64,000 nucleotides of DNA from the IMG/VR virus record IMGVR_UViG_3300027374_000001. The stretch is one strand, 5' to 3'. The notes below the pieces were generated by a model. That model did not search any database. It was given only the letters and a program-made list of their open reading frames with translations, and was not told where the DNA came from. This document shows, piece after piece, positions 1 through 64,000 of the stretch. The position numbers were made by a program, and so were the translations under genes. Within the stretch, counting starts at the first letter, position 1; every line of letters begins with the position of its first letter. This DNA is from a virus (lineage: Duplodnaviria > Caudoviricetes).

Positions 1-19
1 AAAAAAAGGAAAAAAAAAA

Positions 20-444
20 ATGAGTAGAGGAATAATCACCCCCCCCCCCAGATAAAAACTAAAATATCTGACAATGTTACTATGGTCATGTTAACGGATT
101 ATATTGAGCTAGAATCTAGAACTATTGAAGTTGAGTTTTACAACTCAATATTTGATTATGACGCTATTGGGATTAATATAAACGATTACAGTTCATATCC
201 ACAAATAATATCATCGGTGGTTAACGGTTATAATCCGATGCTTAAACAATTTGTTATGTTTGGATTGCTAGAGAGTGTAAATAATGGCGGAATTGATAAT
301 CCAATAGTATTCAGCATGGAAGATAGTAATAACGACACGACTGGTAAAAAATGGAGTTTATCAAAACGATCCTTCTTATTATTAACTGATGGAACCTATG
401 CTGATATTAGTGTAATCTGTTTTGTTGGTTTGAGATATAATTAG
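20..444 (+). CDS. Small tail-module protein (putative receptor-binding domain), frameshifted at a C11 tract
   Basis: ATG at 20 reads MSRGIITPPPR* through C11 (39-49). One extra C joins it to the open frame of ORF 82..444 (141 aa). Shares S-I-x-D/N-Y/F and C-terminal G-x-K/R patterns with 6025..6470 and 16621..17044. Lies at the window edge, so base quality is uncertain. Confidence 0.55.
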
Positions 445-463
445 CTTAAAATTAGCATCCCTA

Positions 464-475
464 AACATCATATTA
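464..475 (+). promoter_or_regulatory. Late-type phage promoter AACA-N6-TA(A)
   Basis: AACATCATATTAA upstream of 505. The motif recurs at 16 sites upstream of transcription units and matches the AR9 late consensus AACA-6N-TA. Confidence 0.7.
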
Positions 476-504
476 ATTTAGTGATAGAAAGGAGTTTACG
501 TATA

Positions 505-2343
505 ATGGCGATTGGAACTACGTTAGACAAAGACCAACTTAATCTTTTGGCTATAACAGATCTTTTGCATGAGTCTCACCTTGAAGATTCTGATATACTG
601 TTGTTTCAGGATGAAGAGAATACTAAGCGTATAACTTTCCGAGAGTTTAGGGATGCTTTGATAACAGATAAAGATAACCCGTCCGAGCATAAGTTATTTT
701 CATCTTTTCATATTAATTCTCTTCTCCAAGAATATGAAAACGTATTGGAGAGAGATTTTGGACAATTATCCGGGGAAATCAAAAGCATAAAAGAGAATTA
801 CAGTAATACGGAACAGGTTAGAGAAATGCTCAATGAGTTTGCAAAGACCGTTCCTGACCTATCTGAAACTAATAATATTAAGGAAGCATTAGATGCGAAA
901 AGGGATATACAGATTCCTATTACTGGGGCTGATATTGCTACTGGTTCAGATGAAGACAAGATTCAACCTGAGAATCTTTCCTATAAAGTAATATCTATGA
1001 TGGTAGGAACAACACCAATAGATATAGCTACAGTACCAGAGGGAGGATGGAATCAAGAGGATATAGCTCCAAAGGCAATCAACGCATCAAAACTTTCCAG
1101 ACAATATAGATTCCGTGGGCATTTTCCCGAGGGAAATATTAATCTTTTCGTAGATGATGGTCTCTATTTGTTAGGAGCAACAGTAGAAGGATTACCAACT
1201 GTAGAAGATGACGATGAGCCGGAACCGAGATTACTTGAAGTTCTTAACTTTGGCCCAAATAATAATATAATCCAAAGGATTTATTATGTGGATGATAAGG
1301 GAGAGGATACAAGACCCTATTTTGAAAGGAAATGCTTATTAAGCAGAATAGCAGTTACAAAATTCGGTAAAGTGTATCCTATAACAGAAAGTTTCAGAAT
1401 CACCAGAGAAATGATTAATGATGCTTTCCTAAATGCCGGGGAGCCGGAAATAACTGATGTATTTGATTTAGTTATTGATAATGACTATCACGTAAAAAGA
1501 GGAACAAAGAATCTTCCGAATGATCAATACGATTTTACCGTATCTGTAAGAAATTACGGAGAAAGAATAGAATATCAAGCTAAATCTATTACATTAGATA
1601 GGTGTGAGATATTTATATGCAATGCATATTATAATTCTTCTCGTCAGAGAGTCCATACAGAATGGTATAATGTTTCATCTACAAAATTGTCTAGATTAGA
1701 AGGTAAGAGGGTTCATCTTTTCGGAGATGGAGTATGTTTTGGTCTTGGTAGTACAGATATACCCTCTAAATCATGGCCAGCATTGCTATCATCCAGATAT
1801 GGAGTTTATATAAATAACCATGCCTTAGGAGATGCAACATTTGGTCATTATGAGGATGAAGTATTAGCGGAGCGGTCAGTGATTCAACAGATAGAAACAG
1901 CAAGGGTTGACGATGCTGACATCGCAATCTTGTGGGCTGGTTCTAATGATTATAGAACAGTTTTATCCGTAATAGGAGATAATGATTCTAATAATGATAG
2001 GTCTTTTAAAGGTTCTATTAATCTTTGCATAAAGAAGTTATTAGAGAAAAAGCCAGACATAAAGATTTTATTAGTGACTCCTCTGTTTCGTGCTAGGTTA
2101 AATGCTGATGACATTCGCAACAGCGATGATACATTAGTTGGTGGAAGAACTTTAAAGGACTTTAGTAAGGCTATGATTGAAATATCTGAATATAATCATA
2201 TCCCATGTTTGGATCTACATTCTACTTCTATGATTAATAAGATGAATTTTACTGTTTATCTTAAGGATAGGCTGTATTTGAATGATACTGGTCATGATTT
2301 AATTGCTGATAAAATATTCAAAGCATTAGATTTCTATTGTTAA
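505..2343 (+). CDS. Tail/baseplate appendage protein with C-terminal SGNH/GDSL-like domain (catalytic residues substituted)
   Basis: AGGAG RBS before ATG 505. C-terminal blocks LFGDGVCFG, WAGSND, LLVTP and DRLYLNDTGH follow the SGNH pattern. N-terminal fibre-anchor motif present. Confidence 0.7.
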   Translation: MAIGTTLDKDQLNLLAITDLLHESHLEDSDILLFQDEENTKRITFREFRDALITDKDNPSEHKLFSSFHINSLLQEYENVLERDFGQLSGEIKSIKENYSNTEQVREMLNEFAKTVPDLSETNNIKEALDAKRDIQIPITGADIATGSDEDKIQPENLSYKVISMMVGTTPIDIATVPEGGWNQEDIAPKAINASKLSRQYRFRGHFPEGNINLFVDDGLYLLGATVEGLPTVEDDDEPEPRLLEVLNFGPNNNIIQRIYYVDDKGEDTRPYFERKCLLSRIAVTKFGKVYPITESFRITREMINDAFLNAGEPEITDVFDLVIDNDYHVKRGTKNLPNDQYDFTVSVRNYGERIEYQAKSITLDRCEIFICNAYYNSSRQRVHTEWYNVSSTKLSRLEGKRVHLFGDGVCFGLGSTDIPSKSWPALLSSRYGVYINNHALGDATFGHYEDEVLAERSVIQQIETARVDDADIAILWAGSNDYRTVLSVIGDNDSNNDRSFKGSINLCIKKLLEKKPDIKILLVTPLFRARLNADDIRNSDDTLVGGRTLKDFSKAMIEISEYNHIPCLDLHSTSMINKMNFTVYLKDRLYLNDTGHDLIADKIFKALDFYC

Positions 2344-2360
2344 AGAAAGGAGGCAATACT

Positions 2361-3974
2361 GTGGAAGAAGTAAAAATTATAGAATTGACTGAGAGAGATA
2401 CGGTTGATAGTAATCATTATGTCATAACGGAGACAGATGATGGTACAAGAAAAGTAAAAGCAAAGAATCTTCGTTCTTTAGCAGCAAAGTCTCTGTACTT
2501 TGACAGCGTTGAGGACATGAAAACTTCTGATAACCAACTGGTAGAGGGTGATATATGCACTACCTTAGGATATTATGAACCCGGAGACGGAGGGGGTTCA
2601 GTATATCATATTGAATACAACCCTGGAGTTGTTGAAGATAAAAGATATGTGCATTATTTATCTTATTCTGATACTTTAAGAGCGGTGATATTTTTAGATG
2701 ATACAGTAAATGTGCATCAATTCGGTGCATATGGAGACGGCTCTCATGATGATTCTGCTGCTATTCAAGCTGCAATAGATTCTGGAAAGAGAGTGCAGTT
2801 CAATCCTGATTGCAATTATGTGGTGAGGAAAGCCTTATCAGTCACAGAAGCTGGTACTACCCATATTGATGGTTATGGATGTACTATTACTCCTAAGTAT
2901 TGTGAGGCATTTGTAATTGGCAAATCTGGTGTGGCTAATAATTACTTAAAGATTTGCAATTTTGTTATTAATGCTATCGGTGCTGATCCTACTGCTATTA
3001 GTATATTGAACTGCAATGATGTGGTACTAGATAGAATAAAGTTTAATACTATTAGGACAAGAGCTATAACAGTTAAATGCTCTAGAGTGGTATTTACCAA
3101 TCTGTCTATGTACGGAGAGAAGAATATAACTCAATATGGAATTGTACTAGATTCTGTGAGTAAAGATTCTGATACTCCGGCGGGGTGTGAATACAATAAT
3201 GATGTATCTATTCGTGACATTACTGTTGTTGATGTAAGATACGGCATTTATGGATATAAGTGTCATACATCTGGCAAAGCTCATGTGTGTTCGATTGATA
3301 AAGTTAGAGTAGAGAGAACAGCATCTTCTGCAAATAATTATATACTTGCATATATACTGTGTAATATGGAATTGATATCTATTCGTGATTACACTGGTGT
3401 GAGAACAACTGATGCGAATAGATTATATAATGCATTGTATATTGGTGCTCAGACTTCTCAAGTTAGAGCATTTGTTGAGAATCTATTCTTATTTGGTAAG
3501 AGAACAATTGATTTGGCTTCTACTACCGGAGTAGTTACATTATCCGGAACAATAAGAAATCTTTTTGGTTCTTCTATTGCATCTGCGTCTTTGTTCGGGG
3601 ACCTTGCTGGCGAAGTATATTCTAACGTGTTATGGGATGAGAATATCGCTGCTAATCTGTTTACAGTAGCTGGAGACGCAACTGGTAGGTTATATGATTC
3701 TAACAGCCCTCTTATGTATACAGAGAGAACTAATAGCACGTCTAGAATCAATCTTACTAAAGATAAGAAAAATCAATGTTTAGATACAACGATTAATGTA
3801 ACTGGAATAGACGGAGGAATCGATGGCCAAATTATTGCTGTCAGGTCTTCTTCTAATAGATCTCTGATAAATGCGCAGCATAATATGGAGTTGGAAAGTG
3901 CTACAGTTACACTATCTCCGCATAAGTATGTATTGTTACAACGCAGAAGTGGTGTATGGCAACAAATTTCGTAA
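2361..3974 (+). CDS. Tail spike with pectate-lyase-like beta-helix (putative depolymerase)
   Basis: TLGYYEPGDGGGSVY and VNVHQFGAYGDGSHDDSAAIQAAID are typical tail-spike motifs, followed by beta-helix-like repeats. AGGAGG precedes GTG 2361. Confidence 0.8.
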   Translation: MEEVKIIELTERDTVDSNHYVITETDDGTRKVKAKNLRSLAAKSLYFDSVEDMKTSDNQLVEGDICTTLGYYEPGDGGGSVYHIEYNPGVVEDKRYVHYLSYSDTLRAVIFLDDTVNVHQFGAYGDGSHDDSAAIQAAIDSGKRVQFNPDCNYVVRKALSVTEAGTTHIDGYGCTITPKYCEAFVIGKSGVANNYLKICNFVINAIGADPTAISILNCNDVVLDRIKFNTIRTRAITVKCSRVVFTNLSMYGEKNITQYGIVLDSVSKDSDTPAGCEYNNDVSIRDITVVDVRYGIYGYKCHTSGKAHVCSIDKVRVERTASSANNYILAYILCNMELISIRDYTGVRTTDANRLYNALYIGAQTSQVRAFVENLFLFGKRTIDLASTTGVVTLSGTIRNLFGSSIASASLFGDLAGEVYSNVLWDENIAANLFTVAGDATGRLYDSNSPLMYTERTNSTSRINLTKDKKNQCLDTTINVTGIDGGIDGQIIAVRSSSNRSLINAQHNMELESATVTLSPHKYVLLQRRSGVWQQIS

Positions 3975-3989
3975 AGGAGGATATTATAA

Positions 3990-4415
3990 ATGCCTGATGT
4001 AAGAAATTTATCTACAGGTCAAACTCCATCACAAGTAGTATATGATGGTAAGTTAATTTATGAGCTGGTTAAAGTTCAAACCTTAAGAGATACAGACTTA
4101 TTTGCGATATCCACAACAGATAGCTTGACAAGAGCTGTATCTTTTAAACAAATAAAAACTTCAATTAGTAGCGATTATTATAGTATTACTGATATAGATA
4201 ATTTGCTAGATAGTATAAGAAGGCAAATTCAAAATCTTAATCAAGATATTTTTAATCTTCGTGCTGAAGTTAATGAAGATATAAGTGATTTACGAAACCT
4301 TATAAACACCACTAAAGTGGAATTGGAAAATATGATTAGAAACTGGATAAGCTACGGTAAAGAAATCCCAACCTCATTGAATACCGGTAGATTATACATC
4401 CAGTGGTTTGATTAG
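3990..4415 (+). CDS. Tail-fibre adaptor protein with coiled coil
   Basis: Anchor-type N-terminal motif, heptad coiled coil, and C-terminal GKEIPTSLNTGRLYIQ motif typical of fibre junctions. Confidence 0.55.
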   Translation: MPDVRNLSTGQTPSQVVYDGKLIYELVKVQTLRDTDLFAISTTDSLTRAVSFKQIKTSISSDYYSITDIDNLLDSIRRQIQNLNQDIFNLRAEVNEDISDLRNLINTTKVELENMIRNWISYGKEIPTSLNTGRLYIQWFD

Positions 4416-4429
4416 GGGTGGTGATTTAG

Positions 4430-6007
4430 ATGGCTGAAGAGGTTCGTTATCTAAATTTATATGGTAGGTGTACACATTGCGGATCTAAAGTAACATGGGT
4501 ATGGTTTGAAATTAAACTTTCTGTAAGTCCAAGTAGCGACAGAACACATTATGTACTAAAAATTAATGCAAGATCAAATGCCAGTGCAGCTGCTGGTTCC
4601 GGAGGTACTCCGTATCAGTGGAATGCCGATAATATCCCGATGACAGTATCATATATAGAGGAAATAAAAAATGCTAATGGTACTATTACTAAACAAACAC
4701 ATAGCATAGTTTTCAATATATCAGTAGAAGGATACTACAAGCCTGGGGGAGGGATATATGACTTAGACGGGCCATGGAACGAAAAGATACAATCACAGGC
4801 TATGCATACTGGAAAGGTTGGTAAAATAACCTTTACCAATATTTCGGTTGATCCTCCAATTGGGGGCGTGACAGGAAGTCTTAAATATGTATCTCATAAC
4901 GGTTATGTGACTGGGTTCATTCCAGATTCCAGCGACCCGGTGCTCGAAATCCCAACTAATAATATTCCATTAATACAGCCTCCAGTTTTAGGAAGCATAG
5001 CTAATAGTAATCCTTATACCAACCCATCCGATAACCAAGTTAAATCCGGAGTTTCAAAATCTATTAATTCTATCAGTTTAAGTTGGAAATTGTCCAGTGG
5101 AGATCCGCCTACCCGAATGTGGTATAGGCTTAATGGTGGCCGTTGGGTAGAAATAAGTACGATGTATAGTTGTACCATTACGGGGTTAACAGCAGGTACA
5201 TCTTATAAAGTGGAGATACAGGGACAAAATGAAGCTGGAAATAGTAATATCTTGACCATAAATGTGAGAACGAGAAATGCTCCTCCTGTTGTAGCGTTGA
5301 GGGTATCTTCTATCAATTTGGAACAAATAACTTTTACATGGAATTCCAATAAAGATTTAGCAAAGGCATTCTTTAGTATAGATGACGGAAGCTTTACAGA
5401 AATTTCTGGAGTTAGTGGGAAGTTGGGAACCTTTACTGCAAAATGGTTTAATCCAAATACCGAGCATACTATAAGATTTTATGGTATATCTACTGCTGCT
5501 TTAGATTATTTAACATCGTCTACTGTAAGTGCATCTGGAACTACGTTAGATAGATCACGTATTAAACCTGTAACTATGCAACCATTTGGATGTGAAATAA
5601 CTCTTGCATTTACTTGTAAATCATCATATCCATTAAAGCTTAAAATAACAGTTACTGGTAAAGAAAGCAGAAGTGCAACATTCTCTTATGACAATATACA
5701 AAGAACAGCAGAGAATGTAAGTTATACATGGAGACCAACACAAGCGGAGCTCGACAGTATATATAGATGCTACACTGATACCAATAAGGTAACGATGGAT
5801 TTTTGCCTTACTACACATGGAGAATGGAAAGATTGGGATGATACAAGCAATGGCCATGATCTTGTATTAACCGGAATAGCAAAAACGGCACATATAGGCG
5901 TCAACAAAGTTCAGAAGCGAGGACAGTGCTTTATTAGTATCGACGGAGAGCCAAAAAGAGCTGTTACGTGGATTGGAATAAATGGTGTACCCAAAAGAGG
6001 TATATAA
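4430..6007 (+). CDS. Fibronectin type III domain virion protein
   Basis: SISLSW...ITGLTAGTSYKVEIQGQNEAGNS is an FN3 signature, followed by a second FN3-like repeat. Confidence 0.7.
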   Translation: MAEEVRYLNLYGRCTHCGSKVTWVWFEIKLSVSPSSDRTHYVLKINARSNASAAAGSGGTPYQWNADNIPMTVSYIEEIKNANGTITKQTHSIVFNISVEGYYKPGGGIYDLDGPWNEKIQSQAMHTGKVGKITFTNISVDPPIGGVTGSLKYVSHNGYVTGFIPDSSDPVLEIPTNNIPLIQPPVLGSIANSNPYTNPSDNQVKSGVSKSINSISLSWKLSSGDPPTRMWYRLNGGRWVEISTMYSCTITGLTAGTSYKVEIQGQNEAGNSNILTINVRTRNAPPVVALRVSSINLEQITFTWNSNKDLAKAFFSIDDGSFTEISGVSGKLGTFTAKWFNPNTEHTIRFYGISTAALDYLTSSTVSASGTTLDRSRIKPVTMQPFGCEITLAFTCKSSYPLKLKITVTGKESRSATFSYDNIQRTAENVSYTWRPTQAELDSIYRCYTDTNKVTMDFCLTTHGEWKDWDDTSNGHDLVLTGIAKTAHIGVNKVQKRGQCFISIDGEPKRAVTWIGINGVPKRGI

Positions 6008-6024
6008 AGAAAGGAGAAAATAAA

Positions 6025-6470
6025 ATGAGCAATTTAGGAAATATGTCTACCGAATTATCGAACGGGGGGGGGTAGTTTTATTTGAGTCGGATTTTGATAA
6101 TGGGTTAGGCTTAACTAGTCAAATAAAACTTAATGATAATATAAATAATTTTGAATCAATAGTATTATATTTATACAACAGCACCGCAACTGTCGGTTAT
6201 AAACTTCAGTGTGTTCCGGGCTTGAACGTTAAAAAACCAAACAAATGTATAGCTTCCGGAATTGATTCTGTAATTTTAAACAACGGAACAGACAATTGTG
6301 CTATAGATTTATTTACTGTTGAGTTAACAATCGTGGGGTCAAACGATACTTTAGCGCGCGGTGCGCTATCTGTCTCGCGAGTATTGTTCAAATCCGATGG
6401 AACGTTTACAATAACTAAATACGATACTAGTGCATGGAGAGTATGTAAAGTAATAGGATATAAAAAATAG
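6025..6470 (+). CDS. Small tail-module protein, frameshifted at a G9 tract
   Basis: AAGGAG RBS. ATG 6025 reads MSNLGNMSTELSNGGG*. G10 gives ...GGGVVLFESDFDNGLGLTSQIKLNDNINNFESIVLY... continuing into ORF 6222..6470 (148 aa). Confidence 0.7.
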
Positions 6471-6489
6471 TATAAAGAGGTACAAGATT

Positions 6490-6949
6490 ATGAGTAAAGG
6501 AATAATCACCCCCTCCCCCAGATAAAAACAAACCAATTATCTTTCATGAAGTAATTATTAGTAAAGAAATTGAGATAAACGCAACCCAAGTTGCAACTTT
6601 ATCTATATCAACCGGTAATACATATAAGAAGTTACTTTTAGATAATGATCAGTTGCTTTATGGGTTATATATAGATTCTGATATTGAATATATTGATTAT
6701 GGCGGCAACGAAGAGCCAACGTGGAAAACTATTTATAGTGGTATTAATCTTTTTAGAAAGATTGGTACTTATGAATATTCCGTTGATAATATTCCATTTA
6801 TTGATTCGTACGCAGACAAATTCAATATATCATTTAGAGTTCAACAATCGGATATACGATTTTTATCTGAAAGATTTGAATGGCCAAGAGGTGCTTCATA
6901 CAAAATAAAAATAAATAGTTTTGGGCATTTAACCGCCGGAGGCGTATAA
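6490..6949 (+). CDS. Small tail-module protein, frameshifted at C5-T-C5
   Basis: ATG 6490 reads MSKGIITPSPR*. The +1 frame is open from 6506 through ORF 6653..6949, so loss of one C gives 152 aa. The 5' end is nearly identical to 20..59. Confidence 0.6.
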
Positions 6950-6973
6950 TAATAGATAAAGGAGGAATTAAAT

Positions 6974-8095
6974 ATGCATCTGGGAAATATTGACATAAAA
7001 GATTCTATTACATTCGAGCAAGCAACTCAATTAGCAAACGTTGAATCTGGAGATTCTATGAGTGTTGCACTTGGCAAACTATCTAAACTATATGCTACTT
7101 TAGAAAATACTATTCTAAATTCGGATTTGAAACCGAATTCTATTTTACAGACAAATAATACTGGAAAAATCAGTAGTTCAGATATATCAAAAGATTTATT
7201 AAAGAATCTTAAAATGGTTCAATTTGGACCAGACGAGACAAAAACTACATTATTCACAAATGCACAATTCGGCATCACACCAATTAGTACAAACGAAAGT
7301 ACTCCATATCAAGAATTACCAAGTGGTGCACCGGAATGGAAATACGCTACAGGAATGATACTTAAAAGAACAAATGAAATCGGTGATATTGTTTTATACA
7401 GTTATCTATCTGGAAAAGTTGGGATTGTATCTACTGGAAACTCGGGGCAAACGTGGAGTGAATGGAATATTGATAAGGAAGACATTACTGAATTACAATT
7501 AGCATTAAACCCCAGTAATTTCGATTTCAAATTGAAGAAATATATAGATAGAGAATGCAGTTCACACATAGAAGTTTTGCAGAAATATTGGAATGAAGCG
7601 TTTGAGAATGTCCCTGCAGCAGGAGGATATAGGGTTATTCTCACTCATTTTGGTACTAGTGATGTGGTGTGGACTTGTTTCTCATATCATAACAAATTAT
7701 ACGGGTATGCGTTGCGTTTTTCACATCCAAATGATGATTTCTCAATCCCTCAATTTTATACAATCAGAAATGGAACGTGGACAAAAAACGAATTGGTATT
7801 CAAGAGCAGTTTTCAAGACTTTGCTATTATAATTTCTTCTCATAATATAGTTCCCAGCTTGCCTGGTGGTATGATCAATACTGCAGATAACACTATAACC
7901 ATTCCTGCTGGGTACTATTATCTGTCCTATTTACCCCCTACGGTCGATCATGACCAAATACATGTATATAATATATTTATTAGTCATCCTAATGAAAATA
8001 CTATTGGCATTAGAACTAGTTTCTCCAATAGAGGAAATGCAGAAGCTAAGAATTTTACCATTACAGTTCCATTATTATTTTTAAAATCTATTTAG
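6974..8095 (+). CDS. Tail fibre protein
   Basis: NVESGDSMSVALGKLSK fibre motif, knob-like segments ending TWSEW and RNGTW, tail-module context. Confidence 0.65.
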   Translation: MHLGNIDIKDSITFEQATQLANVESGDSMSVALGKLSKLYATLENTILNSDLKPNSILQTNNTGKISSSDISKDLLKNLKMVQFGPDETKTTLFTNAQFGITPISTNESTPYQELPSGAPEWKYATGMILKRTNEIGDIVLYSYLSGKVGIVSTGNSGQTWSEWNIDKEDITELQLALNPSNFDFKLKKYIDRECSSHIEVLQKYWNEAFENVPAAGGYRVILTHFGTSDVVWTCFSYHNKLYGYALRFSHPNDDFSIPQFYTIRNGTWTKNELVFKSSFQDFAIIISSHNIVPSLPGGMINTADNTITIPAGYYYLSYLPPTVDHDQIHVYNIFISHPNENTIGIRTSFSNRGNAEAKNFTITVPLLFLKSI

Positions 8096-8104
8096 ATTAA
8101 GAAT

Positions 8105-8137
8105 AGCCGTACAGCATAAAGCTGTACGGTTTTCTTT
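8105..8137 (+). terminator. Intrinsic terminator
   Basis: AGCCGTACAGC-ataaa-GCTGTACGGTT followed by a T run. Confidence 0.8.
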
Positions 8138-8151
8138 GTCGTTATAGGTGA

Positions 8152-8163
8152 AACATCATATTA
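8152..8163 (+). promoter_or_regulatory. Late-type promoter AACA-N6-TA(A)
   Basis: AACATCATATTAA, identical to 464..476, directly after a terminator. Confidence 0.7.
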
Positions 8164-8190
8164 ATTAACCCAAGAAAGGAGTTTAGAGTC

Positions 8191-8562
8191 ATGGCTGATG
8201 ATTTAAGTGGAAAGTCTTTATTAGACGTAAAGGATATAAATGACCTTGAAGAGATAGGAAAAGTTCAAGGTAAAAATTATCTACTCATAGTACAAAATGA
8301 AAAATCTAAAAGAGTAACATTAGATACTATTGCTGGATATATGGCCGCGGTTATTAATGTAGTACCAGGTTCAGTTGGGACTTTATTCAGCAATGAAGGC
8401 GGGAATGTATTAGTAATACCGAAAGGTGAATCCATTCCTGTAAATAGGAGAGTTCCTGGAAACTTTTACATAGAGGAATGTGACCAAGTATCTATTAGAT
8501 CTCAGATAAATCTACCCATTTCTGTTGGTATAAGCAGACAGTTAGGGCTAAAGAGAGTATAA
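8191..8562 (+). CDS. Virion appendage adaptor protein
   Basis: N-terminal motif shared with 505, 2361 and 3990 (INDLEEIGKVQGKNYLLIVQNEKSKRVTL). Confidence 0.5.
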   Translation: MADDLSGKSLLDVKDINDLEEIGKVQGKNYLLIVQNEKSKRVTLDTIAGYMAAVINVVPGSVGTLFSNEGGNVLVIPKGESIPVNRRVPGNFYIEECDQVSIRSQINLPISVGISRQLGLKRV

Positions 8563-8576
8563 GGAGGTGAGTAAAA

Positions 8577-9968
8577 ATGGAATTAAGAGTAGCGGCATCT
8601 GAGCAGTTTAAGGTTAGTTCGTCTGGGCTTCCCACATATAGAGTGCAGTTTATAGAAACTGATTCATCTACTGGTCAGGAAACTGTTGTTTCTGATGTGG
8701 ATATAGTAACATCTGCTGACTGTGTTAGGTTTATTAATGAGAATCCCATTATTAAGTCTAAATTAGGATTTGCAGAGGGCGAATCTGTAGATACGGACTT
8801 ATATGAGTTTGTAAATAATGTACTTTATCCATATTATCCTCCAGAGATTAATCAGATTCTTAATACATCTGCAGATCCAGATTTCGGAGAGTATGTATCT
8901 GAAGACAATACAGATATAATAGTGTACAAACAAAAAGGAACCATGACCAAGGCAAATACATTTACACTTAGATTAAAGGCTGGGTCTGAAAAACTTACAA
9001 GATGTAGTTTTGTTCGTGTTCAGAATAATAAAACTGATATCATGGAAAATAAAATCCTTTCATTACAACCTGGAAAAGAAACCACGGTTTCATTTAGAAT
9101 TCCTGGATGTAATAATGACCTTATATATTATTTTGAGGTTTCTGATAATAAGAACGTAGTAACTTCTTATAAGATTACTTATGAATTCATCCTTCCGATT
9201 TATGTAGGATACGCAAAAGATGGATTATTAGAACCAGCTTTACCTAATGAAGAACTAAATGCATATCTTAATGGTCTTATTAAATTAAAAGACCGTGTAG
9301 ATACGAGACTGGTTCCCATTAATCAGGAACAGAAAGGATTTTTTGATATAGTAGCAGATAAAGATCAACTATGCCCGTTTATTATGGTTCCGTTAAGATG
9401 GAACTCTTTAATGTGTATTAAAGACATAAATGGAGTTGATATCACTAAGTTCTACGGGCATAATAGTTATGTAAAATTAGACACATTAAATAATAATGTG
9501 GATAAAGAAGGTTATGTGATATATGTAGCTAGAAAACCCATAGATACAAAAGCTAAAGTAAGATATCTTCGTGATATAACTTATACTTTTGCATATGACC
9601 TTGATTGGCATGACTTAACTTCTGAAGGAGAACAGTCTGAGGTGTTTACTGGGTTTGATGTGCTTACTACATCCCCTGTGGATTCCAGATTCACCGTAGA
9701 TAACTATGATGATCTTGCTTACATTAAACAGCCGTATGTGGGACTAATCACATTCGTTACTGATATTAATACTTATTATAAATATATGGGCAATAGAATA
9801 TGGGTTCCAACAAACACATCGGTTATGTTTTTTAATGGATTACCTTCTCCAACAATGGGAGGTAAGTTTGACATATCTATAGACATTGCAGAAGGAAATA
9901 TCTATCAAAAGACAAATTCAAATGTATGGGAACTTAAAGGGAATATAAGAACGGGGGTGACTCCATAA
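8577..9968 (+). CDS. Putative virion structural/fibre protein
   Basis: Long ORF with RBS. C-terminal PVDSRFTV and GLPSPTMGGKFDISID...GNIYQK...WELKGNI resemble fibre-junction motifs. Confidence 0.5.
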   Translation: MELRVAASEQFKVSSSGLPTYRVQFIETDSSTGQETVVSDVDIVTSADCVRFINENPIIKSKLGFAEGESVDTDLYEFVNNVLYPYYPPEINQILNTSADPDFGEYVSEDNTDIIVYKQKGTMTKANTFTLRLKAGSEKLTRCSFVRVQNNKTDIMENKILSLQPGKETTVSFRIPGCNNDLIYYFEVSDNKNVVTSYKITYEFILPIYVGYAKDGLLEPALPNEELNAYLNGLIKLKDRVDTRLVPINQEQKGFFDIVADKDQLCPFIMVPLRWNSLMCIKDINGVDITKFYGHNSYVKLDTLNNNVDKEGYVIYVARKPIDTKAKVRYLRDITYTFAYDLDWHDLTSEGEQSEVFTGFDVLTTSPVDSRFTVDNYDDLAYIKQPYVGLITFVTDINTYYKYMGNRIWVPTNTSVMFFNGLPSPTMGGKFDISIDIAEGNIYQKTNSNVWELKGNIRTGVTP

Positions 9969-11099
9969 ATGGCACAAGAAGTAACAATTCATAATGCTAA
10001 TTATACGGATGATAAAGGAGAGTTATGGTACTTTAATACAGGGAAAGATAATATTTCCGGATTATCATATCCTGATCATTTCATAGAAAATAAGGATAAA
10101 TATCTTTATACCAGACTTGTTGAGATTAGAATGAGCAACGACAATACTCTTCGATATCCTTTCCAAGAATGTTTTGTTCTTACTGCATATGGAAAAGATA
10201 AACAAACTATATCTTCTGCTATTGTAAATGTAGAAGGTATCATTTCTGAGGGTATACTGAAAATAGCAGATACTAGATGTAAGTGTATACCACTATCTGA
10301 ATACGATACCAACCCGAATATTATAGTTAGTATGCAAACTATAGTAGAAAACGGATCTGTAGTTAATGTTGGAGGAATATGGGTAGAATCTGAAAACTAT
10401 GAATCAATGGATGTGAAAGTGTTAAAATCTATAGCATTCAATAGTATTCCAAATAATATACCTGGGAAGTTTGTAGAAACCTCTTATGAGTCATATTACT
10501 TGGATACAGAAAGTATTGTATATGACGTAAATATGTATAATTTATTGGAGAGCCTTGGGGCTATTATAACACGCGGGAAAAACATCAATAATACAGTAAT
10601 AGATAAGCTAAAAGACTTAGATAGAGATGTAGAGAAAAGCATTCCTGCTTATGCATTTCTTACTGTAATATACGATGATCTGTTTAGCCCAACTGAAGTG
10701 AATGTGGATGAAATTATAAAACCCAAAGAGTTTCAGTATGTTGAAGTGGGTAATTCATTTGGTATATTGGACATAAATAGAGATGGCTATCTTCAAGTAA
10801 AAGAGGCCGGAAATTATATTGTATCTCTAAAAGTGAATATGGATATACATGCTGGGAACCCGGCAAAAATGGTTATGTCTGCTTTCCTAAACGATGACCG
10901 CATCGAGGAAACCACTACCACAATATACCTTAATCCGGATAATAAGGAATACCCTCTTGGGTTTTTAAGCGGTATGGTTCAAATGGAGTTAACTCCTACT
11001 GATAAGCTGTATCTTAAAGCGAGATTTTCAGATATCAACGATGTCAATATTGAAAATCATTGTACTTTACAAGTAACAAGATTAAACGTTATATCATAA
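9969..11099 (+). CDS. Virion protein with C-terminal C1q/BclA-like (TNF-fold) domain
   Basis: LQVKEAGNYIVSLKV...MELTPTDKLYL...LQVTRL matches the C1q/BclA-C pattern. Confidence 0.5.
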   Translation: MAQEVTIHNANYTDDKGELWYFNTGKDNISGLSYPDHFIENKDKYLYTRLVEIRMSNDNTLRYPFQECFVLTAYGKDKQTISSAIVNVEGIISEGILKIADTRCKCIPLSEYDTNPNIIVSMQTIVENGSVVNVGGIWVESENYESMDVKVLKSIAFNSIPNNIPGKFVETSYESYYLDTESIVYDVNMYNLLESLGAIITRGKNINNTVIDKLKDLDRDVEKSIPAYAFLTVIYDDLFSPTEVNVDEIIKPKEFQYVEVGNSFGILDINRDGYLQVKEAGNYIVSLKVNMDIHAGNPAKMVMSAFLNDDRIEETTTTIYLNPDNKEYPLGFLSGMVQMELTPTDKLYLKARFSDINDVNIENHCTLQVTRLNVIS

Positions 11100-11165
11100 T
11101 AAAATGATTCTCCTACACCCAGTTGGGTGTAGGGGCGTTTTTGTGAGTTTGCATTTTCTTGATTA

Positions 11166-11173
11166 TATATTAT
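11166..11173 (+). promoter_or_regulatory. Early-type promoter motif TATATTAT
   Basis: GATTATATATTATGACTATGAA. Related copies at 32311(-), 39093(-), 53349(-), 58237(-), 58887(+) and 61079(+, TATATCAT). Confidence 0.5.
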
Positions 11174-11237
11174 GACTATGAATTAGAATAATATTATCTC
11201 ATAGAGAGAATATAAGAGGAAAGGAGGTCAATGCCAC

Positions 11238-11282
11238 ATGCAGGAAGATGATGAATTATTGACATTAGTTATTGACGACTAA
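11238..11282 (+). CDS. Putative 14-aa acidic micro-peptide MQEDDELLTLVIDD
   Basis: AAGGAGG RBS 10 nt upstream. Lies between terminators and behind an early-type promoter. Confidence 0.35.
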   Translation: MQEDDELLTLVIDD

Positions 11283-11350
11283 GTAGTCATTTTACATTAT
11301 AAATGGATAATCCATCAACTTCCCTCATAAAGAGAAATACAAAGAAGAAT

Positions 11351-11396
11351 ACCCAGTAAGGCATGAAAACCTTACTGGGTGAGTCTTTATTTTTTG
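11351..11396. terminator. Terminator hairpin between convergent units
   Basis: ACCCAGTAAGG-catgaaaa-CCTTACTGGGT. Confidence 0.7.
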
Positions 11397-12049
11397 TTAA
11401 TATGCATAACCAATTCATCAGATGCAACTACTTTATTCGTATCTTTACGCTTTATTTGTACAGATAAAGTTACATTTTCAATCGATGAATTGCTTGGAAT
11501 CACCTCAACTGCCCATTCCATTTTCCCATCTGCTACAAAATCAGCAAACTTGGAACCGAATTTCTTCCCTAACACGAATGTATTCGGGTTACACAGCTGA
11601 AAAGTTGCATCTCTGCCTTTAGCAGATAGGATTCCATAAAGCGAACTGTTGATATTACCATCGTTCTTAGGGTCGTATTCTATAAATACAGTATTTCTAC
11701 CAGATTCGCTTGGATCTGTATATTCTACTGGATTTATGCATAGAACAATATTAGAAACTCGCGGTAATGGCTCATATGGCGGTTCAATCGGTTCTCGATC
11801 AAAAGATTCAACCTGTTGATTAAGCTTATTTGTTGTTGATGATTTGGTTATGGTGTGCGATGCCCCATCGTATTTTTCTACGACTTTAGACGTCAATAGA
11901 ACTCCATTTTCATCAAAAACGTCGGCTTTATCCATACAATAGTTTATTTCTCTTTCGTTCAGATCAAGAGTCATTTCACCATTTATGGGTTTATTTTTTG
12001 GTAATACTCCTACAATGGAGCATCCTCTTGGTTTTATTGTTACTATCAT
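11387..12049 (-). CDS. Hypothetical virion protein (N-terminal domain paralogous to 33811..34254)
   Basis: IVTIKP..SIVGVLP...DLNEREINYCMDKADVF resembles KVRVVP..SIPAILP...ELTKMEIMRCMNFGDVF. Confidence 0.55.
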   Translation of the reverse strand: MIVTIKPRGCSIVGVLPKNKPINGEMTLDLNEREINYCMDKADVFDENGVLLTSKVVEKYDGASHTITKSSTTNKLNQQVESFDREPIEPPYEPLPRVSNIVLCINPVEYTDPSESGRNTVFIEYDPKNDGNINSSLYGILSAKGRDATFQLCNPNTFVLGKKFGSKFADFVADGKMEWAVEVIPSNSSIENVTLSVQIKRKDTNKVVASDELVMHINKK

Positions 12050-12073
12050 TTTTGATATTCCTCCTGGATTTCA

Positions 12074-12544
12074 TTAATCGCTTATTGGAACAGCTGCAAA
12101 TTTCGCTTTGAATTTGTATGTTCCACTACTTAAATCGCGAGTTGCATCCAATGCAAATTCTCCTGAAAAATAGTCGATTCCTAATATATACTTACTTTTA
12201 TAATAATCTTGACCCAGTAAAAAATTTACAGTGGATGATGCGATTTTAGTACTATATTGATATAGATCCATCTTAACTTTTGATTCACTTTTGATGCCAT
12301 CAAGAATGCATGAAGCGGAAGCATCATAAGTTGATACCTTTGCATCGGAGCTATTTAATATGCTCACACTAACAGATACTAAGTATTTTGAAAATGCTTT
12401 TTTGCTATCTACGAGTATTTGATGCACAAAAGCGCTTGATTGTTCCATATTTCCTAAATTACTACCGGAAAGAGTTACATTTAAACCATATTCACTGCTT
12501 ACAGTAGGTAACTTACAGGGTATAGATAAATTTCCAATACTCAT
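12074..12544 (-). CDS. Small tail-module protein (MSIGN leader family), RBS inside a hairpin
   Basis: 156 aa. Begins MSIGN like 16621..17044. Its GGAGG can pair with an upstream CCTCC. Confidence 0.65.
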   Translation of the reverse strand: MSIGNLSIPCKLPTVSSEYGLNVTLSGSNLGNMEQSSAFVHQILVDSKKAFSKYLVSVSVSILNSSDAKVSTYDASASCILDGIKSESKVKMDLYQYSTKIASSTVNFLLGQDYYKSKYILGIDYFSGEFALDATRDLSSGTYKFKAKFAAVPISD

Positions 12545-12586
12545 GATTTATCCCTCCTCTCAAATGGAGGAATAGTATCTATATAA

Positions 12587-12634
12587 TTATTTCTTACCCC
12601 CCCCCCCAGGGGCAGTTAACATTCCTTTACTCAT
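12587..12634 (-). CDS. Leader mini-ORF MSKGMLTAPGGGGKK containing G11
   Basis: ATG overlaps the end of the upstream gene and has the same ATGAGTAAAGGAAT start as 6490. G11 at 12597-12607. Confidence 0.45.
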   Translation of the reverse strand: MSKGMLTAPGGGGKK

Positions 12635-12965
12635 AATAATCGTCTCCCATCACCGAATCGATAAGCTCTCCGTCCTCATCGTCATAGTCATTTTCGGATG
12701 CTAATTCTCTTATATCTTCAGCCATGCAATCCTCTGGACACATAGCATCGTCATCTTCTGGGTTGTACTCTATGGCTTCACTATCCTCAGTAAGATTAAT
12801 GGTTCCGTTTTCTGCCATTTTTCTAACTAAAGAATCTGCAAGATCATACTCCCCAGCATCTGCAGCAGCTATAGCTTCATCGAATCTTTGATCTGTTCTG
12901 ATAGTCATATCGACTTCATCAAAATCGGAATTTATTGCCTTTAATTCACTATTATTCAGATTCAT
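12627..12965 (-). CDS. Acidic hypothetical protein (possible inner-head protein)
   Basis: Very D/E-rich, contains LTE motif, AAGGAG RBS before 12965. Confidence 0.55.
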   Translation of the reverse strand: MNLNNSELKAINSDFDEVDMTIRTDQRFDEAIAAADAGEYDLADSLVRKMAENGTINLTEDSEAIEYNPEDDDAMCPEDCMAEDIRELASENDYDDEDGELIDSVMGDDYYE

Positions 12966-13125
12966 TGTTATCGTCTCCTTCCGTTTCATAATTACCTTCC
13001 AAAATATCTTTATCCGTTGCTAATTCTGCAAGATAATCAATGTGACTACCGATATCATCATCTGCAACAGATTCTTCGATATTTGTTCTTAAACTATTTA
13101 CAAGCTTAATGTCTAATGACTGCAT
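12952..13125 (-). CDS. Small acidic protein, 57 aa (absent from ORF track)
   Basis: AAGGAG RBS and AACA-N6-TAA promoter at 13154..13165. Reads MQSLDIKLVNSLRTNIEESVADDD...NNESE. Confidence 0.55.
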   Translation of the reverse strand: MQSLDIKLVNSLRTNIEESVADDDIGSHIDYLAELATDKDILEGNYETEGDDNNESE

Positions 13126-13179
13126 TGTAGTGGTCTCCTTTCCATGAATACATTATATGCATGTTTTGAGCATATTATT

Positions 13180-14343
13180 TCATTGAACAAGACTGTTACT
13201 ACCTAACTTTTCTTTTTCTACTACCATATAACTTATGCTAATAGCCAAATCTAATGCTTCTTCTGTAAATGAATCTATTGTTGGAAGATCTATTGTTCCA
13301 TAGAAAGTTACGCTGTCGTTTGCCGGATTACTATTGGTTATAATCACCGGTATGATAACGTTTGATATATAATTCGGAGTAGCTTTTGGTCTATCGCCAT
13401 ATCCACATGAAGCTCTTGCGGTGGCTGTTATACACAGATTTCCAATATAGTTAGAGATTTCGACAGTATTACTACCAGCAAATTTAACAGGAATAGTACA
13501 TAACTCTACAGTTAACGGGTCCCACGCACCGCTATCGAAAAATGGTTGTATAATTGCAGTTCCACATGCTAATACCTTAGGACCTACAACATCTTCTACG
13601 GTGGGGAGATTTGTAGTTACTTCTACTGTAACTTCTGTATACGTAGACAAATCGGGGGCGTTTGTTTCTGACCAATGCTTATCTACAAAGTAAGTGCAGC
13701 TATCGGTTTCACTTATCAGTTTAGCGGATATACCGGACGGTTGACTCGTTTGTTTGATGCATAAAAACATTCTCCTATCGGATTTATAAATGTGAAAGTT
13801 TTCAGGTAAAGCCTTATCTGAAATACATTTATCATTATTAATTTTGAGTATATAACTGACCGAATCAGTAGATAAATCTAATAATACCTCTGCTTTTTCA
13901 TTGTTCAGTTCCAATACAACAGGAATAAAAGTATTATACTCTGGAGAAGTGATAAATGCCGATTTATTGACTCTGGTATAATTAGTTTTCTTTATAGGAA
14001 TCAGTTGGAGCACATTAAATATAGCATCCAAATCCAATTCATCGTGTCGATCGTAAATAAAAAGCTCAGCGGTTTCGATTTCGTCTACTAATGTATGACA
14101 AGCAACTAATAGCTTCTTGTTATCTTTGTCTGTTAACTCTGATAAAAATGCATCGACTCCGGTATAAACGCATACCTTAACATCGCTTATCTTGGTTCTT
14201 ACTCCATTGATATCTACAAACTGCTCTCCGGTGTCTGAAGTGTAAATGACTTTATCCTCTTCATTTATTGGGACTTTATCTATATTAGCGCTAGGTACAG
14301 TTCCAATAATTGGTATCATGAGTTCCTTATTTGTTGTACTCAT
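13180..14343 (-). CDS. Putative virion/fibre-associated protein
   Basis: N-terminal VIYTSDTGEQFVDINGVRTKI resembles fibre junction motifs; tail-module context. Confidence 0.45.
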   Translation of the reverse strand: MSTTNKELMIPIIGTVPSANIDKVPINEEDKVIYTSDTGEQFVDINGVRTKISDVKVCVYTGVDAFLSELTDKDNKKLLVACHTLVDEIETAELFIYDRHDELDLDAIFNVLQLIPIKKTNYTRVNKSAFITSPEYNTFIPVVLELNNEKAEVLLDLSTDSVSYILKINNDKCISDKALPENFHIYKSDRRMFLCIKQTSQPSGISAKLISETDSCTYFVDKHWSETNAPDLSTYTEVTVEVTTNLPTVEDVVGPKVLACGTAIIQPFFDSGAWDPLTVELCTIPVKFAGSNTVEISNYIGNLCITATARASCGYGDRPKATPNYISNVIIPVIITNSNPANDSVTFYGTIDLPTIDSFTEEALDLAISISYMVVEKEKLGSNSLVQ

Positions 14344-14484
14344 TTGATTTTCACCTCGTTTTCAAAAATTTAAAACTCAGTGGCTCAGAACCGAACCACT
14401 GAGCATTATTATTTTATAGTTCTATAAATGAAATGGTTTTACTTTAGCCGTACCAATTCTCTGGTGGCAACGGGTCAGGATTAG

Positions 14485-16596
14485 TTACTGACCCCCCCCC
14501 CCAAAGTTAACAAATTTACTTGTTACCGTAAGGGTTTGAGAATCTACGTAATCTTTAACGTTCATTTGAGAGCCATCCTCGTTTGTTACGCCTTCCAAAC
14601 CAGTAGCATCGTTAATGCTATTGTCTACATAGTCTTTAACCTTGACCGGCTGCTCTGTCGGGGCATCGGGATTTTCCGGGTCTGGATCAACCGGTCCCAT
14701 CATTTCTCCTACCACTCTTTCAGTTACAATCTGAGTAATAGACTCTATGGTCTTCTCATCTGTAGCAAAATCTGCTGGATCTACATAGAGACCACCAGCA
14801 CCTTCTCCCTCGGTAGCATCTACTTTAAGAAGGTTTCCGCCCTCTCTTGTAGCAACCTTGACATTTACTGATATCTCATTGGTCTGACTTACAGTAACCT
14901 TTGCAGTGGTTGTCTCTTTTCCGGTATATACATCTACAAGGGCTGCAGCAGGAATCTTTACTTCAGAATCATTATTCAGAACAAGAACGATTTCCTGTGT
15001 AGTTGTATCATATCTACCGCTACTGACAACAAGATCTTTGCCAAGGGCAATTATAAGATTTTCTGCAGTGCCGTCTTCTTTCTGCACCGGAAGAGTAATA
15101 GTTCTTGTCTCAGCATCATAAGACGGATTAGATACGCCTCCGGTCGGAATTACCGTCTTGGTAATTTCTTTTATTTTCAGCTCAATTGTTTGCTTCTCTC
15201 CAGCATTATTCGTAAAATCTACAGTAAATGTGCCGGTATTCTGATCAAATGTAGGACCAAATGCTATCCCTGCAAGTGCTATACTCTCAGAAGACTCCTC
15301 GAATCCGGTTCCATCTTCGGTAACTTTATTCTTATGCGTCACTAAAGTAGGAACCTCTGCTGTATCAGACAGCGTAACTCCTTCTACTGTTCCAATAGGA
15401 ATCAGCTGTTTAACATCCGGGGTTTGCCCCGCGGTATGAGTAACAACTTCAAGTCCTTTAGTATCAGTTATAGCGTTTTCTCCTTCCGTCTTGGTTGGAT
15501 AAGCCACCCTAGTTACAGCATTATGATCATCCTTAAGAGAAGAGAGATCAATTGTTACTGTCTCATCGTCGGTACCTTCTTCATGCGCAGCGTCTGTAGC
15601 TTTCTTAAACGTAAGAGCCCCAGTTTCATTATTAAAGTCCGGATCATATACAGCACCAGGAATAGCAATCACGCTAGATTTAGTTTCACTACCTTCTGTA
15701 CGCTGCACAACTACACGGTTAGAACCTTTTTCTGAAGCTGTGATTGTCTTCACGCCATCTGCTCCACTTGCAGTAGCCATAGCAACTAATTTGAAGTTCT
15801 TTCCTTCTTCGCTAGATTCTTCAAGGGTATAAACACTAATAGTACCGTCAGCATTTTTAACCTTAACAGTTTGCCCAGCATACATATCTGGATGTGATGC
15901 AGCTAAAGATTCAACTGCTGTATAATCATCAAATACTTCTGGGAACTTCAACTCGATATATAATTTGTTTGATTTTAAATTTTTTACACCGTCAATGCTG
16001 CTGAATATAGCATAAATAACATGTAAACCAAGTCTGTTAGGAACATATGTATTACCTGGCGTAATACCATGCTGATCCCATTCTTTAGTATCTGAATTAA
16101 AATTACGAATATTAGCACTGTGATCAAGACAAACAGTACCATTCGCTATCTCATCTACATTTGAGTCTATTTGAAAATCTACATCGCCAAGATCTGTTGA
16201 TCCACTAGATTTTATATAAACTGTCTTTATGTAAGAACGGTCAAGGCCATCGCCATATATTTTATAGTCTGAATCTGTGTTAGGGGTTAGTGTAACCTTT
16301 GTTCCAACAGGGTTTTCTAGCAATGCTGCCGCAAAATCATCAAGGGTTGCGCCGGCCGGAAGTGTCTTTGCCTGTTTTAATCCAGCACCGATCTCTCCAG
16401 TAACTTGGATATCGTTTTGTGTTCTCGGTGTTACTAATACTTGAGATGAATCTTCATCTACAAGCACAAGTTCTCCACCAGTTCCGTCCTCCTCTTTAGT
16501 AACGACAAAGTCTAATGGCCCCAACTTTTTAGAAGTAATAGCTGCTTCAATTGCTGATTTTGGGCCGCGTCCAATATTAATTGCATTTTTTGCCAT
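14485..16596 (-). CDS. Large acidic virion appendage/fibre protein ending in a G11 tract
   Basis: 703 aa with repeated beta-rich units (PDFNNETGALTF, PTFDQNTGTFTV, PSYDAETRTITL). Ends SKFVNFGGGGQ. Confidence 0.6.
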   Translation of the reverse strand: MAKNAINIGRGPKSAIEAAITSKKLGPLDFVVTKEEDGTGGELVLVDEDSSQVLVTPRTQNDIQVTGEIGAGLKQAKTLPAGATLDDFAAALLENPVGTKVTLTPNTDSDYKIYGDGLDRSYIKTVYIKSSGSTDLGDVDFQIDSNVDEIANGTVCLDHSANIRNFNSDTKEWDQHGITPGNTYVPNRLGLHVIYAIFSSIDGVKNLKSNKLYIELKFPEVFDDYTAVESLAASHPDMYAGQTVKVKNADGTISVYTLEESSEEGKNFKLVAMATASGADGVKTITASEKGSNRVVVQRTEGSETKSSVIAIPGAVYDPDFNNETGALTFKKATDAAHEEGTDDETVTIDLSSLKDDHNAVTRVAYPTKTEGENAITDTKGLEVVTHTAGQTPDVKQLIPIGTVEGVTLSDTAEVPTLVTHKNKVTEDGTGFEESSESIALAGIAFGPTFDQNTGTFTVDFTNNAGEKQTIELKIKEITKTVIPTGGVSNPSYDAETRTITLPVQKEDGTAENLIIALGKDLVVSSGRYDTTTQEIVLVLNNDSEVKIPAAALVDVYTGKETTTAKVTVSQTNEISVNVKVATREGGNLLKVDATEGEGAGGLYVDPADFATDEKTIESITQIVTERVVGEMMGPVDPDPENPDAPTEQPVKVKDYVDNSINDATGLEGVTNEDGSQMNVKDYVDSQTLTVTSKFVNFGGGGQ

Positions 16597-16620
16597 TGGT
16601 TTGTTTCTCCTTTGCTTTAT

Positions 16621-17044
16621 TTATTTTATTCCATATATTTTTTCTATTGTACCCATGTATAAATTCATCATTCCATTTGGAGTGTATACACACGCTTTAA
16701 ATGAGTCTTCATTAAGAGTTATACTTTTTCCATTGGTAGAGATTGCAAATAATATAGCAGACGGTACATAACCAACTCGATCACCTATAAGCGTGCTATC
16801 TACTATCGGAATAGTATATGTAAGAGAATCACTTATGAACCTATTAATATTTTCTGCTTTAGGCACACTAAATGGATACAAATTACTATTTATTTTAAAA
16901 ATGATCATGTTATAATCATAGACAGATTTATCGTTTTCAATAGTTATGATATCTCCTGCTTTAAAACCATAATTATAATCTTTAGCTATAATTTCAATTT
17001 GCCCCCCCCATGGGGTTATTTGTATTTATATTTCCAATGCTCAT
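16621..17044 (-). CDS. Small tail-module protein, frameshifted at a G8 tract
   Basis: GGAGG RBS. ATG 17044 reads MSIGNINTNNPMGGAN*. G7 or G10 gives ...GGQIEIIAKDYNYGFKAGDIITIENDKSVYDYN joining ORF 16621..16908 (~140 aa). Confidence 0.7.
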
Positions 17045-17046
17045 TT

Positions 17047-17799
17047 TTACCCTCCAAATTTTACAAATTTAGATTTGTCTGTTTCTGGAGCAGCTGGGCC
17101 TTGTGGACCGGTTTCGCCTTTAATGGAGAACAGTACTTGTCCTACCGTTACTGTAGTACCAGTAAATGAAGAAACAGAATATACGTTTCCATATGGGTCA
17201 ACTAAGGTATCGCCAATAATAACGCTAGTTCCAGAGATAATGTCTGATCTAGCAATAGTGCTACCATCGTTAATAGCTACTGTTGATACATACATTCCTT
17301 TACCGGTTTCTCCTTTGGCACCGCGTATAGAATTAATGAAGTCCTCTTCAGAACCCATATTCCCCATTGATAACCAAATCTGATAAGCAGAATCTCCCTT
17401 AGGTCCATCCGCACCATCTCTTCCGGGTGCTCCGTCTTTACCATCCACTCCATCGATCCCCTTAAGATAATCAAGGAACTCTTGTTCTGTTCCACTGTTT
17501 CCTAAAGCAAGCCATACATCATAAGCGGACTGACCCGGTGATCCGTCTTCTCCCTTTCCAGCAGGAGGGAATACGATATTTAACAATCGTTTACCATTTT
17601 CCTCTGTAATAGTAGCATTTGCTTGACTTCCAGATTCGATCTTTCCCACCTCAAACGGAATATTGGCTAGTTCTATGCCTTCTTCCATATGTTCAAGCTT
17701 TCGCTTTGTTATGAATGAATGGACTTGTTCTTCATTTGGCCTTAAAGGGTCGAACAACTCCCACTTATTCTTATCATAATTAGATGCCATTTTATTCAC
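17047..17799 (-). CDS. Collagen-like virion fibre protein
   Basis: Gly-X-Y stretches, SAYDVW/SAYQIW motifs, N-terminal FITKRKLEHMEEGI domain. Confidence 0.75.
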   Translation of the reverse strand: MNKMASNYDKNKWELFDPLRPNEEQVHSFITKRKLEHMEEGIELANIPFEVGKIESGSQANATITEENGKRLLNIVFPPAGKGEDGSPGQSAYDVWLALGNSGTEQEFLDYLKGIDGVDGKDGAPGRDGADGPKGDSAYQIWLSMGNMGSEEDFINSIRGAKGETGKGMYVSTVAINDGSTIARSDIISGTSVIIGDTLVDPYGNVYSVSSFTGTTVTVGQVLFSIKGETGPQGPAAPETDKSKFVKFGG

Positions 17800-17816
17800 C
17801 TCATTTCATTATAAAA

Positions 17817-18776
17817 TCATGGTAAAGTTACAGCAGCAGTTTTCTCATTACCATCAGATAATTGAAATGTGAATACTATAGTTTTCCCATCGGAATCAAG
17901 ATCAGCTGTTATATTTTCTATACCAATGCCATCTTTACCAGAAGGTCCGACTTCTCCGGGTTCACCTTTTTCTCCATCTTTACCATCTACCCCATTAGTT
18001 CCAGGAATCCCAGCGGCTCCAGTTTCGCCTCTAGGAATAGTAAGATTTAGAGTATTCCCATTTACAATCTCAGCAGACGCAGTGTCTCCTACTGTAACTT
18101 CTCCAATCTTGAGAGTAAAATCATTGGTAGCATCTTCTCCATCTGCGCCTCTAATATTAAGACGTTTATGAAGAAGCATATCCTCTTCTACTTGAAATAT
18201 GTCACCTTCGCTGTCTAAGACAAAATCATCAATTTCAGCAGTAGCAGGAGCAAGATCTCCCTCCACGAGGTTTCCATTACCCCAAATAATTCTAGTCCCA
18301 TTTCTACCAGGTTCTCCGTCTTTACCATCTTTACCCGGTAATCCTTCTGGACCAGCAGGTCCACTCATACCAGTCTTACCAGTGATATTCATCATGTAAT
18401 TCAGCCTATATTCTCCAGTATCAATAAGAACTACTTTAAACACATTTCCTTTTGCGTCTAGAAAAATATCACCAGGAACAGATCCAACGGGAGCTGTAGA
18501 ATTATTTAATAATTCCTTTTCGGAGAATAACCAATTTGCATTGTGTCTAAACGTAAAAGTTAAAAGCTTTACAGTTGAATCTTCTTTAGAGGTGATTATC
18601 TCAACTTTAGGCTCTAATCCTTCGTTTATATCACCGATTTGCAAATCAGTAATGGCAGCTTCTAGACCTAATTCAATATGGTCTAATTTGGCTTTCGTGA
18701 TAAAAGAATTCGGCTGCTGTATATCTGGTATTGATTCATCGTAAACAGTCCATTCCTGTTTCTTATAACCAGCCAT
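17817..18776 (-). CDS. Collagen-like virion fibre protein
   Basis: Gly-X-Y stretches, N-terminal FITKAKLDHIELGL domain, AACA-N6-TAA promoter at 18819..18830. Confidence 0.75.
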   Translation of the reverse strand: MAGYKKQEWTVYDESIPDIQQPNSFITKAKLDHIELGLEAAITDLQIGDINEGLEPKVEIITSKEDSTVKLLTFTFRHNANWLFSEKELLNNSTAPVGSVPGDIFLDAKGNVFKVVLIDTGEYRLNYMMNITGKTGMSGPAGPEGLPGKDGKDGEPGRNGTRIIWGNGNLVEGDLAPATAEIDDFVLDSEGDIFQVEEDMLLHKRLNIRGADGEDATNDFTLKIGEVTVGDTASAEIVNGNTLNLTIPRGETGAAGIPGTNGVDGKDGEKGEPGEVGPSGKDGIGIENITADLDSDGKTIVFTFQLSDGNEKTAAVTLP

Positions 18777-18828
18777 TAAAAAATATTCCCCTTTCATAAT
18801 ATTAGCTTTTTATAAGCTTAATAAAATG

Positions 18829-20052
18829 TTACACGTCAGTATTCACTAGAGATATGACGTAATTTTCTATACAATATAAAATACATGGAATAGCATAAAA
18901 TAAATATACGCTATCATAAAAATCTATCATTTCTAATGCATCTATATCTTCTTGTGTTAAATCTTTATTATTAAAATACTTGACTATAATATTATATAAA
19001 GAATTTTCTCCTCCCAATATAGTATCATTTTCAATTGCTGTTATCATTTCATCCTTAAAACACGGAATTACATCATTCACATTGAATGAGTGTGTTTCGT
19101 GTTCTATGCTAAAATATTCTTCTTTTCTAGTGCTAAATATAGTAAGGGGTTGGTCTATATACTTAGACAACCCTCGATACTCATACGCTCTTACATTGTT
19201 CTTATCCTTTTTCTCCAAACAGGCAAAAAAAGATTTATTATACTTTATAGGAAATGTAGCAGGTAAATTTAAAGCGTGACTAATATATACATATTCATTA
19301 TCAGCGTCTTCTGAATTGAGAAGATCGTGCTCTTTCAAGAATTCTATCATATATGAATCATAAAATCTATATCCATTATGGCAAAAAATAAACGTCTGTA
19401 CCCTTGAGTTATAGAATGTAGATTTATAATATAATCTTAGATTAAATAATACCTGATCCAATCTTTTAATTATATTATAGTGCTCATCTCTAATAATAGG
19501 ATTCAACTTTGTCCCTACATTATTTATCACCATATGATAGTGGTTTGCTATATTCTGCTCTTCTAGTATTTCTTCGAGTCGGGCTGACTCTAATTTATAT
19601 TGAACCTTATATATATTAGATCCGTTTTCCAATGTATCTGGAGACACATCGTTTATCTTGAATAATAACTTTTCTTCTGTATAATCTATATTAAAATAGT
19701 CTCCTACATAAGGAGTTATGGTATTGGGAAGTATAATAGCCTCTCCGGATATCTCAGATGCTTCTGGTCCAAATTCATCATTTACCATCTGTATTGCTAT
19801 TTGTTCTATACCATAAAGCATGAAGTCTTTGATTATATTATAATATATAGGACTTGCTAAACCTACGTCTTGATAATACAATTTAGTAGAAGTATCTAAT
19901 GTAGATTTTTCAGTGTTTTGATTAAAGTAAGTTACCGGAGTACCAGATTTATCATTCCATCTATAATACGGATTTTTTAATATATCTTTAACTCCTGTAA
20001 CTAGAGTATCTATAGACTCTTTGTGTTCTGTATTGATGAATTTCCCTCCCAT
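18829..20052 (-). CDS. Jumbo-phage protein, probably virion structural
   Basis: 407 aa with late-type promoter at 20079..20090. Function not recognisable. Confidence 0.5.
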   Translation of the reverse strand: MGGKFINTEHKESIDTLVTGVKDILKNPYYRWNDKSGTPVTYFNQNTEKSTLDTSTKLYYQDVGLASPIYYNIIKDFMLYGIEQIAIQMVNDEFGPEASEISGEAIILPNTITPYVGDYFNIDYTEEKLLFKINDVSPDTLENGSNIYKVQYKLESARLEEILEEQNIANHYHMVINNVGTKLNPIIRDEHYNIIKRLDQVLFNLRLYYKSTFYNSRVQTFIFCHNGYRFYDSYMIEFLKEHDLLNSEDADNEYVYISHALNLPATFPIKYNKSFFACLEKKDKNNVRAYEYRGLSKYIDQPLTIFSTRKEEYFSIEHETHSFNVNDVIPCFKDEMITAIENDTILGGENSLYNIIVKYFNNKDLTQEDIDALEMIDFYDSVYLFYAIPCILYCIENYVISLVNTDV

Positions 20053-20190
20053 AAGAATTATTCTCCTTTCTTATTAATTAACTTGATGTTTTCCTTCGTT
20101 AATGGACGCATCCAGACATATAGCGGTTACTCAAAACATGTAAGTAAGCGATATCAATATTGCTAAAATATTATAAGGAGGATATAATTA

Positions 20191-22236
20191 ATGAGCGAAT
20201 ACATTAAAAACAAATGGACTAGTTATGATCCTAATCTTCCGGATGCTGATCAGCCGGATGCCTTTCTTACTAAGGAAAAGCTCGATCATATGGAAGACGG
20301 TATTGCTCAAGCTGCAAAGTCAGGCGGAATAATAGATTCCGACGGTAATATAATCGTAATCCCTGAAATTGAAATTGGAGAAGTTACAGAAGGCGATACC
20401 GCTGCTGCTGAAATTGTCAACGGCAAGCTTAACCTTACTATTCCTAGAGGAGCTCAGGGGCCCGCCGGTGAAGTAGGCCCTCAGGGAGAACAAGGCGAGC
20501 AGGGAGAAAAGGGTATGATTGGTGACCCTGGTCCGAAAGGCGATAAGGGTGATACTGGATATGCTATATATGTATCTATGGTAGAAGTATCTGATAATGA
20601 TACCATTAAGCTTACTGATATCAGGTCGCCATACAATATCAAAGCATATGATCATATTCTTGCTCCGGACGGCACGGTACGGCAAATAATCTCTACAACT
20701 GAAGATTCTGTCACTGTTAGTTCCCTGTTGTTCAGCATTAAAGGTGCACAAGGAACCCAAGGACCTAAGGGAGAACAAGGCGAGCAAGGTATCCAAGGGC
20801 CAAAGGGAGATAAAGGTGATCAAGGTGAAGTGGGTCCTCAAGGAATTGTAGGCCCGCAGGGTGAACAAGGTATTCAGGGCCCTAAAGGTGACAAAGGTGA
20901 CCAAGGAGAAGTGGGTCCTCAAGGTCCTACTGGAGCTCAAGGTGAAACTGGCGCCCAAGGACCTAAGGGAGAACAAGGCGAGCAGGGTGAACAGGGTATC
21001 CAAGGTCCGGCAGGTCCTAAGGGTGATACTGGAGAAGTAGGTCCTCAGGGTGAACAGGGTATCCAAGGTCCAGCCGGCCCTAAGGGAGATACTGGAGAAG
21101 TAGGTCCTCAGGGTCCAGCAGGTCCTAAGGGTGATACTGGAGAAGTAGGTCCTCAGGGTGAACAAGGTATTCAAGGGCCTAAAGGTGATAAAGGTGATAA
21201 AGGCGATGACGGTACATCCGTAACCATTAGAGGAACCGCGGCTTCTGTAGAAGAGCTGCCTAAAGAAGGGGTTGAAGGCGATGGCTATCTTGTAAATGGT
21301 GATCTATATGTATGGGACGAAGAAGCCCTTGAATTTTCCAATGTTGGACATCTTCAAGGACCGAAGGGAGATAAAGGTGATAAAGGTGAGCAGGGTATCC
21401 AGGGTGAACAGGGTATCCAAGGTCCTAAGGGAGACACTGGTGAAGTAGGACCCCAGGGTCCAGCAGGTCCTAAGGGTGATACTGGAGAAGTAGGTCCTCA
21501 GGGTGAACAGGGTATCCAAGGTCCAGCCGGCCCTAAGGGAGATACTGGAGAAGTAGGTCCTCAGGGCGAGCAAGGTATCCAAGGTCCAGCAGGTCCGAAA
21601 GGTGATACTGGTGAAACTGGTCCTGCGGGTAAAGATGGAGCTGAAGGTATCCAAGGTCCGAAGGGAGATAAGGGCGATCAAGGCGAACAAGGTATCCAGG
21701 GCGAAACCGGAGCACAAGGTCCGGAAGGTAAATCTGCATATGATCTCTGGGTAGAAGAAGGCAATTCTGGTACCACCGCAGAGTTCTTAGCTTCTCTCAA
21801 GGGAGAAACCGGAGAGGCCGGTCCGAAAGGTGATACTGGTGAAGTGGGTCCTCAAGGTGAACAAGGTCCTATTGGGCAAGCGGGAGCACAGGGCCCGAAG
21901 GGAGACCAAGGTGAAGCGGGAACGGATGGTAAATCTGCATATGACCTGTGGATTAATAATGGTAATACTGGTTCTGTATCTGACTTCTTAACTTCGCTTA
22001 AAGGAGAAACTGGAGCACAAGGACCAGCGGGTTCTGAAGGTATCCAAGGTCCGAAGGGAGATAAGGGCGATCAAGGCGAAACAGGAGAGCAAGGCCCGAA
22101 GGGCGATGCCGGAGAAGGTTTAACTGGAACGGCTTCTACTATTGAAAAATTAGCAGAAGATGCAGATAATACTGCAGTTATAGCTAAGACGAATGAGATC
22201 ATCGATGCGCTTGTAGCAAGGGGAGTATTAGTATAG
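20191..22236 (+). CDS. Long collagen triple-helix repeat fibre protein
   Basis: Extensive GPQGEQGIQGPAGPKGDTGEV repeats. N-terminal FLTKEKLDHMEDGI domain; C-terminal IAKTNEIIDALVARGVL head-fibre-like motif. Confidence 0.85.
   Translation: MSEYIKNKWTSYDPNLPDADQPDAFLTKEKLDHMEDGIAQAAKSGGIIDSDGNIIVIPEIEIGEVTEGDTAAAEIVNGKLNLTIPRGAQGPAGEVGPQGEQGEQGEKGMIGDPGPKGDKGDTGYAIYVSMVEVSDNDTIKLTDIRSPYNIKAYDHILAPDGTVRQIISTTEDSVTVSSLLFSIKGAQGTQGPKGEQGEQGIQGPKGDKGDQGEVGPQGIVGPQGEQGIQGPKGDKGDQGEVGPQGPTGAQGETGAQGPKGEQGEQGEQGIQGPAGPKGDTGEVGPQGEQGIQGPAGPKGDTGEVGPQGPAGPKGDTGEVGPQGEQGIQGPKGDKGDKGDDGTSVTIRGTAASVEELPKEGVEGDGYLVNGDLYVWDEEALEFSNVGHLQGPKGDKGDKGEQGIQGEQGIQGPKGDTGEVGPQGPAGPKGDTGEVGPQGEQGIQGPAGPKGDTGEVGPQGEQGIQGPAGPKGDTGETGPAGKDGAEGIQGPKGDKGDQGEQGIQGETGAQGPEGKSAYDLWVEEGNSGTTAEFLASLKGETGEAGPKGDTGEVGPQGEQGPIGQAGAQGPKGDQGEAGTDGKSAYDLWINNGNTGSVSDFLTSLKGETGAQGPAGSEGIQGPKGDKGDQGETGEQGPKGDAGEGLTGTASTIEKLAEDADNTAVIAKTNEIIDALVARGVLV
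20740..22115 (+). repeat. Tandem collagen-coding DNA repeats
   Basis: Multiple near-identical copies of GGTCCAGCAGGTCCTAAGGGTGATACTGGAGAAGTAGGTCCTCAGGG. Confidence 0.8.
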
Positions 22237-22254
22237 ATCATAAAAAATAAATTA

Positions 22255-22280
22255 AGGGGTAGGATATAAATCCTACCCCT
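22255..22280. terminator. Terminator hairpin between convergent genes
   Basis: AGGGGTAGGAT-ataa-ATCCTACCCCT, preceded by an A run (U tail on the minus strand). Confidence 0.7.
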
Positions 22281-23337
22281 ATATTATTTGTCTTATAGAT
22301 TCTCTGATACATTCTATTGGTACTCCAAAGTCTTTCTTTCCAGGAAAACTGTTTGAGTGAATATACATGGGTACATTATAAGCGCGTAATATATTTGCTA
22401 GGTCTTGAATATACCTATCTTTGTTTAATTGATCTGTATCCATATAAAAATGTGTTCTTAAATTAGGAAATTTGATTACAGACAATAATGTGTATAGGCA
22501 ACTTTTATAATTGCTTCCACCTACAGAAGCATATATATTTCTACCATTATTTTTAATCATATTATATTTGATAGAGAGTATATCAAATGCTCCTTCCGCA
22601 AGTCTAATATCAATCGGTTCTGGATTCAATAAGTCTATATTCACTGGAGGAACATAGAATCTTAGTGTATTGTCAAACTTTCCAAATATATTATAATTTA
22701 TATACCTCTTATTTATAGATTGATATAAATCAAAGTTTTCCAACTCTAAATTTCTCAAAGTGACAAATGCATTGTCGTATGATAAAAATCCTACGAATGC
22801 GGTATCGAGAGCCTCTACTATTTTAGGAACTCTTGTCAGGTCCTTTACTCTATTTTCAGATAATAGGTCTCCTAAATTTAAGACTATTTTATTGTCTATA
22901 CAATCTTTGAGAGTAAGATTTGTGCCTAGTCTTTTATTAATATATGCAAGTTTATATAAGGATAACTTATCGTCTCGTATAGAGGTGTTTCTTACATTAA
23001 ATATTTGGACAAATGAAGATAAGAATTTAGAATTTTTCGCATCCTTCATAGACTTGTTAATATACGACTGCAATTCAACTCCAAACGAACCATCATAGAT
23101 TCCCCATTCCATTAATTTACTTTGTGTAACTATTCCTTGAGCATGACACTTTTGGCAATAATAATATGGAATATCATTTTCTTGTATAGGAACCTTGATA
23201 TAGAAATGCCCCTTAATCGGGTTTGATGAATCAGAACAATAAAAACACCGGCAATTTATTTCTGTTCTCCCGGCAACCGGATTAGCAAATGGTTTTACAT
23301 TTGACTCAAATACGTGAATAAAGCTATCTGGATCCAT
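22279..23337 (-). CDS. DNA primase (zinc finger + TOPRIM)
   Basis: RCFYCSDS...GHFY...YYCQKC zinc finger; LAEGAFD and YMDTD TOPRIM motifs; KDFG near the C-terminus. Confidence 0.85.
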   Translation of the reverse strand: MDPDSFIHVFESNVKPFANPVAGRTEINCRCFYCSDSSNPIKGHFYIKVPIQENDIPYYYCQKCHAQGIVTQSKLMEWGIYDGSFGVELQSYINKSMKDAKNSKFLSSFVQIFNVRNTSIRDDKLSLYKLAYINKRLGTNLTLKDCIDNKIVLNLGDLLSENRVKDLTRVPKIVEALDTAFVGFLSYDNAFVTLRNLELENFDLYQSINKRYINYNIFGKFDNTLRFYVPPVNIDLLNPEPIDIRLAEGAFDILSIKYNMIKNNGRNIYASVGGSNYKSCLYTLLSVIKFPNLRTHFYMDTDQLNKDRYIQDLANILRAYNVPMYIHSNSFPGKKDFGVPIECIRESIRQII

Positions 23338-23340
23338 TTT

Positions 23341-23436
23341 TTATACCCGTCCCATAAAATACGAAATAAACATTCCTGCCATCCCAACCAGTGAAACTAT
23401 TCCTAAACAAATTATAAACTTATCATTTGAATCCAT
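23341..23436 (-). CDS. 31-aa single-TM peptide
   Basis: AGGAGG RBS; MDSNDKFIICLGIVSLVGMAGMFISYFMGRV. Confidence 0.5.
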   Translation of the reverse strand: MDSNDKFIICLGIVSLVGMAGMFISYFMGRV

Positions 23437-23451
23437 TTATTGAAGCCTCCT

Positions 23452-23883
23452 TTATTTAAATTTCATATATCTATTTATCATATATGATATATCGCCTATC
23501 CAAAATAATATAATTGGAATATAAAATAACGAGTAGTATGCATTACCAGTTTCTGTTAAAACGCTACTTATCTTTATAATCGGAATAAAGGATACGAGTA
23601 GCAAAGAAGTGCCAATAATTAACTTCGTGCTTAAAGATTTGGCATTTGTTTTAAAGATTAAAAACTGATTAATCGAGTTTCGTGTTAGCCCTATAAATAT
23701 CATGAACAATAAAAACGTTATTATAAAAAGCAACATGTTTATGGGATATAACTCCTTTAATTTTAGTGAGTATACTAGTATTATCATTAGACCCAGAAAT
23801 ATTCCGGAGACTGCAGAAAACAATATTATATCACTTAGCATGTGCCTTCGGATCATGCCTTTGATTAAATTATTGAAATCCAT
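23452..23883 (-). CDS. 4-TM membrane protein
   Basis: Four hydrophobic segments; AGGAGG RBS. Confidence 0.6.
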   Translation of the reverse strand: MDFNNLIKGMIRRHMLSDIILFSAVSGIFLGLMIILVYSLKLKELYPINMLLFIITFLLFMIFIGLTRNSINQFLIFKTNAKSLSTKLIIGTSLLLVSFIPIIKISSVLTETGNAYYSLFYIPIILFWIGDISYMINRYMKFK

Positions 23884-23910
23884 ATAGTATTTCCTCCTTT
23901 CACTATTATA

Positions 23911-24270
23911 CTATGTGGTGCTATTATATTTTAGAATCATAATTATTATGTCAATCAAGCATAATACTCCAATTAAAATAATCCATAATAATTTTATTGG
24001 ATTGCTATATTGTTTAACCACACTTACTATAATTTTACCAGCCGTGTAACCTAATAATCCTAATACTAAAAATCCCACCATTATAGTTATAGCTGAACTT
24101 ACACAACTTATATTATTTTTGACTGATGCTATCAATCCTACCAAGCATATAAGTAACACTGTACCCATAACATAAAACAGTTGCTCATTCATCCAGTCGA
24201 ATTTATTTATTATTAGAATAGCATATAATATCCCAGATATAATACTAAATAATAATGATGCGGTACTCAT
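23911..24270 (-). CDS. 4-TM membrane protein
   Basis: Hydrophobic segments; GGAGG precedes ATG 24270. Confidence 0.6.
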   Translation of the reverse strand: MSTASLLFSIISGILYAILIINKFDWMNEQLFYVMGTVLLICLVGLIASVKNNISCVSSAITIMVGFLVLGLLGYTAGKIIVSVVKQYSNPIKLLWIILIGVLCLIDIIIMILKYNSTT

Positions 24271-24327
24271 AATTAAAGCCTCCCAAATAAAAAATAACGG
24301 GGGTGGACTCGCCACCCCCATTTTAGT

Positions 24328-25113
24328 TTATAATAGTTTAGTGTTTTCTCTTACTTCTAAGGTATAGAAGTCTATAATCTTGTCCCCAATCATGAGGATA
24401 TTATCCTCATGATTATATTCAACATGATTTTTATAAAAATGAAATTTTTGAAGTTTTCCATTCTTATCATGATAAAACACATGAGACATAATAGACTTTT
24501 CTGCTAACAGGCTTGGTACGTACTCAGTCGGGTCGATATCCCCAACCAAAATACAAATTGGAGTTAAATCTGGTTTCAGATTTACATTAAAGAAATGTTT
24601 ATGGTCAAAATCATCCCTTCTATTTCTACGACAAATTTCATCATATTGATGCATGGTATTATCAGTTCTACATAAATACCTTTGCAATCTGTCTGAATCT
24701 GATGAGATATTATATAATATTTTAAAATCAGAGAACTGCTCATAATATGCGTTACACATATGATAATCTCCTATTATTATATTAGTCTTATCTTTATCAA
24801 ACTCAGAAAAATCTGTCCAATAATCCCAATCTCCGTGATTAGTTCTAAAAGTTCTTCTTTCATAATTTTTATCCCTAACCCTAAGATATTGAAAGGGCAT
24901 ATCGTCATCGAAAGAATAAGGAACAACATTTTCTTCTAATGGGAAATGAGAATGAAAAATATAATCTTTTAAATTCTCTTCTCCATCACGCATGGGCCTG
25001 GTAGTATGTTGAAGTGCCTTATGAAATTTATCTCCATAGTCCTTTAATATTCTATTCATGGTATAATCTTTACCAGAGCAAGTCTTTCCCATGATTAAAA
25101 CACATTTACTCAT
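24328..25113 (-). CDS. gmk: Guanylate kinase-like NMP kinase
   Basis: P-loop GKTCSGKD and the HTTRPMRDGEENLKDYIF guanylate kinase signature. Confidence 0.8.
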   Translation of the reverse strand: MSKCVLIMGKTCSGKDYTMNRILKDYGDKFHKALQHTTRPMRDGEENLKDYIFHSHFPLEENVVPYSFDDDMPFQYLRVRDKNYERRTFRTNHGDWDYWTDFSEFDKDKTNIIIGDYHMCNAYYEQFSDFKILYNISSDSDRLQRYLCRTDNTMHQYDEICRRNRRDDFDHKHFFNVNLKPDLTPICILVGDIDPTEYVPSLLAEKSIMSHVFYHDKNGKLQKFHFYKNHVEYNHEDNILMIGDKIIDFYTLEVRENTKLL

Positions 25114-25128
25114 ATTGTATTTACCTCT

Positions 25129-25521
25129 CTATTTAAAATTCACTGCACACAGCTGAGACTTATCTATGTAACCTTTAGCAAGAAGTACATATGGATTACC
25201 ACTTACACTACAATATTTTATGAATTCAAATCCTAATGATTCATATAATACTATATTTTTGTATTCCCACATTAGTACAAGTAAGTAAACTCCTTTGTTT
25301 TTGGTATTTTCAATTACATCTTCATATGCTGCATTGACAAGTGAGCTCATCAGCCCCTTTCTTCTATGCAGTATTCTAGTTTTAGCATTTGCTAATAATG
25401 AGTAATCGAAATTTTTCATTTCAAAATCGTATCGTTCAATCTTGGATACCGTTCTAATACGATTTTTGATTTTATAGGTTGTCTTGCTATCTTCTCTGGT
25501 GATAATAGGTTCACTATACAT
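25129..25521 (-). CDS. GNAT-like acetyltransferase
   Basis: HRRKGLMSSLV and LYESLGF match GNAT acetyl-CoA-binding motifs. Confidence 0.55.
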   Translation of the reverse strand: MYSEPIITREDSKTTYKIKNRIRTVSKIERYDFEMKNFDYSLLANAKTRILHRRKGLMSSLVNAAYEDVIENTKNKGVYLLVLMWEYKNIVLYESLGFEFIKYCSVSGNPYVLLAKGYIDKSQLCAVNFK

Positions 25522-25535
25522 ATTGTAAATCCTTT

Positions 25536-26387
25536 CTATACTGCTACTGGAATATCCGTAATCTGCTCACAATGCTGATACCCAGAAAGCAGCACATCAT
25601 CTGTAGTGAAATCATAGAAATTTTTAATCTCTGGATTTAACCAAAACCTCGGAGCAGGATACTCTTCTCGTTTAAGTAATTCCTCTGCAATTGGAACATG
25701 CCTATCATATATGTGGGCATCAGCGATTACATGTATAAACTTTCCGGGTTTCATATTACTAACCTGAGCAAGCATATGAATTAATACCGCATATTGACAA
25801 ACATTCCATCCGTTAGCAACTATCATATCTTGGGACCTTTGATTAAGAATTCCATTAAGCACCAGCTTCCCATCATCGTTATCCTTAGTTATATTAAATG
25901 TCATAGAATATGCACACGGATATAAATTCATCTCATTTAAATCATGATGATTATAGATATTGGTCATGATTCTTCGACTATATGGATTATGTTTTAAATC
26001 GTATAACACCCGATCTACTTGATCCATTTCGCCTTCTTTGTAATTATGCTTTACTCCTAATTGATATCCATATGCTTTACCTATCGAACCGCTTTCATCT
26101 GCCCACGAATCCCATATGTGGCTTTTGAGATCTTTTACATTGTTTGATTTTTTTTGCCAAATCCATAACAATTCATCTACGCAACTCTTTAGCGGAACTC
26201 TTCTTATTGTTAATGCTGGGAACTCAGTCTGTAAATTGTATTCATTTACAACTCCAAATTTCTTAACAGTATACGCCGGGGTTCCATCTTCCCAATGCGG
26301 TCTTACTTTTTCCCCTTGCGTATCTGTGCCGCACCCATATAATATGTCATAGCAAGTATCCTTAAAAATTTTATCAGCATAACTCAT
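25536..26387 (-). CDS. thyA: Thymidylate synthase
   Basis: IWDSWADE..IGKAYGYQ, SRR, LYPC, NQRSQD and DAHIYDRH motifs; ends PVAV. Confidence 0.97.
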   Translation of the reverse strand: MSYADKIFKDTCYDILYGCGTDTQGEKVRPHWEDGTPAYTVKKFGVVNEYNLQTEFPALTIRRVPLKSCVDELLWIWQKKSNNVKDLKSHIWDSWADESGSIGKAYGYQLGVKHNYKEGEMDQVDRVLYDLKHNPYSRRIMTNIYNHHDLNEMNLYPCAYSMTFNITKDNDDGKLVLNGILNQRSQDMIVANGWNVCQYAVLIHMLAQVSNMKPGKFIHVIADAHIYDRHVPIAEELLKREEYPAPRFWLNPEIKNFYDFTTDDVLLSGYQHCEQITDIPVAV

Positions 26388-26878
26388 TATTTATTTTCCT
26401 CCTGTTCATTATTTTTGAAATTTGCCATTCTTTTAGCCATATCGTCCATAAACTCTTCTTCGGTCTTGCCTTCATTCCCATCGAATTCTAACCAAATTTC
26501 ATATATGGATTTCCCTCTAGGTCCCATCGGCCCCACAGGACCAGTATCACCTTTATTAAAAGAAGATTTCCAAGATTTTACAATATTTAATACATCATCA
26601 TTGCAAATTACTATATCTATAATACTTAATAAAATTAAAAAACTAAAATAAAGTACTAAGACGATAGTAATAATTATTAATGCTAAGCACCATGCTGCTA
26701 AAATTACATGAGAGAATTTTATATCAGATGTATATGCTTCTTTAATAATTGGGATAAGGTTATCGATAGATGGAATTACAAATGCTGTAATGATAACCAA
26801 TAAGGTACAGTATAGACATATTTTAAATATGCTCTTAATTATATTCATTATTTATTTTCCTCCTGTTCATTATTTTTG
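26384..26878. repeat. 34-bp direct repeat flanking the gene between folA and thyA
   Basis: TCATTATTTATTTTCCTCCTGTTCATTATTTTTG at 26384-26417 and 26845-26878. Confidence 0.9.
26387..26848 (-). CDS. Membrane protein with short collagen/SAYxxW-like segment
   Basis: Two TM helices, then GDTGPVGPMGPRGKSIYEIW. Confidence 0.65.
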   Translation of the reverse strand: MNIIKSIFKICLYCTLLVIITAFVIPSIDNLIPIIKEAYTSDIKFSHVILAAWCLALIIITIVLVLYFSFLILLSIIDIVICNDDVLNIVKSWKSSFNKGDTGPVGPMGPRGKSIYEIWLEFDGNEGKTEEEFMDDMAKRMANFKNNEQEENK

Positions 26879-27588
26879 TAGTATAAATATAAGAATCTAT
26901 GCTGTTGAGGATTAGATACGGAGCGAAAACTTTCTTCGTCTTCTAATTCCCAATCAAACGTTCGTGAGTCTAAATTTGGCATAAAATTATCACATTTAAA
27001 ATCTTCTTCTAGTTTAGTAATTATAGCCTTACTACAATATGGCAAGAATTGATTATATATAGTTTTTCCGCCTATGATGAATATAGGTTTACCTTTGTAA
27101 AATTTAGTTATTTCCATTGCTCCTTTGATAGAAGCTACTACATAGGTTTCGTATTCTTCTCCATATAGCCAGTTAACATTAAAATCTTCATAATTAAAAT
27201 CTACTGAATTTTTATCAGAACCATATTTACCCGAGATAATAATATTTACTCTGTTTTTTAAAGGCTGCCCTATTGTTTCAAATGTCTTTCTTCCCATTAT
27301 AACAATACCGTTTTCAGTGATTTCTCTAAAGTGTTTTAGATCTTCTGGTAAATACCATGGTATTTTTCCATCCCGGCTTATACCCCAATATTTATCTACT
27401 GCAGCTATTAAAGTGATTTCTCGATTTTTCTTATTCTTACTTTTCTTTTTTCTTTTTCTCTCTGATGATTTATTGCATATCCCCTTTTCAATACTGCGAA
27501 ATCTTAAATACGCATACATAGAAAGCATAAAAGATGCGCAACTAAATGCAATAGCAAATAACTTAAAGTAATCCATACTTTCCTCCAA
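26848..27588 (-). CDS. folA: Dihydrofolate reductase with N-terminal membrane anchor
   Basis: IAAVDKYWGI..GKIPWYLPEDLKHF, IMGRKTFETIG.PL.NRVNII and IIGGKTIY motifs, plus a ~55 aa hydrophobic and basic N-terminal extension. Confidence 0.92.
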   Translation of the reverse strand: MEESMDYFKLFAIAFSCASFMLSMYAYLRFRSIEKGICNKSSERKRKKKSKNKKNREITLIAAVDKYWGISRDGKIPWYLPEDLKHFREITENGIVIMGRKTFETIGQPLKNRVNIIISGKYGSDKNSVDFNYEDFNVNWLYGEEYETYVVASIKGAMEITKFYKGKPIFIIGGKTIYNQFLPYCSKAIITKLEEDFKCDNFMPNLDSRTFDWELEDEESFRSVSNPQQHRFLYLYYKNNEQEENK

Positions 27589-27592
27589 TGTA

Positions 27593-27628
27593 AAAAATAA
27601 GGAGGGAAGGAGTTACCCCCCCCCCCTA
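27593..27628 (-). terminator. Intrinsic terminator whose 5' arm is a G11 tract
   Basis: Minus strand: A-G11-taact-CCTTCCCTCCT-TATTTTTT, with G-U pairs. Confidence 0.6.
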
Positions 27629-27634
27629 GATGAT

Positions 27635-30600
27635 TTAAATAAGTGACACGAACATACAAATCTCTTCACATATTGAATCCGGGACATTAGATATTATCTT
27701 TCTATCTAACTCTGGATTATTATATGCTATGATTTGAAATTCGGAAGATATAATTGTAGCAATCATTTGTAGTATTTCTTTATCAACCTTGTCTGATTTG
27801 TATTTGTTCTTGACATGATTATATAAAGGACAGCTTTCCAACTTCAATGATTCTTTCTTGTTAAGAGATTTTCTCTGCTGAAACTTTGTTATGTTGCTAC
27901 TTATAATATATGGTAATATAACCATACCATTAGTTAGCAGCTCGCGCGAGGCTGCCAACATTAATTTTACATAGTCTATCTTATTAATATCTTTTATGGA
28001 GATTGGGTCTCCAAAATACTTAAAGAAGAGATTAAAGATCAATTTCTTTTGAAAGCTATTTACTATTGAATCCCCGCCATTTTCTTCGAGACGTTCTATA
28101 TAATACTCTATCTCTTTTGGGTCAAACGGCCCATAGCGAATTTCAATTTCTCTCATCGTTTGCTCACGATTACACTTATTCTGCAGGTAAAGTGATTCGT
28201 TTTGCTTTACGATGAAACTTTCATAACGCCAGTCTTCACACCGATTCGCTACATCGATGCAGTTCTCTTATGAACTTCTATGGGTGTTACCCATAAGTGG
28301 AGACTATATCACCATCCATTATCTGTTAAGATATTGGGATGCTTGACTTTTCGATTTAAATGGTATTACGGTGAGTTACTCCTACCATACCGCTTGGCTC
28401 TACTCTACTCGCTTCGTCTACTTTAACACAACTAAAGTACCTTATTTTCAACCTAATTTAATAGATTTATAGCTTTCGATAGTCGTTGAACAGTAAATCA
28501 ATTTATAGCATTATCATAATCATACAGATTACAAATATTTTTATATGATTTCTTATCTCTTATCAATCCAATTGCCGCATTATAATTATCCATTTCATTT
28601 GAAGATAACTTTGTTACATCTATACCTAAATGAACTAATACTTCTCTATATGATTTCTTAGTTCCATGATTCTGAAAATATTTACATATAGTATGGATTT
28701 GTTCTGCTGTAAATTTCGATTTGGTTGCAGCATTACTGAAATCATAATTTTTGGATATATGGCTCCAGCAATGTCCATTTCTTATATTTTGCAAATCTCC
28801 TTTACGTAAATCAGTTCCGATAGCATTTATAATTTCGGCATTCGTTTTCCCACTCTCAATGAGTTCGCATATTCTAATTACTTGAGAATTTGTAAGCTTT
28901 GAGTTGCTTCTGCTTTCTCCTAATGCTACTAGATTATGATTTATTGTATGAATCATATTCCCTCTTGTATCTATCCATTCTAAATTCCATGCCCACGAGT
29001 GGCCCTTAATCCCGTCTTTATGGTTTACTTCCAAGGTGTAATCTCCGGTAGAATTCGGAACAAACACGTATGCAATTAACCTGTGTAACAGGAAACATTC
29101 GGCATGACCATCAATAAATGTCAATCTAATAGTAGTATAGTCATAATCTATACTTTGATTCTTTGGTAAAAAGGTTGCTGTTTTCTCATTAAAAATTCTT
29201 CCATAGTTACTGATTATATAATGCTGTTGCAATCCATAAATATACAAATATAGTCTTATCCATATTTCTGGATATATAGCTTGCTCTTGGCTTGGCATTA
29301 CCATGTTTTCACCCCCTTATAAAAGGGCTATAAATTGATAAACTTGCTGCTGATTGAACCTACCCGTTTAGTCAGATAAGGTAAGCCCGTCCCAGACTAA
29401 TCCTAAATTTGAAAAGTGTTTCCATAGTATATTCCTATACTAGGCGACCCTGGCTGAATCGAACTCTGAATTTTGCGGATTCTTCACACCGATTCGCTAC
29501 ATCGATGCAGTTCTCTTATGAACTTCTATAGGTGTTACCTATATGCCGAGACTATATCACTACCTGATAATGATATCAGGATACCCTCTTTTTCGCATTA
29601 AATGGGATTACGGCGACGATTACCAACCATGCCTCTTGGTGCTACGTAAAATAGTCGTTGAACGTTACTCAATATATTATATTAAGTCTTCGCTGCTGGG
29701 TAAACATTGTTAACGATACTTAGGACCATGTAAGTTTCCGAATTCTTACACAGCTTTTATTTCACCATATATCATCTCAGTACTTTTTTCTATCTTTCGA
29801 TGACTATCGCACTTATCATTTTCAGATTATGCTGTAGCGACTGAGCTCTTAGCCTTTTCCAGCAATGCTCTTATCGAGCTAAAAAGGGTTTTCATCACAC
29901 TATTACTAGTATGAGGGACACGCATTCCATCCTCGTCTCTTTTGCTGTTACTTAGGGGAACATAGGTATATTCGTATTTGATACCTAGCACTTGGAAATG
30001 AATTGTATTCTTGATGCTGCTGAAATCTAACGATATGATATTTTTATCATATGTATATTTCGGCATTATATTAAGAATGATATTAATCAATCCATCCATA
30101 GATACTGTAGTGGTATTCTTAGAACGAATATCCTGTATATCCCATAATACCTGATGAGATTTTCTATTTCTTACAATATTAGAATTAGAAGTCTCATATA
30201 GTTTTGCTTCAATATCGACATTTGTTAACTCCATTATGGACTCAAACACTTTAAGAAGAAATTGGTCAACGTCTTCTACATTACTTATAAATGCAAAATG
30301 AGTCGATAATGGTATTACCATATTCATCAATAGACTCATCCACATTAAAAGTTTAGCGTGTCTGTCCTCGTATTGTAGCGCTGGGTTTTTGTCGTTACGG
30401 TAATTTCTGTCATCAAGATCTAAAAGATAGTTATCTTCGTTCATCACAGCTGCTTTTGTTATTAATGACGGAGTTAATACATACCTTTTAAGATCCATGA
30501 TGAATGCGTCAACGCCATACGAATCTCCATAATAGTCCAATACAAATTTAAGTTTATAATAAGCTAATAGTAATTCTTTATCTGTATCGTAATATTTTAT

Positions 30601-30831
30601 GAAGTAATTTAAATATCTCGGCATGTGTTCACGCATGATATTACCGTTATAACATCGTTTCATAGAAAGCGAAAAGGCATTCAGATTAGTATCATCTAAA
30701 TTATAATATTCTGCTACTGGTAGTAGCATGAATCCTTTGCAACTTCTAAAAATGATGTCATCTTTGGTTGGTACCCATTCATCTACACGTGGAGGTTTAC
30801 TTATGTCTCCATAGTACATTCCTCGTATCAT
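27635..30831 (-). CDS. Probable sigma-like promoter-specificity subunit of the non-virion RNA polymerase (AR9 gp226/phiKZ gp68-like), spliced from 3 exons, ~504 aa
   Basis: Exons 30831-29929, 29475-29458 and 28228-27635 join in frame: ...SKRDED|QNSEFD|RYESFIVKQNESLYLQNK... The splice structure is well supported. The family call rests on size, context and recalled similarity and needs an HMM check. Confidence 0.6.
28229..29457 (-). mobile_element. Group I intron 2 (1229 nt) with homing endonuclease
   Basis: Exon ends in U and intron ends in G. Core elements AATCAGCAGCAAG, GTTCAACGACTA and GATATAGTC present. P1 pairing CGAU/GUCG. Confidence 0.85.
28498..29304 (-). CDS. Intron-encoded HNH homing endonuclease (I-HmuI-like)
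   Basis: YIISNYGRI, HRLIAYVFVPN and EVNHKDG...NLEW...NMIH motifs; C-terminal SKLT/SKFT helical DNA-binding repeats. Confidence 0.9.
   Translation of the reverse strand: MVMPSQEQAIYPEIWIRLYLYIYGLQQHYIISNYGRIFNEKTATFLPKNQSIDYDYTTIRLTFIDGHAECFLLHRLIAYVFVPNSTGDYTLEVNHKDGIKGHSWAWNLEWIDTRGNMIHTINHNLVALGESRSNSKLTNSQVIRICELIESGKTNAEIINAIGTDLRKGDLQNIRNGHCWSHISKNYDFSNAATKSKFTAEQIHTICKYFQNHGTKKSYREVLVHLGIDVTKLSSNEMDNYNAAIGLIRDKKSYKNICNLYDYDNAIN
29476..29928 (-). mobile_element. Group I intron 1 (453 nt, no ORF)
   Basis: Exon ends GAU and intron ends G. Core elements ATTGCTGGAA, CCAGCAGCGAAG, GTTCAACGACTA and GATATAGTC present. Confidence 0.85.
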
Positions 30832-30951
30832 GTTTTCTTATCCTTCCTTTTATTGATTTTTCTCTAGCGATACTTTCAAGTCATTTAAATTCTCCTTTCT
30901 ATATACTTATGCAGCTTATTACGATGTTTCAGGAAGGGTATTTTTGTATTT

Positions 30952-31485
30952 TTAGAATGTGCATTTATCTATTACCTCAAATATATTGCCGGACTTTATC
31001 ATTGCATCTATTGCCTTATCTGGTTCGGTAACACCACAATCTATTAATGCTTCACGCAGCTCAAAATAGTTTACTTCTTTCCGTTTATCGATTTTTGCAT
31101 CATAGTGGTCAATGAAATCAGCAATGCCATCTATTAATCCGTCGGTAATGCTGACCTTCTCCAATTCTTTTGCCAGTTTAGGATCGATAGAACTCCTCGG
31201 TATAATGAGATTTGGTCCCGACATTTGACTTGTTCCATACAGTAAACGACTAGAGGTCGATATGGAACACAAATGGCAAAGAGTTTCTGTTGAACTCGTA
31301 TTTGAGAATTCAGAATTCTTTGTCATGCCTTCATACATTTCACTGATAGCGTTTCCGGTTCCCATACCAAGTTCATAGCCATAGTTATAACTATCCTTTT
31401 CTGATGCATATATCATTCCTCTTACCAGACTACACGCATCATCATGTTTTGCTTCCTGAGTGTTTCTCTTAAAAATTCCTAACAT
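30952..31485 (-). CDS. Hypothetical protein (paralog of 31879..32277) with GMxY motif
   Basis: LVRGMIYASEKDSYNYGYELG and LIIPR shared with the paralog; AGGAG RBS. Confidence 0.6.
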   Translation of the reverse strand: MLGIFKRNTQEAKHDDACSLVRGMIYASEKDSYNYGYELGMGTGNAISEMYEGMTKNSEFSNTSSTETLCHLCSISTSSRLLYGTSQMSGPNLIIPRSSIDPKLAKELEKVSITDGLIDGIADFIDHYDAKIDKRKEVNYFELREALIDCGVTEPDKAIDAMIKSGNIFEVIDKCTF

Positions 31486-31498
31486 TTTGTTTCCTCCT

Positions 31499-31867
31499 TT
31501 AAAGTACATGATTTTTTCTTTGTAATTTATCCTCGCCTATAATATATAGGTTAGAACCATCCGTAACTCGTAATTTTACTAGCCGTAAACTTTCAACTAA
31601 AGAATCTAAGCTTCCCAAATAAGTTCCATATTCTATAAATATTTCCTTTATAGAATCGGCGATTTTTTCCCATTTATTATTGGCATACTCATTGTCAAAG
31701 TATACTCCTTTTAAACGGAATGTAGTTTTACGAGGAAAGAATATCCATTCTCCGGTATCGTATTCGCATCTTATGACAGAACCATTGTTGAGACGTATAA
31801 ATAGTTCTTCTATAATAATTTCTTTTTTATCATTCGAGCCGTGTGTGAATTCGCCTTCAAATATCAT
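31499..31867 (-). CDS. Hypothetical protein
   Basis: ORF with AGGAGG RBS within an operon. Confidence 0.55.
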   Translation of the reverse strand: MIFEGEFTHGSNDKKEIIIEELFIRLNNGSVIRCEYDTGEWIFFPRKTTFRLKGVYFDNEYANNKWEKIADSIKEIFIEYGTYLGSLDSLVESLRLVKLRVTDGSNLYIIGEDKLQRKNHVL

Positions 31868-31878
31868 TGGTTTCCTCC

Positions 31879-32277
31879 TTATTTCTTAATAACTTTATCT
31901 TTTTTCAACGAATCTACTATTTCATCGAGTAATCCTCTAGAAATATCTGCGAATTTTTTCAGATCATAGTCTAGATCTGCATTAAGATATTCCCGGGGGA
32001 TTAATAATACCTCGCCCATAGTATCACTCTTAGTAATACTACTTATAGCATCGGCATACATAAGCTTTAGAAATGTCTCTTCTGTAAACGAGTCAGATTC
32101 TAATATAGCTTTCATTGAAGAGCTATTCTCTGATGCCCTACCCAATACCTGCTTTCCTAACTCTCTGCCTTCACAATACGTCTTGACCTCATCAGAATAT
32201 ATCATTCCTCTTATCAAATCATTCTGTTGCACATAATAATCAGTTGGCGCTCTCATCATAATTGGTGATATAAACAT
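31879..32277 (-). CDS. Hypothetical protein with GMxY motif
   Basis: LIRGMIYSDEVKTYCEGRELG; AGGAGG RBS; early-type motif at 32311. Confidence 0.6.
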   Translation of the reverse strand: MFISPIMMRAPTDYYVQQNDLIRGMIYSDEVKTYCEGRELGKQVLGRASENSSSMKAILESDSFTEETFLKLMYADAISSITKSDTMGEVLLIPREYLNADLDYDLKKFADISRGLLDEIVDSLKKDKVIKK

Positions 32278-32355
32278 AAAATTATCCTCCTTTGTATTAA
32301 TGTCAAAAGTATAATATATTATCAAAAGAAAAAATAAAAAGAGCAGTAAAATTAA

Positions 32356-32904
32356 CTATTGCTCTGTTCTATATTGTTCTATCCTTTTATCATATTCTTC
32401 TAAATATGGTGTATTGATATAATCCCTTAAATCATAGTAATCTGAAAAGTATATTAGATATTTTTTAGCTGGGCCATATCCTATATTATATGCGGTAATG
32501 TAATCGTCATAGCTTTCTGTATGTTCATGCGCATTATATTCCATGTTTAACGCACTGTAATAATGCATAAAAAGATCCTTTAACTCATCATCTTCAAATG
32601 TTACTCCGCAGTATTTATCTATAAATTTCATTTCCATCCGAGACGATTCTGTATAAGTGACAGATATATCATGAGCTTCTGAAAATTCTTCTATATCCCA
32701 TCTAGCTTGTAAACCATTCGCTAATGATTCCATAAACTCTTGGGTGGATATTCGTTGAGTTCTCTCTTTCATTTCTTTATCGTCTGTTGTTATAATTAAA
32801 AAACCAAGTGCGGAAATTATAACAACCCATAAAATTATGGAAAGCGCAGTTTTAGCTTTATCACTTAAATTATTCATATTACCATTTATTAATTTATCAA
32901 TCAT
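32356..32904 (-). CDS. Membrane-anchored hypothetical protein
   Basis: Single N-terminal TM helix followed by a helical domain. Confidence 0.55.
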   Translation of the reverse strand: MIDKLINGNMNNLSDKAKTALSIILWVVIISALGFLIITTDDKEMKERTQRISTQEFMESLANGLQARWDIEEFSEAHDISVTYTESSRMEMKFIDKYCGVTFEDDELKDLFMHYYSALNMEYNAHEHTESYDDYITAYNIGYGPAKKYLIYFSDYYDLRDYINTPYLEEYDKRIEQYRTEQ

Positions 32905-32954
32905 TTTGAACAACCCTTTCCTTAGCACACTATTAGACCATAATATTTTAAGAA

Positions 32955-33722
32955 TCAAATCCTTTTAACTTTCTTAGTTTTACCAGTAATGCGTGTTTTA
33001 CTAGTTGTATTGATATTTCCCATTCGTTTAGATTTTTTCACCATAAATGGAGTTTCTTTAGCGGCAGCATCTTTAGCTACTTTTTTAAGATATGCATCTG
33101 CTGCTTTTTTATCAGCAGATTTCTTTTTCTGAGCTTCTTGTCTTTGCTCTATTTTAGTATCAGCCGGGGTTATCTCTTTCATCATTCTTTTGAAATCTAT
33201 ATCCCTAGTCATACCCCATTTTAATTTATTAAAAAGGCCAAGCTTTTTAGTCATAATATAAGCAAAATATAGACTCTTTACATATCCTACTTGATTACTA
33301 GGGTTTTTTTCTTCTGCTACTTTCTTAATGGCTTCTGGACTCATTACTGGCTTAAGCTCTTTAATAAACATATCATTTTTGATAAAAGCATGAGCAAATG
33401 TATACACAAACGATGGGTCATTAGAATAAAATCTAACAGTATAATTTTCTAAAGTATTATCTGTTAATTTTTTATCTTTTGGAGGGGTAAACTCTATTAC
33501 TACGTCGTAATAGAATTTTTCGATAACTTCGGATGGTACTTTAAAATGAATGTAAAACTTATTTTTTCCTTTATATAACGTATGCCCCATATGCCCCATT
33601 TCTCTAACCATTATATTATTAAATTTGGCATAATATAAATCTCTATACATTGCTCTATTACTTATAACAGCATTAGCTATTCCCATTGGGTTCTGTATGT
33701 ATTGATCAAATGTCATTTCCAT
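32955..33722 (-). CDS. Hypothetical jumbo-phage protein with basic C-terminal tail
   Basis: 255 aa, GGAGG RBS, lysine-rich C-terminus. Confidence 0.6.
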   Translation of the reverse strand: MEMTFDQYIQNPMGIANAVISNRAMYRDLYYAKFNNIMVREMGHMGHTLYKGKNKFYIHFKVPSEVIEKFYYDVVIEFTPPKDKKLTDNTLENYTVRFYSNDPSFVYTFAHAFIKNDMFIKELKPVMSPEAIKKVAEEKNPSNQVGYVKSLYFAYIMTKKLGLFNKLKWGMTRDIDFKRMMKEITPADTKIEQRQEAQKKKSADKKAADAYLKKVAKDAAAKETPFMVKKSKRMGNINTTSKTRITGKTKKVKRI

Positions 33723-33810
33723 AAGATTATACCTCCTCTTATTTCAATGTAAAATAGATGAGAAAAAATAAATTTAGGCACTAGGAATTACTCCTAGTGC
33801 CCATGCTGTA

Positions 33811-34254
33811 TTATTTTGCAACTTCCTCGTCATTTTCTGCTTCAGGAGTTTCTTCCGGGTCTGGGTTTGAAACTGGATGATCATACGCCGGGGTGTAGGT
33901 ATACTCGCTATGACTAGCTGGTTCTACTGCTGGTTCAGTTTCCAATTCTGTTTCTGTTCCAGGAACTTCAGAACCACTACCAGACACGTCGGTATCTCGA
34001 TCTCCCTCTGCAGCTTCTTCGTAAAATTCTAATTCTTTAAAGGTCTCTGTATTGATAGGAAGTTCTTCTGCTTTTTCTCCTTCCATCATAAATACATCAC
34101 CGAAATTCATGCAACGCATGATCTCCATTTTTGTAAGTTCTACATCTTTCGGTTCTCCTTCTATAAACTGATTATACGGAAGAATAGCCGGAATAGATTT
34201 AAGATCTTTAGGAACAACTCTAACCTTATATAACTTAGCTATTACACTTGCCAT
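33811..34254 (-). CDS. Late-expressed protein with acidic tail (paralog of 11387..12049)
   Basis: AACA-N6-TAA promoter at 34292..34303 and a downstream terminator. Confidence 0.6.
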   Translation of the reverse strand: MASVIAKLYKVRVVPKDLKSIPAILPYNQFIEGEPKDVELTKMEIMRCMNFGDVFMMEGEKAEELPINTETFKELEFYEEAAEGDRDTDVSGSGSEVPGTETELETEPAVEPASHSEYTYTPAYDHPVSNPDPEETPEAENDEEVAK

Positions 34255-34311
34255 TTTTCTTTTTTCCTTTCGTTTTATTAGTTTAGAACTTTACATAAAT
34301 GTTTTTAGAAG

Positions 34312-34998
34312 TCATTCCTCTTCAAAATCATCATAATACATACCAAGTATTAAAGGATGAACCGTATTTTCTTGTAACGAAATTTGAGTGTAATTAAATT
34401 TAAAATAATCAAATCTTGTTCTCAACGCCTTATATTCCTCTTCAGTATACATTCCAGAAAAACAAGTATCTCCGTTGGGTTTAATAGCTTCTATAACAGC
34501 ATATGCCAAATCAGGTACTTCATTATTAAATGAACCTTTACTTCCTATACCCCTCACACCTTCAAACCCAGCGTATTGATACGAATCCAACCCATAAGCT
34601 TGGGATATCAGAAACAATACATTAGGATCTACATTTTTACAAAAACTCATATTTACATCTAAATTAGCTTTCCCTTGACCAATATTGTAGCAGCACATTA
34701 TATCTTCAAAATTAGCATTAAAGTTGGTTTTCAAATCCTCATTAAACACTACTGAGAAATCGTCATAGTTATGCCCCATACTTTTGTATTTATTCCACAG
34801 ATTATCTTTTTCTGTGGAGTAATATGATACAAAATCAATCCCAGCCCTCTTTAACAAGAATTCTAAATTTGGATCGTTGTTTATATTGATAATACTATCT
34901 CCAACTTCAATAGAATTTTGAATGTCGTCTAACAATTTTTGTATATTATCTTCGGGTCCTTGAAAACTCACATCACAAGTAAATTCTGGTGCTATCAT
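34312..34998 (-). CDS. Divergent YubB/DUF1281-like ferredoxin-fold protein
   Basis: Paralog of 35012..35752 (NIQKLLDDIQ vs NVQRLYDDIQ; shared ILGMYY). Confidence 0.5.
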   Translation of the reverse strand: MIAPEFTCDVSFQGPEDNIQKLLDDIQNSIEVGDSIININNDPNLEFLLKRAGIDFVSYYSTEKDNLWNKYKSMGHNYDDFSVVFNEDLKTNFNANFEDIMCCYNIGQGKANLDVNMSFCKNVDPNVLFLISQAYGLDSYQYAGFEGVRGIGSKGSFNNEVPDLAYAVIEAIKPNGDTCFSGMYTEEEYKALRTRFDYFKFNYTQISLQENTVHPLILGMYYDDFEEE

Positions 34999-35011
34999 AG
35001 TAACATCTCCT

Positions 35012-35752
35012 TTATTTTATTTCTATATCATAAACCATCCCTGGTATGCAATTAATGTCTTCATAATACATTCCAAGTATACAAGGTATTTGATCTGGTC
35101 CTATTGGTATTATACTTGTCCATAGTTCTTCATTATCCGAGTTGGCTTGTCTAAACTGTTTTTCTGCATTTTCTACATCTGCTCTGTTATTAAAACGCTG
35201 TTCGACCGACTTGTATTCATAGTTATTTCCTTCTTTCCATTCTGTATAACCGCTAAGAATAAATTGTTCTTCTGGAAGTGGGAGAAAACCATAAGCTCCC
35301 TTTGATGCGAACCCGCACCCCGGCTCAAAAGAAACATATTCATATATGGCTTCATATTTCTTAGATATTAAAAGTAACAGTGCAGGGTCAAGGTCCCAAG
35401 CAGACTCCAGTTGAACTTCAATTCCCATCATGCCATATTCATCGTAAATGACATCGCAATCAATAAAATATGCTCTTAAATTTGTCTGCCTTAAATAGGT
35501 TGCGAAATTTAAATCTTCATCTGTGATGTCTTTGTTTTTATCTTTAATAAGTTTAGCGTTGCGCTCATTTTCAGTACTAAGATAGGCACTAGGCGAAAAT
35601 CCGGTCTTTTCAAGGAAATACCACATATTGACAGTATTCCAAATTCTTTTATTACGATCATATTGTAATGCCGATTGAATATCATCATACAATCGCTGTA
35701 CATTTTGTTTTGCGCCATAAAATCTAATCTTTCCACAGCACCAATTTGGCAT
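35012..35752 (-). CDS. YubB/DUF1281-like ferredoxin-fold protein
   Basis: MPNWC start, ESAW and FEPGCGF motifs; two C-terminal GMxY motifs. Confidence 0.6.
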   Translation of the reverse strand: MPNWCCGKIRFYGAKQNVQRLYDDIQSALQYDRNKRIWNTVNMWYFLEKTGFSPSAYLSTENERNAKLIKDKNKDITDEDLNFATYLRQTNLRAYFIDCDVIYDEYGMMGIEVQLESAWDLDPALLLLISKKYEAIYEYVSFEPGCGFASKGAYGFLPLPEEQFILSGYTEWKEGNNYEYKSVEQRFNNRADVENAEKQFRQANSDNEELWTSIIPIGPDQIPCILGMYYEDINCIPGMVYDIEIK

Positions 35753-35811
35753 TTTTATTCCTCCTTAAAAAATAATGGGATGTCAAGAATCTGGCATCCC
35801 TATACTTTAAT

Positions 35812-37551
35812 TTAGTTACCGTCTTCGTCTCTATAGACATTTTGATTTGCCGATGGGAGTAGACACTGATTTGCTGTAACCATGATAGTTATAACTTTAC
35901 TTATAGCTTCAAGAATAGCTATATCTGTCATCGCGGAAGTTAACACTTTTCCATCATACCTCATAGTTGCAAGGTTAAGAGGCATATATTTGTCTTGTGT
36001 TGTCCCGCAATAATCATGTGCCTCGTCCTCATCTACACAGGTTTTATAAAGATTTGTTATCGTTTCCTTATATGCTTCATAGATAATATTCTCTATATTT
36101 CTTTCTAACCGATGTTCTTTCTCATCAAACTTTTTCACTTCAATAATGGATCGTAATCCTTCGACATTAGCACCGTAACCTACGCCATCTTTCATTGCGG
36201 ATCTACAGTTGAGAACGGCATCTTCGACGGAAGCTCTTAATGAATCTCTATCTGTTACTGTTACTCCTCCGATAAAATACTCTACGAAGTTAACTTGAAG
36301 AGAATTAAGTCTCCTCTTAAGGTTACCAGTAACATTAGCATCTTCCATGTTATCCTGAGCATTCTTTAATTCCTTTTTACAGAAATTAATCAATCCCTTA
36401 TATACAGAAGAATAAACTTCCTTTCCGTTTTCGTCGGTTTCAAACATTTTCCCTGGCCTGATAAAGCTTGAATTAGAGATATCGGAAACAAATTCTTCTG
36501 CGGTTCCACAGAATTTATATACATTTTCTATGGTGGCAGCTTTTCCTTCCTCTACATCTCTCTTATATATATCTGGATTAATATACTTTCCGATTTCTGG
36601 AATACCGCATAATGTAACAATATCATCTAATTGAAATTGTACAGTGTTTGATTGAGCCACAATACAAAGCGGCGGCTTTGGAATTTTATTCTCATCAGCA
36701 CTGTACATCATCAACTCAATATCCTTGAGCCATTGCTGAATGTCTCGTGTAACACTTGGCACCAGAATAACTGTAGGAACATAGGAATCATAATCTCCAT
36801 TCATCATTGGCTGCTGAATGTTATAGTATATGATTGCCTTGAAAAGCTCTACCATATTTTCATCATCAATATTATCTTTGAATGAATAGATGCGCGGTTT
36901 ATGAATCTTGCATTTACCATCCGGGGTGTTGATAAACGCCGGAGAAGCAAACCCTTTACCAAGAGTTAAACCATCGTACTCTTTTAGACGATGATGTTCA
37001 TCCATAGATGCTGCTACGTCAATGAAAACTCCTCTTCCGAACTTTTGATAGATCTGAGTAATCGCATTGGAAACATCTTCATTCCCATTTGTAGAAGTCA
37101 TGCATATATCATAGATGTCATCAATAGTACATTCTCTTGTATTAGTTTTAATCTTTTCAATCATGCTATTAACAACCTTTTGAAACAGGCGTATAAGCAG
37201 ATACGGTCTAGCGTGATTTTCTTTTTCAATATCACACAGTCCTTTAAATATATTGTAAGCCAGGATAACTGCCGAAGTGGTTCCGTCTCCTACGGACTTT
37301 ACAATGTATCTGGTGATCTCCTTCATCTCTTTCTGAATACCCGCTTCAATAGGTCGATAAAACTGAATATCTGATATTACATCGTGTCCATCCTTAGTAT
37401 ACGTATTAGCGTACCCCTGCTTAAGTATCTGGGTATTAGAACCATAAGGACCCGCAGTTTGAGAAACAGCATCGGCAAGTACCTGAAGTGTATCTAATTG
37501 CACCTCTCTTAATTTATTTTTTGAAACAATATTAGTATATCTCATATCCAT
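35812..37551 (-). CDS. groEL: Phage chaperonin (GroEL/Cpn60-like)
   Basis: TAGPYG, TKDG, VGDGTTSAV, EDAVL and DGVGYG motifs. Confidence 0.93.
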   Translation of the reverse strand: MDMRYTNIVSKNKLREVQLDTLQVLADAVSQTAGPYGSNTQILKQGYANTYTKDGHDVISDIQFYRPIEAGIQKEMKEITRYIVKSVGDGTTSAVILAYNIFKGLCDIEKENHARPYLLIRLFQKVVNSMIEKIKTNTRECTIDDIYDICMTSTNGNEDVSNAITQIYQKFGRGVFIDVAASMDEHHRLKEYDGLTLGKGFASPAFINTPDGKCKIHKPRIYSFKDNIDDENMVELFKAIIYYNIQQPMMNGDYDSYVPTVILVPSVTRDIQQWLKDIELMMYSADENKIPKPPLCIVAQSNTVQFQLDDIVTLCGIPEIGKYINPDIYKRDVEEGKAATIENVYKFCGTAEEFVSDISNSSFIRPGKMFETDENGKEVYSSVYKGLINFCKKELKNAQDNMEDANVTGNLKRRLNSLQVNFVEYFIGGVTVTDRDSLRASVEDAVLNCRSAMKDGVGYGANVEGLRSIIEVKKFDEKEHRLERNIENIIYEAYKETITNLYKTCVDEDEAHDYCGTTQDKYMPLNLATMRYDGKVLTSAMTDIAILEAISKVITIMVTANQCLLPSANQNVYRDEDGN

Positions 37552-37564
37552 TTTGTTTTCCTCC

Positions 37565-38215
37565 TTAATACATTGATATCGTATATACTACGCAGCCTAA
37601 TTTTTCAAATTCCATCATATATTCTAATGGTATTACTCTCTTTCCATTGTCATCTTGTATGACGTTAAAATCATAGTCTGCTACATATATTTTTTTCATG
37701 GTTATGTTTTCATCTGAAAATCTTCTTAAAACATTTTCATCTAAAACTTTAACGAATATAGTATCAAACTCATTAAGATTTATACTTTTATTGTGTTCTC
37801 TAGGAATAATTATCTTAGACGATGATAGAATTTTTGAGTCTCTGGTTAAGTTTTCTAAGACATCATTTTCTTTGTCTTTATCGTATCCAATTACAAATTG
37901 AACTTCTCCAGATAGTCCACTTATAATAGCAGTGGAGACTATATTAAGTATTGGTCCATGAAATGGTGACAGGCTAATAATCATATCCCCATGGTTATTC
38001 ATTAGCCACGGATATGAATCTGAGGTTAAACCATTTAATTTTACTATTGGATACTGTATAATAAATTCCTCAATTGGGCATGGGTTTTGTCTTTTGTTAA
38101 GAATGGAATTTATTCTATTCACGTCTACTGCTTGATTAGAAGCTATGGTTAACATACGGCATAATCCATGGTCTAAATCTAAGAGCATATTAGAAGGTAT
38201 ATATATTTTTTCCAT
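37565..38215 (-). CDS. Hypothetical protein
   Basis: ORF with GGAGG RBS, in an operon with the chaperonin. Confidence 0.55.
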   Translation of the reverse strand: MEKIYIPSNMLLDLDHGLCRMLTIASNQAVDVNRINSILNKRQNPCPIEEFIIQYPIVKLNGLTSDSYPWLMNNHGDMIISLSPFHGPILNIVSTAIISGLSGEVQFVIGYDKDKENDVLENLTRDSKILSSSKIIIPREHNKSINLNEFDTIFVKVLDENVLRRFSDENITMKKIYVADYDFNVIQDDNGKRVIPLEYMMEFEKLGCVVYTISMY

Positions 38216-38276
38216 TTTTCCTCCAAAAAATTTTAAGGAGTGCAAGATAAACCTGCACCCCTATGATTGATATCAT

Positions 38277-39026
38277 CTATTCGAGGTCTTCTATTGCCGA
38301 TGACCTCATACTTCTTCCCTGCTCGGAAGAATTATTATTGAAGAATGACTGCTGCGAAGATGATCGAGATGTAGTCCCCTGCCTGTATTCGATTCCAAGT
38401 TTACTCATAACCAGATCAAGTTTAGTTTCTTGACGGGTCTGAGTAAATGACTGAGCATCCATAATCGCATAAGCCGGCCCGCCGCTCATAGCTTTATAGT
38501 ATTCCTCAAGAAGATCACAAAGCTGTTCTACTTCTGTATCATCATAATACACTTTCTTATGTTTAGAATCTTCCTGGCTGAAGTTTTCAATACCATAATG
38601 GTGCTTTTTCTTGAATTGATACATATACGTAGACAGCACCTCTCCATTTTCATTGAGCTTATTGATTACAAGGCACGGACCATCGATACCGAATTCTTCT
38701 CCATTGCAGAATCGAATAAGTCCATCTTTTCCAGAGTTAACTCCTCCATTCTTGATTTCGCCACTCTGAACTCTTCTTATTTCCTTAAGTAGAGTCCTGG
38801 CCTTTGTATGTGTGATCCATATAGACGCTTCATTCTTATGGTCATATGCTATTTCGCTGCCGTTATCCTGTTTAAGAGGTGCGATTGCAATTTTAAGCAT
38901 ACGATTGATAAATGTATAATTTATCGATGATGGATCCATTCCTGTACTGTTTCCGGCGTTATAAGATGAAAATACTACCGGCCCATTATTGTTTCTTGAA
39001 TTGTTGTCTGCATTACCTAATGCCAT
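38277..39026 (-). CDS. Hypothetical protein, possibly single-stranded DNA-binding
   Basis: Beta-rich core, S/N/Q-rich linker and acidic tip (IEDLE); early-type motif at 39093. Confidence 0.45.
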   Translation of the reverse strand: MALGNADNNSRNNNGPVVFSSYNAGNSTGMDPSSINYTFINRMLKIAIAPLKQDNGSEIAYDHKNEASIWITHTKARTLLKEIRRVQSGEIKNGGVNSGKDGLIRFCNGEEFGIDGPCLVINKLNENGEVLSTYMYQFKKKHHYGIENFSQEDSKHKKVYYDDTEVEQLCDLLEEYYKAMSGGPAYAIMDAQSFTQTRQETKLDLVMSKLGIEYRQGTTSRSSSQQSFFNNNSSEQGRSMRSSAIEDLE

Positions 39027-39166
39027 TTCTAATTACCTCCTTAGTGATTTAATGATAAGTTCTAGGAATTATTTTATTCCACTTTCATGTATATAATATA
39101 TAATCTTATTACTATTTTAATATAACTCAAGAACACTAAAATAATTAAGGAAAGGAGATTTGCTTT

Positions 39167-40003
39167 ATGGATAGATTAGAAATAATAGATTTGGTAAAGC
39201 CAGCAGCTATAGAAACAATGCAAAATAGAAGAATATTAGCATCAATTCTTATAGCAGAATCGGTTATAATATCAGATAGCAAGAGGGAGATTTTGTACAA
39301 TAATCCACTAGATTTAAGAAGTATGAAAACTGATAAACTCTTTATTTTCAAATCTATAGAAGAGTGTTTCGATTGTTTTGTAGACATGGGGATTATAGCT
39401 AATGGTTATAAAGGGGTATTGGGGAACTATGATTATACTTCGGTGGTAAAATCTTTAAGACTGGGAGATAAGATTAATACTCTTATAGAAATAATCAAAG
39501 CATATCAATTAGACGAGATTGATAAAAAAGTTTTGAAAGATATGTACAGTGGAAAAAGAACGATAATAGAAATAGATAGTACGCCGTTTATGGATCTATA
39601 CCGTGTAAGGAAGTCATTTAAAGACAAGACGGAGAAAATAGCTACTTTTGACTTGGATGAGGCTAAGAAGGTATGTGACGAGTGGCTTGGATATTCAGTG
39701 TTTAATTCTAGAGGAAAGCCGATTTATGTAAATGCCTTAACAGAAGAGGTCAAGGCTAAAATGGACTTAGAGGAGCATATTCCTGCTATAGTTCCAAAAA
39801 CTGGTAGCAGGATAAAATTAAATGCAGTTAATCTATATAAGAACCCAGATGATACTGTTCCATTTAGATCAATCACTGGAGATTATTATATTTATAGTGC
39901 TAAAAAGTATAATGGGAGGTATATGGTTGTAAAATCTGCAGAGGACTTGAAAAGAGGAGAAGAGTATATTTTAGGTTACATTAATGACAGCAATAGAGTA
40001 TAA
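39167..40003 (+). CDS. Degenerate GH73 glucosaminidase-like protein with cell-wall-binding domains
   Basis: ILASILIAESVII and LIEIIKAYQLDEID align to GH73. YRVRKSF...GYSVFNSRGKPIY is a module of clostridial lysins. Confidence 0.6.
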   Translation: MDRLEIIDLVKPAAIETMQNRRILASILIAESVIISDSKREILYNNPLDLRSMKTDKLFIFKSIEECFDCFVDMGIIANGYKGVLGNYDYTSVVKSLRLGDKINTLIEIIKAYQLDEIDKKVLKDMYSGKRTIIEIDSTPFMDLYRVRKSFKDKTEKIATFDLDEAKKVCDEWLGYSVFNSRGKPIYVNALTEEVKAKMDLEEHIPAIVPKTGSRIKLNAVNLYKNPDDTVPFRSITGDYYIYSAKKYNGRYMVVKSAEDLKRGEEYILGYINDSNRV

Positions 40004-40041
40004 AAAAGTTTCCGGTTGTGGAGAAACCCACAACCGGCTTC

Positions 40042-40635
40042 TTATTTGTTATTCATTAAACCCATTAGCTTTTCAGCAAAATTTCTTTGTTTTTCCCCTA
40101 GGTATATATCTTTCTTGTTCTTATTATACCATTCCTTTGTGCTGCTATTATTCGGATTATAGCTCATCGCTTCCCAATCTACAACCATATGAATTACATT
40201 TTTCATAGGCATTTTGCTTTCACAACCATTTTCATGATACCAATTCCAATGATGATGATTGTGAGTATAGTGATGTCTCCATGCTCTTTCTATATCATTT
40301 TTATTGCCTTCTTTTTCTTCTGGTGTAATGGAATAATATTCTTTTCTATATGCATCAAATTCTTCCCTATCCCATTTTGATCTATCGTGTTGATCAATGT
40401 CATGGTCTAAAATAAGAATCATATTTTCATATTCATGCTCGGTCAAATGCAATTCATCTATTAGTAGCTCTTTGAATCCCGGGGTTTCTTTTAATTTGTC
40501 CCATGCTACGTGCACATTGCGAATGTGATTGTTGATGTATTCTTTATATTCATTTTCTCTTTGAATCTTTAACACGTTCCAAATAGACATATTCGTTCCC
40601 TTCTCTTCTCTTTTTATCTCTCCGTATCTATTCAT
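40042..40635 (-). CDS. HD-domain metal-dependent hydrolase (DUF5662-like)
   Basis: HIRNVH, HDRSK, AWRHHYTHNHHHW and MVVDWEAMS motifs. Confidence 0.7.
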   Translation of the reverse strand: MNRYGEIKREEKGTNMSIWNVLKIQRENEYKEYINNHIRNVHVAWDKLKETPGFKELLIDELHLTEHEYENMILILDHDIDQHDRSKWDREEFDAYRKEYYSITPEEKEGNKNDIERAWRHHYTHNHHHWNWYHENGCESKMPMKNVIHMVVDWEAMSYNPNNSSTKEWYNKNKKDIYLGEKQRNFAEKLMGLMNNK

Positions 40636-40705
40636 TATAATTACTCCCTTCACAATAAAAATCCCGGAGGATTTCTCCTCCGGGATTATGCAGCTTTATA
40701 ATGAT

Positions 40706-41110
40706 CTAATCGCTATCTTCTCCTGCTTCTTCTTCACCTACGTCGCATTCGTATTCATCGTCCTCCCCGAGAAGAGAATCTTCAATGCCACTACTAATTC
40801 CCTTTAGCAATTCAATAATTTTAGGAATTATGGTAACCGTAAATATATTCTTCCCCTGGGTATGTAGACCGATGGCTATAGCAGTAGTGACTATGGCAAT
40901 CACAATACTAGTAATAGAGAATCCATGCTGGATGAACTCAATTACAATAGCAACGAAAAGCAAAAACGGCGGAATGAGATCGTTCTGTACCTTTGCTAAG
41001 AACTTAAAGTGTTTTATACAAAACCCTAAAGCCAAGAGACAGATCAAAACAACCATATCCACATTACGTATCACTTCGTTTAAGAGCTGCTGCATAACAT
41101 CTCCCGTCAT
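40706..41110 (-). CDS. Putative holin
   Basis: Three TM helices with LGFCIK...NDLIP pattern and an acidic tail. Confidence 0.6.
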   Translation of the reverse strand: MTGDVMQQLLNEVIRNVDMVVLICLLALGFCIKHFKFLAKVQNDLIPPFLLFVAIVIEFIQHGFSITSIVIAIVTTAIAIGLHTQGKNIFTVTIIPKIIELLKGISSGIEDSLLGEDDEYECDVGEEEAGEDSD

Positions 41111-41251
41111 ATTGGTGCTCCTCCTTTCTACAAAGTTATTTATAAGTTAGATGTATATTACTTTATCTACTGGCGTAGCAGAACATTAATATAACCTATA
41201 ATGGTTGTTCACACGTATCAAAAATAATAAAAGAAAGGAGGATTAATCGGT

Positions 41252-42310
41252 GTGAATAAAAAAAATAAGAAGTCATTAGTTCTAATAAGACTAATGATAT
41301 TTATTATTGTTGCCTTCTCTTCGTCTGTTATCCTTTATACGAACGTTATAAATGATCTCAAAAAGTCTTCAGATAACAACATAAGATATTTAAAGAATAG
41401 TATGTATAATTCTATATATACTTATCTTGATATTCTTATGGACGAAGCTAAAGAAGAGGTGGATCAAACAGGCGAAGATGTCAAAAGAGATTTATTGTCA
41501 TTGCCAAAAGAGCAGCTCAAAGACATTCAAGAAGACATGAGTAATGATATTCACAATCCAGTTCTTCATGAAATAATTAATAATAATATAAAAGGTAAGG
41601 ATTTCAAAGGTGTTAATAATTCCAAAAATAGTATGCTTGCTATGACATCAAATGGTGTTTTGGAAGATTTTAATTACCGAAGAGCCGAAACTATATCCCA
41701 AAACAGTAATACTCATATTACTAACAGATCTTGGGAACATGAGATAGAGAATTCATTTAACAGTTCATTAGCACAAGTTAGCGTCGATAAGTTATTAAAT
41801 CGTACTAATGGAATTATTGCATTTGAACCGTATAATCTCATTAATGGGCAGGATTCTCATATAATGATAAAGGAATTTACATATGATGAAGTTAAAAAGG
41901 TTTATCTCAATGAAGGCTTAGATGGGCTTAGAAACTATCAAGTGTATATTCCATACTATATAACCAGTAATGGAGATATATTTGGACAAGAAGATATAAT
42001 TCATGGAGTAAAGCAAGATAATAATAAAATAATAATAGTTCAGGAATTCAATCTTTATGATCAAATCATAAATAATGCTTCTTATCTAACAGATGATGAT
42101 GAGATCATAGAAGTAATACGAGATGAATATTCTGAGACTATTAGAATACTATACCTATTTGGAGTCGCATTAGTAATCGCAGTGTGTGGACTCATTTTCT
42201 ATTTTTGTAGCCTATACAATATGATAGTCGAGCATGAAAATGAAAGCGTCGATACAGACGACAGCGATACAATAACTAAAGATGATAACCCAAATTGTGC
42301 TAAATCATAA
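41252..42310 (+). CDS. Membrane protein with two TM helices and a large extracytoplasmic domain
   Basis: TM helices near both termini; late-type promoter at 41182..41193. Confidence 0.6.
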   Translation: MNKKNKKSLVLIRLMIFIIVAFSSSVILYTNVINDLKKSSDNNIRYLKNSMYNSIYTYLDILMDEAKEEVDQTGEDVKRDLLSLPKEQLKDIQEDMSNDIHNPVLHEIINNNIKGKDFKGVNNSKNSMLAMTSNGVLEDFNYRRAETISQNSNTHITNRSWEHEIENSFNSSLAQVSVDKLLNRTNGIIAFEPYNLINGQDSHIMIKEFTYDEVKKVYLNEGLDGLRNYQVYIPYYITSNGDIFGQEDIIHGVKQDNNKIIIVQEFNLYDQIINNASYLTDDDEIIEVIRDEYSETIRILYLFGVALVIAVCGLIFYFCSLYNMIVEHENESVDTDDSDTITKDDNPNCAKS

Positions 42311-42348
42311 TTTGCTAAATACATGTATAAGGAGGTATCGATGGTATA

Positions 42349-42798
42349 ATGGACAATATAACTCTCGATATACTATTGGAATTCTTATACAATAGATTTG
42401 CGGTTACATTCTTGATGTGTTTATTGGGATCACTGATAAGAGAAACCATGACCTCATCAAAGAAAAATAGTGCATTGAACATCCCGAAAATCGTGGCTTC
42501 CACGATATTCTCGACATTTTTAATGTGCGCGGCTGCGGATTATTTAAAAATAAATATTCCATTTAGTATATACGCAGTGGTATGCATATTGTTAGGAATG
42601 TGGGCTTATGTCATTATCAAATTCGCATTAAATGGAAAGTTTATGACTAGTCTATTAAAGATATTCGCTAAGAGTGCAGATCCAATAATTAAGGATGTCG
42701 CGTCAATGGCAGAGAAAGAAAATGCTCGACTTCCAGATGCTATTGACTCAGCCGAAACCACGAAAGATAAAAGTGAAAAAGATCCCGGTAGCACCTAG
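42349..42798 (+). CDS. 3-TM holin-like membrane protein
   Basis: Three hydrophobic helices, charged C-terminus, AAGGAGG RBS. Confidence 0.5.
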   Translation: MDNITLDILLEFLYNRFAVTFLMCLLGSLIRETMTSSKKNSALNIPKIVASTIFSTFLMCAAADYLKINIPFSIYAVVCILLGMWAYVIIKFALNGKFMTSLLKIFAKSADPIIKDVASMAEKENARLPDAIDSAETTKDKSEKDPGST

Positions 42799-42975
42799 TT
42801 GTGCTACCGGAACCTTTTGTTAGAGAACTATCATGCAAAAACAAAATACGAAGTAGGTAAAATACAGAGGGCCGGTCGCTTCGGCCCTCTATAATTCCAC
42901 CCAGGAGGCACCAAAAATGCCATTTAATAGCCACCAGCCAACCTTTTTGCATCCGACCCCGATTAACCAGCAGCT
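42776..42975 (-). ncRNA. Candidate ~200-nt structured RNA (6S-like architecture)
   Basis: AACA-N6-TAA promoter at 42978..42989 and terminator at 42776-42810. Nested stems ATGCAAAAA/TTTTTGCAT and a ~21-bp G-U-rich hairpin. No credible ORF. Confidence 0.55.
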
Positions 42976-42989
42976 ATTATAAATATGTT

Positions 42990-44252
42990 TTAATAATAAG
43001 TGTTCATGGTAGTCATATTAGCATCTGACATCTGCTTTAAAGCATTGTAATCTACAAATAATCCATACATCTTTCTATTATATATAGGCTGCTTAGAAAG
43101 TTCTTCTCTGAGATTATCATATTTATCATACAATTTATAAAGTCTTTCTTTTTCATGCTCTGATAACTCCTCTTCATTATCCAAATAATCCGTTATTATA
43201 ACCATTCTTCCATTAAGCTCACGCATAAGATTTAATGCTTCATATTCCGTTTGAATATTCTTTATTCTTATACGATATTCATATACATCGTCTTCTATAG
43301 ATTTCATTCCAGACTTTTTAATTTGGGTAAACAATGAAGACTTCTTTTTAGAAGATTCAGTTAATGCTGTTCTATAATCTCTAATATTTCTATCATATGA
43401 AGTATTATTATAGTCAACTATAGCTACCATAAGCTTTCTCAGTAATTTAGAACCACAGAGCCTAATAGAATCTTCAATAACATCCGAAATTTCTGTCTTT
43501 TGGTCAAACAGATTTCCCGAATATCTGTATACTGATAAATACCAGTTAATGATAAGTGTAGGACAACATATCTGATCCTTTAAATTGTTTTTAGCTTTTT
43601 TGACACACTCTATTCCACGGTCATAGGCTTCTGTGAGACCGTAATTTCTAATGAAATCATCAGCAAGCACTAAATTTTCGTTACATAATTCAAATGAAGA
43701 TGTTACTTTTCTTACATACTCTGTCATTACAAATTGCATCAGGTATTGATCAAGTTGTATATCATTTTGTCTAAGTAAAACTCCTGACTTTACGGATACA
43801 TAGTCAATAGCAGCAACAAAGTCTTTTACAACTTGCGGATTATTAATTGCATTTATATCATGTATAATCAATGCGGCGAGAACTAACGGAGAGAATTCAT
43901 ACACTTCATCAAATACTTTACTATCTATATCTAATGCATAGTGGTCAAATTTAATTTCTGAACTCTTGATATTAAACATGTCAGGATTCATCATTTGTGA
44001 AGCCATAGCAGATGAGTCTCTAAAATATGGTATAATTTGAACGCCAAAGAAGTCATTATCGGTATTGTCAGATATTTTTACATCTGAACATCTGATATCC
44101 GTAAAAAACTTATTTAATTCATCTATAATAGTTTCTCTAGCTTTGGATCTTATGGCTGCATCTCTATCATATATGCTAGATAAACCCTTTAACAAGTAAC
44201 CAAAGTCATATTTCATTTCTCCATTTTCTATAATAATTCTATCTGTATCCAT
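42990..44252 (-). CDS. Head-associated structural protein
   Basis: Directly downstream of the capsid gene; ALTES putative protease site; promoter variant at ~44274-44287. Confidence 0.55.
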   Translation of the reverse strand: MDTDRIIIENGEMKYDFGYLLKGLSSIYDRDAAIRSKARETIIDELNKFFTDIRCSDVKISDNTDNDFFGVQIIPYFRDSSAMASQMMNPDMFNIKSSEIKFDHYALDIDSKVFDEVYEFSPLVLAALIIHDINAINNPQVVKDFVAAIDYVSVKSGVLLRQNDIQLDQYLMQFVMTEYVRKVTSSFELCNENLVLADDFIRNYGLTEAYDRGIECVKKAKNNLKDQICCPTLIINWYLSVYRYSGNLFDQKTEISDVIEDSIRLCGSKLLRKLMVAIVDYNNTSYDRNIRDYRTALTESSKKKSSLFTQIKKSGMKSIEDDVYEYRIRIKNIQTEYEALNLMRELNGRMVIITDYLDNEEELSEHEKERLYKLYDKYDNLREELSKQPIYNRKMYGLFVDYNALKQMSDANMTTMNTYY

Positions 44253-44357
44253 TGCTAACCTCCTATATGTGTATTATTATAAATGTTTCAGCCTATGATA
44301 AAGAAAAATATAAGGGAGGTACCATAAGGCACCTCCCCAAGCTGCAAAGATCGGTTA

Positions 44358-46133
44358 TTAATCTAATACACGTACCGGGAATGCATTGTAATCTTCTGTG
44401 ATTCCAGACGGATTCAGAATATTAATTCTTCCCTGTACCGGCTGATACTCTACGGGTTTCCAACGCTCGAATGCCGTAATAGCCGGAAGTGCCGGATTAT
44501 TGGAATTTCTGATTTCATTAGCGATGTACATCTGATAATCATATATTCTGTAGGTAATACGATTAGAATTACCAGTCGGAGTCATGATAACAATAAGCTC
44601 ATCGCGGTTACGCATCTTATCAGAACTAATGAAGTTGTAAACTCTCTTCATTGTAGAATTTACAACAGTCTTCTGATAATCAAGCTCCATCGGGCCGATT
44701 GAAGCCGGAGACTGATATGTGTATTCATTCGGAGTAAGCCTGCTGACAATATCCGGATTTCCGAAAATTGTTACTGTCATACTCGGATCATTCAGAGCCT
44801 GAGACAGAATCGTAACATGGCGATCAAGATGCTCCATGAACGTATCCTTACGATGCTGGATGTGATCTCCACTATATCCTACTCTCGGCGCGAAATCGAA
44901 GTTAGTGTAATTAGAGGACCTCGCGTCCAATCTGTCGAAGGAATTATCAAGGAATTCGAGAATCTTATCATCCTTGTAATTCGCCAGCACCGTCTTGATC
45001 AGCTCCATAATCTTCGTAAGCTGATTGATATTGTACAGGGCACTAATATCCTTTACTTCCATCGGAGAGATGGTTGTATTGATCGGAATAGCTTCATCGA
45101 TCTCGATAAGATCTGTTTTCTGTTTCCACTTAACAGAACATGTCGTTTGACGATGATTAGATGTATCCAGCTTAGAATGAATCCTTACTTTCGTAACGTT
45201 TCCATTCAGAGACATAAGGTTGATTCTGGATTTCTCCATAGAACCGGAAAGCATATCCTTAAACTCCGTAACTTTTACGTCTGTACCGTCAAGAGTCTTA
45301 TGTGCAATCTTAATAGGCTGCATAAGAGATCTTTCAAATCCCTGATAACCAGGTGTGAACGGAAGCTGAACCTTGTACCATGTATCATGGGTACCAGCCG
45401 TTGTTGCTCTCTCTCCGTTTCTTTCTACATATCCGGTATCCGGATCCGGAAGAATATCTCCTACTTCATAGTATACATCCTTAACCAGAACTGCAGATAC
45501 ATAAGTACCTCTGGAAAGTTCATCTGCTCCAGCAAGGCCACCAAGGTATGTATGAACAAGCTCTACGTCGTCTTTCAGCGGAAGATCGATTTCAAAATCT
45601 CTTTCCCCGGATGTCTTGTCAATAGCAGCAGTCATCTTGTTCTGCTCTAAGAACATATCAATTTCATTACCTTCTGTGTCTACTAAGATACGGGTCTCCA
45701 TCGTCAACGGAATAGATGGACTAATTGCAACTACTTTCTGAATAGAACCCTTATCAAATACCATATTCATTAAGATATTCTTATGCATCGGGAAAGTCAT
45801 ACCGACTACCGGATTCATCTCAGCAGTACCAACGTTCTCGCGGATAGCCTCAACATCATTTTCATACTGATTTTCCATTGTAATTCTGTGATCTTCAAGT
45901 TGAGCCGCTGTCATTCCAGCCGGGTCGCAAGAGTTCTCTACAAAGAAGTTCCTCATCGTAGCATTAGCTCCGTCGCTTAAGATCATATCACGAGCATCTT
46001 TAAAAACGTCTACATGATTTTCATGACGAATATTTGTCATTGTTTCACAAACAGCTGCAGCATATGGATACATTGAATGAGTTTCGTAGCCCTCAGCCAA
46101 ATGCTTACTTTTTCTTTCACCAGCAATAGCCAT
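44358..46133 (-). CDS. Major capsid protein
   Basis: 591 aa, codon usage suggesting high expression, own promoter (46206..46217) and terminator, putative propeptide ending near AIRE, position near scaffold and protease genes. Confidence 0.75.
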   Translation of the reverse strand: MAIAGERKSKHLAEGYETHSMYPYAAAVCETMTNIRHENHVDVFKDARDMILSDGANATMRNFFVENSCDPAGMTAAQLEDHRITMENQYENDVEAIRENVGTAEMNPVVGMTFPMHKNILMNMVFDKGSIQKVVAISPSIPLTMETRILVDTEGNEIDMFLEQNKMTAAIDKTSGERDFEIDLPLKDDVELVHTYLGGLAGADELSRGTYVSAVLVKDVYYEVGDILPDPDTGYVERNGERATTAGTHDTWYKVQLPFTPGYQGFERSLMQPIKIAHKTLDGTDVKVTEFKDMLSGSMEKSRINLMSLNGNVTKVRIHSKLDTSNHRQTTCSVKWKQKTDLIEIDEAIPINTTISPMEVKDISALYNINQLTKIMELIKTVLANYKDDKILEFLDNSFDRLDARSSNYTNFDFAPRVGYSGDHIQHRKDTFMEHLDRHVTILSQALNDPSMTVTIFGNPDIVSRLTPNEYTYQSPASIGPMELDYQKTVVNSTMKRVYNFISSDKMRNRDELIVIMTPTGNSNRITYRIYDYQMYIANEIRNSNNPALPAITAFERWKPVEYQPVQGRINILNPSGITEDYNAFPVRVLD

Positions 46134-46244
46134 TGTTTTATATCCTCCTTTTAAATTTATTTCTAAATAATTTTGGTTTTATATTTAATTTTAACATTAA
46201 ATATTTACTATATTGTTATCTTCCGATATAGGCATCTGAGGAGT

Positions 46245-47132
46245 TTATTCAACAAAATCCTTTTTTAACTCTGCAAAAATGGTTTTTATAGAAGTAAGTA
46301 CAGCAATGTATTTTTGTACTTGAGCAATATTTTCCGGGTATGTTTTGGAATCAAATATTGTCTCGATATAATCTAAAATATATTGCCTAAGATCAGTAAG
46401 GGAATTATTTATATACTCTATGATTTGAATCGTTGAGTCATCCTTTTTAATATCATTTGTCTTGTCTGATAATGTTTTGCATTTATCGTAGATATTTATA
46501 TATATCCCCTTTAACTCCTTAATCTTAGCTTCCTTTTCTGCTTCATTTAATTCGGCAAAAGCCACGGTTTCCAAATCTTTTAACTTAGACGAATCATCTG
46601 ATGAGTCATCGGCGTCAGTGTCTGCTTCAGAAGTATCATCATCTGGTGTATCTTCTCCCTCTTCGTTTTCTCCATCCATATTGAAGTCTTCATCATTTTC
46701 TTCCTCTTCTGGCGCGTTAACACCATTAGCTCCGTCTTCATCTGACGGAGTGTTGTCATCTTCTTGTTCTTCTTCGTCTTCTGGAAGCTCGAAGTCTTCA
46801 TCGTTATCAGGTTCTTCAGTATTTTCTTCGGATTCAGTTTGAGACTCCGGTTGTTCTCCTTCATTTTCCTCTGCTTCCCCATCAGGATTTCCTTCTTCGG
46901 CGTCTAATTCTTCGTTATCGTCGGAGTCCCTATTTTCTCCGTTTACATCAAACTCATGGATCATCTCATCAAACAATTCATCTGTAAAAAATCTCAAAGT
47001 GGGGTCCACTTCTTCTTTAACAGATATGCCATATAGGTCTTTAGCAGTTTCAATATCCCCTCCGGCTAATTCATCTAACATTTTCTTTTTAAACGAATCT
47101 CTGGTTTCTGCAGCCGCTATAAAAACACTCAT
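46245..47132 (-). CDS. Highly acidic head protein (scaffold-like)
   Basis: ~120-aa D/E-rich region plus helical C-terminus, immediately upstream of the capsid gene. Confidence 0.55.
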   Translation of the reverse strand: MSVFIAAAETRDSFKKKMLDELAGGDIETAKDLYGISVKEEVDPTLRFFTDELFDEMIHEFDVNGENRDSDDNEELDAEEGNPDGEAEENEGEQPESQTESEENTEEPDNDEDFELPEDEEEQEDDNTPSDEDGANGVNAPEEEENDEDFNMDGENEEGEDTPDDDTSEADTDADDSSDDSSKLKDLETVAFAELNEAEKEAKIKELKGIYINIYDKCKTLSDKTNDIKKDDSTIQIIEYINNSLTDLRQYILDYIETIFDSKTYPENIAQVQKYIAVLTSIKTIFAELKKDFVE

Positions 47133-49675
47133 TATTTGTCACCACCTTTAATTTCTGGTAAATCTCTTCCTTGCATCTTAATACCATATTTGATACGCTG
47201 CTTTTCTCTCTGCAATTTCTTTTGATAATTAAGCAGGAATCTATATTGATTCATATCTCCTTCGCTTTCGGCAAGCTGTAGTTGTTTCTCTACTACTTGA
47301 AGCTCTGTATCTATTTCATCATAAATAAGCATTCTTTCTTTATGATTTAAAGACTTAGATACAGCAAATCCGCCTAATGCAGTTATAGCGGCTCCTACAG
47401 GTCCAGTAAATGCACCAACGGCCCCAACTGCTAATGCTGATTTGATTATTTTTGAAAATGAAGGTATAATTGAACCTTTAATAATTGCTTCTCTTCTGTC
47501 TGAGGTTAAAGCTCTCTGAAATCCTTTACTCAAACCCGATGCGGCAATATCAATATTTCTCCATACCGCTTGCTCTTTAGATTTAAGCTGTTTAGCTTTA
47601 TTCTTAAAATTCACAAATGCAAGCTTAAGAGTATTAAGGTCAAATGCTTCGTTCACAACACGTATTGCTTCTTTCATAGCATCTCTTTGCAAAAAGACTT
47701 TAGCATATGTATTTGCTTCTAATATATCTCTGTCTTTAGAGTCCAATAAGATTGTGCATATCGTATTTGTTATAGAGTCTTTGCTCTGCTTTAATTGTAA
47801 ATCTATAGTAGAATAAAATTGGTCTCTTAGTTCCTTTGGGCAATTAGAAAACAGCCCACTGCATTCTGTCAAAGATTCCCCTACAAGATACGATGGAATA
47901 TTAGGTATAAATACTGAAGAGGTTTCTTCTATATCTATTACTGCTTCCAATAATCTTCCGGTAAATGATACTGCTTCTTCAAAGCTAAAATCTCCAAAGT
48001 CGAAATCATCATTATCATCGCCAAAATCAAATTCATCATCATCTTTTGAAAGGCTACCAATAGATGCATCTGATGCTTCGTCGTCTTCATCATCTATGTC
48101 AAGGATATAATCAGCTAATTTCTTGATACCTTTATCAAGGCAAGCGATATATTCCTCTGTGGCTTTTTTCTCTTTATCACTTTTAAGCTTATCCTTTTTC
48201 TTTACAGCAGCTTCTTTTTCTTTCTTAAGATGTCTCATTAATTGCTTGGCCTTATTGATATTTAACTTCATTCCTATTAATTTCATAATTAGCATGGATA
48301 TACCAGCAATAACTGGACCATATGGTAGTAAAGCTGCTATACAAATATATATCATGCCTCTACCAAGAGCTAATAAATCTGGAGCTTCATCTAATAAAGC
48401 CTCTGGCGATTTTGTCAGCGCTTTATTGATTAATGCCTTAAAAGCAGATGGAGTTTTCTTCTGGCTAGTTTTAAAAGACTCTATATCTTTCTTGAAATTA
48501 TCGTTATCCAATAAAGCCTCAAGAAGATCTATCTGTTCTTCATCTTCGTCATCTTTTAATGCCTTTGCCTCTGTTATGGATGAAACAAATTCTGACATGG
48601 TAACTAAATCATTATTTTTGATTACCGTAGATACAGTAATATCTCCTTCGTAATCTTTAATTCTATCCTTTATTTCCAAATCTATTTGTTTATCCAATTG
48701 ATAGCAAATAAATTCACTATTTATTGAACCTATAAGTGGAAGAGTGCAGAATGCCTTTATTCCATTCATTATATCAGAATCAGGAATAGTTTCTTCTTGG
48801 CATAATTTCTTAAATCTATCCATAAAACCAGATGCCGTCTTTTCTGTAGTTATACGAGGCATAGATTCAATTAAACTTGTCATCTCCGCACTTTCACATT
48901 GTACTGCTATATTATTTATAGCATTTACAAATGTACAACCAAATTCATTATCTCTATTATATATCATAGTATGATATGCTGGAATAGAATCTTTATCAAT
49001 AAATAGGTTGTTTTCTAATACATCAATATACCCATTGGCATCTTTATCAGTAATTATAGGACTTCTAGACAAAAAATAGCCGACAATATAATCCGTAACC
49101 TCATTTACATTTTGTTCATTTCCAGATGCTAAGAAAGAATAATTTATATTTTCTATAGCAATATTCAGTTTAGCCTTACTAGAAATATCATAAGTATCTA
49201 TTAATGCGCATAATTCATTTACAGTATGCTTTAAGTCTCCATATTTATTTTCTCTTATGACTTTGTCAAAATTAAATCTTTTTTGTATCTTTGCTCTGTT
49301 TCTTAAAACACGATCACATGCTTCTAAAACATTGCATCTCTCAATTAATTCATTTTTAGAATCACTATCAAATTTTGAAGATGATATTTTTTCTATAGCA
49401 TTCTCTAAATTTACTATCCCATCCATTAAATTTAAAATGGTATCAGTAAGTCCATCCCTGTCTTCTTCTTTAAGAAGATTAACTAAATCTAAAGTCTGAT
49501 TAAACTTAATATCAGGAGAATCGCTTACTCCGAATTCAACAAATAGTTTTACATTAGTATGAGTTGGGTTTGCTGTTAGAGCGCCATAATTTAATACATA
49601 TCCACCGTTCCCATACACATTTCCAACATCAAATTTCCTGGACAATACCTTTCTAAATGGTATTACTGATTTCAT
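47132..49675 (-). CDS. Large inner-head/ejection protein candidate
   Basis: Many [ILV]xE sites (ITEA, LLEA, ILEA, VNEA), two Gly/Ala hydrophobic hairpins, late promoter 49708..49719. Confidence 0.55.
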   Translation of the reverse strand: MKSVIPFRKVLSRKFDVGNVYGNGGYVLNYGALTANPTHTNVKLFVEFGVSDSPDIKFNQTLDLVNLLKEEDRDGLTDTILNLMDGIVNLENAIEKISSSKFDSDSKNELIERCNVLEACDRVLRNRAKIQKRFNFDKVIRENKYGDLKHTVNELCALIDTYDISSKAKLNIAIENINYSFLASGNEQNVNEVTDYIVGYFLSRSPIITDKDANGYIDVLENNLFIDKDSIPAYHTMIYNRDNEFGCTFVNAINNIAVQCESAEMTSLIESMPRITTEKTASGFMDRFKKLCQEETIPDSDIMNGIKAFCTLPLIGSINSEFICYQLDKQIDLEIKDRIKDYEGDITVSTVIKNNDLVTMSEFVSSITEAKALKDDEDEEQIDLLEALLDNDNFKKDIESFKTSQKKTPSAFKALINKALTKSPEALLDEAPDLLALGRGMIYICIAALLPYGPVIAGISMLIMKLIGMKLNINKAKQLMRHLKKEKEAAVKKKDKLKSDKEKKATEEYIACLDKGIKKLADYILDIDDEDDEASDASIGSLSKDDDEFDFGDDNDDFDFGDFSFEEAVSFTGRLLEAVIDIEETSSVFIPNIPSYLVGESLTECSGLFSNCPKELRDQFYSTIDLQLKQSKDSITNTICTILLDSKDRDILEANTYAKVFLQRDAMKEAIRVVNEAFDLNTLKLAFVNFKNKAKQLKSKEQAVWRNIDIAASGLSKGFQRALTSDRREAIIKGSIIPSFSKIIKSALAVGAVGAFTGPVGAAITALGGFAVSKSLNHKERMLIYDEIDTELQVVEKQLQLAESEGDMNQYRFLLNYQKKLQREKQRIKYGIKMQGRDLPEIKGGDK

Positions 49676-49789
49676 ACTCAGCCCTCCTAATATAAAGATT
49701 TAATGATTAATATATTGTTAAACCTATCAAAATTGGCCAAATTGAACATCAATAGTAATATGATTACCGTATAAAGGAGGATAAATAAA

Positions 49790-50638
49790 ATGATTCAGCC
49801 GAACTCAAATATCGGATACGTTATTATAGAAACGCAGACTATCATAAATCCAGAACCTGCTAAAATAGTAAAAAGAGATAGTAGCGGAAAGCTAATAGGA
49901 GAAGGAAATCTTCAAGAAGCAAATGAGAAAAATCGTAATGGAAGATACTATGATTCTAGGGATTTATTCCCGCAAGTATCTGCTCCTAGAACCTTGGAAC
50001 TTTTAACCACTGGAAATCTTCGTGCAGAAAACGGTCATCCGCTGTCTAAAGAGCTTATCAGACAACAAACAATAGATCCAGCTATGGCTACTGCTATTTT
50101 CCTTAAGCTTTGGACGGATGGAAACTTTATTAAGGCCTGGTATCGTGGTACAAACAATGCATTTGGAGATGAGTTTGATAAAGATCTCAGAGACGGGTTT
50201 ATTCCATCATGGTCGTTAAGAGCATTAGGTACTATACAGAATACCTCTAGAGGAGCAGAAGTTAAAGGTATTAAAGTAATTACATGGGATAGAGTTATTT
50301 ATCCGTCTCACCCGAGAGCATATGGTACTGGAATCGTTTCTGAGTCTGCTGCTGGTTCTATAGTAGATGGAAACGGAAATCAATTAGTCGTACAAGAGAA
50401 CGACGCAGGTATGATAATTCCGATTACTAATACTTCGGTATTAAATTACATAAAAGAAGAGTCAGCAAACTTTAAGACTATTAAAGAATCTTATGATCTT
50501 CTTTATGATAATATCGAACTTATTAACGGAGGAACACAAGTTAAGCTCACAGATAAAGTTGGAGGTATCTTTGTAGCAAATCTTGAAAGTTATATTCATG
50601 ATGAGATAATGAATGATGCCCTTAAACTTATCAAATAG
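49790..50638 (+). CDS. Prohead core protease (T4 gp21-like)
   Basis: KNRNGRYY, ENGHP, WSLRALG and TWDRVIYPSH motifs. Confidence 0.88.
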   Translation: MIQPNSNIGYVIIETQTIINPEPAKIVKRDSSGKLIGEGNLQEANEKNRNGRYYDSRDLFPQVSAPRTLELLTTGNLRAENGHPLSKELIRQQTIDPAMATAIFLKLWTDGNFIKAWYRGTNNAFGDEFDKDLRDGFIPSWSLRALGTIQNTSRGAEVKGIKVITWDRVIYPSHPRAYGTGIVSESAAGSIVDGNGNQLVVQENDAGMIIPITNTSVLNYIKEESANFKTIKESYDLLYDNIELINGGTQVKLTDKVGGIFVANLESYIHDEIMNDALKLIK

Positions 50639-50650
50639 AGGTGATATTAT

Positions 50651-51418
50651 ATGGCAGGATATGCAAATAATATGTCTAAGTTATTAGACAAACTTGAGAT
50701 AAGACTAGGCACTAAACCCTTGAATTTACCAGATGAAGTGAAAAAAAATAAATGGGCTAATGTAATAGAAAATGATACACTTGTTACATTCTCTAGATAT
50801 TTCCCATACTTATTTAATTATGAATTTGGACCAGATGATAGAGTTGATGGGTGGTACTATATAGATGAGGATTATCTTGGGGACGCTAAAGTTTTAGGCA
50901 TTAGAGATTTAAGCTGGGAAGATTTTGCTGTGGATTCTTTGTCTATTCAGCAAAATTCTGGATATGGTATTTATGATTTTTTAGGAATGAACTATGGAAT
51001 GGACGACGTGGCTCTATTGCAAATGAGAGCAGATCACATGTCTCTGTTTAACAATGGAATATACCCAGAATTTGATCCTCCAAATCGTATAAGGCTAGTA
51101 AGTACCACTAGTCGTGATTTGGGATTGAATATGAGAAAATTCCATATAGGGATATTCTTAGAGCATAACAAGAATCTAACTACAATATCTCCAACGCAAA
51201 TGGAAACGTTCGAAGCATTGGCACAAGCAGATGTAGCAACCTTCTTATACCGATTCTTAAAGTATTACGATCAGCTTCAAACTGTATATACCACTATAGA
51301 TCTTAAACTTCAAGACTTAGAGGCAGAAGCCGGAAAACGAGATGAAGTTATACAACAAATAAAAGAAGGATATGTTTCTGCTGCTAATAAGAACCAACCT
51401 ATGATATTTACAGTATAA
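50651..51418 (+). CDS. Putative head-completion/neck protein
   Basis: Co-transcribed with the protease; TLVTFSRYFP pattern; family call uncertain. Confidence 0.45.
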   Translation: MAGYANNMSKLLDKLEIRLGTKPLNLPDEVKKNKWANVIENDTLVTFSRYFPYLFNYEFGPDDRVDGWYYIDEDYLGDAKVLGIRDLSWEDFAVDSLSIQQNSGYGIYDFLGMNYGMDDVALLQMRADHMSLFNNGIYPEFDPPNRIRLVSTTSRDLGLNMRKFHIGIFLEHNKNLTTISPTQMETFEALAQADVATFLYRFLKYYDQLQTVYTTIDLKLQDLEAEAGKRDEVIQQIKEGYVSAANKNQPMIFTV

Positions 51419-51433
51419 GACAAAAAATAAATG

Positions 51434-51470
51434 AGGTGGAGTAGGGATTTCCCTACTCCACATTTGTTTT
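51434..51470. terminator. Bidirectional terminator
   Basis: GTGGAGTAGGGA-t-TTCCCTACTCCAC flanked by A and T runs, between convergent genes. Confidence 0.75.
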
Positions 51471-51488
51471 AAGCGTAATGATATGATT

Positions 51489-51875
51489 TCACAAACTAAA
51501 ATGCATTTGAGATTTTAAATTTTCTGCTAATTCATTTATTTTTGGATCATTGATGAATTCACTGTTTGACACTTTAAACTGTATTAACAGTTCGTTATTC
51601 TCAAACTTCATAATATTATTTCTAGAGAAATCTGGAAAACTTGTTGTAATGTCATTTTCATCAATACCATCTACTATAATAATATCATCTCTTTCTTTTG
51701 ACATCGCTGCTCGAATGGCATCTATATAATCTTCACTATCCGTCTCTTTGTACAAACTACTTGGTACTATTGTTATATTTATAATTTCAGCGGAGTTTGC
51801 TTTAAATATATCAATGATCATATCTCTCAATTTAGTAGATGCATAACAAGATTTGTTTATAAGTATTTTCTTCAT
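51489..51875 (-). CDS. Hypothetical protein
   Basis: ORF with AGGAGG RBS. Confidence 0.55.
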   Translation of the reverse strand: MKKILINKSCYASTKLRDMIIDIFKANSAEIINITIVPSSLYKETDSEDYIDAIRAAMSKERDDIIIVDGIDENDITTSFPDFSRNNIMKFENNELLIQFKVSNSEFINDPKINELAENLKSQMHFSL

Positions 51876-51890
51876 AATCTTGTACCCTCC

Positions 51891-52235
51891 TTATGCTCCA
51901 AACATAGAATGACGCTCTGTAAACATTGCAATTGGAGTTTGGGTTCTTTTAGTTATTTCATCAAGAATGCCGGTATCCTTAGTATTAATAACTACTCCAT
52001 CACATTCCATTTTCATAGATTCCATCACAACTGCATTTATATAGTTTTGCGGATAATCGGATTTCAAAATACCAGAATTTCTTTCACCCTTAAGTGAATG
52101 AACGTATTGAAACTTATCATTTTCTAATACCTTGAAAGTCATTCCGTATGTGGCTTCTAATTGTTTAGCTATTACTTCTGATTTTCTATCAGTTATATTA
52201 TTTACAATAGCTATTTTGTCTTGTGTTAAATTCAT
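51891..52235 (-). CDS. Hypothetical protein
   Basis: ORF in a tightly packed operon. Confidence 0.5.
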   Translation of the reverse strand: MNLTQDKIAIVNNITDRKSEVIAKQLEATYGMTFKVLENDKFQYVHSLKGERNSGILKSDYPQNYINAVVMESMKMECDGVVINTKDTGILDEITKRTQTPIAMFTERHSMFGA

Positions 52236-52237
52236 TT

Positions 52238-52576
52238 TTAATCCCTCTCTTTCATTGTAGTAATAATGGTAGAAATATAATTATATAATCCTAATGTGGA
52301 ATCGGTGATGAAATCTGGTTTTTGTACAAATTGTACAAAATCTGTATGTATTGGATGGCCATTGGCTTTAATTGTAGCACATCCATAATCCTCATCACCA
52401 TATACAAATACAGCAAATGCGCTATCATTTCCAACAGATATTATATCCACATTGATTCCTTCCTGTGTTATATGCGATTTCACCTGTAAATTTCCAATTG
52501 GTGATACTGTTTCATGATTATGATTATATCTAATAAAGTATTCTTGTAGTTTAGCAACTATATAACCGTTGTCCAT
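52238..52576 (-). CDS. Hypothetical protein
   Basis: ORF with GGAGGT RBS. Confidence 0.55.
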   Translation of the reverse strand: MDNGYIVAKLQEYFIRYNHNHETVSPIGNLQVKSHITQEGINVDIISVGNDSAFAVFVYGDEDYGCATIKANGHPIHTDFVQFVQKPDFITDSTLGLYNYISTIITTMKERD

Positions 52577-52591
52577 AGAATTACCTCCCTT

Positions 52592-53308
52592 CTACATATC
52601 GTCTAATCTATCAAAAAATGACTTATTAGAATCTTTCTTTGGTAGTTCTCTAATTTTAATATTGTTTTCAGGTTGCGGTTGGTTTAAACCATAATTAGGA
52701 TTTTCAAAAGTATATAGATTTGTTCCAAATTCTGGGCGACCAACGTAATTAATTAAATTTTGCGCAGCCGCATACATATCTATTTGGTTCATCAGATAAA
52801 CAAATCCAGCAAATGCATTAATATGAATATCACTATATGTCTCAGTATTTACTAATGTCATTCTTATACCTTGTGACTGAACTTTCTGCTCGTCTTCAAT
52901 TATAATGGGTTCGAGCATCATTTCTTTTTTACATGTCAACCCATCTATTATGCATTTCTTTCTGTCTGTAATTATAAGATTATCTTTTTTAATAGCAAAC
53001 GTTCCATCACTAAACCATCTGAACGCTTCATTTATCTTCATCCTTAATAATAGAATATCCTTTATTGATATTATAACACTTTCCTTATTATGAAGATGGT
53101 CAATAGAAATATAATAATTAAAAGATCTTCTTATTGTATATAAAGTGCCAAAGTTGCTTTCATAGCCATATTCTTTATGAAAATGCTTTCTTTCATTATT
53201 ATATTTATTTGATAAACCGACAACCATTCTAACTACAATACTTTTTCCAAGCCAACAGAGGTCGTCGGATATCTTATCATAATCAAGGTATGTCATTCCC
53301 TGTTCCAT
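52592..53308 (-). CDS. Hypothetical early protein with N-terminal GMxY
   Basis: AAGGAGGT RBS; early-type motif at 53349; begins MEQGMTYLD. Confidence 0.6.
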   Translation of the reverse strand: MEQGMTYLDYDKISDDLCWLGKSIVVRMVVGLSNKYNNERKHFHKEYGYESNFGTLYTIRRSFNYYISIDHLHNKESVIISIKDILLLRMKINEAFRWFSDGTFAIKKDNLIITDRKKCIIDGLTCKKEMMLEPIIIEDEQKVQSQGIRMTLVNTETYSDIHINAFAGFVYLMNQIDMYAAAQNLINYVGRPEFGTNLYTFENPNYGLNQPQPENNIKIRELPKKDSNKSFFDRLDDM

Positions 53309-53359
53309 AACCAGACGACCTCCTTATTATATTTTTGTATTCATGAATATAATATATAA

Positions 53360-54979
53360 CTATTCATCATAAACCATCCCCCGAGTTAGTCCATAGTCAT
53401 AAATCATCCCGGGAGTTAAACCACAATTATATACCATTCCAGGTACATTCCAATTATAATAATTACGTTCTATGAATTCACGTATAGACCCAGCGTATAA
53501 ATCTAATAATTTACAGTCAATAAAATCATCAGTCATTATCATTTCTCTACAATCAGTAGCATATTTTAAGAATATAGGTTTCTTGAATCCATAATATTTT
53601 CTACATTGCGGAAATGATGTATCGACTAGTTCTATATATTCTGTATCGGAATCTCTGGTTCTCCCAAGAGTTTGTCTAGCTAATACTCCGGACTTGAATG
53701 GCTCAGCTAAAAGTATGGTTAATACTAACCCTTTAATATCTATTCCAGTACCCGCTGATTTGGTTGTGGACAGCATGATTCTTTTCTCTGTGTTTCTTTT
53801 TCGTTCCTCACTTGATACCAACGTGCTTAGAATACCAATATCGTTTTCTAACCATGAATAATTATGCACCATCCATTCATATACTTTTTGTATAGCTGCA
53901 TTGGTGCCTATATACATTAAACACTTGCCACCATTATTTGTTCTTTTGATAGCTATATCCATCATTATTCTTAATATGCTATAAAACTTAGGCTTAGAAA
54001 CCAGATAATCTACATACTTATTTCTATCTAAACCATATTGATTTTTACAGCTAGACATCTCTATAGCAGATGGATTAGATGAAAATTTAATAGCAGTGTA
54101 TCTAGTATGTGGATCAGTCTCTTCATCAAATAAATCTATTTGTGGAACATTCTTAAAGCTTAATTGATAAATCTTATCTTCATCTGTAGACGAACGTAAA
54201 GCTGTAGCAGTAAGATAGTAATTTTTATACACATTGGTAAAGAAATCTATCATTAACAGATTTTCAAAATTTTGATGTGCTTCATCGAATATCTTGATGC
54301 CTACCTTTAAATGCTTAACAAATTCTCCAACGGCTTCCCATCCGTTTGTCTTGGCATAACTTTCCAACGTTCCGTGCGTGATTAGATATATAACACCATC
54401 ATCTGAATCTTTGCTCAACAGCCTTTTAATATTAATAGAACCAGATACAATCTTGACCTGTTTATTTGTCAAATTGGTTATATTTAAGATTTCCTCTTTC
54501 CACTGTTCAATTAAATTTGTGGAGTACATAATTATCAAAGCCTTCATACGCAATATTGCTATTGTAGATATAGCAACATACGTTTTACCCTTCCCTGTGT
54601 TAAGATTTAATGATAACTGGCTTTTTGTTGCTGTAGACCTGTATTCTCCCCTTCCAACCATAAATCTCAGAGCTTGTTCCTGTACTTCGTCTCTTGGCAT
54701 TTTCTTTACTCTAAAATCGTTATATCTATCATATTTATATGCTTCATTCTTATGAATAATTGCTGTAGTATTTAATATAGACTCAAGATACCATATATCT
54801 ATCCCTCTTGGAAGGTAAAGCTTTTTGTTTTCCTTATCATAATAAATACCAAAATACCCATATGTCGTATAACTTACAGTAACTGGTATTCTTATTTTAA
54901 AATTATTTTGAAGTGTTAGACAACTGTCCCACTCGTAATCACTAATTACAATAGAAGTATTAAAAACGTCTACTTTCAT
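53360..54979 (-). CDS. SF2 DNA helicase (UvsW-like)
   Basis: NTGKGKT, FDEAH, TAT, GTGIDI and QTLGRTR motifs. Confidence 0.92.
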   Translation of the reverse strand: MKVDVFNTSIVISDYEWDSCLTLQNNFKIRIPVTVSYTTYGYFGIYYDKENKKLYLPRGIDIWYLESILNTTAIIHKNEAYKYDRYNDFRVKKMPRDEVQEQALRFMVGRGEYRSTATKSQLSLNLNTGKGKTYVAISTIAILRMKALIIMYSTNLIEQWKEEILNITNLTNKQVKIVSGSINIKRLLSKDSDDGVIYLITHGTLESYAKTNGWEAVGEFVKHLKVGIKIFDEAHQNFENLLMIDFFTNVYKNYYLTATALRSSTDEDKIYQLSFKNVPQIDLFDEETDPHTRYTAIKFSSNPSAIEMSSCKNQYGLDRNKYVDYLVSKPKFYSILRIMMDIAIKRTNNGGKCLMYIGTNAAIQKVYEWMVHNYSWLENDIGILSTLVSSEERKRNTEKRIMLSTTKSAGTGIDIKGLVLTILLAEPFKSGVLARQTLGRTRDSDTEYIELVDTSFPQCRKYYGFKKPIFLKYATDCREMIMTDDFIDCKLLDLYAGSIREFIERNYYNWNVPGMVYNCGLTPGMIYDYGLTRGMVYDE

Positions 54980-55038
54980 ATAATCACCCTTTAATCGAAA
55001 AATAATAGAGGTGGCACGTATGCACCACCTCAACACAT

Positions 55039-55596
55039 CTAACCCTGAATTCCATTTGCCTGTAACTCATCTTTAATTATACCAGCAATATTTGGGAAGT
55101 TTTTATATGCAAATTCCAATTCCATATTTCCAGAAATAATTTGATGAGCTATATATTTAGCAGTATTCTTTAAGGATTCCAATTGTTCATCAGAAAACTC
55201 AATATTGGCTTGTTCCCCTGCTTCTCCGACGCTTAAACTCTCCGTCTCCCCATCCAACGATATTAACTTTGCTGGCTCTAACGCAACTCCAATTCCAATA
55301 ATATTAGAAACTCCTACAAGAATCTCGTTCATAGTGTTCTCTATCAAATCCAATCTCTCTTTATCAGATAACGGAATGCCGACATATTCATAATAAATTT
55401 TTCTAGTATCTGGATTATACATAGCTATAGCCCTTCTACCAGTAATATTATTTGGCTCTGGAACTTCATCTACGAAAAAACCGGTCTTCTCCATCTCTTC
55501 TCTTGTTTCTCCAGTTCCTTGAACTGGATCAAATGGATTATAATGAATAGCAGTAACTCTTCTATTTCCATCAGTTTTAATATAAATATCTCCCAT
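55039..55596 (-). CDS. Putative tail-fibre assembly/chaperone-like protein
   Basis: IHYNPFDP...GETREEMEKTGFFVDEVPEP...YNPDTRKIYYEY pattern seen beside Firmicutes fibre genes; late promoter 55620..55631. Confidence 0.45.
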   Translation of the reverse strand: MGDIYIKTDGNRRVTAIHYNPFDPVQGTGETREEMEKTGFFVDEVPEPNNITGRRAIAMYNPDTRKIYYEYVGIPLSDKERLDLIENTMNEILVGVSNIIGIGVALEPAKLISLDGETESLSVGEAGEQANIEFSDEQLESLKNTAKYIAHQIISGNMELEFAYKNFPNIAGIIKDELQANGIQG

Positions 55597-55678
55597 AATT
55601 TTTCTCCTTTGATTTTGATTATCAAGATGTTTCTCGTACATTATAATAATAAATATAGAGAAAGGAGGTCATTGCGGT

Positions 55679-55915
55679 ATGAATAAAATACATTTTAACT
55701 ACAAAAAGGTAATACCAGATATAGCATTAAGTATTGCAATGGTATTATCTATCCCTTTAGCTTATTTATTTATGAAGATACTATTTCATCTCGTTATTGA
55801 TGATAATATAGTATCTTTCTTTTTTGTTTGTTTCATCTTAATAAAAATAATCTACAATATTTTTACAAGAATAGGAATCAATATATACGAGAAAAAGTTT
55901 GGAGTACAGCGATAA
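55679..55915 (+). CDS. 2-TM membrane protein
   Basis: AAGGAGGT RBS; two hydrophobic helices. Confidence 0.55.
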   Translation: MNKIHFNYKKVIPDIALSIAMVLSIPLAYLFMKILFHLVIDDNIVSFFFVCFILIKIIYNIFTRIGINIYEKKFGVQR

Positions 55916-55932
55916 CCCGTACTCCATTATTT

Positions 55933-58095
55933 TTATAGCTTGAGGATATTGCTATAATTCACATTATCCTTTCCCATCCTCATTATTCCTACTGATTCTA
56001 CCGGGAAATTCTTAAGGTTGTAATTTGCTATATCTACATAGTCTATAAGCCTTGTTATCCAAACCGGAGTTGCTACATTTCTGGGAACAGCTATAGTATC
56101 TATTTTACCTTTGAGTACTTTAGATAAATCTGAATTCCCTTCAATAATTGTTTTTAATCTTTCGTATTCTTCCGGAAAATCATCTCTAATAGTTTCTACA
56201 GTGGTTGGATTAATGATTACCTTTACCACATCCAAATTGTTTTTAGCTGTTAGATCAATAGCCTCAAGTTCTGGGTCTTTAACTTCATTCCATATCAACG
56301 ATGCCTTGATTCCTTGTATTTTGAGTGGGTCGTCATATTTATTCATTGCTTTAAAACTTACCGGTTTATAAAATGTCTTTTCTCCATTTCTCAAAGATTC
56401 AAAAATCTTTGATTCAAATATAGCTAGGTCTTTAATTACTTTTACTTGATCTATTGTTTCTGGTTTAAGAATATCTTCATATAGTATTCTTTGCAGTTCT
56501 GATCTTGTCTCTGGTGCATATACATTTTTTTTCATTGTTAATCCGGTTATAGCACAGGATTCAGACTCTGGAACCATATTGCCTTCTTGTACCTCTACTT
56601 TAGCTGCATATGCTTTCTTAACTAAGGTCATCAATACTCTCCTAAAAGTAAACTCATTCTTGATAAACATAAGAGTTTTCCTTGTAGGATCATAGGAATT
56701 GCCCATCTTTGTATGTCCTTCAATATATTCATTACATAAAATTCCACAACAATGCCCTATAATATTAATTATAGAATATCTAAGATTATCCTGCGGTATA
56801 ACAACCATTGGATTTATCATTCTTTCTACTTCTATTACAGACTGGTCTTGAAAATTATAATCGTAATCTGGGTCTTCATATACCATTCCTCTTATTAGTT
56901 CTGGATTCCCCTGCCAATCATTTTCTACATATTCCATACCTTTTACAAAGACTTTCTTAATTTCCATTGGTATGTCTTTTACCTTGTCTAGAGTGTACTT
57001 ATAGAACCTATCGAAACAAACTATTGTAGAATCTGTATCTGATATGAGAGATACGTTCTTTATCATATGCGTATTTCTATCTATCCTATCAAGAATTTGA
57101 TAATTATAGAACACGTATTCTCTTAAAAGATCGCAGAATGTATCCATTTCTACTGATATCTCTTCTGGTACTTTATTCGGGTCAAGATACGGAACTTTCA
57201 TTGTCTTGAGAAGATAAATTAACGCTTTACTCATTACTTTATTATCCAAGAATGCATACAGGTTATTCTTATAATAAATCCTATTAAGATCTTCTTGAGA
57301 ACAATTTGAAAGTTGCTCAAATACTATGTCTAAATCTCTCTGTGATGGAATCCATTTAATTTTCCCTCTTCTGAAATCTCCACATGTAAGTATTATCTTA
57401 TTTAATACTTCATATATTCCTATATCTCTATCAAGAATATCTTTGTCGTCATAGTGCCTATTACCCCTTTCTGTTCTGACATTATCTATAAATGTAATTA
57501 TCTCTTCAAGAGAAGCAAACTTTACGTTATTCGACAGAAAGGCTTCAAAAAACATAATTGCTGAAGATATATAAGATCTTCCTTGGAAAGTTATACTAGC
57601 AGCAACGTGAAGATTATATAATACACAAGCAACACTTCCTAGCGCACCATAAATAGCATTAGTATCAACCTTGGCCAGCACTTGCAACAGATCATAATTT
57701 TCAAAATCTTCCGAACCCTTAATAAAGGTATTTCTAATTTGTTTAAACTTATCTCTATTAGTCATAAACATGTATATCAGTTTGGTTAATGGATTAAGCA
57801 CCCCGGAATCATGACGTTTAAACATAACTCCCCAAGCTGTTATGATAGGTTGCTTTTGATAAATGTAATCTGTCAATTCAGATAAAAGCATATCTACGGT
57901 TTTCTCTGAATAGTTATTATAGATGGTAGCAGGCTCTGCTTTGTACCTTTTCTCTATACTGTAGTCTAATGCTTTGTCAATATCATAATTAGTTAAATCT
58001 GGAAAATTCAATTTTATCATTCTCTTAAGTGCTATTTTATATCTAGATTGGATCCATTGATTTTTCTCTAATTCTTCTTTTACTGCAGTTACCAT
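55933..58095 (-). CDS. Family B DNA polymerase, C-terminal subunit (split phiKZ-type)
   Basis: Motif B KVDTNAIYG and motif C SDTDST present, plus KKAYA. Exonuclease and motif A are absent, as in split phiKZ-like polymerases. Confidence 0.85.
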   Translation of the reverse strand: MVTAVKEELEKNQWIQSRYKIALKRMIKLNFPDLTNYDIDKALDYSIEKRYKAEPATIYNNYSEKTVDMLLSELTDYIYQKQPIITAWGVMFKRHDSGVLNPLTKLIYMFMTNRDKFKQIRNTFIKGSEDFENYDLLQVLAKVDTNAIYGALGSVACVLYNLHVAASITFQGRSYISSAIMFFEAFLSNNVKFASLEEIITFIDNVRTERGNRHYDDKDILDRDIGIYEVLNKIILTCGDFRRGKIKWIPSQRDLDIVFEQLSNCSQEDLNRIYYKNNLYAFLDNKVMSKALIYLLKTMKVPYLDPNKVPEEISVEMDTFCDLLREYVFYNYQILDRIDRNTHMIKNVSLISDTDSTIVCFDRFYKYTLDKVKDIPMEIKKVFVKGMEYVENDWQGNPELIRGMVYEDPDYDYNFQDQSVIEVERMINPMVVIPQDNLRYSIINIIGHCCGILCNEYIEGHTKMGNSYDPTRKTLMFIKNEFTFRRVLMTLVKKAYAAKVEVQEGNMVPESESCAITGLTMKKNVYAPETRSELQRILYEDILKPETIDQVKVIKDLAIFESKIFESLRNGEKTFYKPVSFKAMNKYDDPLKIQGIKASLIWNEVKDPELEAIDLTAKNNLDVVKVIINPTTVETIRDDFPEEYERLKTIIEGNSDLSKVLKGKIDTIAVPRNVATPVWITRLIDYVDIANYNLKNFPVESVGIMRMGKDNVNYSNILKL

Positions 58096-58098
58096 AAT

Positions 58099-58218
58099 TT
58101 AATCCTCCATGTGTTTTACAGTTCTAATAAGAATAAATGCTGCTCCTAATTGTCCGAACAATCCTACAATGATATGAAATATAACAGTCGTTATAAAATT
58201 AGTAATTCGATCACTCAT
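58099..58218 (-). CDS. 39-aa TM peptide
   Basis: GGAGGAG RBS; MSDRITNFITTVIFHIIVGLFGQLGAAFILIRTVKHMED. Confidence 0.5.
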   Translation of the reverse strand: MSDRITNFITTVIFHIIVGLFGQLGAAFILIRTVKHMED

Positions 58219-58366
58219 GTTTTCTCCTCCAATATAATAATATATTATTTAATTCAAAGTTCTGGAAAATGTAATTTTCTTATATACGCATATATAAGAA
58301 ACATATTGGTAATGTATATGGGTTGTAGTCCTTTACATAATTAAAAGAATAAGGAGGAAATTATAA

Positions 58367-58822
58367 ATGGGTATTTTTATCACAGGTTCAATTGCAGAAA
58401 CCATTTCAGATGTATTTAAGAATCCTAATAAGATATTTGAATCTTCTCTTATGATGGAGGCGATGAGCTGGACAGATGAGCAGATCAAAGAGTTTTGTGC
58501 TCCGGGAGGAATTGGAGAAGAGCTGGTAAGCGAAGGAAAGCTGTCCAAGAAGACAATCATGCGTTTGTCCAAGAAGGATGATTTGAGTAGACGTACAAAG
58601 AAGATGTGTCTTGATCTCGCTAGAGAAAACAATGACCCATTATGGGATCAGCTGGCAAAGAATAGAATCAAAGAAAGAGAGCTCATTGCAAAGATCGTTC
58701 ACAAGTACAGTAGCAAGGGAAGCCGCCTCGCAGTGCAGGCTCAGAAAGATTTCATCAAAAATTCAAGACTTCCGAAATCTTTCATGAGAGCCGGCGGAGA
58801 AGAAAGGGTTTCAAAAGATTGA
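58367..58822 (+). CDS. Probable virion head protein
   Basis: Late promoter 58300..58311, own terminator, IFES/MMEA/VSEG putative cleavage sites and a basic domain. Confidence 0.55.
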   Translation: MGIFITGSIAETISDVFKNPNKIFESSLMMEAMSWTDEQIKEFCAPGGIGEELVSEGKLSKKTIMRLSKKDDLSRRTKKMCLDLARENNDPLWDQLAKNRIKERELIAKIVHKYSSKGSRLAVQAQKDFIKNSRLPKSFMRAGGEERVSKD

Positions 58823-58948
58823 TAAGTATAATAAGCAGCATAGGGCATGGGATAGAGTTCCCATGCCCAAATTTTTGTTTCTATTATATATTATAAAAAA
58901 GAACATGATGCGAAACTTTATATTAATACAATAAAGGAGAGATACTAT

Positions 58949-61054
58949 ATGGAGGCACTATACGGATCAAATTTACAAAACTTTAAGAACTATGGGGTCT
59001 ATGTTCCTTTGGTTAAAAATGGAAATATCCAAATCTTTACAAAGGATATTAATAAGGACAACATTGACTCTCATTTCTATTCTATACTAAATATTCTTAG
59101 AGATGGAATAGAAACGGATTATGTACAGCATATGGCAATAAATATAATGTTTGCCGATAATGTGGATGTAACCTTATCAATATTTGATTATATGCTTAAT
59201 CTTATGATGTGGACGATGCCGGCAAAAACAGATGAGCAAATTACATCATATTATTTATTCTTTGACGACGTGTTTAATAAGCATCGTATTAAAGAATATA
59301 TTGATACCAAGTTTTTAAATAAAAACAGATCTAGGATATCAAATAAAAAATTATGTAATATTATAGACGATACTCTGTATAAACTTAGATACATTGATGA
59401 ATTTTCATTATATCTTTGCAACACCATCAATGATGAGGATACTATAGAGTTAATGAATGTGAACCAAGAATTTTATGATTGTGTTCACGCAGACCTATCA
59501 AAAACTCCAATAGAAGATGTGAAGAATGTGGGAATGGCCATAACCAATAAAGCCATTAATATCATGAAGAATTCTGAACATTGTCTGGGGAACTCATTTG
59601 CTGTGGGAGAAGGCATCAATCCTAAGCAATTTAGAGAGTTTGCCATTAATATTGGTACAGTTCCAGATGGGGATGGCGGTGCTTACCCCCATATAATAAA
59701 TTCTAGTTTCATAAACAAAGGGCTCAGTACGTTATCTGATATACTTCCAGAATCCGGTAAAGGAAGACAGGCTTTAATTATCTCTAAGAAAAATGTAGGA
59801 ACGTCTGGGGCTTTTGCTAGAATACTTGGATTAAACAACAGGGATACGAATCTTCACTCAAATCCTAATTATTCATGCGGCACAAAGAACTTCATAAAGA
59901 TTACTATATATAACGAAAAAGTATTAAAGATGTATAATAATCGGTATTATCGTTTTAGAGCCGATGGACCAGAAATGAAAATAAATTATCGTACCGATAA
60001 ACATCTGATAGGGCAAACTGTATTGTTTAGGAGCCCATGTACTTGTGCGTCTCATGCAAGAGGGGAAGGAATTTGTTATAGATGCTATGGCGACCTAGCA
60101 TATACAAATTACGATATAAATATCGGTACCATAGCAGCGGAGATACTATCATCAGAGTTAACACAAATGCTCTTATCCGCTAAGCATTTGCTGGAATCTA
60201 ATATCAAAAATCTCGATTGGTGTGATGAATTTTCTGATATATTTGATGTGAGTTATAACGCCATTCATATAAAAGATGATTTCGATTGTAAGAAATGGAC
60301 TCTAGAAATAGATACTGCATGTATGGATTTTGATGAAGAAGAAGAGGAAACTGTAAGATGGTTCAACGTGATAAGCCCAAAAGGAAAGGTTACTCAGATT
60401 TATCTAAAGAGTAATGATGAACTAATGCTTTCACAGGAGCTTTCTGATTTGGTTAAGTCTATGCCTGAGCCAACAGAAGGAAACTATATGATAGACATGG
60501 AGAAGCTAATAGACACAGATCTTTTCCTTGTTCATATTGCTAATAATGAACTTAGCGATACTCTTAACAAGGTTAAAGAGGTTATTAGCAAACTTCCAAA
60601 AGTAAATGGAATGACTAAAGACATTATTATTCAAGAATTTGTAAATGCAGTAATAAATGGCAATCTTTCTGTTTCTGCAGTTCATCTGGAAGTTATTATA
60701 GCTAATCAAATTAGATTAGGTCTTGATGACGATAAAGTTCTTGAAAATCCGGATTGGACCGATGAAAATGCAGAGTATGCATTGGTTAACCTCGATACTG
60801 CTTTGAAAAAGCATCCATCTATAACAGTAAGCTTAGAATATCAGAAAATTAGTAAGACACTGTATAATCCTTTGTCATATACCAAAACCGCTCCTTCACA
60901 GACCGATTTATATTTCATGCCTAGACCACAGGAATTTATGAATATGGAATCTCGCAAGGTGAAACTTTCTCCAGAAGAAGATGAAATGATAAAGGGTATG
61001 ATGTATATAGATGAAGAAGAAGAAATACTGCTTGCTCCGTCAAAAGATAAATAA
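58949..61054 (+). CDS. RNA polymerase beta-prime subunit, C-terminal half (probably non-virion RNAP)
   Basis: Bridge helix TSGAFARIL, zinc site RSPCTC...ICYRCYG, trigger loop IGTIAAEILSSELTQMLLSAKH; early-type promoter at 58887. Confidence 0.9.
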   Translation: MEALYGSNLQNFKNYGVYVPLVKNGNIQIFTKDINKDNIDSHFYSILNILRDGIETDYVQHMAINIMFADNVDVTLSIFDYMLNLMMWTMPAKTDEQITSYYLFFDDVFNKHRIKEYIDTKFLNKNRSRISNKKLCNIIDDTLYKLRYIDEFSLYLCNTINDEDTIELMNVNQEFYDCVHADLSKTPIEDVKNVGMAITNKAINIMKNSEHCLGNSFAVGEGINPKQFREFAINIGTVPDGDGGAYPHIINSSFINKGLSTLSDILPESGKGRQALIISKKNVGTSGAFARILGLNNRDTNLHSNPNYSCGTKNFIKITIYNEKVLKMYNNRYYRFRADGPEMKINYRTDKHLIGQTVLFRSPCTCASHARGEGICYRCYGDLAYTNYDINIGTIAAEILSSELTQMLLSAKHLLESNIKNLDWCDEFSDIFDVSYNAIHIKDDFDCKKWTLEIDTACMDFDEEEEETVRWFNVISPKGKVTQIYLKSNDELMLSQELSDLVKSMPEPTEGNYMIDMEKLIDTDLFLVHIANNELSDTLNKVKEVISKLPKVNGMTKDIIIQEFVNAVINGNLSVSAVHLEVIIANQIRLGLDDDKVLENPDWTDENAEYALVNLDTALKKHPSITVSLEYQKISKTLYNPLSYTKTAPSQTDLYFMPRPQEFMNMESRKVKLSPEEDEMIKGMMYIDEEEEILLAPSKDK

Positions 61055-61136
61055 CGTGAATTATACTTGTTTCACTTATATATCATATCTGTGAAATAAT
61101 AATATAGTTTGCGTATAGCAAAGAAAGGGGTAAAGT

Positions 61137-61550
61137 ATGAATAACAATTTAGCGAGGAATTATAATAAGGAGAGAAATTTCACAGTAATCAAAGGAAATG
61201 GCGGAGCAAAAAGGAAGAATCTAACTGAAAGTCAAAAACTAGCATTAATCTGTAAAGAGGTTAACAAGAGGTATATCAAACCAGAAACAAAAGCAGCCAA
61301 GAAATTATATAGAATACTAATAAAGAAATTGATTAGAAGAACTGATATAATGGTTAATTTACATATCAGACTATTCACATTAATTTCAATGATTCTTATG
61401 ATTTCTGGAGCAGCTATACTAGTAAAGATCAGTGGAAATACAGATATCGTGTTAGTCATTAAAAATATCATGATAGCAACAGTTATGATTCTTTCTGGTA
61501 TCAGCATCGGAATATATGATGTAAAGAATAAAAAGAGAAAATATAAATAA
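61137..61550 (+). CDS. Basic 2-TM membrane protein
   Basis: Two TM helices; early-type motif at 61079; downstream terminator. Confidence 0.55.
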   Translation: MNNNLARNYNKERNFTVIKGNGGAKRKNLTESQKLALICKEVNKRYIKPETKAAKKLYRILIKKLIRRTDIMVNLHIRLFTLISMILMISGAAILVKISGNTDIVLVIKNIMIATVMILSGISIGIYDVKNKKRKYK

Positions 61551-61676
61551 AAGTATGCTCGGGTGGGATAAACTCCTACCCGAGTTTATTTTTTGTTTAA
61601 GCCGCTTCATTTAACACCCCTAAACCCTCCTTTCCAGAACATCCATATAATTTTAATGGAAGGGAGGTAATTCATC

Positions 61677-63881
61677 GTGGTAGTTCAACAACAACCACAA
61701 ATGCAATTTACAATTACCTATGATACAAATACCAAAAATCAATCATTCTTGGATATGCATTATTTCTTAAAATCAATAGGTATTCAAAATAATGCATTCT
61801 TTTTAGCTATATATGATACGGATTTAATAGGAGTAGACCCTAGAGACCCTAAGCTAAATGTAATGATGAAAAAGAAGATATTCTTAGAATGTCAACGAAA
61901 CTTTTGGTATTTTATAAGAGAAGTTGTAAGAATTCCAGATCAAGGTGGAACTGTTGGCGGTGGTGTACCGTATAAACTGCATAGAGGAAATCTAGCACTA
62001 AATTATTGTTTTGTAAATAATTTTAATCTCTTTCTAGAATTGCCTCGTCAGCACGGTAAAACGGTAAGTGCTTGTGTATGGTACTTATGGGTATTTAACT
62101 TTGGCACAACCAACTCACAGATAGCATTTATGAATAAGAAGCATGAAGATTCTAAGGATAACTTAATTCGTCTTAAGAATATTCGTGCGGCATTACCTTC
62201 TTACTTGATTATGGATTCAGCATATGGTTTTGATGGTAAAAAGCTAAAAGCTACGAATAGAGCAGAAAAGATAGCACATCCTTCCAATGGAAACCTGATA
62301 GTTGCTAAATCTAGTGCTAGAAATAAAGCTGGAGCAGACGGTTTAGGTCGTGGTTGTACCATGCCGATGCAATGGTATGATGAGTACGCATTTATTCTAT
62401 TTAATGATATTATATATGCTGCTGCAACTCCTGCATTTGTTACGGCTTCTGGCAATGCAAAGAACAATGGAGCTCCATATGGTATACTTATAACTACTAC
62501 ACCTGGAGATATGACTACGGATGAAGGGAAAGATGCTTATGCTACTAAAGAAGCAGCTACTCCTTTCCAAGAAGTATTTTACGATTATTCATATCAACAG
62601 ATGCAGGAAATACAGAACCTTAATGATAGTTCCACGTTCTTTTATGCTAGATTTACTTATAAGCAGCTCGGTTCCGGAATTGATTACTTCAAGAGAATGG
62701 TCAAGGAACTTAAGAAAAACTGGCCTAAGATTAGACGTGAGGTTCTTCTTGAGTGGTCTGTATCTTCTGATAACTCTCCATTTACAAAACAAGACCTTGA
62801 GGCTGTAAAAACTAAGATTAAGCCGCCGCTATATACTATAACTCTTAACAGAATATTCACTATGAATATTTATAAGAGGGCTCAGATTAAGAGATTTCCT
62901 CCTATCATAGGAGTCGATGTTTCTGGTGGTTATAATAAAGATTCTTCGGCTATAACAGTAATAGATTCTGAAACTACAGATGTAATTGCAACGCTAAATT
63001 GTAATTATATATCAATTCCAGATTTGGCTAAATGCATTTATGAACTTGTAGTCAAGTACATGCCAAATGCGATAGTTAATATTGAGCGAAATGGTGGTTT
63101 CGGAGCTTCCGTTATAGGCTTATTGAAGAACTCTAAGATTAAACGTAATCTCTATTATGAGATTAAAGACAGAGTTGTTGAAGACCGGATAGATCCAAAT
63201 GGTTCCGGATTTAACAAGCGTAAGATAAAAACTAAAGTATATGGATTTGACGAAACTAAAGCTTCTAGAAATCTTCTTATGGAAATTCTTAGAGACAGAA
63301 TGGATAATCATAAGAATAAATTTGCTGCAGAGATTCTTTATAATGAATTGTGCACGCTTGAAGTGAAAAAGAATGGTCGTATAGAACACACGGATAACGG
63401 GCATGATGACCAGATATTCTCATATCTAATGGCTCTCTATGTATGGTACTATGGAAAAGACCTTATGGAAAACTTCGGTATGGATAAACGTATGATACGT
63501 ACAGACACCGAGGAAGATGTAGAGATAGATTATATAGAAAATGATTCATTTGATGATATTTCCAAATATATTGAAACAGAGATTGACGGAGATATCAAAG
63601 CGTCATTGGAATATATAGAATCAGATAAGAGCATTTTATATGAGGATTTCTTGGAAAAACAAAGACAACAAGATTCTGCTGCAATACAAGCTTTCATAAG
63701 TCATCCCATTGGAAGAAAAGCATATGCTGAGAAATATCATGTTGATGAAGAGGATTTAATGACCGCAGGAACATACAAGATTCCAGATAGCATGTTCAAC
63801 GATATGTATCCAAACGATGAGCAACAAGATAAAGAAAGAGCAGCGATGCAGAAATACTTTAATAATATTGTAATAAGATGA
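61677..63881 (+). CDS. terL: Terminase large subunit
   Basis: Walker A PRQHGKT, Walker B WYDE, TTTP coupling motif, nuclease GVDVSGG, IERN and HDD. Confidence 0.93.
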   Translation: MVVQQQPQMQFTITYDTNTKNQSFLDMHYFLKSIGIQNNAFFLAIYDTDLIGVDPRDPKLNVMMKKKIFLECQRNFWYFIREVVRIPDQGGTVGGGVPYKLHRGNLALNYCFVNNFNLFLELPRQHGKTVSACVWYLWVFNFGTTNSQIAFMNKKHEDSKDNLIRLKNIRAALPSYLIMDSAYGFDGKKLKATNRAEKIAHPSNGNLIVAKSSARNKAGADGLGRGCTMPMQWYDEYAFILFNDIIYAAATPAFVTASGNAKNNGAPYGILITTTPGDMTTDEGKDAYATKEAATPFQEVFYDYSYQQMQEIQNLNDSSTFFYARFTYKQLGSGIDYFKRMVKELKKNWPKIRREVLLEWSVSSDNSPFTKQDLEAVKTKIKPPLYTITLNRIFTMNIYKRAQIKRFPPIIGVDVSGGYNKDSSAITVIDSETTDVIATLNCNYISIPDLAKCIYELVVKYMPNAIVNIERNGGFGASVIGLLKNSKIKRNLYYEIKDRVVEDRIDPNGSGFNKRKIKTKVYGFDETKASRNLLMEILRDRMDNHKNKFAAEILYNELCTLEVKKNGRIEHTDNGHDDQIFSYLMALYVWYYGKDLMENFGMDKRMIRTDTEEDVEIDYIENDSFDDISKYIETEIDGDIKASLEYIESDKSILYEDFLEKQRQQDSAAIQAFISHPIGRKAYAEKYHVDEEDLMTAGTYKIPDSMFNDMYPNDEQQDKERAAMQKYFNNIVIR

Positions 63882-63889
63882 TCTGTATT

Positions 63890-63920
63890 GTCCCTACTCC
63901 TTTAAACGGAGTAGGGATTT
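63890..63920 (+). terminator. Terminator hairpin
   Basis: TCCCTACTCC-tttaaac-GGAGTAGGGA-TTT. Confidence 0.7.
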
Positions 63921-64000
63921 ATCCTTATCTCAACTCCTTAGTAAATAAAACAGGAGGAATCGCTATGAGTGATAATAATTTTAATACTATTCTTAGGCAA

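What the first reader, a model, noticed from the sequence alone, without database searches (positions are those of the whole stretch)
20..17044. Family of small tail-module genes gated by poly-G/poly-C tracts: putative phase-variable receptor-binding repertoire
Seen: four genes have an RBS, an ATG, a short related leader (MSRGIIT, MSNLGNMST, MSKGIIT, MSIGNINT), then a homopolymer and a stop within a few codons. The tracts are C11 at 39, G9 at 6064, C5TC5 at 6509 and G8 at 17002 (minus strand). A one-base change restores proteins of 141, 148, 152 and 140 aa. Three share a domain pattern (SIFDYDAIGI / NINNFESIVL / SVYDYNMIIF, ending VGLR / IGYK / YGIK). G/C runs of 8 or more are otherwise rare in this AT-rich DNA and cluster in the tail module, and I saw no such frameshifts in core genes. 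Two genes need +1 nt and two need -1 nt, which fits slipped-strand length variation better than one programmed ribosomal frameshift. Established: Campylobacter Fletchervirus phages use hypermutable poly-G tracts to switch receptor-binding proteins. Inference: a combinatorial ON/OFF bank of interchangeable fibre tips, with the leader as a common attachment peptide.
Basis: partly seen in the sequence, partly recalled or inferred. Interest (0 to 1): 0.8.

Follow-up and report, generated by a model that had tools for sequence, protein, structure and literature searches.

The report
Poly-G/C on-off switches, jumbo-phage tail genes
An uncultured giant phage of a Gram-positive host keeps at least six small tail-region genes behind slippery runs of G or C that switch them in and out of frame, the trick known from Campylobacter phages, and other assemblies of the same phage carry the same genes switched on in different combinations.

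Summary
All four tracts, leaders and restored lengths (141, 148, 152, 140 aa) are as described.

G/C runs of 8 or more number 7 in 129 kb, against about 0.4 expected. All lie in the 31-kb tail-module end.

The decisive evidence comes from other assemblies. For A, B, C, D and G, public assemblies hold both a full-length ON protein with the leader and a truncated OFF call, with 100% identical bodies. F has an ON form 95% identical. Sister genomes carry different ON/OFF combinations. The IMG/VR copy differs from the window at tract A (C10 against C11).

This is a set of hypermutable contingency loci, as in Campylobacter Fletchervirus phages (Sorensen 2021), here in an AR9/PBS1-like jumbo phage.

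- The bodies are not detectably related to each other; only the two leader classes are shared.
- A receptor-binding role has moderate support for gene B alone, from fold matches to phage K gp144 and T7 gp17 tips on a low-confidence model.

New details are a portable leader-plus-tract cassette, a leader swap at the tract, and interrupted tracts in OFF genes.

This scan has found poly-G switches in phage fibre genes many times on other DNA.

The parts
20..444 (+). Gene A. Class I leader MSRGIIT, C11 tract at 39-49, 120-codon body. OFF here; C12, C9 or C6 would restore it (141 aa with C12).
   Evidence: The ON form P0005 (139 aa, MSGGIITPQIK, equivalent to C6) has a body identical to the OFF call P0001. 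The tract is C10 in the IMG/VR copy G000.
6025..6470 (+). Gene B. Class II leader MSNLGNMSTELSN, G9 tract at 6064-6072, all-beta body. OFF here; G10 gives 148 aa.
   Evidence: The ON forms P0011 (148 aa) and P0015 have bodies 100% identical to the OFF calls P0013 and P0014. Fold matches to the phage K gp144 C-terminal domains (Z 9.5) and the T7 gp17 tip (Z 6.9) come from a low-pLDDT model. The ESM Atlas neighbours are C-terminal parts of BppU_N and Phage_RBD_prop proteins.
6490..6949 (+). Gene C. Class I leader MSKGIIT, interrupted tract C5TC5 at 6509-6519. OFF here, and probably held OFF by the interruption; 152 aa if 10 nt long.
   Evidence: The ON forms P0026 and P0038 read MSKGIITPPPDKN, a pure C10. 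P0026 is identical in body to the OFF call P0037. The 43-nt cassette is repeated at 20-62.
16621..17044 (-). Gene D. Class II leader MSIGNINTNNPM, G8 tract at 17009-17002. OFF here; G7 or G10 gives 140 or 141 aa.
   Evidence: The ON form P0030 (141 aa, G10) has a body identical to the OFF call P0029.
12590..12634 (-). Element E. A class I-like leader MSKGMLTAP followed by G11 (12607-12597) with no body. With G10 it gives a 30-aa peptide that ends in a TGA overlapping the ATG of the next gene. It is probably a leftover switch cassette.
12074..12544 (-). Gene E2. A 156-aa gene with the class II leader MSIGNLS and no tract; an always-on member.
   Evidence: Cluster members are 156 or 158 aa, with no truncated forms.
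6974..8095 (+). A 373-aa protein with a class II-like N-terminus MHLGNIDI and no tract; an always-on member.
   Evidence: It gives a weak PHROG match at its N-terminus.
14485..16596 (-). A 703-aa fibre-like protein with G11 (14502-14492) coding its last residues, KFVNFGGGGQ*. The tract length varies between assemblies and changes only the C-terminal few residues.
   Evidence: The variants are FGGGGQ*, FGGGVSN* (G10) and FGGSN*; a sister allele, FGVNEPEVTG*, has no tract.
27616..27626 (-). An intergenic G11, 8 nt after the stop of a 173-aa ORF and 38 nt before the ATG of a DHFR-like gene. Its role is unknown.
505..6007 (+). Flanking host-recognition genes: an SGNH/GDSL-esterase fibre (505-2343), a pectate-lyase-like spike (2337-3974), a 141-aa coiled protein and a 525-aa FN3 protein.
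   Evidence: Pfam and PHROGs.
17047..22236 (.). Collagen-repeat fibre proteins (17047-17799 minus, 17817-18797 minus, 20191-22236 plus) and a 407-aa virion structural protein (18829-20052 minus) shared with AR9, PBS1 and S6.

Best explanation
The G and C runs are hypermutable homopolymer tracts (contingency loci). Each sits 6-17 codons into a small gene of the tail-fibre module, just after a conserved ribosome-binding site, start codon and leader.

Slipped-strand mispairing during phage DNA replication adds or removes bases. Each gene therefore flips heritably but reversibly between an in-frame ON state and two OFF states that stop within a few codons. The tract itself encodes a Gly or Pro linker, so changes of three bases are tolerated.

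The phage population thus carries a mixture of genotypes that display different combinations of small all-beta accessory tail proteins. These are most likely receptor-binding heads. They would be displayed alongside relatives that are always on (E2 and the 373-aa protein).

In most consensus genomes most switches are OFF. The interrupted tracts here (C5TC5 in C, GAG7 in G) sit in OFF genes; their ON forms elsewhere read through an unbroken run (C10, G11).

Shown: the tracts, their enrichment, ON and OFF forms with identical bodies, and different combinations between genomes.

Inferred: that slippage is the mutational mechanism, that the proteins are built into the virion, that they bind receptors, and any effect on host range.
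For: Anatomy.

Enrichment and clustering: 7 runs of 8 or more against 0.37 expected, all within 31 kb.

A DNA-level difference between two copies of the phage that are otherwise identical over 64 kb except one SNP and the first 19 nt: tract A is C11 in the window and C10 in G000.

ON and OFF forms in other assemblies:
- A: P0005 (ON) against P0001 (OFF), 120/120 identical.
- B: P0011 and P0015 (ON) against P0013 (OFF), 81/81.
- C: P0026 (ON) against P0037 (OFF), 97/97.
- D: P0030 (ON) against P0029 (OFF), 95/95.
- G: P0051 (ON) against P0048 (OFF), 105/105.
- F: P0044 (ON) against P0039 (OFF), 111/117.

Combinations differ between genomes. The 232,346-bp genome has B and C ON with A, D and G OFF. 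A 13.8-kb contig has A ON and the sister allele of B ON.

Controls:
- The tract-less neighbours E2 and H never vary in length across about 13 and about 30 contigs.
- The C-terminal tract of the 703-aa fibre also varies (G10, G11 and another form) although it barely changes the protein, which points to intrinsic instability.

Evidence on function:
- The genes lie in a tail-fibre context.
- The B model matches the phage K gp144 C-terminal domains (Z 9.5, rmsd 2.7, 102 aa), the phi812 baseplate RBP (Z 9.1), the monocin side fibre (Z 7.5) and the T7 gp17 tip (Z 6.9).
- The ESM Atlas model of B resembles C-terminal parts of BppU_N and Phage_RBD_prop proteins, TM 0.55-0.65.
- The two B alleles keep both ends and diverge in the centre.

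Precedent: Sorensen et al. 2021, Cell Rep 35:109214, as summarised in bioRxiv 10.1101/2025.10.21.683753.
Against: - No reads were available, so heterogeneity within a population and the mutation rate are not shown.
Tract lengths elsewhere are therefore inferred from protein sequences.
- Contig counts from ENA, Logan and JGI may include the same samples more than once.
- ON forms are rare, roughly 5-15% of contigs per gene (about 60% for the sister allele of B) against the one third expected from unbiased slippage. All six genes are OFF here. The genes may be mostly dispensable or even counter-selected.
- The fold evidence rests on one protein and a model with mean pLDDT 47. The model of A failed (pLDDT 30).
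- The bodies share no detectable homology, so a single common function is assumed, not shown.
Confidence: 0.78

Rival explanations
1. The switching is real, but the products are not receptor-binding proteins. They could instead be fibre chaperones, decoration proteins, or proteins that act inside the cell, such as anti-defence or superinfection-exclusion factors that happen to lie in the tail module.
For: There are no Pfam or PHROG families for any body, and the bodies are mutually unrelated. Most are OFF in most genomes. Published phage contingency loci occur in genes of many functions.
Against: All six genes sit directly beside fibre or spike genes. The best structural matches of B are all phage fibre-tip or receptor-binding domains. 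The B alleles have conserved ends and a variable centre.
Confidence: 0.22
2. The tracts are recoding sites. The OFF genes are expressed at a low level by ribosomal frameshifting on the CCC or GGG runs, or by RNA-polymerase slippage, and the DNA length differences are incidental.
For: Nothing here tests this. From general knowledge, runs of Pro (CCC) and Gly (GGG) codons are shift-prone and long homopolymers can cause transcriptional slippage. Every gene is OFF at the DNA level in this genome, yet every body remains open.
Against: - The shift required differs from gene to gene, +1 or -1.
- The same cassette is read in different frames in A and C.
- In-frame DNA variants exist for all six genes.
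- Tract length is not conserved, as a programmed site would require.
Leaky slippage as an added layer is not excluded.
Confidence: 0.1
3. The frameshifts are sequencing or assembly errors at G/C homopolymers, and the genes are really all in frame.
For: Long G/C runs are hard to sequence. Both this contig and the window's source contig break at or next to a tract.
Against: - The OFF state is the majority call in independent JGI, ENA and Logan assemblies.
- The differences reach 5 nt and include base interruptions: C6 against C11, C10 against C5TC5, G11 against GAG7.
- Six of seven tracts are identical between the window and G000.
- No reading frame in the region examined breaks at an A/T run; the longest A/T runs are 8.
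Confidence: 0.04
4. The genes are decaying pseudogenes. The tracts are mutational hotspots that killed spare fibre genes, and the ON copies elsewhere are simply lineages that have not yet broken.
For: All six are OFF here, two tracts are interrupted, and E is a cassette with no body.
Against: - Each body remains open for 120-160 codons in 34% GC DNA. By my estimate that is roughly 5e-5 by chance for each.
- No second lesion is seen in any body.
- ON and OFF forms have identical bodies, which means recent switching rather than old decay.
- Start codons, ribosome-binding sites and leaders are intact.
Confidence: 0.06

Closest known systems
Hypermutable polyG tracts in receptor-binding-protein genes of Campylobacter Fletchervirus phages (Sorensen et al. 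2021, Cell Rep 35:109214; summarised in bioRxiv 10.1101/2025.10.21.683753 and cited in PMC12823448)
   Same: G runs of 7-11 bases lie inside coding sequence of host-recognition genes. Length changes move the frame and create subpopulations with different tail proteins.
   Different: - The phage here is an AR9/PBS1-like jumbo phage with a GH25 plus LysM endolysin, which points to a Gram-positive host.
- At least six small genes of 140-175 aa are gated near their 5' ends, behind two shared leader types.
- Both poly-G and poly-C lie on the coding strand.
- Most switches are OFF in the consensus.
- No phenotype has been tested.
Phage contingency loci in T2, T4 and other phages (Gomez, Barrick and Waters 2025, bioRxiv 10.1101/2025.10.21.683753)
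   Same: Homopolymer repeats in phage genes give reversible frameshifts and bet-hedging.
   Different: In the 41 BASEL coliphages that paper analysed, repeats of 6 bp or more are under-represented in tail-fibre genes. Here the tracts are long, made only of G/C, and concentrated in the tail-fibre module.
Receptor-binding head domains of phages of Gram-positive hosts: phage K gp144 C-terminal domains (PDB 5m9f), the phi812 baseplate RBP (9euf), and BppU or Phage_RBD_prop proteins
   Same: The predicted all-beta body of gene B superposes on these heads (Z 9.5 and 9.1; Atlas TM 0.55-0.65).
   Different: The known heads are C-terminal domains of proteins of 450-650 aa. Here the head stands alone behind a 13-residue leader and a Gly3 linker. 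There is no sequence similarity, and the model has low confidence.
Bacterial contingency loci: homopolymer phase variation of surface genes in Campylobacter, Neisseria and Haemophilus (from general knowledge; see also PMC10877375)
   Same: The tract sits early in the coding sequence, switching is combinatorial, and interruption of the tract stabilises a state.
   Different: The switch is carried by a virus and copied by a phage-encoded replication system.

Membership tests
Phage homopolymer contingency loci (Fletchervirus-type polyG switches) | A G/C homopolymer of about 7 or more bases inside a coding sequence, far more frequent than base composition predicts | tested here: met
   7 runs of 8 or more against 0.37 expected. 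Six lie 6-17 codons after a start codon.
Phage homopolymer contingency loci (Fletchervirus-type polyG switches) | Tract length differs between otherwise identical genomes and moves the gene in and out of frame | tested here: met
   At the DNA level, tract A is C11 in the window and C10 in G000. At the protein level, ON and OFF forms with 100% identical bodies exist for A, B, C, D and G.
Phage homopolymer contingency loci (Fletchervirus-type polyG switches) | Length heterogeneity within one population and a raised mutation rate | not testable with these tools
Phage homopolymer contingency loci (Fletchervirus-type polyG switches) | The gated gene encodes a receptor-binding or host-range protein | tested here: inconclusive
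   The context is a tail-fibre module. Gene B matches fibre-tip and RBP heads, but from a model with pLDDT 47. The model of A failed. C, D, F and G were not modelled; D had only an Atlas feature search, with no named family and no structure.
Phage homopolymer contingency loci (Fletchervirus-type polyG switches) | Switching changes adsorption or host range | not testable with these tools
   The phage is uncultured and its host is unknown.
Programmed ribosomal frameshift sites (for example tail chaperone G/GT) | A fixed slippery site, one direction of shift, conserved among relatives | tested here: not met
   The shifts needed are +1 for A, B and F and -1 for C, D and G. Tract lengths vary and in-frame DNA variants exist.
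   BLASTP gives E of 0.07 or worse. hhalign probabilities are 3.4% or lower for every match outside the leaders. A shared fold is not excluded: B and D have the same Atlas feature neighbours.

The most novel reading that the evidence does not exclude
The leader plus homopolymer is a portable switch cassette. The tract is both the on/off toggle and the crossover point at which leaders and unrelated head domains are recombined.

Three observations fit this.
- The 43-nt cassette is shared by A and C but read in different frames.
- The F body is found behind the other class of leader in another strain, joined exactly at the tract.
- E is a cassette with no body.

Many heads would then compete for one docking site through the shared leader. 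The phage would display roughly one of many at a time, a viral counterpart of antigenic variation with its own means of recruiting new heads.
Probability: 0.25. Interest if true: 0.75.

Novelty: new variant of a known kind. Interest (0 to 1): 0.55.

Why it matters
This would extend homopolymer phase variation of phage host-recognition genes from Campylobacter myoviruses to an AR9-like jumbo phage of a Gram-positive host, and to a bank of six or more genes.

A single phage genome sequence would then understate host-range potential, and genes called as 'frameshifted' in metagenomic phage genomes may be switches rather than errors.

The shared leader-plus-tract cassette suggests a way for a phage to place unrelated binding domains under stochastic control. 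This is testable by read-level tract histograms and by virion proteomics.

The mechanism itself is already published, and this scan has met it many times.

Tried and rejected
- Two metagenome scans found nothing: one with the 373-aa protein and one with a gapped DNA pattern across tract B.
- Viral-contig scans with the class I leader DNA, the 525-aa protein and the 703-aa protein found nothing.
- Megablast of 20 kb against cultured phages gave no match. tblastn of B against phages gave no match.
- Seven distant relatives (36% identity in the 407-aa protein) have no G/C run of 7 or more in the fetched loci, and none of the leader motifs.
- A whole-record search of five of those relatives found one G8 run, which lies at a contig end and looks like an artefact. 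The architecture therefore seems confined to this lineage.
- Pfam, PHROGs and a PDB sequence search gave nothing for the small proteins. The TPR protein P0027 is a chance hit.
- AlphaFold of A failed (pLDDT 30).
- Foldseek against BFVD with the weak B model gave only E of 1e-3 or worse, with many hits being tail-fibre proteins. I treat this as a weak lead.
- Homology between the bodies was rejected on sequence grounds.
- The sigma-70 promoter scan was uninformative: 71 sites against 82 expected.
Full report
**1. What is in the sequence**

The four reported genes are exactly as described.

| Gene | Start | Leader | Tract | Change needed | Restored length |
|---|---|---|---|---|---|
| A | ATG 20 | MSRGIIT | C11, 39-49 | +1 | 141 aa |
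| B | ATG 6025 | MSNLGNMSTELSN | G9, 6064-6072 | +1 | 148 aa |
| C | ATG 6490 | MSKGIIT | C5TC5, 6509-6519 | -1 | 152 aa |
| D | ATG 17044 (minus) | MSIGNINTNNPM | G8, 17009-17002 | -1 | 140 aa |

- Each has a Shine-Dalgarno-like site 6-10 nt upstream.
- Each stops 1-4 codons after the tract as it stands.

- G11 on the minus strand at 12597-12607 follows a third class I-like leader, MSKGMLTAP, but has no body behind it. This is element E. With G10 it gives a 30-aa peptide whose TGA overlaps the ATG of the intact 156-aa gene E2.
- G11 at 14492-14502 encodes the last residues of a 703-aa fibre-like protein.
- G11 at 27616-27626 is intergenic.

**2. The wider contig**

The window maps to an IMG/VR record of 129,475 bp, G000. 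In the 3.2 kb upstream of the window, that record holds two more gated genes.
- F has the leader MSQIGNVNVGIPNTLPP and a C7 tract. A +1 change gives 175 aa.
- G has the leader MSHLGSINTNISNMRGG and a G7 tract. A -1 change gives 147 aa.
- A G13 run lies at the very end of the contig.

So at least six small genes are gated, and all six are OFF in this genome.

G/C runs of 8 or more number 7 in 129 kb against 0.37 in Markov simulations. Runs of 7 or more number 9 against 1.7. All lie within 31 kb at the tail-module end, and the remaining 98 kb has none longer than 6.

**3. What phage this is**

- The 407-aa ORF next to the module is a virion structural protein shared with Bacillus phages AR9, PBS1 and vB_BpuM-BpSp and with Staphylococcus phage S6, at 25-30% identity.
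- Cluster records put sister genomes at 231-233 kb.
- A GH25 muramidase with three LysM repeats lies between F and G, which points to a Gram-positive host.
- The module contains an SGNH-esterase fibre, a pectate-lyase-like spike, an FN3 protein and several collagen-repeat fibres.

**4. Evidence for switching**

The window and G000 are identical over 64 kb apart from three things: one SNP, the first 19 nt (the window appears to start at a contig end), and tract A, which is C11 in the window and C10 in G000.

The protein collection is still informative, because gene callers report a truncated product when a gene is OFF and the full product with its leader when it is ON.

| Gene | ON form | OFF call | Body identity, ON vs OFF |
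|---|---|---|---|
| A | P0005, 139 aa, MSGGIITPQIK (C6) | 120 aa | 120/120 with P0001 |
| B | P0011 (148 aa), P0015 (167 aa from an upstream GTG), both G10 | 82 aa | 81/81 |
| C | P0026, P0038, 152 aa, MSKGIITPPPDKN (pure C10) | 98 aa | 97/97 with P0037 |
| D | P0030, 141 aa (G10) | 95 aa | 95/95 with P0029 |
| G | P0051, 148 aa, MSHLGNINTNISNMGGGVFLG (G11) | 105 aa | 105/105 with P0048 |
| F | P0044, 167 aa | 118 aa | 111/117 |

The combinations differ between genomes.
- The 232,346-bp genome has B and C ON and A, D and G OFF.
- The 233,381-bp genome has the sister allele of B ON and A and F OFF.
- A 13.8-kb contig has A ON and the sister allele of B ON.

Two controls support intrinsic tract instability.
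- The tract-less neighbours E2 (156 or 158 aa) and H (110 aa, about 30 contigs) show no truncated forms.
- The C-terminal tract of the 703-aa fibre also varies (FGGGGQ*, FGGGVSN*, FGGSN*), although this barely alters the protein.

**5. Why this is not error, recoding or decay**

*Assembly error* is unlikely for three reasons.
- OFF is the majority state in independent JGI, ENA and Logan assemblies.
- The differences reach 5 nt and include interruptions.
- Six of seven tracts agree between the two copies I could compare.

*A single programmed frameshift* is excluded as the main mechanism.
- The direction needed differs from gene to gene.
- In-frame DNA variants exist for all six genes.
- Leaky ribosomal or transcriptional slippage as an extra layer cannot be excluded.

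*Decay* is unlikely.
- Every body stays open for 120-160 codons in 34% GC DNA and carries no second lesion.
- ON and OFF forms have identical bodies.

One point remains unexplained. ON forms are rarer than unbiased slippage would give: roughly 5-15% of contigs per gene, against one third expected. The sister allele of B is the exception, at about 60%. This suggests a cost to the ON state, competition for a common site, or a mutational bias.

**6. Architecture of the switch**

There are two leader classes.

*Class I* (MS[KR]G[IM][IL]T, then the tract at once) occurs in A, C and E.
- It is a DNA cassette. The best direct repeat in the first 18 kb is 20-62 against 6490-6532: 43 nt, 93% identical, running from the ATG to 13 nt beyond the tract.
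- The shared sequence after the tract, AGATAAAAAC, is read as QIKT in A but as DKN in C. The same cassette therefore drives two bodies in different frames.
- At 11 nt both hit the TAA in the third frame.

*Class II* (M-S-x-(L/I)-G-N/S-(I/M/L/V)-x-(T/V), then the tract 12-17 codons in) occurs in B, D, F and G.
- It also occurs, without a tract, in E2 and the 373-aa protein.
- Different genes use different Ser codons (AGC/AGT against TCA). Its conservation therefore looks like protein-level conservation, and it may be a docking peptide. This is inference.

In another strain the F body carries the class I leader (P0044, MSKGIITPP-HNRYKIH), joined exactly at the tract. Together with the body-less cassette E, this suggests that the tracts are also recombination junctions. 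It rests on one protein record.

Two tracts here are interrupted where the ON forms elsewhere are pure: C5TC5 against C10 in C, and GAG7 against G11 in G. By analogy with bacterial contingency loci, this probably stabilises the OFF state (inference).

**7. What the proteins are**

- No Pfam, PHROG or PDB sequence match was found.
- The bodies are not detectably homologous to one another. hhalign finds only the leaders.
- The AlphaFold model of B is all-beta but weak (pLDDT 47).
- An exhaustive structural search with that model ranks four phage or phage-tail-like fibre-tip or receptor-binding domains at the top:

| Match | Z | Other |
|---|---|---|
| Phage K gp144 C-terminal domains (5m9f) | 9.5 | rmsd 2.7, 102 aa |
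| phi812 baseplate RBP (9euf) | 9.1 | |
| Monocin side fibre | 7.5 | |
| T7 gp17 tip | 6.9 | |

- The ESM Atlas's own model of B (pLDDT 0.70) resembles C-terminal parts of BppU_N, Phage_RBD_prop and ORF68_C proteins, with TM 0.55-0.65.
- B and D share Atlas feature neighbours.
- The two B alleles keep their N- and C-termini and diverge in the centre.
- The AlphaFold model of A failed.

I read B as a free-standing receptor-binding head behind a leader and a Gly3 linker. Extending this to the other five genes rests on context alone.

**8. Comparison with what is known, and verdict**

The mechanism matches the hypermutable polyG tracts of Campylobacter Fletchervirus receptor-binding genes (Sorensen 2021, as summarised and cited). 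It also fits the wider idea of phage contingency loci (Gomez et al. 2025). That study found homopolymers under-represented in coliphage tail-fibre genes. Here they are concentrated in the tail-fibre module.

Earlier notes of this scan report the same kind of switch in many other uncultured phages. I did not test those notes.

This case is a new variant of a known kind, for five reasons.
- It lies in a jumbo phage of a Gram-positive host.
- At least six genes are gated.
- Two leader classes are shared between genes.
- One leader class is a mobile cassette.
- The interrupted tracts sit in OFF genes.

Relatives at 36% identity have no such tracts.

My confidence that these are DNA-level on/off switches is about 0.85. 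My confidence that the products are receptor-binding heads is about 0.55.

Noticed in passing
window 1-19, compared with G000: The first 19 nt of the window differ from the IMG/VR copy at three positions, all changed to A (AAAAAAAGGAAAAAAAAAA against AAAATAAGGAGAAAATAAA). The window probably starts at the ragged end of a contig that broke next to tract A. G000 itself ends in G13.
   Followed up: partly
window 27616-27626: An intergenic G11 on the minus strand lies 8 nt after the stop of a 173-aa ORF and 38 nt before the ATG of a DHFR-like gene that has an N-terminal hydrophobic segment. It might affect transcription or translation of the nucleotide-metabolism genes.
   Followed up: no
window 26384-26417 and 26845-26878: A perfect 34-nt direct repeat lies at two successive gene junctions on the minus strand. 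It encodes the shared C-terminus KNNEQEENK, a stop, a GGAGG site and the next ATG. Two neighbouring proteins (153 aa and 246 aa) therefore end in the same nine residues.
   Followed up: partly
window 14485-14520, 17047-17070, and the L016 end (3464-3476): The motif KFV(N/K)FGG ends both the 703-aa fibre (then G11) and the 250-aa collagen-like protein (then GGAGGG, which serves as the ribosome-binding site of gene D). The contig-end G13 runs straight into GGGGQSAYDIW of another collagen-like protein. Poly-G may mark module junctions in the fibre genes.
   Followed up: partly
B alleles P0011 against P0012, P0016 and P0018: The two alleles of B are 55% identical overall. Residues 1-28 and the last 30 are almost invariant, and the centre is strongly diverged. 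In the second allele, some calls start at an ATG formed by AAT followed by the G run (MGGVVLFES, 137 aa), which would give a leaderless body in one OFF frame.
   Followed up: partly
L016 1161-2378 (minus), upstream of the window: A GH25 muramidase with three LysM repeats (the endolysin) sits inside the tail-fibre module, between gated genes F and G.
   Followed up: no
window 28498-29304 (minus): A 268-aa ORF with an HNH-like motif (EVNHKDG) looks like a homing endonuclease, in the region of the nucleotide-metabolism genes.
   Followed up: no
P0008 (A allele, one Logan contig): One assembly has a frameshift in the body of A at an A-run (GKKW becomes GKKMEF). This is the only body lesion seen in any cluster.
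   Followed up: no
window 17002-17016 and 12597-12612: In D and E a CCCC lies 1-2 nt before the G run (CCCCATG8 and CCCCTG11), so the start of the tract can fold back into a small hairpin. This is not seen in B or G.
   Followed up: no

Follow-up and report, generated by a model that had tools for sequence, protein, structure and literature searches.

A modular short linear tag on replication and transcription proteins of AR9-like jumbo phages, probably read by a common partner

Introduction

Why should a phage place the same short peptide on proteins as unrelated as a DNA polymerase, a helicase and the subunits of an RNA polymerase? The question arises from a stretch of 64,000 nucleotides (the window) of the IMG/VR record IMGVR_UViG_3300027374_000001, which comprises 129 kb, or about half of the genome of a ~250-kb jumbo phage. 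A sequence-only reading had listed recurrent copies of the motif G-M-x-Y in this region and had suggested that they dock their carriers onto a common hub, such as a sliding clamp or the import machinery of a phage nucleus, or act as degrons.

The source phage is a distant relative of Bacillus phage AR9. It has the split multisubunit non-virion RNA polymerase (nvRNAP) with a gp226-like subunit, the split divergent family-B DNA polymerase, the divergent DnaB and the synteny of AR9/PBS1-like phages, including a common order of the polymerase, beta' C-terminal subunit and helicase genes. Matches to PF20286, PF20307 and phrog families back this assignment, as do those to AR9 gp226, gp154, gp105, gp089, gp152, gp132, gp007 and gp002 at 23-35% identity (tblastn). 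The beta' N-terminal subunit of the nvRNAP was not found within the half-genome record. One AR9/PBS1-like feature, uracil-DNA with no thymidylate synthase gene, does not appear to extend to this phage, as judged from a thymidylate synthase gene at window positions 25536-26387 (PF00303, E 2e-85). The phages are uncultivated and the evidence presented here is computational throughout.

Results

GMxY is enriched and mostly terminal

A six-frame search of the window returned 17 matches to GM.Y. Those within long open reading frames (15 of the 17) all lie between 30811 and 61006, at exactly the positions that the sequence-only reading had assigned to them (Table 1), and the first 29.4 kb, which encode 9004 aa of tail and structural proteins, contain none, in agreement with its remark on the tail module. 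From composition 1.65 matches would be expected in the window proteome, close to its estimate of one or two. The whole record holds 31 matches in 20 proteins against 3.4 expected, and 300 within-protein shuffles of the record proteome gave a mean of 2.7 and a maximum of 9. Among patterns of three residues, GM.Y is the most strongly enriched once the collagen-like GxxG repeats of a tail fibre are set aside.

In its longer form, the consensus reads [LM]-[IVT]-[RKP]-G-M-x-Y-[DE], and its flanks are acidic. A G-M-x-Y core within eight residues recurs on 17-18 non-homologous proteins, in agreement with a short linear motif in the ELM sense (3-10 residues with few fixed positions, on unrelated proteins). 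Most of the copies had been described as terminal, and indeed 23 of the 31 lie at most 45 residues from an end (binomial p 1.4e-6). The glycine codons within the tags match the genome-wide usage, which indicates that the tags are not recent DNA copies and is consistent with the protein-level selection proposed earlier from the variation of these codons.

Table 1. GMxY matches within long open reading frames of the window.
Motif	Placement	Position	Strand	Carrier
MIRGMYY	N-terminal (residue 4)	30811..30822	-	334-aa protein 29827-30831, AR9 gp226 homologue
LVRGMIY	residue 31	31408..31419	-	185-aa protein 30952-31509, function unassigned
LIRGMIY	residue 40	32197..32208	-	148-aa protein 31879-32325, function unassigned
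ILGMYYDD	near C-terminus (residue 219/228)	34333..34344	-	uncharacterised protein 34312-34998
ILGMYYED + IPGMVYD	11 residues apart, C-terminal	35030..35074	-	uncharacterised 246-aa protein 35012-35752
GRGMIY	chance match outside system	48347..48358	-	847-aa head-region protein 47132-49675
LGMNY	chance match outside system	50984..50995	+	255-aa virion protein 50651-51418
MEQGMTY	N-terminal	53288..53299	-	p238 (52592-53308), putative Whirly/PUR-like ssDNA-binding protein
VPGMVY, TPGMIY, TRGMVYDE-stop	three tandem tags, 10-aa period, C-terminal tail	53369..53440	-	SF2 helicase 53360-55036
VKGMEY + IRGMVYED		56878..56940	-	divergent family-B DNA polymerase 55933-58095, polymerase part
IKGMMYIDEEEE	C-terminal tail	60995..61006	+	nvRNAP beta' C-terminal subunit 58949-61054, AR9 gp154 homologue

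The tags sit on extensions of replication and transcription proteins

In the record as a whole, GMxY is carried by nvRNAP subunits, both parts of the DNA polymerase, the SF2 and DnaB helicases, the ligase, an SbcD-like nuclease, a putative Whirly-like ssDNA-binding protein and small uncharacterised proteins (185, 148, 228, 246, 93 and 147 aa). Apart from those of the DNA polymerase, the tags fall beyond the segments alignable with AR9 orthologues, which have no such tails. The polymerase tags are located in an insertion of ~75 aa that AR9 gp152 does not have, and both sites read G[V]xY in the relative L011. The alignment of the SF2 helicase with AR9 gp156 stops at residue 502, and its tag tail (residues 529-558) is predicted to be disordered (pLDDT <50). 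Disorder of a tag region was modelled directly in the helicase only; for the other carriers accessibility is suggested by the extensions and the insertion that have no AR9 counterpart and by the terminal bias.

The 334-aa carrier (phrog_25005; tblastn to AR9 194969-195724) is the homologue of gp226, the promoter-specificity subunit of the AR9 non-virion RNA polymerase, and its orthologues in the relatives G002 and G003 are tagged at the N-terminus too. In p238 the tag is directly followed by a conserved LDYDKISDD. The predicted model of this protein (pLDDT 86) resembles Whirly, PUR and MRP structures (Z 7.4-8.2) and a 341-aa protein of AR9 (TM 0.66).

The sequence-only reading had counted GRGMIY and LGMNY as two weaker copies. 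Both motifs fall in conserved folded segments and do not follow the lineage-specific changes described below: the hydrophobic segment around GRGMIY reads VRVMLY in L011 and VRAGIL in L012, and the LGMNY site reads YGANY and SAGY, respectively. We regard both as chance matches.

Related phages tag the same proteins with their own motif

Dozens of related metagenomic phages tag the same orthologues at the same ends, with sequences that differ by lineage (G[VI]xY, KPFxI, LFxKI, PAxI, AIxF, CPIEF and others). In general terms the tag reads hydrophobic-hydrophobic-[R/K/P]-[G/P/A/C]-hydrophobic-x-[aromatic or aliphatic]; its flanks are usually acidic, and it is located in disordered N- or C-terminal extensions and often present in two to four tandem copies. 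Conservation in homologues thus concerns the position of the tag, while its sequence co-varies by lineage. No enrichment, burial of the copies and no conservation would each have told against a functional motif, and none of them refutes it here.

Within one genome the motif shifts in step across proteins. The tails of 120 helicase homologues and 80 IMG/VR loci bear tandem, clade-specific motifs, and in a given genome the helicase tail, the beta' C tail and the N-terminus of p238, whose tag switches with lineage, have a common motif. Shared triples were found in 29 of 55 loci against 16 after permutation (p 2e-4) and in 14 of 34 against 5.5 (p 4e-4), and a matrix of own-motif against other-locus matches gave p ~0.001. 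In the complete relative G002, PA.I was the top pattern of a blind enrichment search, and its refined motif occurs on 23 proteins, mostly terminally. GMxY is therefore one "dialect" of a clade-wide tag system, of which we found no published description. That each lineage puts its own version of the peptide on these proteins suggests a docking or address tag that co-evolves.

A table of orthologues across four dialects shows which proteins belong to this system. The SF2 helicase, DnaB, the polymerase-exonuclease, ligase, SbcD, the gp226-like subunit and nvRNAP beta' C are tagged, the last of them at its C-terminus in 4/4 dialects. RNase HI homologues (~245 aa in the clade) have the lineage motif near the C-terminus, and homing endonucleases are tagged in L012 and G002. 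Never tagged are the virion RNA polymerase (vRNAP) subunits, GyrA/B, UvsX, primase, RecD, SbcC, GroEL and structural proteins. The rule is thus not that every DNA-acting protein is recruited, because gyrase, UvsX, primase and the RecD-like helicase are untagged.

Search for a known hub

No match to the sliding clamp models PF02916 or PF00712 was found in G000-G003, although a divergent or host clamp could escape. Known clamp-binding peptides follow QL[SD]LF, QxxLxxFF or the C-terminal peptides of T4. Compared with these, the consensus [LM][IVT][RKP]GMxY[DE] has neither a Gln anchor nor a double aromatic, which argues against a clamp-binding motif of known type. The chimallin model PF25677 gave no match at E<=10 in G000-G004, three of which are 100% complete; it was built on Phikzvirus chimallins, and a very divergent shell protein could escape it. 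A single-sequence search of low sensitivity with phiKZ gp69 (Imp1/PicA) had no match in G000-G003. Of the common-hub docking suggested by the sequence-only reading, the modular tag under protein-level selection thus stands, while the hubs that it named find no support: no gp45- or beta-type clamp, chimallin or Imp1/PicA was detected in three complete relatives.

Discussion

The results point to a modular short linear tag on replication and transcription proteins that probably has a common partner. We infer that GMxY is a lineage-specific linear tag docking into one peptide site of a single phage-encoded receptor, and we put the probability of this reading at roughly 55%. Its carriers are proteins working on intracellular phage DNA, RNase H and homing endonucleases included, all of whose tags would fit the same site; docking would concentrate or localise them where the phage replicates and transcribes, and tandem copies would bind with greater avidity. 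The dialects of related phages would arise as tag and receptor co-evolve. Changing the motif in concert on ~20 proteins is difficult and requires an intermediate receptor that is tolerant. Alternatively, no receptor may be involved, with the tags binding one another or partitioning into a condensate.

More tentatively, a large clade of jumbo phages could use a private, rapidly re-coded "postcode": one phage receptor would read the peptide on ~20 replication, transcription and repair proteins and would gate or scaffold a non-chimallin replication compartment or factory. Re-coding would then be driven by conflict, for example the exclusion of proteins of competitors or of the host. If true, the tag would be the first known linear sorting signal of a bacterial virus, and the clade would offer a natural example of a motif code that has changed many times across a whole proteome.

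A related but rather unlikely explanation is an import or translocation signal read by the gate or translocase of a non-chimallin replication compartment, in which case each protein, including each RNA polymerase subunit, would need its own signal and rapid drift would bar foreign proteins. Such a "password" suits the fast lineage-specific drift, the terminal and often tandem tags, the tagging of every nvRNAP subunit and both polymerase parts but never of the virion-packaged vRNAP, the tagged homing endonucleases and the tubulin-like gene of some members. Exactly this protein class is imported by nucleus-forming phages (PMC11087766; bioRxiv 10.1101/2024.03.27.586873). However, gyrase, UvsX and primase would need entry too, the complete genome G003 has no tubulin, and besides the negative chimallin and Imp1/PicA searches, the PBS1/AR9 group, the nearest cultured relatives, was reported to be without chimallin (PMC10299810). 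We came across no publication describing a linear signal that directs proteins into the known phage nucleus of chimalliviruses.

Two further explanations, each of which we consider improbable and neither more so than the other, involve clade-specific proteins. The tag might bring replication and transcription substrates to a protein-kinase-like enzyme for phosphorylation. This enzyme occurs in 27/27 complete tag-clade genomes, is absent from AR9 and phiKZ and has invariant residues resembling the G-rich loop, Lys, Glu, D...N and D-F/Y of kinases; its named-family neighbours in a protein atlas are kinases, but with scores (0.84-0.86) at chance level. The shape of the tag may resemble cyclin RxL and MAPK D-motifs ([RK]-x-hydrophobic-x-hydrophobic). 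Known kinases, however, have strongly conserved docking motifs that do not change quickly, no phospho-acceptor is conserved next to the tags, and at least two other proteins share the phyletic pattern. Alternatively, a prion-like (PrLD), Q/Y/M/G/P-rich protein might scaffold a membraneless replication factory, with the tags binding its folded Zn-ribbon/helical domain or entering its phase. This PrLD and Zn-ribbon protein occurs as a single copy in 32/32 tag-clade genomes but in neither AR9 nor phiKZ, a further PrLD protein is conserved beside the kinase-like gene, and tandem tags suggest multivalency. Yet a sharp motif favours a structured pocket over fuzzy sticker contacts, and other proteins share the phyletic pattern.

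A degron or protease-recognition tag timing the turnover of early and middle proteins is very improbable. Exposed terminal hydrophobic peptides are typical degrons, and relatives have a 1002-aa core protein with a ClpP/crotonase-like domain, but on essential enzymes a tag that is strictly conserved and amplified in tandem is ill-suited to destabilisation, and the degron option of the sequence-only reading was not borne out. Moreover, the non-virion RNA polymerase is required late in infection (PMC7598289). Finally, an origin by chance, by composition or by DNA duplication of a repeat is refuted by the shuffles, the codon variation, the permutations, the orthologue table and the position-conserved, dialect-converted tags of dozens of lineages, even though chance would account for about three of the 31 hits (two of them pinpointed) and the triple tag of the helicase repeats every 30 nt.

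If one receptor reads the tag, the whole intracellular DNA machinery would be organised by a single transferable peptide, and the dozens of natural dialects would be ready-made orthogonal peptide-receptor pairs. The tag would also be a handle for locating the replication organising centre in chimallin-less jumbo phages, and it predicts function, as small uncharacterised carriers become assignable to the replication and transcription apparatus. That a motif on ~20 essential proteins was re-coded in concert many times is an evolutionary oddity.

A close comparison is the gp45 network of T4, in which the polymerase gp43, the sigma factor gp55 and the co-activator gp33 bind the sliding clamp via peptides (PMC2988020). 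There, too, a short terminal peptide is common to replication and late-transcription proteins, and one docking hub couples both processes. In the phages described here, by contrast, no clamp gene is detectable, the motif is unrelated, N- as well as C-terminal and often tandem, and sits on ~20 carriers, including core RNA polymerase subunits, helicases and an ssDNA-binding protein. It also drifts strongly between related phages.

Acidic tails of replisome proteins offer a second parallel. The acidic C-terminal tail of T7 gp2.5 binds the gp5 polymerase, and bacterial SSB has the network of its C-terminal tip DDDIPF. The acidic C-terminal tail of the T7 gp4 helicase binds basic patches on gp5 (PMC12593628). 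As here, a disordered acidic stretch with a hydrophobic or aromatic end is found on more than one replisome protein. AR9 DnaB ends with DSGIPF and the Whirly-like AR9 gp161 with DGGINF, alike ends that may represent an ancestral small version of the tag system. Unlike in T7, the polymerase cannot be the only hub, because it is itself tagged; in bacterial SSB one hub has the tail and its clients the pockets, whereas here many clients have the tail, and tags are found at N-termini and internally as well.

PCNA PIP-box and beta-clamp networks likewise join polymerase, ligase, RNase H, nucleases and helicases through one linear motif. In related multisubunit RNA polymerase (msRNAP) phages a clamp-derived protein associates with DNA polymerase and nvRNAP: the RNase H-clamp (Rhc) subunit of the chimallivirus DNA polymerase pulls down nvRNAP as well (PMC13648698). 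In the tag clade, by contrast, the ~245-aa RNase HI is itself tagged, and while PIP and clamp-binding motifs are conserved across domains of life, the tag changes between sister clades.

Import into the chimallin-based phage nucleus through PicA/Imp1-Imp7 (PMC11087766; bioRxiv 10.1101/2024.03.27.586873; 10.64898/2026.09.21.753271) selects the same functional class, excludes the virion RNA polymerase and relies on phage-encoded, lineage-specific machinery, although no homologue of chimallin or Imp1 was detected here.

Eukaryotic short linear motifs offer a further parallel. PTS1/PTS2, nuclear localisation signals, cyclin RxL and MAPK D-motifs each link one receptor to many unrelated cargos, and like the phage tags they are short, modular and transferable and lie at termini or in disordered regions. 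The eukaryotic motifs, however, are nearly invariant over huge distances, whereas the tag re-codes repeatedly within one phage family.

Genome context

The window corresponds to the reverse strand of positions 62300-126299 of a single IMG/VR virus record of 129,475 bp, which is classed as linear and has a CheckV completeness of 52%, so that the record is about half of a jumbo phage genome of ~250 kb. Bases 1 to ~24 of the window differ from the genome record at 23 positions; the remainder is identical. Judged by sequence comparison, the replication and transcription genes are distantly related to those of the Bacillus phages AR9 and PBS1, with 23-35% identity to AR9 (tblastn), and no cultured relative closer than AR9 (~26-30% identity for DNA polymerase and helicase) was found in the phage collection searched. 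The family-B polymerase encoded by the phage is divergent (PF20286) and comes as separate exonuclease and polymerase parts; also encoded are a divergent DnaB (PF20307), a multisubunit RNA polymerase whose beta and beta' subunits are both split, and an AR9 gp226 homologue. The gene order polymerase, beta' C, helicase is common to AR9 and this phage, and tail and fibre genes occupy kilobases 1-22 of the window. A thymidylate synthase gene is present here, whereas the nearest cultured relatives AR9 and PBS1 have uracil DNA; probably this is a clade without dU-DNA, or one in which the enzyme produces a modified pyrimidine.

Enrichment and position of the tag

The coordinates that the sequence-only reading had assigned to the short peptide G-M-x-Y, here called the tag, are all correct. 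In-frame GM.Y occurs 15 times in the window against 1.65 expected, and the full record holds 31 matches in 20 proteins, where 3.4 were expected; shuffle controls averaged 2.7 and never exceeded 9. When three-residue patterns were ranked by enrichment, GM.Y came first once the collagen-like fibre protein had been set aside. The extended consensus is [LM]-[IVT]-[RKP]-G-M-x-Y-[DE]-D/E. The absence of tags from the tail module, noticed in the sequence-only reading, was borne out by 0 matches in the first 9004 residues of the window, and so was the terminal position of most copies, since 23 of the 31 tags lie at most 45 residues from a terminus (p 1.4e-6). Two matches listed there as weaker, GRGMIY in an 847-aa protein (47132-49675) and LGMNY in a 255-aa protein (50651-51418), proved to be chance matches located in conserved folded segments. 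The glycine codons of the tags follow genome usage, which favours selection at the protein level, as had been proposed, and disfavours recent copying of DNA.

Tag carriers, candidate receptors and other genes of the phage and its relatives (RNAP, RNA polymerase; nvRNAP, non-virion RNAP; G002, a related genome)
Protein	Location	Tag or other feature
gp226-like nvRNAP subunit	window	N-terminal tag
nvRNAP beta' C	window	tag in C-terminal tail
DNA polymerase, polymerase part	window	two tags, inside insertion
SF2 helicase	window	three tandem tags, C-terminal
p238	window 52592-53308 (-)	N-terminal tag
Four small proteins, function unknown	window	tagged
nvRNAP beta N	outside window	C-terminal tag
nvRNAP beta C	outside window	four C-terminal tags
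Pol-exonuclease part	outside window	three C-terminal tags
DnaB	outside window	C-terminal tag
NAD ligase	outside window	two tags, N-terminal extension
SbcD-like phosphoesterase	outside window	N-terminal tag
Additional small proteins	outside window	tagged
PrLD/Zn-ribbon protein, 256 aa	L001:12378-13148:+ = window-frame 113152-113922 (-), outside window	candidate receptor
PK-like kinase, 475 aa	G002 L109:14609-16036:-	candidate receptor; lies in this phage's missing half
MALG protein, 249 aa	window 38277-39026 (-)	candidate receptor; universal in clade
Collagen-like (G-x-x repeat) tail-fibre protein, 681 aa	window 20191-22236 (+)	source of the proteome's strongest tripeptide enrichments
Thymidylate synthase	window 25536-26387 (-)	PF00303, E 2e-85
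GroEL-type chaperonin of phage	window 35812-37551 (-)	phrog_5725; adjoins gp226/gp227-like genes, as in AR9
PhuZ/TubZ-like tubulin, weak match	L002:10424-11662:+, outside window	phrog_4733, E 3e-5

Comparable tails were not seen in the AR9 orthologues. The tags of the DNA polymerase sit in a ~75-residue insertion missing from AR9 gp152, and all others lie outside the stretches of their proteins that can be aligned with AR9. In the AlphaFold2 model of the helicase, whose mean pLDDT is 82.6, confidence is good as far as residue ~526; residues 529-558, where the three tags sit, fall below a pLDDT of 50 and show no secondary structure. Among the carriers, p238 has a predicted Whirly/PUR-like fold (pLDDT 86) with PDB matches to PBF-2, MRP1/2, Pur-alpha and StWhy2 (Z 7.4-8.2, Foldseek probability 0.92-0.99), and the modelled structure suggests that it is most likely a ssDNA-binding protein of the phage. 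A further structural match (TM 0.66) is a 341-aa protein of AR9, most likely gp161.

Dialects of the tag in related phages

Metagenomes yielded more than 1000 homologues of the helicase, the largest contig measuring 281 kb. Identity in the cores is 40-96%, but the C-terminal tails bear short motifs in tandem that vary by lineage, such as LIRGVTY, LIRPFxY, LIKPFTI, NRAFSF, PLMTKI, KRLFEY and IQPMEF. The helicase alignment was used to retrieve 80 IMG/VR loci around this gene; a single RNAP beta protein as query found none. Within a given genome of this set, the same lineage motif, or dialect, recurs at the helicase tail, the beta' C tail and the p238 N-terminus, in a series that includes GMxY (here), G[VI]xY, KPFxI, (K/P)LFxKI, CPIEF, CVSF, AIxF, PAxI and EPMEF. 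Of 55 loci, 29 have triples shared by the helicase and beta' C tails, where permutation gave a mean of 16 (p 2e-4); for the helicase tail and p238 N-terminus the figure is 14 of 34, compared with 5.5 (p 4e-4), and a matrix comparing each locus's own motif with those of other loci gave p ~0.001. Dialects track clades on the helicase tree and drift stepwise.

Three complete relatives were fetched for comparison. In the 256-kb genome G002, which has terminal repeats, PA.I ranked first when enriched patterns were sought blindly; its refined form, [LM][IV][IVT]PAx[IF], occurs in 23 proteins, usually at the very ends of the chains. Conservation in homologues, which the sequence-only reading had proposed as a check, takes the form of the same orthologues tagged at the same ends across four dialects, with the sequence re-coded by lineage. 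The nvRNAP beta' C and the SF2 helicase are tagged in 4/4 dialects, DnaB and ligase in 3/4, and pol-exo, SbcD, the gp226-like subunit and beta N also belong to these orthologues. An RNase HI of ~245 aa carries the lineage motif ~30 residues before its C-terminus, and homing endonucleases of G002 and of the related locus L012 are tagged too. No tag was seen in any of the four dialects on the three recognisable subunits of the virion RNA polymerase, on GyrA, GyrB, UvsX, primase, the RecD/Dda-like helicase, SbcC or GroEL, or on protease, portal, capsid and sheath. A tagged terminase occurs in one genome only.

Relatives have interruptions in several tagged genes. In L012 and G002 an HNH gene divides the DNA polymerase; in the set G001, G002 and L012, nvRNAP beta C stops abruptly, its tagged tail being encoded by a small ORF of its own, and the beta' N ORFs break within a conserved NRNPT segment. 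As in AR9, introns, inteins or inserted homing endonucleases seem to be responsible for these breaks.

Search for the receptor

Neither the gp45 clamp and beta clamp nor chimallin and Imp1 were detected in the complete relatives, so that the hubs suggested in the sequence-only reading, a sliding clamp or phage-nucleus import machinery, found no counterpart there. PBS1-like phages have been described as lacking chimallin (PMC10299810). Three further hubs were rejected: RNase H, considered as an Rhc-like hub, was demoted to a client because in its alignment it proved to be a tag carrier; tubulin, kept in G001, G002 and G004, is missing from the complete genome G003; and GroEL is present in AR9, which has no tags.

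Filtering for families present in the tag clade and not in AR9 left ~30 core families. Three untagged candidates each occur in 27/27 complete genomes and are missing from AR9 and phiKZ; since all three are universal, the phyletic filter cannot separate them. The PrLD/Zn-ribbon protein, single-copy in 32/32 related jumbo-phage genomes and with an identical copy on a 233-kb contig, combines an N/Y/G-rich N-terminus, a conserved Zn-ribbon (C-x-H...C-x2-C) with a helical core, and a prion-like Q/Y/M/G/P-rich tail ending in a conserved TDNKQYxL. The PK-like kinase conserves its catalytic residues, with an invariant G-T-N-R loop, K93, E107, D169...N177 and D190; a Cys4 ribbon and a long charged tail come after them, and it always adjoins a second prion-like, Q/N/Y/M-rich protein (G002 216043-216846). 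The MALG protein, named after its invariant N-terminus, has a folded core, an N/S/Q-rich low-complexity tail with SFF and an acidic tip (...AIEDLE), an architecture resembling that of SSB in its low-complexity tail and acidic tip. Complex prediction of a triple-tag N-terminus with the G002 versions of all three (kinase domain, PrLD/Zn-ribbon core, MALG protein) scored 0.00, in a setting of four chains with a short partner that is unlike the tool's calibration, so that the score speaks neither for nor against binding.

Discussion

On the sequence evidence, the tag is a strongly selected short linear motif and a mark of the intracellular, non-virion DNA machinery. Its concerted re-coding within each genome is what would be expected of one co-evolving binding site, and favours a common phage-encoded receptor. 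Such a receptor would recruit or localise the tagged proteins, a single site would read all copies, and tandem copies might add avidity. With chimallin and Imp1 undetectable in the complete relatives, import into a phage nucleus lacks its known machinery, but a compartment of another kind may be involved. A sorting signal would be in line with each polymerase subunit bearing its own tag and the virion subunits bearing none.

Docking of short linear motifs to a hub is a known principle, and full-text literature searches found no description of such a tag system. What is new is that a tag is placed on ~20 proteins and at either end of them, that it is confined to non-virion DNA machinery and that it has repeatedly been re-coded in concert.

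A minimal, ancestral version of the system may be present in AR9 (KU878088), where DnaB (gp007, 3583-5268) ends in ...KDSGIPF and the Whirly-like gp161 (133973-134998) in ...DDKDGGINF. The two tips are almost identical, fit D-[SG]-G-I-[PN]-F and resemble the bacterial SSB tip as well as the G-hydrophobic-x-aromatic core of the tag. In its logic the tag system agrees both with the T4 clamp analogy (PMC2988020) drawn in the sequence-only reading and with the acidic tails that T7 replisome proteins have in common (PMC12593628).

Follow-up and report, generated by a model that had tools for sequence, protein, structure and literature searches.

The window, a 64,000-nt stretch from a gut jumbo phage that, like its host, is uncultured, contains a non-coding island (42799-42989) between two convergent genes, which encode proteins of 420 and 149 residues (Table 1). 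The island is richer in GC than its flanks (0.40-0.49 versus 0.25-0.35), as a sequence-only reading of the same DNA had pointed out, and the gap shows the largest strand asymmetry among the 26 intergenic gaps of at least 130 nt. The sequence of the RNA is single copy in the genome, and the phage encodes an RNA polymerase (RNAP) β subunit of the phiKZ/AR9 type. A conserved ORF was sought on both strands across the homologous loci and none was found; the 70-residue ORF at 42740-42952 is not conserved in relatives, and a search for tRNA and tmRNA genes likewise returned none.

Table 1. Features of the RNA locus and its predicted target site, in window positions except for the target site, which lies outside the window
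Feature	Position	Strand	Description or basis
149-aa ORF	42349-42798	plus	convergent neighbor of the sRNA
Intrinsic terminator	42772..42817 (stem 42778-42817, U tail)	minus	terminator scan
Predicted sRNA transcript, about 205-207 nt	42772..42978	minus	promoter, fold, terminator
Single-stranded U/G-rich linker CUUCGUAUUUUGUUUUUGCAUGAUAGUUCUCUAACA	42818..42853	minus	little or no pairing in the MFE fold
H3, long hairpin, ~21 bp	42854..42903	minus	MFE fold; the "apical stem" of the sequence-only reading
H2 + ACCUCC anti-TIR module	42903..42921	minus	H2 = GGCAUU-UUU-GGUGCC; CCUCC at 42904-42908
H1, 18-bp 5' hairpin	42926..42978	minus	first 53 nt; 7 G·U pairs; 17-nt G-rich loop
Late promoter AACA-TATTTA-T	42979..42989	minus	AR9-type AACA-N6-TA; predicted +1 = A at 42978
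420-aa ORF	42990-44252	minus	upstream neighbor of the sRNA
Target site	G000:C1:14192-14209 = L186:2193-2210		SD-to-+5 of the topoisomerase II large-subunit mRNA

Promoter, terminator, and distribution of the locus

On the minus strand, the island opens with AACATATTTATAATAG (42974-42989), immediately after the stop codon of the 420-residue gene. This sequence contains the AACA-N6-TAA promoter that the sequence-only reading had placed at the island start, and the motif is kept in the homologues, with AACATAWTYRTAAT near-invariant across 11 homologous loci. Late promoters of phage AR9 follow the consensus AACA-(6N)-TA/G, in which transcription starts at the last base (PMC5312081). In the present genome, 23 intergenic sites with AACA-N6-TA[AT] precede genes in the same orientation, and the same bipartite motif, in the form AACA-N7-TAATAG, is found 5' of the neighboring 420-residue gene in all relatives. 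As a 16-nt search pattern, the promoter proved too unspecific for IMG/VR, where it gave more than 118 chance matches.

At the far end of the RNA, the terminator stem and U run described previously are present, and the stem is longer than had been recognized: the core CCGGUAGCAC/GUGCUACCGG extends to 18 bp, followed by the U run (42777-42818). The terminator is bidirectional, with matches on both strands; it overlaps the last codons of the convergent 149-residue gene, and all relatives have a homologous terminator. The terminator scan detected none between the stop codon of the 420-residue gene and the RNA, and the RNA is therefore certainly also part of the 3' UTR of that gene's mRNA. The arrangement of these elements supports the assignment of the locus to the minus strand as a non-coding, structured unit that is transcribed independently, from a phage-type promoter to a terminator.

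The homologues comprise 13 loci from gut metagenomes, 11 of them full-length, and the synteny of capsid gene, 420-residue gene, and RNA is conserved across the clade. More than 40 lineages of the family can be defined at the protein level. The GenBank phage collection, queried with the DNA and with the flanking protein, gave no match, and an exact-pattern scan of IMG/VR for the core of H3 gave zero matches. The RNA is also absent from an Izemoplasmatales-labelled MAG contig (L185) and from the IMG/VR relatives. Relatives at 30-37% identity carry only a simple terminator at the position of the RNA, which indicates that the element is dispensable for the 420-residue protein.

Given its position beside the major capsid gene, the RNA might be taken for one that binds proteins or takes part in assembly in the head module, similar to the pRNA of phi29, and the conserved synteny is in keeping with such a role. 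We regard this identity as scarcely credible, as the RNA is missing in relatives that retain the same head genes, Rfam yields no pRNA match, and the loop-loop and loop-junction pairings are unsupported, those of the H1 loop showing no preference for the cognate partner.

Fold of the RNA and its conservation

The MFE fold of the minus strand has an energy of -90.1 kcal/mol (z -7.4; 0/200 shuffles as good), and that of the plus strand -56.4 kcal/mol (z -4.0). Together with H1, which is worth -19.5 kcal/mol on the minus strand and barely folds on the complement (-2.2 kcal/mol), these values show a strand-specific structure, in agreement with the earlier remark that the G·U pairs work on the minus strand only. 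All 13 loci share one plan, in which H1 at +1 is followed by a small hairpin, a single-stranded ACCUCC motif, a long hairpin, a U-rich linker, and the terminator. This architecture is the same in the 11 full-length homologues despite their divergent sequences.

H1 shows strong covariation, which the sequence-only reading had proposed as a check. A hairpin begins at +1 in 13/13 relatives; in a pair table anchored at +1, from which the covariation was read, positions 6-10 show four to six canonical pair types and positions 7-9 are paired in 13/13 sequences. G·U pairs make up 53 of the 182 H1 pairs (29%) across the homologues. Alignment with MAFFT followed by RNAalifold produced no consensus for H1 because the alignment is not structure-aware.

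The fold described in the sequence-only reading can be retained in part. Its long hairpin UGGGUGGAAUUAUAGAGGGCCG/CGGCCCUCUGUAUUUUACCUA, here H3, and its small GGCA/UGCC hairpin, here H2, are both in the MFE fold, and the strand bias of the G·U pairs stands; its closing stem does not, and H1 had been overlooked. In 11/11 full-length relatives, a long hairpin lies 0-10 nt past the CCUCC motif, although the hairpin sequences are unrelated. The linkers of the relatives are 36-106 nt in length and pyrimidine-rich, most of them with UUUUUCAU. A weak likeness of the linker to that of GcvB, the top match in Rfam, is non-significant and at chance level (19.9 bits versus a gathering score of 42). In 7/11 sequences, the H1 loop can be paired with the CCUCC junction (e.g., GUGGA/UCCAC in L184 and GGUGG/CCAUC in L152); a pseudoknot of this kind was rejected, since the cognate pairs are no better than shuffled ones (p = 0.88). 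H1, H3, and the hairpin of the terminator are likely to stabilize the RNA and to act as its scaffold.

The RNA had been proposed to be a 6S-like rod whose central bubble sequesters host or phage RNAP, or a sponge for defence proteins. It does resemble 6S RNA (RF00013 and relatives) in its size of ~200 nt, its high structure, and its lack of coding capacity, and the phage possesses its own multisubunit RNAPs. In this window, the putative closing stem AUGCAAAAA/UUUUUGCAU can form 9 bp, joining the H1 loop to the downstream linker, and ranks first. This complementarity is, however, specific to the window, and it neither covaries nor finds support in the relatives (permutation p = 0.36). Neither the MFE nor the centroid fold is a rod; both consist of separate hairpins in a row. 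In every relative, the MFE fold shows the same beads of hairpins, with the 5' and 3' parts unpaired with each other, and the covarying H1 cannot be reconciled with the bubble model. The recommended cmscan of the window against the 4227 families of Rfam gave 0 matches at gathering thresholds, and a permissive scan of positions 42700-43060 (E <= 10) gave nine weak matches, with 6S not among them. Lacking a covariance-model match, a rod, a covarying closing stem, and a central bubble, the RNA is highly improbable as a 6S-like molecule, and the RNAP-decoy and defence-sponge functions are unsupported. The family has no Rfam model and is a candidate for addition to that database.

Complementarity to the topoisomerase II large-subunit mRNA

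The module formed by H2 and ACCUCC has its complement in the translation initiation region of a gene 69 kb away, the product of which was identified as the topoisomerase II large subunit (GyrB). The predicted duplex spans the SD to position +5 of the mRNA, with 18 bp, one bulge, and an energy of -32.8 kcal/mol. In scans that covered ~52% of the phage genome, this site ranks first among 144 translation initiation regions (-32.8 versus -28.0 kcal/mol for the next) and, among 12,944 genome windows, first of all non-self sites (z -5.8); better targets may lie in the other part of the genome or in the host. The 13-mer CACCAAAAATGCC occurs in the genome only at the sRNA and at the topoisomerase site, and a reversed control pattern has 0 matches; among the trans k-mer matches of the entire RNA, the longest also falls on the topoisomerase site, the longest control matches being 12-mers. 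The seed is partly sequestered by the 6-bp hairpin H2. Cofolding of the full sRNA with the target gives a ddG of about -22 kcal/mol, and H1, H3, and the terminator stay folded. The linker segment, compared with all translation initiation regions, gave no outlier. A second 13-nt match, between the H1 loop and position +1075 of the topoisomerase coding sequence, is not kept in lineage B and is therefore treated as chance.

Ahead of the target gene lies an AR9-early-like promoter, TTTTATATATAAT-N6-G, which ends 18-21 nt before the ATG; with the late promoter of the sRNA, the two genes thus belong to different promoter classes.

Read on the plus strand, the module would duplicate the translation initiation region of the topoisomerase gene, with GGAGG-N8-ATG at the head of a 21-aa ORF (~42921-42986), and a perfect SD and ATG are indeed present in this window, L002, and L154. 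That the product of the locus is this peptide can nonetheless be given hardly any credence. The peptide is unconserved, with 21 residues here, another frame and length in L002, and 2 codons in L149, and there is no ATG in L009, L183, L184, L180, and L151. Furthermore, only the minus strand forms the G·U-rich helices, and the promoter and terminator face that strand. A type I toxin-antitoxin arrangement was also considered and discarded, as the ORFs of the opposite strand are anywhere from 2 to >43 aa long and show no sequence relationship to one another.

The pairing can be followed into related phages. In lineage B, the L002 RNA and the L189 topoisomerase site form 20 contiguous bp, 3 of them G·U (-33.6 kcal/mol), and a 2-nt spacer expansion, from 8 to 10 nt, is present in both the RNA and the target. 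This orthologous site, specified in advance, is the best non-self site of 21,668 windows for the L002 RNA. The two loci come from different samples, and their link is indirect, through matching rank and divergence (79.4% nucleotide identity to this genome for L002 and 78.4% for L189). The window RNA pairs far better with its cognate site than across lineages (-32.8 versus -26.3 kcal/mol); for the L002 RNA, duplex energy slightly favors the cognate (-33.6 versus -30.7 kcal/mol), and cofolding does not separate the two sites. In lineage C, the RNA has GACAU for GGCAU, a G-to-A change, and the topoisomerase orthologue starts with MS rather than MP, so that the corresponding target change (Pro to Ser at the second codon) is read from the protein N-terminus and not from DNA. 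The case for co-evolution comprises two lineages with DNA and one by protein N-terminus only. That the RNA and the topoisomerase site have changed together suggests an RNA switch that would shut off a replication enzyme late in infection.

These observations bear on the notion that the element is merely a structured 3' UTR with a bidirectional terminator, the hairpins of which stabilize the 420-residue gene and capsid-module mRNAs and insulate the convergent genes, with no function in trans and a fortuitous complementarity to the topoisomerase mRNA. The read-through from the 420-residue gene and the simple terminators of the relatives at 30-37% identity are compatible with this notion. A UTR, however, has no use for a near-invariant promoter located precisely where H1 begins; neither a conserved single-stranded motif nor a 2-nt indel coordinated over 69 kb is to be expected of a stabilizer; and the top rank of the orthologous site in lineage B also counts against this notion. 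We consider a purely passive element quite improbable.

The relatives at 45-50% identity (L009, L151, L183, and others) present a different picture. Their RNAs keep ACCUCC and have no adjacent CAU, and their topoisomerase proteins start with MANK or MAKK, so the start codon would not be covered. As these RNAs cannot cover the topoisomerase start, the family-wide target may differ from topoisomerase.

A broader role is conceivable on this basis, in which ACCUCC and the linker pair with many SDs or mimic the 3' end of 16S rRNA, topoisomerase being one target among others or a lineage-specific one. ACCUCC (or CCUUC/CCAUC) is present between H2 and H3 in 11/11 full-length relatives, including the distant ones without a CAU to cover the topoisomerase start codon. 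The linkers carry further CU-rich motifs that resemble anti-SD sequences, along with UUUUUCAU, the mirror image of roughly SD-AUG-AAA. The segment also has a lower mean duplex energy when paired with translation initiation regions (-15.5) than when paired with coding windows (-12.4). Against these points, five anti-SD bases confer no specificity, lineages A-C show 18-20 bp to a single gene that track an indel and the second codon, and sponging all SDs stoichiometrically would need an implausible amount of RNA. We judge a general anti-SD regulator or sponge to be unlikely, although it deserves more weight than the other alternatives.

Proposed mechanism and relation to known systems

The model that best fits the data, and to which we give slightly better than even confidence, is a late, trans-acting antisense sRNA that blocks translation of the topoisomerase II large subunit. 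The non-virion RNAP of the phage would transcribe the sRNA late, from its own AACA-N6-TA promoter, and the sRNA would travel in addition as the 3' UTR of the mRNA of the 420-residue gene. Its functional core, H2 and ACCUCC, would pair in trans with the SD, the spacer, the AUG, and the first two bases of codon 2, and the resulting duplex would block 30S binding and perhaps trigger duplex cleavage. Synthesis of the GyrB-like topoisomerase would then be turned off once late transcription begins. We infer repression as the outcome of pairing, and late timing by analogy with the promoter classes of AR9.

Whether AR9-type dual-RNAP jumbo phages use a family of late, trans-encoded antisense sRNAs, made by their non-virion RNAP, as a temporal switch to silence translation of early replication genes is a more tentative proposition, which we place somewhat below an even chance. 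If it is true, the seed co-evolves with the ribosome-binding site of its target, and this would be the first sRNA-target pair defined in these phages. Confirmation would mean that phages whose transcription is thought, by analogy with phiKZ and AR9, to be independent of host RNAP nonetheless rely on RNA-based control after transcription to keep early and late expression apart, and that late promoters of phage RNAPs can drive regulatory RNAs. It would also make a mirror-image ribosome-binding site in a phage intergenic region a signature for finding such regulators in metagenomes. The locus offers a concrete and falsifiable sRNA-target pair, with a defined seed, a site on an essential-type replication gene, and evolutionary coupling between the two.

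Antisense RNAs that act on phage mRNAs have precedents. The sar RNA of P22, the c4 RNA of P1/P7, and the OOP and aQ RNAs of lambda time gene expression by base pairing with a phage mRNA, either occluding its translation initiation region or destabilizing it. OOP and aQ are described in PMC12197685. The RNA described here is like these four in being small, structured, terminator-ended, and predicted to pair with a phage mRNA. They are, however, encoded by temperate phages, in cis or in the same operon as the target, and transcribed by host RNAP, whereas this RNA belongs to a jumbo phage, is encoded in trans 69 kb from its predicted target, a replication enzyme, and has an apparent late promoter for a phage RNAP.

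The proposed regulatory logic is the same as that of T4 RegA. Later in infection, RegA vies with ribosomes for the translation initiation regions in mRNAs of early and middle replication genes (PMC3014915). It is a protein and binds ~30 AU-rich operators, whereas here an RNA would form one long specific duplex; if the model is true, the sRNA is an RNA counterpart of RegA.

Small RNAs of the jumbo phages phiKZ and 201phi2-1 have been mapped by ONT-cappable-seq in a study that does not report a target or function for them (PMC11512511). They share with the present RNA the form of short start-site-to-terminator units and a genomic position kept among related jumbo phages (PMC11512511). They differ in being mostly derived from 5' UTRs, in belonging to Pseudomonas phages, in their promoters, and in that no target is known for them; they have no sequence or structural similarity to this RNA.

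Among bacterial regulators, sRNAs of the RsaE/RoxS type in Firmicutes use a single-stranded C/U-rich motif, flanked by hairpins and a terminator, to pair with the SD. The present RNA would resemble this type in its C-rich anti-SD seed; it has no Rfam match, and its seed reaches further, over both the spacer and the AUG of a single, specific gene of the phage.

Structure and conservation of the minus-strand RNA unit

The window belongs to an IMG/VR record of 129,475 bp, estimated to be 52% complete, which gives a genome of ~250 kb. The source is a jumbo phage whose genes include those for a phiKZ/AR9-type RNAP beta subunit (phrog_3015), a family-B DNA polymerase, a chaperonin, a large terminase, and a major head protein. 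Assemblies titled human gut metagenome supplied several of the related contigs. Between two convergent genes, encoding a 420-aa and a 149-aa product, lies a 191-nt gap with a GC content of 0.40–0.49, compared with 0.25–0.35 in its surroundings. The minus strand of the gap folds to −90.1 kcal/mol (z = −7.4; none of 200 dinucleotide shuffles was as stable), whereas the corresponding value for the plus strand is only −56.4 kcal/mol. The promoter-like AACATATTTATAATAG begins one base past the 420-aa stop codon, and a bidirectional terminator with an 18-bp stem and a U run closes the unit. The structured, noncoding minus-strand unit described in the sequence-only reading is thereby upheld, and the long stem and small GGCA/UGCC hairpin of that reading are both found within the minimum-free-energy fold. 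Elsewhere in the genome, the other GC-richer, strongly structured intergenic stretch (212 nt, −0.34 kcal/nt) adjoins sequences with a tRNA-like GGUUCGAAUCC motif and is probably a tRNA cluster.

Coordinates of the features discussed (G000:C1, genome coordinates of the 129,475-bp record; L, loci of relatives)
Feature	Coordinates	Strand	Remark
149-aa membrane-type ORF	42349-42798	plus	beside holin
Linker	42818-42853		
H1 hairpin	42926-42978	minus	first 53 nt
H1 loop	42944-42956	minus	UCGGAUGCAAAAA
420-aa ORF	42990-44252	minus	comes after major capsid gene
Capsid-gene terminator and adjacent promoter	44272-44338	minus	
Major capsid gene	44358-46133		adjoins 420-aa ORF
Second-class promoter, topoisomerase gene	G000:C1:14170-14186		L186:2171-2187
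Second-class promoters, five other intergenic sites	12320, 18876, 34107, 72944, 87200		genome coordinates
Predicted topoisomerase pairing site	G000:C1:14192-14209		
H1-loop complement	G000:C1:15280-15292	plus	topoisomerase codons 359-363
Stretch downstream of topoisomerase gene	G000:C1:16572-17029		outside the window
Second structured stretch	G000:C1:28400-29030		outside the window
Linker counterparts	L009:3840-3914; L183:2186-2255		
Region in 36% relative	L018:3197-3500		

Metagenomes contain more than 230 homologues of the 420-aa protein; clustering of the closest 57 at 85% identity gives at least 46 groups, and loci from 13 distinct lineages were fetched for comparison. Every relative at or above about 45% protein identity retains a gap of 190–290 nt with a common plan: a AACATAWTYRTAAT promoter-like motif right behind the 420-aa stop codon; a hairpin from the predicted +1 (H1); a small hairpin (H2); an unpaired (A)CCUCC, for which three sequences have CCUUC or CCAUC; a long near-perfect hairpin (H3) 0–10 nt downstream; a pyrimidine-rich linker of 36–106 nt, usually with UUUUUCAU; and the terminator. 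L178 has a short form, with the terminator almost directly behind H1. Relatives at 30–37% identity carry only a plain terminator behind the stop codon, which indicates that the RNA is a clade-specific addition. At the same position, two 248-kb IMG/VR phages (L018 and L019, 36% relatives) have a different noncoding region of ~270 nt, containing a long-range stem (GAUAUGGGGGUGA...UCACCCCCAUAUC) and a terminator of its own; it may be an unrelated structured RNA.

H1 forms an 18-bp helix. Positions 1–5 from +1 (AAUAG/CUAUU) are almost fixed, and the covariation that had been proposed as a check among relatives is present at positions 6–10, each of which shows four to six different canonical pair types in the pair table of 13 sequences; positions 7–9 are paired in all 13. 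Relative to a 74% relative, 7 of the 18 pairs differ and none is broken. G·U pairs account for 53 of 182 H1 pairs across the family (29%) and for 7 of 15–19 pairs in several helices, and the folding energy of H1 is −11 to −19.5 kcal/mol for the RNA strand versus −0.3 to −6.7 kcal/mol for the complement. Together, the covariation, G·U content, and strand energies fix the strand and show selection on RNA structure. No conserved ORF was found on either strand across the relatives: the overlapping 70-aa minus-strand ORF ends after three codons in L002, which rules it out as the explanation of conservation, and the plus-strand ORFs are unrelated in sequence, the shortest having 2 codons and the longest more than 43. 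We regard the locus as very probably a real, well-supported, conserved and strand-specific sRNA unit extending from promoter to terminator. The G·U-rich H1 folds in RNA and hardly in either DNA strand or an antisense transcript; its G·U richness may keep a cruciform or template hairpin from forming where a polymerase that reads the template strand starts transcription.

The further suggestion of a 6S-like rod was rejected on three tested features. The predicted fold is not a rod; Rfam returned no family, whether gathering thresholds or E ≤ 10 was applied, including 6S, SRP, tmRNA, pRNA, and riboswitches; and the closing stem, which would need pairing between the H1 loop and the linker, shows no preference for cognate partners (p = 0.36). 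Cognate partners were likewise not preferred for tertiary pairing between the H1 loop and the CCUCC junction (p = 0.88), and ARAGORN gave no match.

Predicted pairing with the topoisomerase start

Accessible sRNA segments were compared with the translation initiation regions (TIRs) of the 144 genes predicted in the 129,475-bp, 52%-complete record. The scan yielded a single outlier, the H2-ACCUCC segment (5'-GGCAUUUUUGGUGCCUCCU) against 5'-AGGAGCACCAAAAAUGCC, a predicted duplex of 18 bp with one bulged C (−32.8 kcal/mol; next-best TIR, −28.0 kcal/mol) that spans the Shine-Dalgarno (SD) sequence, spacer, AUG, and first two bases of codon 2. The 788-aa product of this gene matches phrog_543 (E = 6e-96) and the Pfam families HATPase_c, DNA_gyraseB, Toprim, and GyrB_C, and by sequence the gene encodes the large subunit of DNA topoisomerase II (GyrB-like). 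Genome-wide, the 13-mer CACCAAAAATGCC occurs only at the sRNA and at this TIR, and its reversed control is absent. Among the trans matches of the reverse complement of the whole RNA, this TIR is the longest (control maximum, 12-mers); it also ranks first among the non-self sites in a scan of 12,944 windows covering both strands (z = −5.8). When the full 207-nt RNA is cofolded with the 5' end of the mRNA, the net gain is ~22 kcal/mol; in the predicted cofold H2 opens and H1, H3, and the terminator remain folded. As the best model we lean, if only slightly, toward late antisense repression of the topoisomerase II large-subunit mRNA.

The H1 loop has a perfect 13-nt complement inside the topoisomerase gene (KKIFASE), second in length among the RNA's trans matches in the genome; it is not kept in lineage B (below) and is probably due to chance. 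Downstream of the gene, 458 nt are free of ORFs of at least 45 aa.

Divergence of RNA and target in relatives

The sRNA and topoisomerase TIR loci are 69 kb apart. For the nearest non-identical topoisomerase orthologue (P0122, 85% identity; locus L189), the corresponding RNA was taken from L002, the two loci being coupled as lineage B by matching divergence from this genome, lineage A (78.4% and 79.4% nucleotide identity, respectively). The L189 TIR, GGAGG-UACAUU-AAAAAUGCC, and the L002 RNA, GGCAUUUUU-GGUGUG-CCUCC, form 20 contiguous base pairs, three of them G·U (−33.6 kcal/mol). Relative to lineage A, both partners have gained 2 nt between SD and AUG (spacer 8 to 10 nt), and the target shows three differences from the RNA's mirror image, each in the G·U-compatible direction. 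When the L002 segment was compared with 21,668 windows from all family loci, the L189 site, specified beforehand, gave the best non-self match (z = −6.7). Duplex energies clearly favor the cognate partner for the window RNA (−32.8 versus −26.3 kcal/mol for the cross pair) and slightly for the L002 RNA (−33.6 versus −30.7 kcal/mol); full-length cofolding of the L002 RNA did not separate cognate and cross sites.

In lineage C, the RNA on the incomplete contig L149 (GACAUUUGGUGUACCUCCUGG) predicts the target AGGAGG-UACACCAA-AUG-UC. The corresponding orthologue (P0123, 75% identity) starts MSKELT, whereas those of lineages A and B start MPKELT, so that the G-to-A change in the GACAU-type segment of the RNA matches, at the level of protein evidence only, a Pro-to-Ser change in the target (CCU to UCN). 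Complementarity ends at +5 in all three lineages.

The main rival reading is a broader or different set of anti-SD targets. In relatives at 45–50% identity, ACCUCC is kept, the adjacent CAU is absent, and the topoisomerase proteins begin MANK, MAKK, and similar; these RNAs thus cannot cover that start codon, and they may target only the SD and spacer of this gene, or another gene altogether.

In most relatives the linker contains UUUUUCAU (L009, L183, L180, L182, L150, L151, and L184), the mirror image of which resembles a ribosome-binding site followed by AUG-AAA; in the 45–50% relatives the linker's mirror image resembles such a site followed by AUG-AAA-AGR-AAA-ACA (MKRKTT in L009 and L183). 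By this resemblance the linker may be a second anti-TIR module or seed; no target for it was found in the 129,475-bp, 52%-complete record.

Promoter classes and known regulators

In the Bacillus phage AR9, late promoters of the non-virion RNAP have the consensus AACA-(6N)-TA/G, in which transcription starts at the final base, and early promoters of the virion RNAP have AAATATATATTAT-(6N)-G (PMC5312081). The late rule predicts that the sRNA starts at A42978, which coincides exactly with the first paired base of H1. In the genome, 23 intergenic sites with AACA-N6-TA[AT] lie upstream of co-oriented genes, mostly structural genes. Upstream of the topoisomerase gene, TTTTATATATAAT-N6-G fits the early consensus and leaves a 5' UTR of ~21 nt. 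A second promoter class, [CT]ATAT[AT]ATA-N4-TGA[AT], which is similar to this early consensus, is present seven times, and six of the seven are intergenic, 18–57 nt upstream of a co-oriented gene, the topoisomerase gene among them. The sRNA and its predicted target thus fall into different promoter classes.

P22 sar and P1 c4 are classical antisense RNAs that occlude a TIR. The mechanism proposed here is like that of such RNAs, which also include lambda OOP and aQ (PMC12197685), and its regulatory logic resembles that of the T4 protein RegA, which competes with ribosomes on ~30 early mRNAs (PMC3014915). Unlike the classical antisense RNAs, this sRNA is trans-encoded, belongs to a jumbo phage that has AR9-type RNAP genes, has a predicted late promoter for the phage RNAP, and has a replication enzyme as its predicted target. 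In phiKZ and 201phi2-1, sRNAs have been mapped without reported targets (PMC11512511).

The 420-aa gene has AACA-N7-TAATAG ~25 nt upstream of its SD, just past the capsid-gene terminator, in all 11 loci examined. In the window, this conserved promoter lies immediately 3' of the strong terminator that closes the capsid gene (GGGGAGGTGCC...GGTACCTCCC), and the same arrangement occurs in L002, L009, L150-L152, L154, and L180-L184. The GTAACATCTWAAWTAATAG motif at the capsid/420-aa junction is almost invariant even at 45–50% protein identity.
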